Source of the DNA: Campylobacterota bacterium
GTDB lineage: Bacteria; Campylobacterota; Campylobacteria; Campylobacterales; Sulfurimonadaceae
Direction of reading: 5' to 3'
Assembly (NCBI GenBank): GCA_034661055.1
Contig: JAYEKO010000079.1
Coordinates: 1 to 30,390 of the forward strand
DNA length: 30,390 nucleotides
Positions 1 to 30,390 of the stretch are shown here, one piece after another. The position numbers were made by a program, and so were the translations under genes. Positions within the stretch are counted from its first letter, which is position 1; each line of letters starts with the position of its first letter. The notes beneath the pieces are model-generated. The model was given only the letters and a program-made list of their open reading frames with translations. It was not told where the DNA came from and ran no database searches.

Positions 1-58
1 CCTCTCATCGCTGATAATACTTGTCCTTTCAGGACTGGAAATGTAGGTCGCCGCCTAG
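1..58 (+). rRNA. rrf: 5S rRNA, 3' half (truncated by window start)
   Basis: cctctcatcgctgataatact...ggaaatgtaggtcgccgcctag follows the 5S pattern (GCYGATRRTAST...GTAGGtcgccgc), with helix IV hairpin gtcct-ttc-aggac. No ORF here. 3' end approximate. Confidence 0.88.
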
Positions 59-137
59 TTTTTGGATTTAATCTATTATCATCTTTTTCGCAATTAGCTT
101 AGCTCTCACAAAACAACTCTTTATTTTTACATGTAAT

Positions 138-1076
138 TTATGGAATATATACTTTGTCAATTAACTCTTGATATTCCTCTTTAGAATTACTATCCAATGT
201 AATACCTCCACCGCTTTTATAAATTAATTTATTGCCATCTATCTCAATAAAGCGTATCATAACTGAAGTCTCTAATTTTTTACCATCAAACACTCCAAAT
301 ACTCCTGTATAGTAGTCTCTATTGTACTCTTCAGTATCTTCAATAATTCTCAAGGTACTTAGTTTTGGCGTACCACTAATGCTGCCTGCAGGTAGTAGTG
401 TTTTAATTATATTTCCAAGATTATTTTTCCAGTTGTTTTGCAAAGTACCTTTTATTTTTGAACTGACTTGTAGCAATTCTTTATTGCCTGCATTTATTTT
501 CTGCACAAAACGAAATTTTTCAACCTCTATATTTTTTGCTACTATTGCTATATCATTTCTTAGTAGATCAACTACCATGACATGTTCTGCCATCTCTTTT
601 TTATCTGATAGTATTTTTTTTTCAGCATCTCTAATTGATGCGTCTATTGTACCTTTCATGGGATAGGTTGAAATTGTATTTTCTTCTATTGTTATGAATG
701 GTTCAGGCGAAAAGCATACAAACTTATTTTTTACATGTAATTTGTAAGTGGCTTGAGATGTTTGAAAAATTTCATCAAGAGACAGGTTTGTTTTTATCTC
801 TGTGGGTTGTGTTAGATTTAGAAGATAGGTTTCACCTGCTTCAATTTTTGATATTATTTTATCAAATTTAATTTTGTATTTTTGATAAGAAATTGGATTT
901 TTTTCTAACTCTATTTTTTTATGCTTTAAGATGGGCGTTTTGTTGATTGCATATTCTATACCATGATTTATAAGATTATTAAGTGGATATACATGTAGTT
1001 TTTCTCCTTTAAAATCTGTATAAAAGAGAAATGGAATATTCTGTGATGCTAAGGTTGAGAGGGTGTCAAATGTCAT
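138..1076 (-). CDS. pabB: Aminodeoxychorismate synthase component I (short form)
   Basis: Chorismate-binding (MST) motifs [49 protein letters not shown]. Confidence 0.9.
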
Positions 1077-1941
1077 GTATTAGTTTTTTTAAAACTGCCA
1101 TTCGAATCGAGACACCATTTTTTACCTGTTCTAGTACTTTACAGCGTTTATCTGAAAGTAATGCATCGTCAATATCAATATTTCTATGAACGGGACCAGG
1201 GTGTAAAATAATAATATCACGATTTCCTACTAGCTCTTTAGTAATGCAAAAATCACTGGCATAATCTTTTAGTGAGGCGTAGTTCTGCGCTGAATGACGT
1301 TCTGTTTGAGTGCGTAAACTCATAATAATGTCAGTAGAATTAATAACATCTTTTAAATCTGATGTTGTCTTTAAATCTGTTTGTGGTAAAAACTGAGGAG
1401 GAGCTACGAGTGTAATGTCGAGTCCAAATCGTTGTAATAGTTCTATATTACTGTTGGCTACACGAGAGTTTTTTACATCACCAACTATAGCAATTTTTTT
1501 ACCTTTAACATCGCTAAAATGCTGCTTTATGGTAAAGAGGTCTAATAGAGCTTGCGTAGGATGAGCATGTGCACCATCACCTGCATTAATAATTGCAGCT
1601 TTAGTGTGTTGTGACAGAATTTGAGGAACACCGGCATTAGCATGTCTAACAATGATGGCATTAGGGCCCATAGCATCTAAGTTTGTTGCAGTATCTACTA
1701 AAGTCTCACCTTTTTTTGTAGAGCTTTTTGCAAGATCTAGATGAACAATTTGTGCACCTAAGCGTTTTACTGCAATTTCAAATGAGCTTCTAGTTCTAGT
1801 TGAGTTTTCGAAAAACAGTGTAATAATAATTTTATCTTCAAGGATTTTCTCAAAACGGCCATCTGAATAACGTGTGGCATCATCAAAAATAGCGTTAATC
1901 TCTTCAATGCTAAAATCATCAGTACGAATTAAATGTGGCAT
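1066..1941 (-). CDS. pyrB: Aspartate carbamoyltransferase catalytic subunit
   Basis: [34 protein letters not shown] motifs; GGAG RBS upstream. Confidence 0.97.
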
Positions 1942-1963
1942 TGTTGCTCCAATATTTTGTGAA

Positions 1964-1972
1964 AGTATAGCA
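1964..1972 (-). promoter_or_regulatory. Putative sigma70 extended -10 (TGCTATACT) for pyrB-pabB
   Basis: Minus strand reads TGcTATACT 22 nt before the pyrB ATG, with a GGAG RBS in between. Confidence 0.55.
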
Positions 1973-2614
1973 TCAAATTACTAGCAATTTGTCCACAAGG
2001 TCTTTTATATCAGTATTGAAAATAAAAAGGTCACTAAATTTAGTATCAAAATATGGTTTAGAGACAGTTTTAAAAGAGTCATTGTTTTCTCTACAGTTGA
2101 GTGTAAATGTGTGTGGAATATTGTATTGTTGAAGTAGGTTAAGGCTTAAAAGAGTGTCATTAATACAACCTAAGTTACAGTGTGATACTAAAAGAGTTTT
2201 AGCATTAAAGTGTTTAATTAAATCGACCATCATCAATTTAGAATCAATAGGAACTAAAAGCCCACCAGCACCTTCAATAATAAGAATATCACATAATTTT
2301 TCAAATTTTTTAACTGCATTGTCAATAGTGTTTAGGTCAATATCTTTAGCATCATTGGCGATATAAGGGGCTGCGGGTAGTGAGAACTGTATTGGTACAA
2401 TATCATCTACATGTAAATTTTCAAGTTCTTGGTTAAGTGATTGAGATAAGGTTAGGAGCTCTGTGCCATCTAAAGGTGCATTAGTAACACCTGTTTCAAT
2501 GGGTTTAAAAGCAGCAATACGGAATCCTCGTCTTGAAAGCTCTTTTAAAAGTAGCTTTGTAACATAAGTTTTTCCAATATCTGTATTTGTGGCGGTAACA
2601 AATATTTTTATCAT
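1973..2614 (-). CDS. bioD: Dethiobiotin synthase
   Basis: [11 protein letters not shown]-loop, [26 protein letters not shown] motifs. Confidence 0.96.
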
Positions 2615-2676
2615 TTAGATTGTCTCTTTTTTGGTTATAATCTCTCTTAAAATATTACACTATATTAGGTTTAAGT

Positions 2677-3933
2677 ATGCAAAAATTCGAAAAATTTAAT
2701 ACAAAGCTTGTCCAATCAATAGGAAATAAAGAGGGAGCTGTATCTCAACCAGTAGTAGGTTCAGCATCGTTTTCATACGGAACTCCAGAAACTGCAGAGG
2801 GAATCTTTGATGGTAGTATAAAAAAACCGCTCTACTCTCGTATGGGAAACCCAACTTCAGCAAAACTTGAGTCAGTTTTAGCAGATATGGATGGTGGTGT
2901 TGGTGCTATTGTGACAAGTTCTGGAATGGCAGCGACCACCTTAGCTACCATGTCTTTGTTGCGTAGCGGAGATGAAATTATTAGTATTGGTGGGCTATTT
3001 GGAGGAACTTACTCATTTTTTAGTGAAACGTTGAGTCGTTTTGGAATAACTACACAGTTCTTTGATGTGGATGATTTAGGGGCAATCAAAGGTGCTATTA
3101 CTCAAAATACAAAAATACTCTTTTTAGAGAGTGTTGGTAATCCAAATATGCGTTTACCTGACATTGCTAAAATTGCTCAAATTGCTAATGAAGTTGGAGT
3201 TGTTTTAATTGTAGATAATACTATTACTCCTATTAGTGTTACACCACTTGAGCTTGGAGCAGATATTGTTGTCTATTCAACAACAAAAATTATAAGTGGA
3301 AACTCTTCTGCTCTTGGTGGAGCTGTCGTCTTTCGTGCAATAAAGGATGAAGATAAGTTTAGAGGTCAACGTTACAAGGATCTGCATAAATTTATTAAGA
3401 AGATGGGAAAAACTGCACTGATTGCTAATGGCAAAAAACGGGCTATGCGTGACTTTGGGATGAGTGCTAATGCACAGGCAAGTTATCTTACCCTGCTTGG
3501 ACTTGAAACACTGCCTCTTAGGCTAGAGCGTATTGTTAATAGCACAGAAGTAGTAGCTCAAAAGCTTGATGAGGCAGGATTACATGTAAATCATCCATCT
3601 CTTGGTAATCATCCTCACAATAAGCGATATAATACACTTTTTAAAGATGGATGTGGAACGTTAATGGGGATTGATTTTGGTACGAAAGAGCGTGCTTTTA
3701 AGTTTTTAAGAGCTACTAAGCTTTCAACAATTACAGCCAATATTGGTGACAGCAGAACATTAGCGCTGCATACAGCAACTACTATATATAGTGATTTTAG
3801 TGATCAGGAAAGAGAGTTTTTAGGAATAACTGATGGACTGGTGCGTATTTCAATCGGTCTTGAGTCTCCTGAAGATATTGTTGCTGATTTTTTAAAAGCA
3901 GCAAATAGTTTAACTAAAGATTGCTACATTTAA
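2677..3933 (+). CDS. PLP-dependent Cys/Met metabolism enzyme, O-acetylhomoserine aminocarboxypropyltransferase (MetY/MetZ)-like
   Basis: YSRMGNPT, SSGMAA, IVDNT, STTK (PLP lysine), ANIGDSRTL, GLVRISIGLE. Upstream TATAAT at 2636-2641. Confidence 0.85.
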   Translation: MQKFEKFNTKLVQSIGNKEGAVSQPVVGSASFSYGTPETAEGIFDGSIKKPLYSRMGNPTSAKLESVLADMDGGVGAIVTSSGMAATTLATMSLLRSGDEIISIGGLFGGTYSFFSETLSRFGITTQFFDVDDLGAIKGAITQNTKILFLESVGNPNMRLPDIAKIAQIANEVGVVLIVDNTITPISVTPLELGADIVVYSTTKIISGNSSALGGAVVFRAIKDEDKFRGQRYKDLHKFIKKMGKTALIANGKKRAMRDFGMSANAQASYLTLLGLETLPLRLERIVNSTEVVAQKLDEAGLHVNHPSLGNHPHNKRYNTLFKDGCGTLMGIDFGTKERAFKFLRATKLSTITANIGDSRTLALHTATTIYSDFSDQEREFLGITDGLVRISIGLESPEDIVADFLKAANSLTKDCYI

Positions 3934-3947
3934 AGAGGAAATTATTT

Positions 3948-4247
3948 TTGAGTACAAAAAGAGATTTAGAATTAGAAGGTGAGCTCTTAGCAGAGACACC
4001 TAAAATGTATAAAGTCTATCTTTTAAATGATGACTATACGTCTATGGATTTTGTTACAGATGTTTTAATGACAATTTTTCATAAAAGTTATCAAGATGCA
4101 GAGCGCATTATGCTTGATATTCATAAAAAAGATAAGGGTCTTTGTGGAGTCTATAGTTTTGAGATTGCAGAGACAAAAGTGATGCAAGTAAGTAAACTTG
4201 CACGTGAACAGGGGTTCCCATTAAAAAGTATTATGGAGGAAGAGTAG
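3948..4247 (+). CDS. clpS: ATP-dependent Clp protease adaptor ClpS
   Basis: YKVYLLNDDYTSMDFV and GFPL motifs. Start moved to in-frame TTG 3948, which follows a GAGG RBS and removes the overlap with the upstream gene. Confidence 0.95.
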   Translation: MSTKRDLELEGELLAETPKMYKVYLLNDDYTSMDFVTDVLMTIFHKSYQDAERIMLDIHKKDKGLCGVYSFEIAETKVMQVSKLAREQGFPLKSIMEEE

Positions 4248-6422
4248 ATGATTAGTGCTGAATTAAACTCAGTGTTTCAAAAAGCATTACTGTTTGCTAA
4301 GGATCAGCGACATGAGTACCTGACAATAGAGCACGTGTTTTTTGCACTATTAGGATCTAAAGAAGGTGTTCAAGTCATTAAGGAGTGTGGAGGAGATGTC
4401 GCTTCGATGCGAGAAGCTCTAGGTAACTATTTAATGAACACTATGGAAAAACTTCCTAATGATGTCACACAAGAGCCATTTGAGACGGTAGCCCTTTCGC
4501 GTCTTATAGATAAGATGATTAGACATATTCAAAGTGCTCAAAAAGAGCATGCTCAAGTTGGTGACCTGATGGCATCTATTTTTGAAGAAGAGAATACATA
4601 TGCTCACCTTTTGCTGGTAGAACATGATATATCAAGAGTAGATGTTTTAGAAGCTATTTCACATAATGGTGTCGATGCACAGAGTGAAAATGAGTCTGAG
4701 AGCTATCTAGAGAAATTTACTATTAACATGGTTAATGTTGCCAAAGAGGGGAAAATTGATCCGGTAATTGGACGTCAAGATGAGATTAATAGAGTGGTAC
4801 AGACGCTATGTCGTCGTAAGAAAAACAACCCTCTTTTAGTAGGAGAACCTGGTGTGGGTAAGACTGCTATTGCTGAAGGGTTAGCAATTGAAATAGCGCA
4901 AGAGAGAGTTCCTGAAATTTTAAATGGAGCACCTCTATTTGCTTTAGATTTAAGTGCTATGCTTGCTGGAACAAAGTATCGAGGAGATTTTGAGAAACGT
5001 CTTAAAGGTGTTCTTGATGAGCTTAAAACCTATGATAATGCTATTTTATTTATTGACGAAATACACACACTCGTAGGTGCTGGTGCAGTGAGTGGCGGTA
5101 GTATGGATGCATCTAATCAATTAAAACCGGCATTGGCTTCGGGTGAACTAAAATGTATGGGTGCAACAACCTACGGTGAGTTTAGAAATGTATTTGAAAA
5201 AGATAGAGCACTGAGTCGTCGCTTTGCAAAAATTGATATTGATGAACCTTCAAAAGAAGATACCTTGCTTATTTTAAAAGGTTTACGAGCGCGTTATGAG
5301 AAGCATCATAGTCTGAAATATACCGATAAAGCCCTTAAAGCTGCAGTTGATCTCTCTAAAAAATATATTACCGATAGATTTTTACCCGATATTGCAATTG
5401 ATTTAATGGATGAGGCAGGGGCATCATTTCATCTTAAAAAGAAAAAACGCATTACAGTAACGCCGTTAGATGTTGAGAAGATAATATCTAAAATTACAGG
5501 TGTTCCTACCTCTAAAATAGCGGAAGATGATGTTCTTAAGTTAGCGTCACTTGAAAATGATTTAAAAGCTCGAGTTATTGGACAAAATAGTGCTGTAGAG
5601 AAAGTAGCACTCTCTATTAAAAGAAGTCGTGCGGGGCTTAATAGAGAAGATAAGCCGATTGCATCGTTTCTGTTTTCAGGTCCAACAGGTGTGGGTAAAA
5701 CAGAACTGGCACGTTCTTTAGCAGATACTTTAGGTGTTAATTTTGAACGTTTTGATATGAGTGAATATATGGAGAAACATGCACTGAGTCGCTTGGTTGG
5801 TGCACCTCCTGGATATGTTGGGTATGAGCAGGGTGGACTACTTACTGAAGCAATTCGAAAGCATCCCTACACTGTATTACTACTCGATGAGATTGAAAAA
5901 GCACATCCAGAGCTTATAAATATTTTACTACAGGTAATGGACAGTGCAACTCTTACTGATAACAATGGATTTAAAGCTAATTTTAAAAATGTTGTACTTA
6001 TTATGACCTCAAATATTGGGGCAACAGAACGTAGTGTTATGGGATTTAATGCTGATAGTTCACTTTCACGTGATGAAGCACTTAAATCATTTTTTACACC
6101 AGAATTTCGAAATAGACTTGATGCAGTCGTTGAATTTGCACCACTTGATTTACATGTAGTTGAGGGAATTGTAACTAAGTTTATTATGGATCTTAATACT
6201 CAGCTAAAGAGTAAGAAAATTAGTGTAGAGTTGACCTCTAAGGCCATAGGTTATATTGCTGAGATGGGATATGATAAAGAGATGGGAGCTCGTCCATTGG
6301 AACGTATTATTCAAGAGAAAATTAAAGACCCATTGACTGAAGAGATGCTCTTTGGAACGCTTAAAAATGGTGGTAAGGTAACCGTGGATTATAAAAAACA
6401 GTTGGAGTTTAATTACAGTTAA
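4248..6422 (+). CDS. clpA: ATP-dependent Clp protease ATP-binding subunit ClpA
   Basis: Clp N-domain and two AAA+ modules (GEPGVGKT, GPTGVGKT); no long M-domain; MGF ClpP-binding loop; follows clpS. Confidence 0.96.
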   Translation: MISAELNSVFQKALLFAKDQRHEYLTIEHVFFALLGSKEGVQVIKECGGDVASMREALGNYLMNTMEKLPNDVTQEPFETVALSRLIDKMIRHIQSAQKEHAQVGDLMASIFEEENTYAHLLLVEHDISRVDVLEAISHNGVDAQSENESESYLEKFTINMVNVAKEGKIDPVIGRQDEINRVVQTLCRRKKNNPLLVGEPGVGKTAIAEGLAIEIAQERVPEILNGAPLFALDLSAMLAGTKYRGDFEKRLKGVLDELKTYDNAILFIDEIHTLVGAGAVSGGSMDASNQLKPALASGELKCMGATTYGEFRNVFEKDRALSRRFAKIDIDEPSKEDTLLILKGLRARYEKHHSLKYTDKALKAAVDLSKKYITDRFLPDIAIDLMDEAGASFHLKKKKRITVTPLDVEKIISKITGVPTSKIAEDDVLKLASLENDLKARVIGQNSAVEKVALSIKRSRAGLNREDKPIASFLFSGPTGVGKTELARSLADTLGVNFERFDMSEYMEKHALSRLVGAPPGYVGYEQGGLLTEAIRKHPYTVLLLDEIEKAHPELINILLQVMDSATLTDNNGFKANFKNVVLIMTSNIGATERSVMGFNADSSLSRDEALKSFFTPEFRNRLDAVVEFAPLDLHVVEGIVTKFIMDLNTQLKSKKISVELTSKAIGYIAEMGYDKEMGARPLERIIQEKIKDPLTEEMLFGTLKNGGKVTVDYKKQLEFNYS

Positions 6423-7087
6423 TGGTTCCACAGTTACGAACATCACTTCTCTTTCCCGATCCTAGCACAGCATCTGAGTCGGGAGTATTGGCGTACGGGG
6501 GAGATTTGAGTCCTTCACGACTACTATTAGCTTATCGTAATGGTATTTTTCCCTGGTATAGTGTTAATGATCCTATTTTATGGTGGTCACCCAATCCACG
6601 ACTTATTATGAACTTAGATGACTTTAAACTGCGACGTTCGCTACGTAAAAAACTAAACAGATTTGAGATTAGATTTGATACCGCTTTTGAAGAGGTCATT
6701 ACACGGTGTGGCAGTAAGTTTAGAGAGAATCAAAAAGGGAGCTGGATTATGCCTGAGATTGTAGAAGCCTATACTACTTTGCATCATATGGGACATGCTC
6801 ATAGTGTCGAAGCTTTTTATGAAGGTGAACTTGTCGGTGGCCTTTATGGTATCTGTGTTGGAAAAGTGTTTTGCGGTGAGTCAATGTTTGCAGATATGAG
6901 CGATGCCTCAAAAGTTGCATTTGCATATTTAATTGAGCATCTAAAAGAGAAAAATTATGATTTTATTGATGCACAGATTCCTACAGAGCACCTCAAAAGC
7001 TTAGGTGCCATAGAGGTGCATCGTGACTATTTTTTGAATCGTTTAAGAGAAGCTACAAAAGATATTGAAGTGGTTAGCTCTTGGTAA
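6422..7087 (+). CDS. aat: Leucyl/phenylalanyl-tRNA--protein transferase
   Basis: GGDLSPSRLLLAYRNGIFPW, WWSPNPR, GESMF, DASKVA motifs; TAATG-coupled to clpA. Confidence 0.96.
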   Translation: MVPQLRTSLLFPDPSTASESGVLAYGGDLSPSRLLLAYRNGIFPWYSVNDPILWWSPNPRLIMNLDDFKLRRSLRKKLNRFEIRFDTAFEEVITRCGSKFRENQKGSWIMPEIVEAYTTLHHMGHAHSVEAFYEGELVGGLYGICVGKVFCGESMFADMSDASKVAFAYLIEHLKEKNYDFIDAQIPTEHLKSLGAIEVHRDYFLNRLREATKDIEVVSSW

Positions 7088-7126
7088 ATATTTTCTTTGT
7101 AAAATTCAGAAAAAATAAGGGTTGAA

Positions 7127-7273
7127 ATGAGACATATTTTTATGACTGCTTTTGTTGCAGTATTGCTTATGGGTTGTAGCAGCAAAGATATTAACAGTAA
7201 CACATCTAAGATTATTGATGGTGCAAAAGATATAGTTAATGAAGGTTCAAAAGCAGTTAACTCAGAAGGGTAG
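7127..7273 (+). CDS. Small lipoprotein, 48 aa (not in ORF track)
   Basis: My translation: MRHIFMTAFVAVLLMGCSSKDINSNTSKIIDGAKDIVNEGSKAVNSEG*. AAGG RBS, hydrophobic signal and lipobox LMGC; TAAAAT -10 at about 7100-7105. Confidence 0.82.
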   Translation: MRHIFMTAFVAVLLMGCSSKDINSNTSKIIDGAKDIVNEGSKAVNSEG

Positions 7274-7350
7274 GCTATAGAATATTTCATGTTAAATCTT
7301 ATTTAAGCTACTTTCTTTTATACTGTGATACCAAAATAAAAAGGGTGTTT

Positions 7351-7797
7351 ATGAAAAAAATTATTGTAAGTGCTATTGCTGTTTTAGCATTAGCAACTGT
7401 GGCTTCAGCTACTGTTAATAACCAAACGGGTTGTGGTCTTGGATCACAAATTATTAAAGAAGATAACAGTGCTTTAATGCTTGCACTTCAAGCAACAACA
7501 AATGGTACTTCTGGTAACCAAACGTTTGGTATTACTTCAGGGACTTCTGGATGTAAAAAAGTGAAATTTACTATGAACGAAAGAGCAGCAGAATTTGTTG
7601 CATCAAACATGGATCAGTTAGCAAAAGAGGTAGCTGTAGGTCACGGCGAGTCTGTCGATACATTGGCTGAACTTTTAGATGTAGAAGACAAAGCAGTATT
7701 TGCGGCATCTTTACAAGCAAACTATAACGCAATCTATACGTCTAAAAATGCTGAAATGGCTGATGTTTTAGACAACATTTCAACTGTAGCACTTTAA
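7351..7797 (+). CDS. DUF3015-family secreted protein
   Basis: Sec signal (MKKIIVSAIAVLALATVASA), GCGLG, ATTNGTSGNQTFGITSGTSGC and G-x-GE motifs typical of DUF3015. ATG 7351 follows AAGGG. Confidence 0.85.
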   Translation: MKKIIVSAIAVLALATVASATVNNQTGCGLGSQIIKEDNSALMLALQATTNGTSGNQTFGITSGTSGCKKVKFTMNERAAEFVASNMDQLAKEVAVGHGESVDTLAELLDVEDKAVFAASLQANYNAIYTSKNAEMADVLDNISTVAL

Positions 7798-7809
7798 TTG
7801 CTGCATTAT

Positions 7810-7845
7810 AGATAAACGGTATTTCCGTTTATCTGCTTTCATTTC
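7810..7845 (+). terminator. Stem-loop (weak intrinsic terminator or mRNA stabiliser) between the DUF3015 and DUF4105 genes
   Basis: Perfect 10-bp stem AGATAAACGG-tattt-CCGTTTATCT (7810-7834) followed by an interrupted T-run (gctttcattt). Confidence 0.6.
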
Positions 7846-7857
7846 CAAGGTTCTCTT

Positions 7858-9675
7858 ATTATACGAATTATTTTTCTAAGTTTTTTTATTACAGCTTTTA
7901 TGTATGCTCAAAGTTTAGAAAAAACATATCAACATAAAGCTAAAGAGCTAAATCTCTCTGAATCGCGTTATTGGAAACTTTTATTACATATGAATGGAGT
8001 AGAGAGTGAGATTGATGATGCATCATTTTTTCTCTCTAGTGAAGGCAAATATAATGCTAGCAGTGAACTCAATGTTACGATAGCGTTACTTTTAAATGAG
8101 ACTGTTTTTGACAATAATGCCACGGCATGCCGCTTTCCTGCACGAAAGGCTTGGTTGCAAGAGCAGTTAGAAATTGATGAATTTCCACAAACTAACTGTC
8201 ACGCATTAAATACATTAATTAAAAAAGTGGACCCTAAATCGGCAACATTGGTCTTTCCTTCGGCTCATATTAACTCACCAGCTTCGATGTTTGGACACAC
8301 CTTTTTAAGAATTGACTCATCTTATGACTCTAAACTTCTCTCTCATGCGATTAATTATGCAGCTACTGCAGATCAAGATACTGAAAATGGTGTTGTCTTT
8401 GCTGTTAAAGGGCTTTTTGGAGGCTATAGCGGAGTTTATTCGCTTCTGCCCTACTATGAAAAATTAAAAGAGTACCGCGATACAGAACAGCGAGATATAT
8501 GGGAGTATAAACTCAACTTAAGTGAAGAAGAAGTAAGACGAATGTTATTGCATGTTTGGGAGCTTGGCAATAGTTTTTCCTGGTACTATTTTTTTGATGA
8601 GAACTGCTCTTATAATATGCTGTGGCTCATTGAAGTAGCGAGACCAACCGTACATTTAAGAGAGAAATTTTTTTACCATGTGATGCCCATAGACACTGTT
8701 TTTGCGCTTGAAGAGGAGAATCTTGTCTCTCACAAACACTTTCGTCCTTCAAAACGTCAAATACTACTTGCTTATGAGAAGAGCTTGAGTCCAGAATTAT
8801 TAGACAGTGTCACTGCGGTTAGTAGGGGTGAGCTTGATGTAAAAATAGCCTTAGATAAAAATAGTTCTATACAGGAGAAGCGTTACCTGCTTGAGGCATC
8901 TTCAGAACTATTGGAATACCTCTATATTGAAAACAGAATTAATAGCGATGAGTATAAGCAGCGTTTTCATACTGTTTTGAATGAGCGTTCAAAACTAGGT
9001 AGAGGAGAAGCCATAGTTGTTAATGAACCACACAATCCCGATCAGTCTCACCGCGCTAATTTAATTACAGTTCAAGCAGCTCTACAAGAGGGTGAAGTAG
9101 GGTACATGTTAGGATTTAGACCTGCTTACCATACTCTTGTTGACAGTGATATTGGATTGTTACGTGGAACTCAGATTGAGTTTCTAAGTCTCTTGCTGCA
9201 TTACTCTAAAAACAAGCGTTTAGAAATAGAAGATATGACTATATTATCTCTATCTTCCATTGCGCAACGAAGCACATTTTTTAAACCTTTTTCATGGCGT
9301 ACTAGTTTTAAGTTTGATCGTAATTACATGAGTGATGAGCTTCTTTTTAAAGCATCTGTTGGAGCTGGGTACAGTTGGGGAAATGAGTGGAGTTACTTTT
9401 ATGCATTAGCTGACCTGCTCTCTTATGTAAAGAGTTCATCTTCTATGGGAGTTTCAGCCTCTTTGGGTGGAGTGATATATGAAGCAGAGCAGTTTAAAAC
9501 AAACATAGAATTGACTCAGAGGCTCTATATTGACGGTACGACTCAGAGCTTGGTAAATATCTCCCAACTTTGGAGTTTTGATAAGAACCGGGCATTAAAG
9601 TTACAATATGATTATGTTCAATACATGCTTGGACAAAAGAGAACTCTAAAGCTTGTTTTTGATTACTTTTTTTAA
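7858..9675 (+). CDS. DUF4105 (Lnb N-terminal-like) domain protein with a probable C-terminal beta-strand/outer-membrane region
   Basis: SPASMFGHTFLRID and YYFFDENCSYN motifs; ends in aromatic LKLVFDYFF. The ORF track starts at ATG 7900; in-frame ATT 7858 or ATA 7861 restores a signal peptide (start uncertain). Confidence 0.8.
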   Translation: MIRIIFLSFFITAFMYAQSLEKTYQHKAKELNLSESRYWKLLLHMNGVESEIDDASFFLSSEGKYNASSELNVTIALLLNETVFDNNATACRFPARKAWLQEQLEIDEFPQTNCHALNTLIKKVDPKSATLVFPSAHINSPASMFGHTFLRIDSSYDSKLLSHAINYAATADQDTENGVVFAVKGLFGGYSGVYSLLPYYEKLKEYRDTEQRDIWEYKLNLSEEEVRRMLLHVWELGNSFSWYYFFDENCSYNMLWLIEVARPTVHLREKFFYHVMPIDTVFALEEENLVSHKHFRPSKRQILLAYEKSLSPELLDSVTAVSRGELDVKIALDKNSSIQEKRYLLEASSELLEYLYIENRINSDEYKQRFHTVLNERSKLGRGEAIVVNEPHNPDQSHRANLITVQAALQEGEVGYMLGFRPAYHTLVDSDIGLLRGTQIEFLSLLLHYSKNKRLEIEDMTILSLSSIAQRSTFFKPFSWRTSFKFDRNYMSDELLFKASVGAGYSWGNEWSYFYALADLLSYVKSSSSMGVSASLGGVIYEAEQFKTNIELTQRLYIDGTTQSLVNISQLWSFDKNRALKLQYDYVQYMLGQKRTLKLVFDYFF

Positions 9676-9682
9676 TTTGCTT

Positions 9683-9691
9683 TGATATAAT
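9683..9691 (+). promoter_or_regulatory. Putative sigma70 extended -10 (TGATATAAT) for tal
   Basis: Perfect TGnTATAAT with T-rich upstream sequence. Confidence 0.6.
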
Positions 9692-9703
9692 CAGTTCAAC
9701 CAA

Positions 9704-9724
9704 AGGGGACTTCTAAAAACCCTA
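9704..9724. repeat. 21-bp dispersed intergenic repeat, copy 1
   Basis: aggggacttctaaaaacccta is 19/21 identical to 14215-14235. Confidence 0.6.
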
Positions 9725-9745
9725 AATTAATTATATTGGATATAC

Positions 9746-10729
9746 ATGTATATTGAAGAGTTGAAATTTTCGCTGTGGGCGGATTTTATTGAACGAGATT
9801 TTATTACAACAGGCTTGAGAGCATATATTAAAAATGGTGTAGTCAATGGAGCAACATCAAACCCAGCAATTTTCAAAAATGCAATTTTAACCTCACCTGC
9901 GTATAAAGAGCAGTTGGCAAGTTTGACACATTTAAGTGCCAAAGAGAAATATGAAGCGGTGGCAATTTACGATATTCAAGCTGCAGCAGATGAACTACTT
10001 GCCCTATTTGATGCTGGTGATAGTGGATATGTAAGTATAGAGGTAGATCCTTTTTTGTGTGATGATGCTGAAGCAACTATAGAAGAGGCAAAGCGACTCT
10101 ATGCTCAAATCAATCGTCCCAATGTTATGATTAAAGTTCCTGCTACTACAGCAGGTTATATTGCAATGGAAGAGCTAACTGCTTTGAATATTGCAGTAAA
10201 TGCAACACTAATCTTTAAAAAAGAGCAGGCTGTTTCATGTGCTGAGGCATTTAAAAGAGGAATGCAGAAGTCTGGGCAAGTAGTAGATACAGTAATTAGT
10301 ATTTTTGTCAGTAGAATTGACAGAGCTCTTGATGTAGAGTTAGGCAAGAATAACATATATACTGCAAAAGCAGGGATTTATAACGCGTCACAAATCTATG
10401 AAGCTATTGAAAGTAGAGCTATCCCCTCTTGTCGAGCACTTTTTGCAAGTACTGGGGTTAAAGGTGATGTACTTAACCCATCATATTATATTGAAGAAAT
10501 GTTGGCATTTAATAGCGTAAACACTGCACCTTTAGATGCTATTGATGCCTATATTAAGAGTAATACTAAAAGTAAAAAGCTCCCAATTGCAGCTACTGAT
10601 GTGCAGAGCTTATTTAGTGATATTGATAAACTTGGCATTGATTTTGATGCACAGCTACAGACTCAAATAGATGATGGTCTAGAAGCATTCAAAGATGCTT
10701 TTCAAGAGATTTTAGACGCACTACAATAA
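9746..10729 (+). CDS. tal: Transaldolase
   Basis: GATSNPAIF, VSIEVDP, NVMIKVPAT (Schiff-base Lys), VNATLIF, SIFVSRID, LFASTGVK. Confidence 0.96.
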   Translation: MYIEELKFSLWADFIERDFITTGLRAYIKNGVVNGATSNPAIFKNAILTSPAYKEQLASLTHLSAKEKYEAVAIYDIQAAADELLALFDAGDSGYVSIEVDPFLCDDAEATIEEAKRLYAQINRPNVMIKVPATTAGYIAMEELTALNIAVNATLIFKKEQAVSCAEAFKRGMQKSGQVVDTVISIFVSRIDRALDVELGKNNIYTAKAGIYNASQIYEAIESRAIPSCRALFASTGVKGDVLNPSYYIEEMLAFNSVNTAPLDAIDAYIKSNTKSKKLPIAATDVQSLFSDIDKLGIDFDAQLQTQIDDGLEAFKDAFQEILDALQ

Positions 10730-10745
10730 TATTAAAGGGGATAAG

Positions 10746-11960
10746 ATGCAGCACATAGATTTACATGTAGAAGACTTGACTTTTGAGACATTAAAGAAGG
10801 TTAGAGGTTATCTTAAACGTCTTGTAGATGCAGGTGGTAGTGATTTACATGTAAAAGCAAATGCTGTTATACGGGCACGTATTAATGGTGATATTGTGCC
10901 ACTTTCTGGAGAGGTGTTTTCTAAAAAAGATGCTTTAGTATTTGCAAAAGAGCTTCTTCGTGGTCGTTTTGAAGAGTTTGTTAATGCTAAAGAGCTGGAT
11001 TTAGTCTATCCTTTTGATGATAATACCCGTTTTCGTGTTAATATCTTTTTCCAGATGGAAGGAATCTCGGCAGTATTTCGTGTGATTCCTGTTCGTATTC
11101 TCTCAATAGATGAGTTAAAACTCCCTAATATTATTCATCAGTTTTCAGAACGAGAGCGTGGTTTAGTTTTGGTTACGGGAGTAACAGGTAGTGGTAAATC
11201 AACAACGCTAGCAGCTATTATTAATGAGATTAACTGGAAGCATCGTAAGCATATTATTACAGTTGAAGATCCAATTGAGTTTGTACATAAAGATAGAAAG
11301 TGTATTGTAAACCAACGTTCTGTCGGACAAGATACACAATCGTTTGGAACAGCGCTGCGTGCTGCTCTTCGTGAAGACCCTGATATTATATTAGTTGGGG
11401 AGATGCGTGACTTGGAGACGGTGGAAATTGCTCTTCATGCCGCAGATAGTGGACACCTTGTATTTTCAACTCTGCATACTCTTGATGCCAAAGAGACAAT
11501 AAATCGTATTATTGGTATGTTTCCTAAAGAGGAACAACAACGTGTTAGAATGACACTTTCAGCTGTATTAGCAGGTGTTATTTCACAACGTTTGATTCCT
11601 ACTATTGATAAAAAACGTATCGCAGCACTTGAAGTGATGCTTCATACTTCTTTTGTAGAACAGCTTATTGTTGAAAATAGAGACAGCGAGATCTTAGATG
11701 CTATTGAAGCAGGTAAGCAGATCCATGGGTCACAAAGTTTTGATCAGGGTATCTTAGATATTTACAACTCAGGTATTATCTCAAAAGAAGAGGCTTTTAA
11801 ATATGCTACATCAGCAAGTGACTTAAAGCTTAAAATGGATGGATTAGCTGCAGTGAATAAAGATGCCAATGTTCCTAAAGAGGATGATACTGTAGATGAA
11901 GGTGTTAGTAATGAAGAAGATGCATTTCATGAAGATGATATTTTTGCTCTAAAATCTTAG
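10746..11960 (+). CDS. pilT: PilT/PilU-family type IV pilus retraction-type ATPase
   Basis: SDLH, RFRVNIF, Walker A GVTGSGKST, Asp box TVEDPIE, Walker B DPDIILVGEMRD, His box GHLVFSTLH. Confidence 0.88.
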   Translation: MQHIDLHVEDLTFETLKKVRGYLKRLVDAGGSDLHVKANAVIRARINGDIVPLSGEVFSKKDALVFAKELLRGRFEEFVNAKELDLVYPFDDNTRFRVNIFFQMEGISAVFRVIPVRILSIDELKLPNIIHQFSERERGLVLVTGVTGSGKSTTLAAIINEINWKHRKHIITVEDPIEFVHKDRKCIVNQRSVGQDTQSFGTALRAALREDPDIILVGEMRDLETVEIALHAADSGHLVFSTLHTLDAKETINRIIGMFPKEEQQRVRMTLSAVLAGVISQRLIPTIDKKRIAALEVMLHTSFVEQLIVENRDSEILDAIEAGKQIHGSQSFDQGILDIYNSGIISKEEAFKYATSASDLKLKMDGLAAVNKDANVPKEDDTVDEGVSNEEDAFHEDDIFALKS

Positions 11961-12025
11961 TGATTTATCTAAATTTAACAATAAAACAGGTAAAATTTCG
12001 CTCATTTTATTAAAAGGATTTACCT

Positions 12026-12562
12026 ATGTTAGAAGGTATTATTAGAGAGAGTATTGACAAAAGTGCAACAAAAGCACTACGTCGTGATGGTTATCTGATT
12101 GCTAACATCTACGGAAAAGGGCTTGAAAATATCAATGCCGCATTCAAAATGAATGAATACATCCGTACTGTTCGTAAGAAAGAGACGTTAGCATTTCCAG
12201 TAACGGTTAACGGAGCTGAGATGAACCTTGTTGTTCAAGGGTATGAGTCTCATCCTGTTACAGGAAACCTTTTACATGTAGATTTAATGGTAGCACAGCC
12301 CGGTGTTGTAACGCACTACATGGTGCCTGTTACTACTGATGGTTTAGCAATTGGTATTAAGAACAAGGGTCTATTAAATGTAGCTAAAAAACGTTTACGA
12401 GTTAAAGCTGCTATTGAAAATATTCCAAATAGTATTATTGTCAATGTTACTGATCTTGATCTTGGTGACTCTGTGCTTATTCGTGATTTAGATACTATTA
12501 ATAGTGTAGCATTTACAGATGCTGACCGTGTATCTGTATTAAGTATTATTAAAGCGAAATAA
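12026..12562 (+). CDS. rplY: 50S ribosomal protein L25 / general stress protein Ctc
   Basis: LRRDGYLIANIYGKG and HPVTGNLLHVDL motifs; precedes pth; AAGGA RBS. Confidence 0.96.
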   Translation: MLEGIIRESIDKSATKALRRDGYLIANIYGKGLENINAAFKMNEYIRTVRKKETLAFPVTVNGAEMNLVVQGYESHPVTGNLLHVDLMVAQPGVVTHYMVPVTTDGLAIGIKNKGLLNVAKKRLRVKAAIENIPNSIIVNVTDLDLGDSVLIRDLDTINSVAFTDADRVSVLSIIKAK

Positions 12563-12564
12563 TC

Positions 12565-13122
12565 ATGCTTATTGTCGGTCTGGGAAATCCCGGACAGACA
12601 TATGAACATAACCGACACAATATCGGGTTTTTAGTTATTGATGAACTTATCTGTCGGTTTAATGCAACTGAAGTAAAAAAGTCTTTATTTCAAGGCGCTC
12701 TATTTAAATCTAACTCCCACTATTTTTTAAAACCAATAACTTATATGAATTTATCAGGCAACTCTATTGCAGCAGTCAAACAATTTTACAAGATAGATGA
12801 GGTAATTGTCATTCATGATGACTTAGATCTACTTTTTGGAGCACTCCGCTTTAAAAAAGGTGGTGGCCATGGTGGCCATAATGGTCTTAAATCTACCGAT
12901 GCTATGATATCAAAAGAGTATGTGCGTGTTAGAATGGGTATTGGAAAGCCAGAACATAAAGGCGAAGTGGCTTCTTATGTGTTGAGTGACTTTTCATCTC
13001 AAGAGAGGCCATATATTCATGAGTGGATTAATAGAGCAGCCTCTTCAGTAGAGATGCTACTAAAAGATAGAGTAGAAAATGTTGCGTCTAAGTATTCAGT
13101 CAAAAAAATTGAGATAGAATAA
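12565..13122 (+). CDS. pth: Peptidyl-tRNA hydrolase
   Basis: LIVGLGNPG, RHNIGF, KPITYMNLSG, HDDLD, GGHNGLKS. Confidence 0.97.
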   Translation: MLIVGLGNPGQTYEHNRHNIGFLVIDELICRFNATEVKKSLFQGALFKSNSHYFLKPITYMNLSGNSIAAVKQFYKIDEVIVIHDDLDLLFGALRFKKGGGHGGHNGLKSTDAMISKEYVRVRMGIGKPEHKGEVASYVLSDFSSQERPYIHEWINRAASSVEMLLKDRVENVASKYSVKKIEIE

Positions 13123-13145
13123 GAAAATTTTTATAGAGGAGCGTT

Positions 13146-14216
13146 ATGTTAGTCTTTAAGTATATCTCTCTTCATTATCTTAAATATTTTTTTGTCATTC
13201 TCACGGCATTGATATTTTTTAGTGTAGGTTTTGACTATGTTGGTGTCGCAAGTCAGCTTCCTGACTCTGCCAACTTAGTACTAATGTATGTTGTCTATAA
13301 AGTATTTTATAGCATAGATATGTTGCTGCCGTTAACACTGATTTTTGCAATGATTGCAACAAAAGTCTCTTTTATTCGAAATAATACCTTAGTAGGATTT
13401 TACTCTTTGGGCTACTCCAAAGTCGATATACTCAAGCCATTTGTGGCTGTTTCTACTCTTATAATCATAATTTTTATTGCACTGCACTCAACCTCTTTTG
13501 CTCGAGCTAATGAGATGGCCCGTACCATTAAAGCTAATGACTCACTTGTTTACACTACGACTGACCTTTTTTTTACTTATCAAGATAAGTACGTCTATTT
13601 TGCAGAGTTGTTTCCACTGCAAGAGCGTGCCAAAGACATTCGTATTTTTTCTGTAAAAGACTCTAAGCTTCAAAAAGTAGTTACTGCAGACGGTGCTCAT
13701 TACAAGGACGGCTTTTGGCATATTGACGATGCCCATATTATTACAAAGCCAACACAACTCACGTTAAATATGACAGAAGGGGTCTCTATTGAGGAGGGAG
13801 TTCAACTAAAACTCCTAAAAGATTTTAGACCAAAAATATTGGATCAAGTCTATGAGGGAAAAGTTGACTTTACAATTTTTGATGCTGTTGATGCCATTGT
13901 ACTTTTAAATAGTGAAAATATTAGTATCGAGAAGATAAAAAGTGCTCTGTATAAAATATTTATTTATCCATTTTTTGTACCATCATTGCTTATTGTAATT
14001 TTCTTTATTGTTCCAACAAGTACACGATCATTAAGCGTCTCACTATTTAGTTTTGGTGCGATACTAGCGACATTAATGACGTGGGTATTTCTATTTACCA
14101 TGATTGAATTTTCTAATAATAAAGTTATTAGTAGTGAAGTCGGCATTATTGCTCCTGTAGCTCTTTTGTGGTTGGTTGCTTATTTTATATGGAATAAAAA
14201 TAGAGCCTATCATTAG
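13146..14216 (+). CDS. LptF/LptG-family LPS export permease
   Basis: 3 TM + periplasmic beta-rich domain + 3 TM layout; position between pth and lysA matches Campylobacterota gene order. Confidence 0.85.
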   Translation: MLVFKYISLHYLKYFFVILTALIFFSVGFDYVGVASQLPDSANLVLMYVVYKVFYSIDMLLPLTLIFAMIATKVSFIRNNTLVGFYSLGYSKVDILKPFVAVSTLIIIIFIALHSTSFARANEMARTIKANDSLVYTTTDLFFTYQDKYVYFAELFPLQERAKDIRIFSVKDSKLQKVVTADGAHYKDGFWHIDDAHIITKPTQLTLNMTEGVSIEEGVQLKLLKDFRPKILDQVYEGKVDFTIFDAVDAIVLLNSENISIEKIKSALYKIFIYPFFVPSLLIVIFFIVPTSTRSLSVSLFSFGAILATLMTWVFLFTMIEFSNNKVISSEVGIIAPVALLWLVAYFIWNKNRAYH

Positions 14217-14235
14217 GGCACCTCTAAAAACCCTA
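14215..14235. repeat. 21-bp dispersed intergenic repeat, copy 2
   Basis: agggcacctctaaaaacccta is 19/21 identical to 9704-9724 and overlaps the TAG stop of the lptG-like gene. Confidence 0.6.
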
Positions 14236-14301
14236 GATAGAAGAGCCTTTAAAGGTAATTTTAGATATTATTGACCTAATAATTTTTATAAGGTTAGATA
14301 G

Positions 14302-15510
14302 TTGATTAATTTTACACAGTTGGCACAAAAGTATAGTACTCCGTTGTATGTTTATGATTTTGATATGATGAAAGCTCAATATGAGCAGCTAAAAACTGCA
14401 TTCAAAGGGCGTAAATCAATTTTGGCCTATGCTATTAAAGCTAACTCCAACCTAAGTGTCATTAAACATTTTGCAGATCTTGGTGCTGGGGCTGACTGTG
14501 TCTCAATTGGTGAAGTAAGACGGGCACTTTTGGCCGGTATTGCTCCTTATAAGATCATTTTTAGCGGTGTTGGTAAGTTAGATGCTGAAATAAGAGAAGC
14601 GATACAGAGTGATATTTTATATATCAATCTTGAGAGTAGCGCAGAGCTAGAGCGTGTCGAAATGATTGCAAAAGAGTTGGGTAAAGTGGCTCGTATTAGC
14701 ATACGAGTGAACCCAAACATAGATCCAAAAACACACCCGTATATATCTACTGGACTGCATGGAAACAAGTTTGGAGTTGATCTAAATAGTGCAAAACGAA
14801 TGTATATTTTAGCAAACAACTCAGAGTATCTTGATCCGGTAGGCGTTCACTTTCATATTGGCTCACAACTGACTGAATTAGAGCCTATACGTGAAGCAGC
14901 TATTATTGTTGCAGACTTGGTACGTTCTCTGCAGACCATTAAAATTAATCTCAAGTTTTTTGATGTCGGTGGTGGTTTGGGTATCTGCTATGATAATGAA
15001 GAGACCATAGAGCCTTACATGTATGCTCAAGCAATACTCTCTACTCTAACTGGCTTGGAGTTGACTGTAATTGGAGAGCCTGGGCGTTTCTTAACTGCTA
15101 ATGCAGGTTATTTTGTGACTAAAGTACTTTATGAAAAAACTAATGATGAGAAACGTTTTGTTGTTGTCGATGGAGCGATGAATGATCTCTTAAGGCCATC
15201 TCTTTATGGTGCTTACCATAAGATTACTACGGTTGATGTTGATGGTGATAGCTCTCCTACAGACATTGTAGGGCCAGTGTGTGAAAGTGGAGATTTCTTT
15301 GCTAAAGACTATGAGCTTCCAGTTATGAAGCATAATGACCTATTGGTTGTCCATAGTGCTGGGGCCTATGGTTTTGGTATGGGTAGTAATTACAACTCAA
15401 GAGGTCGTTCAGCTGAAGTAGCAGTAAGTGATGGAGGTGATCGTTTAATTCGAAAGCGTGAAACATTTGAAGACCTGATTGCATTAGAAACAGAGTATTT
15501 ACAAGCTTAA
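14302..15510 (+). CDS. lysA: Diaminopimelate decarboxylase
   Basis: TPLYVYD, YAIKAN (PLP Lys), HFHIGSQ, EPGRF, GPVCESGD, AGAYG, SNYNSR; TTG start. Confidence 0.96.
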   Translation: MINFTQLAQKYSTPLYVYDFDMMKAQYEQLKTAFKGRKSILAYAIKANSNLSVIKHFADLGAGADCVSIGEVRRALLAGIAPYKIIFSGVGKLDAEIREAIQSDILYINLESSAELERVEMIAKELGKVARISIRVNPNIDPKTHPYISTGLHGNKFGVDLNSAKRMYILANNSEYLDPVGVHFHIGSQLTELEPIREAAIIVADLVRSLQTIKINLKFFDVGGGLGICYDNEETIEPYMYAQAILSTLTGLELTVIGEPGRFLTANAGYFVTKVLYEKTNDEKRFVVVDGAMNDLLRPSLYGAYHKITTVDVDGDSSPTDIVGPVCESGDFFAKDYELPVMKHNDLLVVHSAGAYGFGMGSNYNSRGRSAEVAVSDGGDRLIRKRETFEDLIALETEYLQA

Positions 15511-15522
15511 GTAGGAGTGATT

Positions 15523-16599
15523 ATGAAAACTTTAGATGATTGTCGTAACGCTATTGACGCCATTGATACAAGAGTGCTTGAACTATTAAACGAGCGAATG
15601 GAAGTAGTTGAGCGTGTTGGTGAGATTAAAAACCAAGATGGTGGTGCTATTTATAGACCAGAACGTGAAAAAGCGATTATTGAACGTCTGGATAAATTAA
15701 GTGAAAAAGGTCTTCTAAATAAGTCAGCAATAGAAGCGATTTTTTTAGAGATATTTGCAGTTGCTCGAAATATTGAGCTACCTGAACGTATTGCATTCTT
15801 AGGACCAGAAGGTAGCTTTACACATCAAGCTGCAGAGTCTCGTTTTGGTGGAATGAGTGATTACCTATCACTAGGATCTATTCATGCGGTCTTTAAGACA
15901 CTCGAAGCTGGACGCGCTAAGTTTGGCGTGGTTCCTATTGAGACAAGTCGAGATGGTGTGGTAGGTGAGACGCTAGATCTGCTGGCCAAAAGTGACATAA
16001 AAATAGTTGCAGAACTCTATATGCCCATTCATATGTCATTTGCGACTAAAGCACGTCACCTTGAAGATGTTAAAGTCATCTATTCAAAAGATAAAGGCTT
16101 TGGTCAGTGTCGAGAATTTTTACAAGAATACGGGTTAGACAACATTGAACAAATTCCTGTTGAGTCAACGGCAAAAGCGGCTATTTTAGCAGAAAACGAT
16201 GATAATGCTGCTGCTATCTGTAGTCATATTGCTGCAAAGTTATATAACGTACCAACTATGTTTGAGAATGTAGAAGATATTCACAATAATACGACGCGAT
16301 TTATTATTCTGAGTGACTTTAAAAATGTACGTAGTGGTGAAGATAAGACAACACTATTAGTGCGACTAAAAGATGCTGAAGAGTCAGGTGCCTTGGCGCG
16401 TTTTTTACATGATTTTGATAAAGAAAATATTAACCTGAGTAAAATAGAGAGTCGTCCAGCACGTGATGGTGATATTTTTGCTTACTGGTTTTTTATTGAT
16501 TTTTTTGGACATATAGATGATAAGAACATTCAAAAAGTGTTAGAAAAACATACGGATGAAGTGACATGGCTAGGAAGCTATGTGAGAGGGGACCAATGA
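15523..16599 (+). CDS. pheA: Chorismate mutase / prephenate dehydratase (P-protein)
   Basis: N-terminal AroQ domain ([14 protein letters not shown]), [16 protein letters not shown] domain with [13 protein letters not shown] 15523 follows AGGAG. Confidence 0.95.
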
Positions 16600-17690
16600 A
16601 CTTTAATAATGTCTTAGAGAAAATTAAAACCTATGAAGCTGGAAAGCCTATTGAACTTGTAGTAAGAGAGTTTGGTATTGAGTCTTCGGCTATTGTAAAG
16701 TTGGCTTCCAATGAGAATCCAAATGGATGTTCGCCAAAGGTTAAAGATGCTGTTTCAAAAGTCATAGCAAATATGGCACTGTATCCTGACGATTCAATGT
16801 TTGCTTTAAAAGAGGCTCTTGCGGCTCGTTTTGATGTGAGTGAAAATGAGCTGATTATCGGTTCTGGAAGTGATCAGATAATTGAGTTTTTAATTCATGC
16901 TAAAGCCAATGCAGAGTCAAAAATTTTAATGAGCGCTGTTACTTTCGCCATGTATGAAATCTACGCTAAGCATGTAGGTGCTGAGGTTGTTCGTACTTCA
17001 AAATATGAGCATGACTTTGATGAGTTCTATGCAAAGTACTTAGAACATCGTCCTTCAGTTATTTTTATCTGTACTCCAAATAACCCAACAGGTGATGCAG
17101 TAGATAGAGACGCTCTATTTAAGTTTTTGCAGAAGATAGATAGTGATACTATGGTGGTAGTTGATGGTGCTTATATGGAGTATGCAGCCTATAAAGACAG
17201 CACAAAAGCAGTAGCACCAAAAGAGCTTATAGAGACATTTGAAAATGTTGTCTATTTGGGAACTTTTTCAAAAGCTTATGGTTTGGGTGGTATGCGTGTT
17301 GGTTATGGAATTGCATCTCAAAATATTATTAAAGCACTTTATAAATTACGTCCACCATTTAATATTACAACACTCTCTTTAGAAGCGGCAACATATGCCT
17401 TGCAAGATGTAGAGTTTGTGCAGAACTCTATTAAAGAGTGTTTTCATGAGATGAAACGCTATAAAGAGTTTGCACGCAACAATGGTATCGGTATTATAGA
17501 GAGTTATACTAACTTTGTAACACTATTGTTAAACGATAGTTATAATTCATCACAGTTATCATATGAACTCCTTAAAAAAGGTGTTATAATAAGAGACTTG
17601 AGTAGTTATGGTCTAAATGCCGTTCGTATTACAGTGGGTACTAGTGCACAAAATACGATTCTATTTAATCAGTTTAAAGCACTGTTATAA
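16596..17690 (+). CDS. hisC: Histidinol-phosphate aminotransferase
   Basis: [29 protein letters not shown]. Start moved to ATG 16596 (ATGA overlap with the pheA stop, GAGGGG RBS). Confidence 0.95.
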
Positions 17691-17691
17691 T
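17683..17691 (+). promoter_or_regulatory. Putative sigma70 extended -10 (TGTTATAAT) for fliF-fliG-fliH-dxs
   Basis: Perfect TGnTATAAT overlapping the hisC stop, 16 nt before the fliF ATG. Confidence 0.55.
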
Positions 17692-17707
17692 TTACATGTA
17701 GGTTTGA

Positions 17708-19438
17708 ATGGATTTTAAAGTTCTCTTTTCTCAGTTAGTAGCACTTTACTCTAAGCTGACATCAGCGCAGAAAATGGTCATTGGTGGTGCAGTATCTAGT
17801 ATTGTCGCTTTTTTGATTTTTTTAGTTGTCTATACCTCTAAAGAGTCTTCAAGAAATGATTATCAGGTACTGTTTGATTCACTCTCCTCATCAGACGCAG
17901 CTAAAGTAGTTGAAAAACTAGAAAAAGACGGTATCACTTACAAAATCGTAAATGACAATGTTATTGAAGTTCCACGTGACGTTGTCTATAAGCAGCGTAT
18001 TGAAATTGCTTCAATGGGGATTCCTAAAGATAGCGGTGTTGGATTTGAGCTTTTTGATAAACAGGAGTTTGGTGCTACAAGTTTTGATCAAAGTGTTAAG
18101 TATTTAAGAGCTTTAGAGGGTGAATTGACCCGTACTATTAGCGCTCTCTCTCCTGTGGATAACTCTAGTGTTAATTTAGCAATTCCTAAAGAGAGTCTTT
18201 TTGTATCTAAGCAAGTTGATCCATCTGCTTCGGTAATGGTACAGCTCAATCCAAATAGAACACTTTCTCATAAACAGATTCGCGGTATTAAAAATCTTGT
18301 TGCAGCAGCTGTCTCAAAGCTAATACCTGAAAATGTGACGCTAATTAACTCTGATGGCGAGACTCTTGGTGATGAAGATGAGACAATGGTTATGAGTGAA
18401 TTATCTGGAATGCAACAGAAGTTCAAGTCGCTTGAGGAGAAGAAGAAAGAGGCTAAAATTGTCAATGTTTTAGCTCCATTTATTGGTGGCAAAGATCGGG
18501 TGGTTGCGAAGGTGACTATTGAGTTTGATTTTTCACAGCAGAGTTCAACCTCAGAGACATTTGATCCCGATAGTGTTGTTCGAAGTGAACAGGCACTAGA
18601 GGAGAAACGTGAAGGCTCTACTCCGGCTACAACAGGTGGCGTTCCAGGCGCGGTAAGCAATATTGGTCCGGTTCAAGGAATGGAATCGGGCAAAAGTCAA
18701 GATAAGTACACTAAAAACAGTAGTACAACAAATTATGAGATCTCAAAAACAGTTTCAACTATAAAAGGGCAGTTCTCTAAAATAAAGAGAATTACAGCTG
18801 CGGTGACTGTAGATGGAAAGTATCGAAATGTAAAAGATGCTGATGGAAATGTTTTAGATGATGTAGAATATGTAGCACTAGACGAGAGCCAGCTAAGTGC
18901 TATTAGTTCTTTGGTAAAACAGTCTATTGGTATTAATGAAGAGCGTGGCGATAAAATTGCAGTGCATAACTTACAATTTGAGTCTACTAAGTCTATGCTT
19001 AAGGGAGAAGACCCTGTCTCTAAAGCCTCTTCAATTGCTGATACCTATGTTATGCCATTCTTGCCACTACTTAAATACCTTTTAGTAGCTATCATTCTGT
19101 TTGTCGGTTATAGAAAAATTGTTATGCCTTTTGCACAGAGAATGCTCGAAGTTACCAAAGAGGAAGATATCTATGAGAAGCCACATTTAGATTTTGATGA
19201 TGAAGAGGATGAGGATTTAGTAGAAAAAGCACAACAGATGCGTAAAAAAGTGGAAGATCAACTTGGCGTTAATGAGAACTATAGCGAAGATGAGTTAAAA
19301 CATGATGTCTTACTTGAAAAAGTTAAAACGATTGTTGAAGAAAAACCGGAAGATTTAGCATCTATCTTCCATGCACTAATACAAGAAGAACTTAGTGGTG
19401 GAAATGAGATTGCTAGACCTCCTAAGGAGGATTCATGA
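17708..19438 (+). CDS. fliF: Flagellar MS-ring protein FliF
   Basis: Two TM segments; GFELFD, RALEGELTRTI, PSASV, VRSEQ, GGVPGAVSN motifs. Confidence 0.97.
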   Translation: MDFKVLFSQLVALYSKLTSAQKMVIGGAVSSIVAFLIFLVVYTSKESSRNDYQVLFDSLSSSDAAKVVEKLEKDGITYKIVNDNVIEVPRDVVYKQRIEIASMGIPKDSGVGFELFDKQEFGATSFDQSVKYLRALEGELTRTISALSPVDNSSVNLAIPKESLFVSKQVDPSASVMVQLNPNRTLSHKQIRGIKNLVAAAVSKLIPENVTLINSDGETLGDEDETMVMSELSGMQQKFKSLEEKKKEAKIVNVLAPFIGGKDRVVAKVTIEFDFSQQSSTSETFDPDSVVRSEQALEEKREGSTPATTGGVPGAVSNIGPVQGMESGKSQDKYTKNSSTTNYEISKTVSTIKGQFSKIKRITAAVTVDGKYRNVKDADGNVLDDVEYVALDESQLSAISSLVKQSIGINEERGDKIAVHNLQFESTKSMLKGEDPVSKASSIADTYVMPFLPLLKYLLVAIILFVGYRKIVMPFAQRMLEVTKEEDIYEKPHLDFDDEEDEDLVEKAQQMRKKVEDQLGVNENYSEDELKHDVLLEKVKTIVEEKPEDLASIFHALIQEELSGGNEIARPPKEDS

Positions 19439-20460
19439 CCCTTACACCAGCACAGCAAGCTCAAGTGGATGAGATGAGTATGGCAGAAAAGATTTCTATT
19501 TTTCTACTTCAGCTAGGTGAAGATGCAACGACAAATATATTTTCCAATATGGGTGTCGAAGATATTACCGAGATATCAAAGTATATCGCTAACAATAGAA
19601 CCATAGATAAGTCGATTGCTACAGCAATTTTGGAAGAATTTTATGCCATCATTCAGTCAAGTCAGTATTTAAGTTCTGGAGGTATGGAGTATGCAAGTGA
19701 AATCCTGCATCGTGCCTTGGGCCCTGATGAAGCAAAAAAAGTCTTAGATAGACTCTCTAAAACAATGGCAAATACACAGAACTTTGCCTATTTAGATAAA
19801 ATTAAACCACAGCAGTTGGCCGACTTTATTATTAATGAGCATCCTCAGACCATTGCACTTATTTTAGCCCATATGGAGCCAACAGCAGCAGCTGAGGTTA
19901 TTGGCCTCTTTAGTGATGAATTACGTTCTGAAATTGCAATGCGTATGGCAAAACTAGGTGATATCTCTCCATCGATTATTAAGAGAGTAAGTGCAGTTCT
20001 TGAATCAAAACTTGAATCTCTTGCTTCATATAAAGTTGAGGTAGGTGGCCCACGTGCAGTAGCAGATATCTTTAATCGTTTGGGTGCGAAGTCCTCTAAA
20101 TCAACATTGGCTCAAATTGAACAACTTGATGAAGAGCTAGCAGTTTCAATTAAAGAGATGATGTTTACCTTTGAAGATATTGTCTCACTTGATGGTACAG
20201 GGATTCGAGAAATTCTTAAAGTTGCAGACAAAAATGATTTGATGCTTTCACTAAAAAGTGCTGCTGAAGAGCTTAAAGAGAAGTTCTTCTCAAATATGTC
20301 AGAACGTGCTCGTGCTGCTTTTGAAGAAGAGATGCAGTTTATGGGTGCAGTAAAGGTTAAAGAGGTAGAAGCTGCACAACGAAAAATAGTTGAAGCGGTA
20401 CAGCAGTTGGCAGAACAAGGTGTGCTACAAGTTGGCGAAACTGACGAGATGATTGAGTAG
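19435..20460 (+). CDS. fliG: Flagellar motor switch protein FliG
   Basis: EHPQTIALIL, MFTFEDI, NMSERA, VEAAQRKIV. Confidence 0.97.
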   Translation: MTLTPAQQAQVDEMSMAEKISIFLLQLGEDATTNIFSNMGVEDITEISKYIANNRTIDKSIATAILEEFYAIIQSSQYLSSGGMEYASEILHRALGPDEAKKVLDRLSKTMANTQNFAYLDKIKPQQLADFIINEHPQTIALILAHMEPTAAAEVIGLFSDELRSEIAMRMAKLGDISPSIIKRVSAVLESKLESLASYKVEVGGPRAVADIFNRLGAKSSKSTLAQIEQLDEELAVSIKEMMFTFEDIVSLDGTGIREILKVADKNDLMLSLKSAAEELKEKFFSNMSERARAAFEEEMQFMGAVKVKEVEAAQRKIVEAVQQLAEQGVLQVGETDEMIE

Positions 20461-20462
20461 TC

Positions 20463-21236
20463 ATGAAAGCTGTAATTACCAAAGAGAAAACTCAGGCACA
20501 CAACATAGATAAATATAAGTTTAAAGTTTTAGCCATTGGTGGACATCCCGAAGAAGAAGAGGCTACTATAGCTACCTATGAAGAGCAATTTACTGAAGAA
20601 CAACCTATAGTTAGTAGTTCTAATGCTACGGCTAATCGTGATGAGTTAGTAGAGTCTCTATTGAAAAAAACTGATGATATCTCTTCAAATTTTATTAAGA
20701 TGCAGATGAAGGTTGAAGATCAGGAAACTGAGTTCAAAGCTGAATTAGAGCGTGTTAAAGAAGAGGCTTATGAAAGAGGTGTAAAAGATGGCAAAAAAAC
20801 ATTAGAGGCAGAAATTGAATCTTCTAAAAAAGATGGTCTCGATCAATTTGCAAAGTCAGTTAAGACGCTTGATGCAAGTGCTTCAGAGTTTCGTACTTCT
20901 TTAGAGGGAGTGAAACAAGAGTTGACATTAGCAGCACTTGAGATTGCTAAAGAGGTTATTGAAGAAGAGCTACATGAACATTCAACCGCAGTGGCAAAAA
21001 AACTCTCTTCGGCACTGATTTCAGAACTTAGCAGTGCTTCAGAAATTACATTGAAAGTAAACCCAAAGGACCATGGTGGAGTGAGTGAACGTGTCTCAAA
21101 TCTTGAGTATATTAAAGTTCTTTCAGATAGTGCTGTTAGTGAGGGTGGAGTTATTGCCATTAGTGATGTAGGCAATATAGATTCAGAGATAATGAAACGG
21201 TATGAACGGATTAAAAAAGCCGCACTATCAGGTTAA
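20463..21236 (+). CDS. fliH: Flagellar assembly protein FliH
   Basis: AYERGVKDG (AxxxGxxxG), LKVNPKD, GGVI..GNID; follows fliG. Confidence 0.92.
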   Translation: MKAVITKEKTQAHNIDKYKFKVLAIGGHPEEEEATIATYEEQFTEEQPIVSSSNATANRDELVESLLKKTDDISSNFIKMQMKVEDQETEFKAELERVKEEAYERGVKDGKKTLEAEIESSKKDGLDQFAKSVKTLDASASEFRTSLEGVKQELTLAALEIAKEVIEEELHEHSTAVAKKLSSALISELSSASEITLKVNPKDHGGVSERVSNLEYIKVLSDSAVSEGGVIAISDVGNIDSEIMKRYERIKKAALSG

Positions 21237-21253
21237 AGTGTTTTAGGGTAAGA

Positions 21254-23074
21254 ATGAATATAAAATCATATAGTTTAGTAGAGTTAGAAGCGTTGTGCGT
21301 AGAGATTCGTACTCGAATTATTGATATTGTCAGTAAAAATGGTGGGCATCTGAGTTCAACTTTAGGTGCAACAGAGCTTATTGTTGCTATGCATAAAGTC
21401 TTTAATGTGGATAGAGACCCGTTTATATTTGATGTTTCACATCAGGCATATGCACATAAGCTTTTAACTGATCGTTGGGATACTTTTGAATCATTACGTC
21501 AATTTAACGGAATATGTGGCTATACAAAGCCTAGTGAATCTGAATATGACTATTTTGTTGCTGGACACAGTTCGACGTCTATATCTTTGGCGGTGGGTGC
21601 AGCTAAAGCGATAAAACTAAAAGGTGAGCAGCAGAGTCGTATTCCCATTGCTGTTATTGGTGATGGCTCCATTAGTGCCGGTATGGCGTATGAAGCTTTA
21701 AATGAGCTTGGAGATCTCAAACTCCCTGTTGTCATTATATTAAATGATAACGAGATGAGTATAGCCAAGCCAATTGGCGCCATGAGCCGAATGCTATCTT
21801 CTACTATGGCAAGTCCATTTTATCAGAAACTTCGAGGTAACGTAGAGCAATTTGTTGACCATTTTGGTGAGGGTGCCCACTATATGGCAAAACGTTTTGA
21901 AGAGTCTTTTAAACTTATTACGCCTGGTATTATGTTTGAAGAGATGGGAATTGAATATATTGGGCCAATTGATGGACATAACTTGAACCAGCTTACTGAA
22001 ACTTATGAATTGGCTAAAAACATGAATAAGCCTGTTATAATCCATGTTCAAACCCTTAAGGGAAAAGGGTATGAGATTGCTGAAGGACAAATTGAAAAGT
22101 GGCATGGAGTGGGGCCTTTTGATGTAAAAAGTGGCAATAGTAGTAAAAGAAGTGCGTCAAAAAGTGCTACTCAAATTTATTCAGAGGCACTACTGCATAC
22201 AGCAGCTCAAAATGAAAGTGTTGTAGGAGTCACAGCAGCCATGCCAAGTGGTACTGGTCTTTCAGAATTGATGGAGCGTTTTCCGGAGCGTTTTTGGGAT
22301 GTTGCTATTGCTGAACAGCACGCTGTAACCTCTATGGGGGCTTTAGCAAAAGAGGGCTTTAAACCATTTTGTACGATATACTCAACATTTATACAGCGTG
22401 GATATGACCAAGTTATTCATGATGTCTGCCTGATGAACTTGCCTGTTGTATTCGCACTTGATCGTGCCGGAATTGTTGGTGAGGATGGTGAGACCCATCA
22501 AGGGGTCTTTGATATCAGTTTTTTACGTGCCATTCCAAATATGACACTTTTTGCTCCAAGAGATGAGAAATCGATGCATCAAGCAGTTGGTTTTGCTACA
22601 GAATTTACAACTCCATGTTCTTTGCGTTATCCGCGTGGTAGTTTTAGTGATGTTGATTTGCCTGAGTCACAGCCTTTTGTTTTGGGAAAATCACAGTTAC
22701 TTGTCTCAAATGAGAGTGATACTCTTTTTATTGGCTATGGTAATGGTGTTGGACGTGCAAAAGAGACTATGGATTTAATGCAGAAGGAACCCTCTCTTTT
22801 AGATTTGCGTTTTGTAAAACCACTTGATAGAGATATATTGCTTCAGATGAGCAGACAACATAAAAAATGGTATATCTTTAGTGACTCATCAAAAACAGGT
22901 GGTGTAGGAAGTGCTATTTTAGAGTTTTTAAGTGAAGAAAATATTACCAATGTTAAGGTAGTAACATTTGAATATAGTGATGATTTTATTACACATGGAA
23001 ATACGTTACTTGTTGAGGAATCATTAGAAATACGCCCGCAACAGTTGGCTATACGTATAGAAAATAATTTATGA
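21254..23074 (+). CDS. dxs: 1-deoxy-D-xylulose-5-phosphate synthase
   Basis: GGHLSSTLG, GHSSTSIS, GDGS..LNDNEMSI TPP motif, IAEQHAV, DRAGIVGEDGETHQG. Confidence 0.97.
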   Translation: MNIKSYSLVELEALCVEIRTRIIDIVSKNGGHLSSTLGATELIVAMHKVFNVDRDPFIFDVSHQAYAHKLLTDRWDTFESLRQFNGICGYTKPSESEYDYFVAGHSSTSISLAVGAAKAIKLKGEQQSRIPIAVIGDGSISAGMAYEALNELGDLKLPVVIILNDNEMSIAKPIGAMSRMLSSTMASPFYQKLRGNVEQFVDHFGEGAHYMAKRFEESFKLITPGIMFEEMGIEYIGPIDGHNLNQLTETYELAKNMNKPVIIHVQTLKGKGYEIAEGQIEKWHGVGPFDVKSGNSSKRSASKSATQIYSEALLHTAAQNESVVGVTAAMPSGTGLSELMERFPERFWDVAIAEQHAVTSMGALAKEGFKPFCTIYSTFIQRGYDQVIHDVCLMNLPVVFALDRAGIVGEDGETHQGVFDISFLRAIPNMTLFAPRDEKSMHQAVGFATEFTTPCSLRYPRGSFSDVDLPESQPFVLGKSQLLVSNESDTLFIGYGNGVGRAKETMDLMQKEPSLLDLRFVKPLDRDILLQMSRQHKKWYIFSDSSKTGGVGSAILEFLSEENITNVKVVTFEYSDDFITHGNTLLVEESLEIRPQQLAIRIENNL

Positions 23075-23800
23075 TTGATCCAATAGTATAACTCCAGCTT
23101 GTCGTCCGGTCATCCCGTTTTCAGCACGGTAAGAGTAAAATGTTTCACTTTCGCAGGATGTGCAGTGCTTTAGCGTCTCAATATTCTCCTCTTTAACACC
23201 CGCTTCTTTTAGCTGCATTTCTAAAATATGATTTACATGTAAAAAGTATTTCCCTTCTTTTTGTAATATGCTTTTTTCATAACCTAGCTCTTTAGCTTCA
23301 CAATAAATAGTATGATTTACCTCATAGCAATTTTGACAAATTGAAGGTCCCAAAACAGCAATGATTGTATCTGTTTTAGTGTTGAATTTTTGATGCATCA
23401 TAGCAATAGTGTTTTTAATAATATTGCTAAATGCTCCTGCCCGACCTGCATGAATGGCGGCAATAGCATGTGAGCTTTTATCGTATAGTAGTACAGGAGT
23501 GCAGTCTGCTACCATGACCATTAATGGAGTATTTATTCTATTGGTAATAATAGCATCACACTCTATAGGGGTTTTGAAGTTATTGATTGCATCGACCTGT
23601 ACTACTTTATTGGAGTGCAACTGTCTCATATGAATGAGATCTCCATGATTATATTTAAGTTGTGATGCGAGTACTTTATGGTTGTTAATAACATTATGCT
23701 CATCATCACCTACATGAAAAGCAAGATTATGACTGTTTTTACATGTAAATGCATGGGGGATAGAAACAGATAATAAAAGTTTGGAATTAAATAACTTCAT
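23069..23800 (-). CDS. pgeF: YfiH/PgeF-family peptidoglycan editing factor / purine nucleoside phosphorylase
   Basis: NLAFHVGDD, QLHS, VADCTPVLL, AAIHAG, GPSICQNCYEV, CTSC, YSYR, TGRQ. Confidence 0.92.
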   Translation of the reverse strand: MKLFNSKLLLSVSIPHAFTCKNSHNLAFHVGDDEHNVINNHKVLASQLKYNHGDLIHMRQLHSNKVVQVDAINNFKTPIECDAIITNRINTPLMVMVADCTPVLLYDKSSHAIAAIHAGRAGAFSNIIKNTIAMMHQKFNTKTDTIIAVLGPSICQNCYEVNHTIYCEAKELGYEKSILQKEGKYFLHVNHILEMQLKEAGVKEENIETLKHCTSCESETFYSYRAENGMTGRQAGVILLDQS

Positions 23801-23824
23801 AATATTTAGTATAGCACAAAAGTT

Positions 23825-23833
23825 TGATACAAT
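23825..23833 (+). promoter_or_regulatory. Putative extended -10 (TGATACAAT) for the ovoA operon
   Basis: TGnTACAAT 20 nt before TTG 23854, with an AAGG RBS at 23844-23847. Confidence 0.5.
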
Positions 23834-23853
23834 ATAAAAAATTAAGGTCTATT

Positions 23854-25962
23854 TTGAGTCAGTTAAGTATGCTTCCCATCACTTTAGATGGAGATAATGT
23901 CACTACAAAACGTCAAGAGATACGAGACTATTTTCATAATACGTATGCTCTTTTTGAATTACTTTTTACAATGCTTAAAGACGATTCAGTCTTTTACAAA
24001 CAGTCTGAGATAACACGTCATCCAATGATTTTTTACTATGGACATACGGCAACTTTTTTTATAAACAAGCTTATTTTAGGTGGCGTTATTACTAAAAGAA
24101 TCAACGGTGATTTTGAATCTATGTTTGCTATTGGTGTAGATGAAATGAGTTGGGACGATATGGACAAAACTCATTATTCATGGCCAAAAGTTAGAGATGT
24201 TAAAGTCTATAGAGACGCAGTAAAAACAGCTGTAGATAATCTCATTATGACGTTACCTATGACTCTTCCTATTAAACAAGATGACCCATTTTGGATTATC
24301 TTAATGGGAATTGAGCATGAACGTATTCATATTGAAACTTCTAGTGTCTTGCACCGTCAATTAGATATTACAGATGTGCAGTGCATCGATGCATTGAAAT
24401 GTTCAACTAATTATGGTGATGCTCCTTCAAATAAATTAATTAAAGTAGATGCAGGTAGTGTAAACTTAGCAAAAGAGAGAAGCCATAATTTGTATGGCTG
24501 GGATAATGAGTATGGTCAAAGTAATATACATGTAAATGCGTTTGAGGCTTCAAAGTTCTTAGTTAGCAATGGCGAATATTTAGATTTTGTCACCGATGGA
24601 GGCTATGCAAACAGCATATATTGGGATGATGAGGGAAAGAAATTTTTAGATATAACAGGTGCACAGCACCCACCATTTTGGGTAAAACAAGATGATGGAA
24701 GTTTTAAATATAGAACACTTTCTCAAGAGATTTCTATGCCACAAAATTGGCCAGTGGACGTTAATCAACTTGAAGCCATGGCATTTTGTAGGTGGAAATC
24801 TAAAAGAGATGATGTTACCTACACTCTGCCAAGTGAGGCAGAGTGGTTTCGTCTGTATGAGTTAAGTGGTTTAAGTGACGAGAATGATTTTAATATATAT
24901 CGTGCCAATTTAAACTTAGCGCACTACGCTTCTGCAACAGCAGTAGATGAGTTTGGATTTGGAGCTTTTTACGATATTGTTGGAAATGTTTGGCAGTGGA
25001 CATCAACACCAATAGATGGATTTGAAGGTTTTAAAGTACACCCTATTTATGATGATTTCTCAACTCCGACCTTTGATGGTAAACATAATTTAATTAAAGG
25101 TGGCTCTTTTATTAGCTCTGGAAATGAGATTATGAAACACTCCCGTTATGCTTTTAGACGCCATTTTTATCAGCATGCAGGGTTTCGTTATGTAGTTGAT
25201 GGCGGTGCTGTTAAGAGCGAAAAAAATATTTATGAGACCGATTCTCTAGTTTCTCAATATTGCGATTTTCAGTATCAAGAAGGCTATTTTGAAGCAGCAA
25301 ACTTTGCAAAAAAATGTGCAGAACTCTCTGTGGAATATGTTAATGACTTACAACAGGTTAAAGCTTTAGATATTGGATGTGCAACTGGACGTAGCAGTTT
25401 TGAATTGGCGCGTTATTGTAATGAGGTAGCAGGTATCGATTTTTCTGCTCGTTTTATTCAAGTTGGTGTAACTATGAAAAATAGTGGCGTCATACATTAT
25501 GAACGTCAAGAGGAAGGCGATTTTAAAAGTAAGGTTAGTGTGACACTAGAAGCTCTAGACTTGCAAGAGGTGGCAAGCAGTGTGAACTTTTTTCAAGGAG
25601 ACGCCTGTAACTTAAAAGCACACTTTAGTGGTTATAATCTGATTATGGCAAATAATCTTATTGACCGTCTTTACGAGCCAAAACTATTTCTACAAGACAT
25701 TCATAAGCGTCTTAATGATAAAGGAATCTTAGTTCTTACTTCACCATATACATGGGATGAGAGCTACACTAAAAAAGAGTTCTGGCTAGGTGGATATTGT
25801 GATGAGACAGGAGAAAAAGTCTATACATTAGATGGGTTAAAATCACTTCTTCTTAAGAATTTCGAGCTTCTAAATACGCATGATGTTCCTTTTGTAATTC
25901 GTGAGACACCTCGTAAATTTCAGCACACTGTTTCACAAATGAGTGTCTGGAGAAAACGTTAA
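23854..25962 (+). CDS. ovoA: 5-histidylcysteine sulfoxide synthase / methyltransferase OvoA (ovothiol biosynthesis)
   Basis: RHPMIFYYGHTA, GVDEMSWDD, iron motif HERIHIE (HX3HXE), FGE-sulfatase domain (YGWDNEYG, GNVWQW, RYAFRRHFYQHAGFR), C-terminal SAM MTase (DIGCATGR, QGDACNLK, RETPRKFQH). TTG 23854 is preferred over 23824 from RBS and promoter positions. Confidence 0.93.
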   Translation: MSQLSMLPITLDGDNVTTKRQEIRDYFHNTYALFELLFTMLKDDSVFYKQSEITRHPMIFYYGHTATFFINKLILGGVITKRINGDFESMFAIGVDEMSWDDMDKTHYSWPKVRDVKVYRDAVKTAVDNLIMTLPMTLPIKQDDPFWIILMGIEHERIHIETSSVLHRQLDITDVQCIDALKCSTNYGDAPSNKLIKVDAGSVNLAKERSHNLYGWDNEYGQSNIHVNAFEASKFLVSNGEYLDFVTDGGYANSIYWDDEGKKFLDITGAQHPPFWVKQDDGSFKYRTLSQEISMPQNWPVDVNQLEAMAFCRWKSKRDDVTYTLPSEAEWFRLYELSGLSDENDFNIYRANLNLAHYASATAVDEFGFGAFYDIVGNVWQWTSTPIDGFEGFKVHPIYDDFSTPTFDGKHNLIKGGSFISSGNEIMKHSRYAFRRHFYQHAGFRYVVDGGAVKSEKNIYETDSLVSQYCDFQYQEGYFEAANFAKKCAELSVEYVNDLQQVKALDIGCATGRSSFELARYCNEVAGIDFSARFIQVGVTMKNSGVIHYERQEEGDFKSKVSVTLEALDLQEVASSVNFFQGDACNLKAHFSGYNLIMANNLIDRLYEPKLFLQDIHKRLNDKGILVLTSPYTWDESYTKKEFWLGGYCDETGEKVYTLDGLKSLLLKNFELLNTHDVPFVIRETPRKFQHTVSQMSVWRKR

Positions 25963-27155
25963 TGTTTCAAACTGTAGCTAATCGAGCTAACAGTAACGCC
26001 GAGAAGTATCAATTACGAGAGAAGCTTTTTGGTACTAATGATGTTTTGCCTATGTGGGTGGCAGATATGGATATTAATACACCTCAATATGTCCTTGACG
26101 CACTGCAAGAACGTATGAAGCATAAGGTCTTTGGTTATGAGATGATGCCAGAATCTGCCTATGCAGCTCAAATAGAGTGGGTAAAACAGCGCAATAAGTA
26201 CTCTATAGAGCGTGAATGGATGTTCTATTCGCCTTCAGTTGTTGCCACAATTAATATGGCAATAAAAGCGTTTAGTGATATTGGCGATGAGGTGATTATT
26301 CAGCCTCCAGTTTACGCACCATTTCAAAGCAGCATTATAAATAACGATAGAGTTGTAATTAAAAACCCACTTCAATGTGATGAAAATGGTGATTACGGGT
26401 TTGATTTAGAAGATTTAAAATCTAAAATTACATGTAAAACAAAATTGCTTATTTTATGTTCTCCTCATAATCCGGTTGGGCGGGTGTGGAGTCGTAGTGA
26501 GCTAAAAACTTTAAGTGAGATATGTTTAGAGCATAATATTAAAATTATCTCTGATGAGATTCATTGTGACCTTATATATGCTCCAAATGTTCATACTCCA
26601 CTAGCTTCATTGAGTGATGCCGTTAGTGACATTACCATTACAATGATGGGACCAGGAAAAACATTTAATCTTGCAGGTTTAAGTATCTCTACCGTTGTTG
26701 TTGCCAATACTAATATGCGAGAGCGATTTAAAGCGGTTTATAAGAGTATCCATTTTGCTGAGGGTACTGTTTTTGGGCACATTGCATTTGAGTCTGCTTA
26801 TAGACATGGCAAAACTTGGCTAAATGACCTGCTTCTACACTTAAGCATAAATCAGCGTAAGTTAGAGGAAGTATTAAAAAAACATGACAACTTAATTACA
26901 TGTAAATTTCCACAAGGAACATACTTGGCATGGTTGAAGTGTGATAAAATGGGCTTAACGAATAAGCAGTTGCGTCACTTTTTTACTAAAAAGGCTAGGT
27001 TGGGCCTGAGCCCAGGTCTTGGTTTTGGTAAGGAAGGTGATGGTTATATGCGTCTTAACTTTGCTGTTTCAGCTGAAACAATAGATGAAGCCGTAAGACG
27101 ACTTGAGAGTGCTTTAAATAATTTTAATGTGAGGTGTATGAGTGATAAAAATTGA
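25962..27155 (+). CDS. PatB/MalY-family PLP-dependent C-S lyase
   Basis: LPMWVADMD, LCSPHNPVGRVW, ISDEIH, PGKTFNLAGL, GTYLAW, RLNFA; TAATG-coupled to ovoA. Confidence 0.92.
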   Translation: MFQTVANRANSNAEKYQLREKLFGTNDVLPMWVADMDINTPQYVLDALQERMKHKVFGYEMMPESAYAAQIEWVKQRNKYSIEREWMFYSPSVVATINMAIKAFSDIGDEVIIQPPVYAPFQSSIINNDRVVIKNPLQCDENGDYGFDLEDLKSKITCKTKLLILCSPHNPVGRVWSRSELKTLSEICLEHNIKIISDEIHCDLIYAPNVHTPLASLSDAVSDITITMMGPGKTFNLAGLSISTVVVANTNMRERFKAVYKSIHFAEGTVFGHIAFESAYRHGKTWLNDLLLHLSINQRKLEEVLKKHDNLITCKFPQGTYLAWLKCDKMGLTNKQLRHFFTKKARLGLSPGLGFGKEGDGYMRLNFAVSAETIDEAVRRLESALNNFNVRCMSDKN

Positions 27156-27369
27156 CTGGAATGAGTTTAAGAGTTATAAGCAGAGTCATATGGACATCTC
27201 TAAAAAAGATAATTTTCTTCTTTTAAAAGAGTTTATTACAAGTTACTATAATCTATCTAGCTATTTTGATATATATGATATGCTGCGTCATGATGAACTC
27301 AGCAGTATGATGCTAGAAAAACGCAATATTGACACTCCTGAAGCTTTGGAAAGGTATTTTAAACGATGA
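27142..27369 (+). CDS. Small hypothetical protein, 75 aa
   Basis: GTG start with a GAGG RBS 7 nt upstream; fills the gap and overlaps both neighbours; no recognised domain. Confidence 0.75.
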   Translation: MIKIDWNEFKSYKQSHMDISKKDNFLLLKEFITSYYNLSSYFDIYDMLRHDELSSMMLEKRNIDTPEALERYFKR

Positions 27370-28085
27370 AAAAAGTGATGATAATAAGTGGAGCAGGACT
27401 GAGTGCAGAGAGTGGAATTAGTACATTTCGAGACAGTGATGGACTTTGGGAAAACTATGATGTGATGAAGGTCTGTTCAACACAAGGTTGGGAGAATGAT
27501 AGAAAACTTGTAACTAATTTCTATAATGCCAGACGTAAAGACCTTCAAGACAAGCAGCCAAATGAAGCGCATCTGACTTTGGCAGCTTTGGAGAAAAAGT
27601 ATCCAAATCAAATTATTCACTTAACGCAAAATGTTGATAATCTTTTAGAGAAAGCCGGATGTAGTGAGGTTATTCATCTGCACGGAACGTTAACAGACTT
27701 ACGTTGTGAGTCGTGTGGAGAAGTCTTTGATGTTGGTTACACAGCACAAAATGAATATGATGCCTGTCCACGATGTGAGAGTAGTGCTATTCGCCACAAT
27801 GTGGTAATGTTTGGTGAGAGTGCTCCAGAATATACAAAGATCTATGATGCAATTGCTCAGTGCGAGTTATTTGTTGCTATTGGCACAAGTGGAAAAGTTA
27901 TCGATATTGTTACAATTGCTAGAGAGTTTGAGCATTCACTCTTAATAAATCCTAAACAAGAAGAGCATGTTACCTCTTTTGGATCGTTTGAACAGAATAT
28001 TGATGAGTTTTTTGAGCATTTTATTCAGTCAGGTGCTACTGATGCAGCGGATGAGATGGCAGAGATAATTGAGAGTTACTTGTAA
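27366..28085 (+). CDS. cobB: Sir2/CobB-family NAD-dependent protein deacylase
   Basis: GAGLSAESGISTFRD, FYNARR, TQNVDNL, HLHG, CESC/CPRC zinc ligands, VVMFGE, GTSG. Confidence 0.9.
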   Translation: MKKVMIISGAGLSAESGISTFRDSDGLWENYDVMKVCSTQGWENDRKLVTNFYNARRKDLQDKQPNEAHLTLAALEKKYPNQIIHLTQNVDNLLEKAGCSEVIHLHGTLTDLRCESCGEVFDVGYTAQNEYDACPRCESSAIRHNVVMFGESAPEYTKIYDAIAQCELFVAIGTSGKVIDIVTIAREFEHSLLINPKQEEHVTSFGSFEQNIDEFFEHFIQSGATDAADEMAEIIESYL

Positions 28086-28093
28086 CCTTGACA

Positions 28094-28102
28094 TGGTATA
28101 CT
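28094..28102 (+). promoter_or_regulatory. Putative extended -10 (TGGTATACT) for the HTH/H1-like gene, flanked by TGACAT direct repeats
   Basis: TGnTATACT at 28094-28102; TGACAT at 28089-28094 and 28108-28113; AAGGA RBS before ATG 28140. Confidence 0.55.
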
Positions 28103-28139
28103 AAAGGTGACATAAAGTTTAAATTTTAAGGAAAGTAAA

Positions 28140-28547
28140 ATGGATAAAGTAAGTGTAAAAGAGTATGCAGCGGTTATTAGTCGTAGTGAAAGTACTGTTT
28201 ATAGAATGATAAAAAAAGGAATACTCGATGCTAAAAAAGGAAAAAAAGGTTTTGAGATCTTAGTAGATCTGAGCCAATTCAAATGCCATACCAAGCAGTG
28301 CAAAGAGGTTAAGAAACTAAAAGAAGAAATTAAATCACTTAAGGCTGAACTCACTACAGTTAAAAAAGAGGTGCCAAAGAAAAAAAGTAGTAAAAAAACA
28401 GTAGTGAAGAAGAGTCCTGCTAAAAAGAAAAAAGTAGCACCAAAGAAGAAGACAGCGGTTAAAAAAACTACTATTAAAAAAGTAGCACCAAAGAAAAAAG
28501 CGGTTAGTAAAACAGTGAAAAAATCCTCAACTAAGAAGAAAAAATAG
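28140..28547 (+). CDS. Xis/MerR-like HTH protein with a short coiled coil and a Lys-rich histone-H1-like tail
   Basis: N-terminal VSVKEYAAVISRSESTVYRMIKKGILDAKK fits the excisionase-type HTH pattern; heptads VKKLKEEIKSLKAEL; 46/135 residues are Lys; two KKVAPKKK repeats. Confidence 0.8.
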   Translation: MDKVSVKEYAAVISRSESTVYRMIKKGILDAKKGKKGFEILVDLSQFKCHTKQCKEVKKLKEEIKSLKAELTTVKKEVPKKKSSKKTVVKKSPAKKKKVAPKKKTAVKKTTIKKVAPKKKAVSKTVKKSSTKKKK

Positions 28548-28553
28548 ACTAAT

Positions 28554-28970
28554 ATGGATGCTGTGCTTGAAAAAATTGAAGAGTTTGTTTCAGAGCACCA
28601 TCTATTAACACTCTCTACTTCACATAAAAATATGCCTCATGCCTGTTCTGCTTTTTATATTTTTGACAAAGAACGTGTCTCATTTGTTATTGCATCAGAC
28701 TATGAAACACAACATATTAAAAATGTCCAGTTGAATTCACAGGTATCTGTAACTGTTGCACTAGAGACTGAAAGTATTGGAATTATCCAAGGCTTACAGT
28801 GTCAAGCAGTCATGCGTAAAAGTGATAATATGTTGCATAAAAAAGCCTATTATAAACGATTTCCTTATGCAGCAGCTATGAATCCAATACTATGGGAAAT
28901 TAAAGTAGGTGAGATGAAGTTTACCAATAATCGTTTAGGTTTTGGAAAAAAACTTATCTGGAAGCGTTAA
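28554..28970 (+). CDS. YhbP/UPF0306-like pyridoxamine 5'-phosphate oxidase-fold protein
   Basis: HHLLTLST, CSAFY, T-x-H, IQGLQ, YYKRFP, KFTNNRLGFGKKLIW (characteristic C-terminus). Confidence 0.85.
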   Translation: MDAVLEKIEEFVSEHHLLTLSTSHKNMPHACSAFYIFDKERVSFVIASDYETQHIKNVQLNSQVSVTVALETESIGIIQGLQCQAVMRKSDNMLHKKAYYKRFPYAAAMNPILWEIKVGEMKFTNNRLGFGKKLIWKR

Positions 28971-29130
28971 ATTTAGGACTAAATAGACTGCATGGACTTC
29001 CGCTACTGTTCTTAACAACAATTGAAGGAATCTGTTTAGATTTAAACCCATAAGCCTTACATCCATGAGGCTGATTGTTCTGCCAAGTCACAAAATAGTG
29101 CTGACACTGTTTACAGTTAATCTTTTGCAT
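28954..29130 (-). CDS. Small Cys-rich protein, 58 aa (not in ORF track)
   Basis: My translation: MQKINCKQCQHYFVTWQNNQPHGCKAYGFKSKQIPSIVVKNSSGSPCSLFSPKFNASR*. The CxxC..TW..GC..GFKS..PS..SG..C pattern matches a widespread small-protein family I recall being auto-labelled uracil-DNA glycosylase. Confidence 0.8.
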   Translation of the reverse strand: MQKINCKQCQHYFVTWQNNQPHGCKAYGFKSKQIPSIVVKNSSGSPCSLFSPKFNASR

Positions 29131-29156
29131 AAGTAATTATACTGTACAATCATATA

Positions 29157-30390
29157 ATGAAAGAGACTGGAAAAGTAATTTTTTACAATGTTAATGATGG
29201 AAATGGCATAATAATTACACCAAAAAAGGGAAAGTTTCCCTTTGGTGTAATTGACTGGGATGACTATGAACAGACACCATCTGTAGGGCTTGAGGTAGAG
29301 TTTAGCATCAGTAATAAGAGTGCCATTGGGGTTTGTGTTAAGAAAGAGAAACAGGTTTCTTCTGTCTCAGCTATTAAAGACAGTGTTCTAGGGGCAATTA
29401 ATAAGCCTGAAGCGGTTGTTGAAAATGATTTGTCATATCGAAATAGATTTGATGAACTGATGCACAATTATGAACGTCCATCAAGCATCAAACTCAGCAT
29501 GAATGCTAAAAAATGTATATCAGACTATTTTAATACCATTGATAGGTATATAAAAAAGCAGTCAGAGTATAAAAAAAGTTATGGTAAGTTAAGTTTTTTA
29601 CTGATGCGCCGTTTTATCTTTACAACATTTAACAATCTCACCGAGATGGATATGAACTTCATTACTCCAAAGATAGAGAAAGTTAAAGGTGACATTATGC
29701 ATATGAGTGATGTGTATGATGACTTTAAAGTAAAAAATAGTTTTCCAGATACCGCTTTTGAAAATATTTTTCTAGAGAAACAGCAGGATTACATAAAAAT
29801 AGAGCTGGAATGTTCTGAAGTAAGTGACGAGCTTCAAGTCCTTAGAAAGCATGAATTAAGTTTAGAGAAGGTGATGCTTAAAAAGCATAAGGAGATGAAG
29901 AAGCTCTCAGGAAACTCACTGCGACATGCTGAAGATGAATATAAAGTGCTAAAAGGTACCTATGTAGATATTGTTCACATGTGTGCAACATTAAGTGAAC
30001 GCCTTCATGAAGATATGGAGATGTTAAGTGAGTTTCGTAAGGTGTATAAAGATCAGTTTATTAAAGATTTTAAAGCATCATCACATAGTTATGAGCAGCT
30101 TCTTGAGAGTACCTTAGATGCACAGGCATATATTTTTGACAAAATGCTTTGGGAAAAAGCAAAAAAATCTCGTATTATAAAGCGTTTTTTCTCAGAATCA
30201 CAGATAAAGGGAGAGTTTAGTTCAAAGACCTATCTAAAATACTACCTTGACTCACTAGACAGAGAGAAAGCATCTGATGATCAGCGTGAACTCTTTAAAT
30301 TATACCGGTATTTAGAAGAGTTAGAGCAGCATACCGCAGTTGTTATGCTTAGTGAGATTGATGAGATGCTTGAGCTAAAGCGAATCTTTA
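29157..30390 (+). CDS. Large hypothetical protein (at least 411 aa, 3'-truncated): cold-shock-like N-terminus plus helical/coiled-coil body
   Basis: Frame is open from ATG 29157 to the window end (hand-translated): MKETGKVIFYNVNDGNGIII...PSVGLEVEF...RRFIFTTFNNL...KTYLKYYL... It is absent from the ORF track because it has no stop in the window. Confidence 0.85.
   Translation, partial: MKETGKVIFYNVNDGNGIIITPKKGKFPFGVIDWDDYEQTPSVGLEVEFSISNKSAIGVCVKKEKQVSSVSAIKDSVLGAINKPEAVVENDLSYRNRFDELMHNYERPSSIKLSMNAKKCISDYFNTIDRYIKKQSEYKKSYGKLSFLLMRRFIFTTFNNLTEMDMNFITPKIEKVKGDIMHMSDVYDDFKVKNSFPDTAFENIFLEKQQDYIKIELECSEVSDELQVLRKHELSLEKVMLKKHKEMKKLSGNSLRHAEDEYKVLKGTYVDIVHMCATLSERLHEDMEMLSEFRKVYKDQFIKDFKASSHSYEQLLESTLDAQAYIFDKMLWEKAKKSRIIKRFFSESQIKGEFSSKTYLKYYLDSLDREKASDDQRELFKLYRYLEELEQHTAVVMLSEIDEMLELKRIF

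Follow-up and report, generated by a model that had tools for sequence, protein, structure and literature searches.

Why would one palindromic octamer, TACATGTA, recur 17 times in a 30,390-nt stretch of a Campylobacterota genome (the window, by which we mean the whole of the DNA analysed)? All 17 start positions listed in the original prediction are exact matches, where 0.56 would be expected; 100 dinucleotide-preserving shuffles of the window gave a mean of 0.56 copies (sd 0.70, maximum 3), and none held at least 17. The other counts in that prediction are equally accurate: of 20 ACATGT hexamers in the window 17 fall within the octamer (the exceptions being 580, 9104 and 29977), and eight of the 17 copies are TTACATGTAA (128, 732, 3581, 10846, 23234, 23740, 26429 and 26897). 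The copies are given below with the encoded peptide and the relatives that share them, G000 being the genome of the window; orthologues were mapped with a 20-kb query, outside which the copy at 23234 falls.

128..135, intergenic, 10-mer form (TTTTACATGTAATT); shared at the aligned position by G001 and G002
732..739, chorismate-binding enzyme ORF (138-1076, minus strand), phase xTA-CAT-GTA, L-H-V-K, 10-mer form; kept in G004, G001 and G007, 1 nt off in G002 and G003
990..997, chorismate-binding enzyme ORF (138-1076, minus strand), CTA-CAT-GTA, L-H-V-Y; kept in G004, G001 and G002
2408..2415, AAA_26 (BioD-like) ORF (1973-2614, minus strand), L-H-V-D; kept in G004, G001, G002 and G007, and present next to an alignment gap in G009
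3581..3588, Cys/Met PLP-enzyme ORF (2677-3933, plus strand), L-H-V-N, 10-mer form; motif in G004, G007, G009, G037 and G080, while G001 and G002 keep L-H-V via TTG-CAC-GTC and TTG-CAT-GTG
6151..6158, Clp-type AAA ATPase ORF (4248-6422, plus strand), L-H-V-V; common to G004 only
9743..9750, supplying the ATG start codon of a transaldolase ORF (9746-10729, plus strand); kept in G004, G001, G002 and G003
10762..10769, type II/IV secretion ATPase (T2SSE) ORF (10746-11960, plus strand), L-H-V-E; specific to G000, the motif being absent at that position from relatives
10846..10853, T2SSE ORF (10746-11960, plus strand), L-H-V-K, 10-mer form; motif in G004, G002, G035, G080 and G197, with CTC-CAC-ATT in motif-poor G159
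12273..12280, ribosomal protein L25 ORF (12026-12562, plus strand), L-H-V-D; motif in G004, G002, G003, G005, G007, G035 and G197, while motif-poor genomes retain L-H-V-D via TTA-CAC-GTA, CTT-CAT-GTC and TTA-CAT-GTT
15016..15023, Orn/DAP decarboxylase ORF (14302-15510, plus strand), phase TAC-ATG-TAx, P-Y-M-Y-A
17693..17700, in the 17-bp spacer between an aminotransferase ORF (ends 17690) and fliF (starts 17708); kept in G004, G001, G003 and G005
23234..23241, Cu-oxidase_4 ORF (23069-23800, minus strand), L-H-V-N, 10-mer form
23740..23747, Cu-oxidase_4 ORF (23069-23800, minus strand), phase xxT-ACA-TGT-Axx, F-T-C-K, 12-mer TTTACATGTAAA
24527..24534, FGE-sulfatase/methyltransferase ORF (23824-25962, plus strand), ATA-CAT-GTA, I-H-V-N
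26429..26436, aminotransferase ORF (25962-27155, plus strand), I-T-C-K, 10-mer form
26897..26904, aminotransferase ORF (25962-27155, plus strand), I-T-C-K, 10-mer form

Fourteen copies thus lie in ORFs, where they encode L-H-V (9), I-H-V (1), x-T-C-K (3) or Y-M-Y (1), and three (128, 17693 and 9743) lie between genes or at the edge of one; the word is carried by genes on both strands, in all three phases, and by intergenic DNA, as had been claimed. Counted against Markov and codon-aware models, the excess is genome-wide, not local to the window, and independent of reading frame. TACATGTA is the top-ranked 8-mer of G000 with 899 copies, is found on 92/92 contigs at 0.13-0.96 per kb, and has observed/expected (O/E) ratios of 13.7, 18.7, 18.7, 28.2 and 11.6 under Markov orders 0 to 4; the ratios under orders 5 and 6 (2.5 and 1.1) are circular and no refutation, because the conditioning 6- and 7-mers are themselves mostly motif copies. 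Genome-wide, 899 of 1103 ACATGT fall inside TACATGTA. CATG overall is not enriched (6220 observed, O/E 0.71 given its trimers), and outside the motif it is under-represented. Copies per 5-kb segment are Poisson-like (mean 2.38, variance 2.20), with a modest deficit in compositionally atypical segments (1.85 vs 2.44 copies, P 0.02). One-mismatch copies stand at background, with 396 per Mb in G000 and 401 in G007 against 149-424 in motif-poor genomes.

Such a word might be a passive by-product of a favoured peptide or codon pair, of a dispersed mobile element (MITE), or of Tc1/IS630-type excision footprints (TA + CATG + TA). It does have the form TA-CATG-TA, and 68% of the coding copies lie in one phase, encoding L/I-H-V. 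However, all three phases are used genome-wide (516, 195 and 46 copies), and the motif is twofold denser in intergenic than in coding DNA (0.84 vs 0.43 per kb). ORFs hold 755 copies, against 129.4 ± 9.4 after a protein-preserving synonymous shuffle (20 runs, maximum 143) and 32.4 ± 5.2 after a shuffle of codon order (maximum 43); the earlier argument against a peptide or codon-usage origin is upheld by this frame independence and by both shuffles. The octamer fills almost all peptide contexts able to carry it (L-H-V 399/422, I-H-V 99/116, Y-M-Y 42/46, x-T-C-[A..] 194/236), the share of L-H-V contexts predicted from codon usage to do so being 9.5%. The proteome is itself skewed, LHV being 5.2x and TCK 6.4x as frequent as expected, and sites can override protein conservation: the copy at 15016 is a G000-specific gain that replaces a conserved Asp with Met (Y-D-Y in 13/14 relatives mapped and K-E-Y in G010, with G001 unaligned there). 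Gains such as this arise via substitution, and no 6-bp indel was seen at aligned motif sites in 10 relatives; the few indels near sites are 1-nt alignment gaps or lie within the poorly aligned 17693 spacer. Sequence conservation stops ~3 bp outside the core. The use of all phases and of intergenic DNA, the shuffles, the short conserved flank and the substitution-only differences between orthologues refute a passive by-product, to which we attach next to no probability.

Within a highly iterated palindrome with flanks that vary between lineages, TACATGTA forms the invariant core. The full symmetric site is ~12-14 bp long, ATTTACATGTAAAT in this genus, and the extended palindrome is seen in intergenic copies and in all coding phases. 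Other genera have the extended form CTTACATGTAAG, a lineage 'dialect' that makes up 14-39% of 10-mers in g3 and g5; in 8/12 g33 genomes its share is 35-62%, and in g1 it is 0-0.4%, with TTTACATGTAAA accounting for 246/452. G197 has a third flank pattern.

The sites persist across species in which silent sites are otherwise scrambled. Between species only 73-78% identical, orthologous copies were kept in 9/11 cases against 0.16-0.18 for control octamers (P 6e-6); the other comparisons gave 6/11 and 6/12 against 0.10, and 4/9 against 0.10 in G007; in motif-poor genomes 0/7, 0/10 and 0/4 were kept. The DNA flanking the motif is slightly below average in conservation, and it is therefore the motif itself that is retained. 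Site-by-site selection would account for this if the palindrome were bound by an abundant protein that organises the chromosome or associates with the nucleoid, perhaps in a manner sensitive to CATG methylation, with each copy retained for its role in chromosome structure, replication or segregation. Xu et al. (PMC5861425) propose this for HIP1 of cyanobacteria and read strong site conservation as per-site selection and not as replenishment by a drive. A symmetric ~14 bp site with lineage-specific flanks is what a co-evolving dimeric binding protein would be expected to produce, and the near-uniform distribution over all contigs and the lack of a halo of decayed copies fit as well. Yet there are ~900 sites, 84% of them within genes, each of which would have to be worth a changed protein; near-total occupation of compatible codon contexts resembles blanket conversion, not a set number or spacing; the spacing is no more regular than random (CV 0.95 vs 1.00±0.03); and no candidate binding protein was identified. 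We consider this explanation unlikely.

Across 201 sampled genomes of the family, those of genera g1, g3, g5, g31 and g33 are motif-rich without exception, those of g2 only sporadically so, and the remaining genera stay at background level. On the species tree the motif-rich pair G080 and G197 is nested among motif-poor g2 species, and hyper-abundance has been gained or lost several times. This clade restriction, together with the positional conservation of sites, supports the original prediction of a HIP1-like, genome-wide process acting at the level of DNA. The CATG core had also been put forward as a possible methylation target, with which gene content is consistent: among the genes of G000 is an orphan methyltransferase of the D12 class, with annotated homologues (53-54% identity) that bear the name NlaIII (CATG), a name from which its presumed CATG specificity is taken. 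A close homologue is present in 27/35 motif-rich vs 15/166 motif-poor genomes, the link is seen within g2 alone (median copies 12 vs 5, P 0.004), and this is the only gene correlate of motif load that we found. Across motif-rich genera the gene stands as an orphan in conserved synteny, next to xseA in g1 and to recO in both g3 and g5; its sequences form deep genus-specific clades. The methyltransferase is nevertheless neither necessary nor sufficient for motif abundance: no D12-class enzyme was found in motif-rich G080 and G197 (both single-contig assemblies at 100% completeness, with 340 and 397 10-mers), nor in G063 (99% complete), and motif-poor G199 and G209 carry an orphan homologue at the same dxr-tsaD position as motif-rich g33.

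The link between methyltransferase and motif load invites a transposition of Elhai's model for HIP1, in which methylation-linked biased repair corrects mismatches at or close to marked sites towards the motif, or marked sites are shielded, so that sites accumulate as a mutational ratchet. Background near-cognates and long-lived perfect sites fit a ratchet of 'reduced loss', and the methyltransferase adjoins DNA repair and recombination genes; xseA encodes ExoVII, which participates in mismatch-repair excision. A MutS_I-bearing ORF of ~1000 aa occurs in 175/201 genomes. The canonical machinery was not found, however, and methylation-directed repair, one of the mechanisms first suggested, is weakened: Vsr was found in 0/8 motif-rich genomes (and in 2 of the 31 genomes searched overall), a search for MutH in G000 was negative, and MutL turned up in 0/21 genomes of the order in a search whose control matched 11/14 reference genomes. 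The occurrence of C5 methyltransferases does not follow that of the motif, with none detected in G002 or G009, and no route through deamination is known to us for m6A. Motif abundance in G080 and G197 comes without the D12 enzyme, and a CATG mark would leave eight invariant bases, the lineage flanks and the low O/E of CATG itself unexplained. Dcm/Vsr very-short-patch repair (CCWGG enrichment) and Chi resemble the present case in that a DNA repair or recombination enzyme alters how often a short word occurs, but the first differs in the Vsr and C5 results just given, and Chi sites are asymmetric, orientation-skewed and only few-fold enriched, whereas a palindrome cannot be orientation-skewed. 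Biased repair is, in our judgement, quite unlikely.

The methyltransferase family elsewhere sits in restriction-modification (R-M) islands, which raises a defence-related reading: a dense, possibly methylated word would separate the chromosome from invading DNA for an immune system, and the host would therefore be selected for many copies. The clade-specific, dialect-like word with repeated turnover, its deficit in compositionally atypical segments and the under-representation of CATG outside it are all in keeping with this. But in none of the motif-rich genomes examined does the methyltransferase have a cognate nuclease as its neighbour, and no IceA/NlaIII-type endonuclease was detected in G000 in a weak search that matched no control genome either. 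Known R-M systems select against their own sites, not for them, and we know of no defence system with such a self-marking logic. Self-marking for defence seems very unlikely.

Among the mechanisms considered we favour a bias of uptake or recombination. A sequence-specific process at the DNA level writes and keeps the site in several lineages of one Campylobacterales family (probably Sulfurimonadaceae). As a tentative reading, the site may be a 'self' tag, read symmetrically by a putative dimeric DNA-binding factor of a natural transformation or recombination pathway; site-bearing DNA would be preferentially taken up or recombined, and alleles with the site would therefore replace those without, as for DUS and USS and as proposed for HIP1. 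The CATG core is probably N6-adenine-methylated in most lineages by the long-resident NlaIII-named orphan enzyme. Uptake parts are near-universal (ComEC 21/21, secretin 196/201, ComEA-type HhH 187/201) and those examined are equally present in motif-poor lineages, so that none explains the motif distribution; no specificity factor was identified. A literature search returned no uptake or transformation data for these organisms.

The uptake sequences of Neisseriaceae (DUS) and Pasteurellaceae (USS) are 'self' words of ~9-12 bp that recur throughout the genome. Their core is strict and their AT-rich flanks are weaker; the hundreds to thousands of copies lie mostly in genes and in weakly conserved protein segments, where they distort peptide content, and they too have lineage 'dialects'. 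TACATGTA shares these features, being genome-wide, mostly genic, strict in its core, distorting of peptides and split into dialects. DUS and USS are, however, surrounded by many decayed copies, and their organisms have been shown to be competent, with ComP as the DUS receptor; the present motif is without an excess of one-mismatch copies. It is also palindromic, which to our knowledge no known uptake sequence, DUS and USS included, is. A precedent for the methylated tag comes from C. jejuni, in which the orphan N6-adenine methyltransferase CtsM is described as marking RA(m6A)TTY, import being restricted to DNA that carries the mark (PMC10046745, which cites Beauchamp et al. 2017). Order, enzyme type and short palindromic-type site are alike as far as that account goes, and a methyl-marked uptake tag is therefore plausible in this family. 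RAATTY is nonetheless a degenerate 6-mer, which we have not met described as hyper-iterated, as against an exact 8-mer inside a ~14 bp site, and two motif-rich species here (G080 and G197) are without the methyltransferase class altogether.

TACATGTA is a real genomic tag of the HIP1/DUS kind, and its iteration is apparently new, no report having been found in the searchable literature. HIP1 (GCGATCGC) and the alternate cyanobacterial palindromes are likewise palindromic octamers among the commonest words of their genomes (PMC4390886, PMC5861425, PMC13756078); as these sources describe it, HIP1, like TACATGTA, occurs both intergenically and in every frame of genes, has lineage-specific 1-3 bp extensions and orthologous copies conserved between species, nests an orphan-methyltransferase site whose enzyme co-varies imperfectly with abundance, and is rare in some closely related genomes. 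A methylation-dependent uptake signal has been proposed for HIP1 (PMC13756078). The background level of one-mismatch copies, the palindromic form and the strong site conservation, the last of the kind from which Xu et al. argue, speak against uptake. TACATGTA differs from HIP1 in its phylum, in being AT-rich with a CATG core, and in that only an m6A-type (D12) enzyme is implicated; HIP1 has a reported periodicity of 10-90 kb, its one-mismatch derivatives are common according to Elhai (PMC4390886), and the model given there relies on MutS/MutL, of which MutL was not found in the 21 genomes searched of the present order. With ~900 copies in a sulfur-oxidising bacterium and its presence in related lineages, the motif provides a second bacterial group, beyond the cyanobacteria, in which repeats of the HIP1 type can be studied.

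The 30,390-bp window, contig C79 of the assembly, contains 17 copies of the palindromic octamer TACATGTA, where dinucleotide-preserving shuffles average 0.56 ± 0.70 and 0 of 100 attain that number; every one of the 17 start coordinates listed in the original prediction is exact. The hexamer ACATGT is present 20 times, of which 17 are the octamer itself and the rest lie at 580, 9104 and 29977, as had been claimed, and the eight copies reported to extend to the 10-mer TTACATGTAA do so. Copies were also said to fall on both strands, in all three codon phases and in intergenic DNA, and this is the case: 14 are within open reading frames (ORFs), encoding L-H-V (nine), I-H-V (one), x-T-C-K (three) or Y-M-Y (one), and the other three fall between genes or on the border of one, including the following.

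9743, gene edge: the ATG inside the motif is the start codon of a transaldolase ORF

The gene content of the window is otherwise that of ordinary housekeeping genes. A T2SSE gene (type II/IV secretion ATPase, PilT/PilB-like; 10746-11960) has two copies in its first 110 bp (10762 and 10846), one of them unique to the studied genome, G000, and the other common to five motif-rich genomes of four genera. The first ~70 bases of the window (1-72) have matches at multiple sites in related genomes, with 97% identity in the congener G004 and four 87% copies in G006. Neither ARAGORN nor Rfam at its gathering threshold called any feature in the window. The 1-72 segment is probably a truncated end of an element present in several copies, and that would explain the contig break at this point.

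Across the G000 assembly (1,908,352 bp; 92 contigs of up to 101 kb; 36.2% G+C; 83% complete), TACATGTA ranks first among all 8-mers with 899 copies, and is found on all 92 contigs at 0.13-0.96 per kb. Observed/expected ratios (O/E) under Markov models of orders 0-4 are 13.7, 18.7, 18.7, 28.2 and 11.6, nowhere near 1; the drop at orders 5 (2.5) and 6 (1.1) arises only because the conditioning words of these two models, 6- and 7-mers, are mostly motif copies (899 of 1103 ACATGT). A rough ORF prediction (minimum 100 aa; 1716 ORFs over 91.6% of the DNA) assigns 757 copies to genes (0.43 per kb) and 136 to intergenic DNA (0.84 per kb, twice the density), the coding copies being distributed over the phases xTA-CAT-GTA (516), xxT-ACA-TGT-A (195) and TAC-ATG-TAx (46). 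When synonymous codons are shuffled within genes, 129.4 ± 9.4 copies remain, and when codon order is shuffled, 32.4 ± 5.2, compared with 755 observed in ORFs. A peptide or codon-usage origin is ruled out by these shuffles together with the three phases and the intergenic copies, and the enrichment is confined neither to the window nor to a single reading frame. The proteome bears the imprint of the word: L-H-V occurs 422 times where 80 are expected, and T-C-K 127 times (6.4-fold). The motif occupies 399 of 422 L-H-V, 99 of 116 I-H-V, 42 of 46 Y-M-Y and 194 of 236 x-T-C-[A..] contexts, while codon usage predicts it in just 9.5% of L-H-V.

At short range, placement along the contigs looks random. 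The number of copies in 5-kb windows follows a Poisson-like distribution (mean 2.38, variance 2.20), a short-range test on G000 contigs found no even spacing (CV 0.95 versus 1.00 ± 0.03 for random), and no large motif-free islands were found: the longest gap is 11.5 kb, where random placement gives a mean maximum of 14.1 kb. Compositionally atypical 5-kb windows are slightly poorer in copies (1.85 versus 2.44, P 0.02). The 4-mer CATG is itself under-represented in G000 (6220 observed versus 8724 expected from trimers, O/E 0.71) despite the 1103 copies inside ACATGT, a deficit that may be a trace of earlier restriction against CATG sites other than those of the motif.

The conserved site is longer than the octamer. 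In G000 the core is preceded by A (59%), T (68%) and T (73%) and followed by A (69%), A (67%) and T (60%), and since the same flanking bases are seen in intergenic copies and in every coding phase, the flanks belong to the site, which spans ~14 bp in full. Given the core, the two flanks vary independently of each other (maximal-order O/E 0.99-1.00 for 10- and 12-mers). Conservation ends ~±3 bp from the core, which rules out a MITE or other dispersed element. The flanks also differ among lineages. In loci of genera g3, g5 and g33 of the same family, the position beyond the 10-mer is C/G rather than T/A, and CTTACATGTAAG makes up 18-39% of 10-mers in g3, 14-32% in g5 and 35-62% in 8 of 12 g33 genomes, as against 0-0.4% in g1, the genus of G000 (2 of 452 in G000 itself; random expectation ~3%), where TTTACATGTAAA accounts for 246 of the 452. 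A further variant occurs in G197, a motif-rich genome of genus g2, with C at -3 (48%) and G at +3 (46%). A strict core, weaker flanks and lineage-specific dialects are likewise characteristic of the DNA uptake sequences (DUS/USS) of Neisseriaceae and Pasteurellaceae.

Uptake sequences are, in addition, accompanied by a cloud of mutationally decayed one-off copies. Such a cloud is not seen for TACATGTA: words with one mismatch number 396 per Mb in G000 and 401 in motif-rich G007, from outside the genus, versus 149-424 in four motif-poor genomes. The converse idea, that one-nucleotide neighbours are depleted, was also rejected, as it rested on zero-order expectations and these words are at background level relative to motif-poor genomes; the control-word ratio for such neighbours in G000, 0.45, is inflated by motif flanks. 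In G080 and G197, two motif-rich genomes that lack the candidate methyltransferase described below, one-off words reach 490 and 330 per Mb, and variants at the outermost position 100 and 65 per Mb versus 38 in G000, the last comparison involving only 20 and 13 sites.

To follow individual sites, the 12 copies at window positions 1-20000 were mapped onto syntenic DNA of 15 relatives, a small sample. Congeners that are 73-78% identical share 9 of 11 (G004), 6 of 11 (G001), 6 of 12 (G002), 3 of 11 (G003) and 2 of 3 (G005) aligned copies, whereas control octamers in the same alignments are kept at 9-18% (motif versus control, P 6e-6 to 0.07). Outside the genus, G007 shares 4 of 9 aligned copies and G009 1 of 11; both aligned copies of G080, and two of the three in G197, stand at G000 positions; and the motif-poor G010, G006, G008 and G159 have zero copies in 10-17 kb of aligned DNA, with assorted synonymous codons at conserved L-H-V positions. 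The DNA 4-300 bp from sites is slightly less conserved than average (e.g. 0.749 versus 0.779), so that each motif is an island of conservation, and the raised flank conservation that would hint at local recombination was not seen. Gains of the motif are substitutions. At 15016, for example, thirteen relatives encode Y-D-Y and one K-E-Y where G000 has Y-M-Y (in P-Y-M-Y-A), through GAC to ATG. Footprints of transposon excision (TA+CATG+TA) can be dismissed, given that aligned sites have no 6-bp indels and orthologues differ by substitutions. One way to account for copies that are maintained singly is site-by-site selection for a chromosomal binding protein, an explanation that we regard as unlikely.

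Among 31 relatives, TACATGTA is hyper-abundant in all six genomes of g1 (421-1014 copies) and in two more genera of its family (1196 and 1155). Background numbers are seen elsewhere, with 8-58 copies in 11 additional genera of that family and 2-22 in 12 other families of the order; the reversed control word occurs 1-60 times in the same genomes. A survey of 201 genomes of the family, based on counts of TTACATGTAA (control 10-mer, 0-8), refines this picture. Every genome sampled from g1 (213-468), g3 (872-1146), g5 (772-1182), g33 (48-757; 12 of 12) and g31 (158) has a high count. Counts are mostly 0-19 among the 54 genomes of g2, with seven species at 340, 397, 96, 77, 45, 32 and 28, and 0-6 among the 54 of g29, with one genome at 22. 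Several single-contig genomes are motif-rich. In a tree of proteins encoded in the window (3,760 aligned residues), motif-rich G080 and G197 group together (100% support) inside the otherwise motif-poor g2, motif-rich g33 is sister to g4+g2, and g3 groups with g5, placements which indicate that the trait has changed state several times. Between sister species (G080 and G197 versus G006 and G159), motif load varies by a factor of 50 to 400. Samples of 25-33 kb from motif-poor G006, G008 and G010 contained no alternate hyper-abundant word.

The original prediction had proposed the CATG core as a methylation target. G000 encodes three candidate DNA methyltransferases, namely a D12-class enzyme (contig C91), a C5 enzyme (C22) and a type IIG-like ORF (C24); no N6_N4 methyltransferase was found there. 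The first is the candidate CATG enzyme.

G000:C91:11104-12081, same strand as xseA and starting 4 nt after it: D12-class methyltransferase, 326 aa

Homologues at 53-54% identity carry the source name "Modification methylase NlaIII", which we take to mean CATG recognition and m6A formation; PDB and NCBIfam gave no informative match. The gene is an orphan, with no cognate nuclease beside it, in every motif-rich genome examined. It lies after xseA (ExoVII large subunit) in g1, beside recO in g3 and g5, and between dxr and tsaD in g33 and g2; the repair/recombination genes xseA and recO are probably co-transcribed with it. In motif-poor genomes its upstream neighbours are, in several cases, an HTH controller-like gene and a second methyltransferase. 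The enzymes of g1, g3+g5 and g33 form deep clades in the D12 tree, and the copies from motif-poor g4, g27 and g2 sit on short cross-genus branches. The dxr-tsaD interval of g2 and g33 is an insertion hotspot for restriction-modification genes, holding an AccI endonuclease with an Eco57I-like methylase (G098, G163), two C5 methylases (G115), or an N6_N4 methylase together with an HTH controller and uncharacterised ORFs of 350-420 aa (G151, G159, G040 and G031).

With motif-rich defined as at least 28 10-mers among the 201 genomes, a close D12 homologue (E <= 1e-80) is present in 27 of 35 motif-rich and 15 of 166 other genomes, and within g2 the median is 12 10-mers with the homologue versus 5 without it (P 0.004), though both tests overstate the link because kin are not independent. 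Some genomes depart from this pattern on either side. The enzyme is missing from motif-rich G080, G197 and G063, each at least 99% complete, G085 has a weak, divergent match, and G199 and G209 carry the orphan gene in the g33 position yet contain only 8 and 6 10-mers. Motif-rich G079, of g33, has only a short D12 fragment with two internal TAA codons (G079:C70:34707-34880), and looks like a case of recent gene loss in which the motif load persists. HIP1-type palindromes contain a nested recognition site for an orphan methyltransferase that occurs together with the word. Here the motif co-varies with an orphan NlaIII-named enzyme, and its core may be methylated in most motif-rich lineages; three motif-rich genomes lack the gene.

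Repair, restriction and competence genes were surveyed in the same manner, a correlation of the motif with gene content having been suggested from the outset.

Repair, restriction and competence genes in the genomes searched
C5 methyltransferase: 20 of 31 genomes; not found in motif-rich G002 and G009
Vsr: 2 of 31 genomes, both motif-poor
MutS_I: 175 of 201 genomes; ORF of ~1000 aa
MutL: 0 of 21 genomes of the order; control detected in 11 of 14
ComEC: 21 of 21 genomes
Secretin: 196 of 201 genomes
ComEA-type HhH: 187 of 201 genomes

The suggested correlation holds, imperfectly, for the D12 methyltransferase; C5, MutS_I, ComEC, secretin and ComEA-type HhH do not discriminate motif-rich from motif-poor genomes. 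The competence machinery (ComEC, secretin, ComEA-type HhH) is present in the family of G000, and because it is equally present in motif-poor genomes we regard these genes as permissive only. A search of G000 for an IceA/NlaIII endonuclease gave no match and is uninformative, as its control detected none in any genome.

A methylation-linked repair bias could in principle create such a word, and is the basis of Elhai's model for the cyanobacterial palindromes, which calls for MutHLS-type repair with MutS, MutL and a methyl-sensing nickase. The family has a MutS1-like protein without its usual partner MutL, and no MutH was found in G000. Very short patch repair of the Dcm/Vsr type pairs Vsr with an m5C methyltransferase, a pairing not found in the motif-rich genomes among the 31 searched. 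Both Vsr genes detected, in motif-poor G011 (C11) and G025 (C26), have a C5 methyltransferase a few hundred bp to ~2 kb away on the same contig, and these loci are classical Dcm/Vsr-type pairs. The failure to find MutL in the order, MutH in G000 or Vsr in motif-rich genomes weakens the explanation by repair bias, which we consider very unlikely.

Taken together, these observations establish that a strong, sequence-specific pressure acting at the DNA level creates and preserves a symmetric ~14-bp site, that its flank preference evolves, and that the pressure can be switched on or off between sister species. This profile matches two known kinds of element, the cyanobacterial highly iterated palindromes (HIPs) and the uptake sequences, which recent work is now merging. 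The likeness to HIP1 put forward in the original prediction is well founded: TACATGTA is a palindromic octamer enriched more than ten-fold and the top 8-mer (O/E 11.6-28.2), it occurs in all frames and in non-coding DNA beyond what peptides or codon usage explain, and its orthologous copies are conserved above background (9/11, 6/11, 6/12 and 4/9 versus 0.09-0.18). HIP1 proper is GCGATCGC in a cyanobacterial host, and with another word in another phylum, Campylobacterota, the present motif is a HIP-like element and not HIP1. HIP1 is also reported to recur quasi-periodically along the chromosome (10-90 kb); the spacing covered in G000 is short-range. Cyanobacterial HIPs are described by Elhai 2015 (PMC4390886) and Xu et al. 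2018 (PMC5861425), and HIP1 is argued to be a methylation-dependent uptake signal by Rodriguez-Cruz et al. 2026 (PMC13756078), who cite transformation experiments, among them the preprint 10.1101/2024.09.10.611283. Our literature search, with supplements and subscription journals outside its scope, found among the best-ranked papers no report of TACATGTA as a bacterial genomic signal, and no paper on a Sulfurimonas uptake sequence or transformation specificity or on an uptake sequence in Epsilonproteobacteria. To our knowledge, DNA uptake licensed by the mark of an orphan methyltransferase occurs in one bacterium only, Campylobacter jejuni. It belongs to the same order and is reported to import only DNA with the mark of its orphan CtsM (PMC10046745). 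The motifs given for S. denitrificans in one published methylome are other than TACATGTA.

The reading we favor, as plausible though short of an even chance, is that the site is an uptake or recombination tag that is usually methyl-marked; its uptake step, site methylation and reader protein are what we infer from the pattern. Under this tag hypothesis the symmetric ~14-bp site would be read by a putative receptor that has diverged into dialects, and would be marked in most lineages by the orphan CATG m6A methyltransferase. Somewhat more tentatively, we suggest in full that free-living Campylobacterota use the palindrome as a sequence-specific signal for uptake and recombination, with a dialect-specific receptor and, mostly, a CATG m6A mark.

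The role of HIP1 has been debated for three decades, and the published work that we found concerns cyanobacteria only. The AT-rich motif described here is an independent counterpart of HIP1 from another phylum, and several of its features make the question easier to address: its flank dialects are clear and should follow differences in the reader protein, a single candidate methyltransferase occurs in the majority of motif-rich lineages though not in all, and sister species contrast in motif load. It is also a DNA-level signal that strongly reshapes the proteome, to the extent of a five-fold over-representation of L-H-V and the replacement of a conserved Asp by Met. If the tag hypothesis is true, at least two phyla would share a single phenomenon that covers both HIP-type palindromes and uptake sequences, and C. 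jejuni, with its methyl-licensed uptake, would have a degenerate relative of the palindrome tag.
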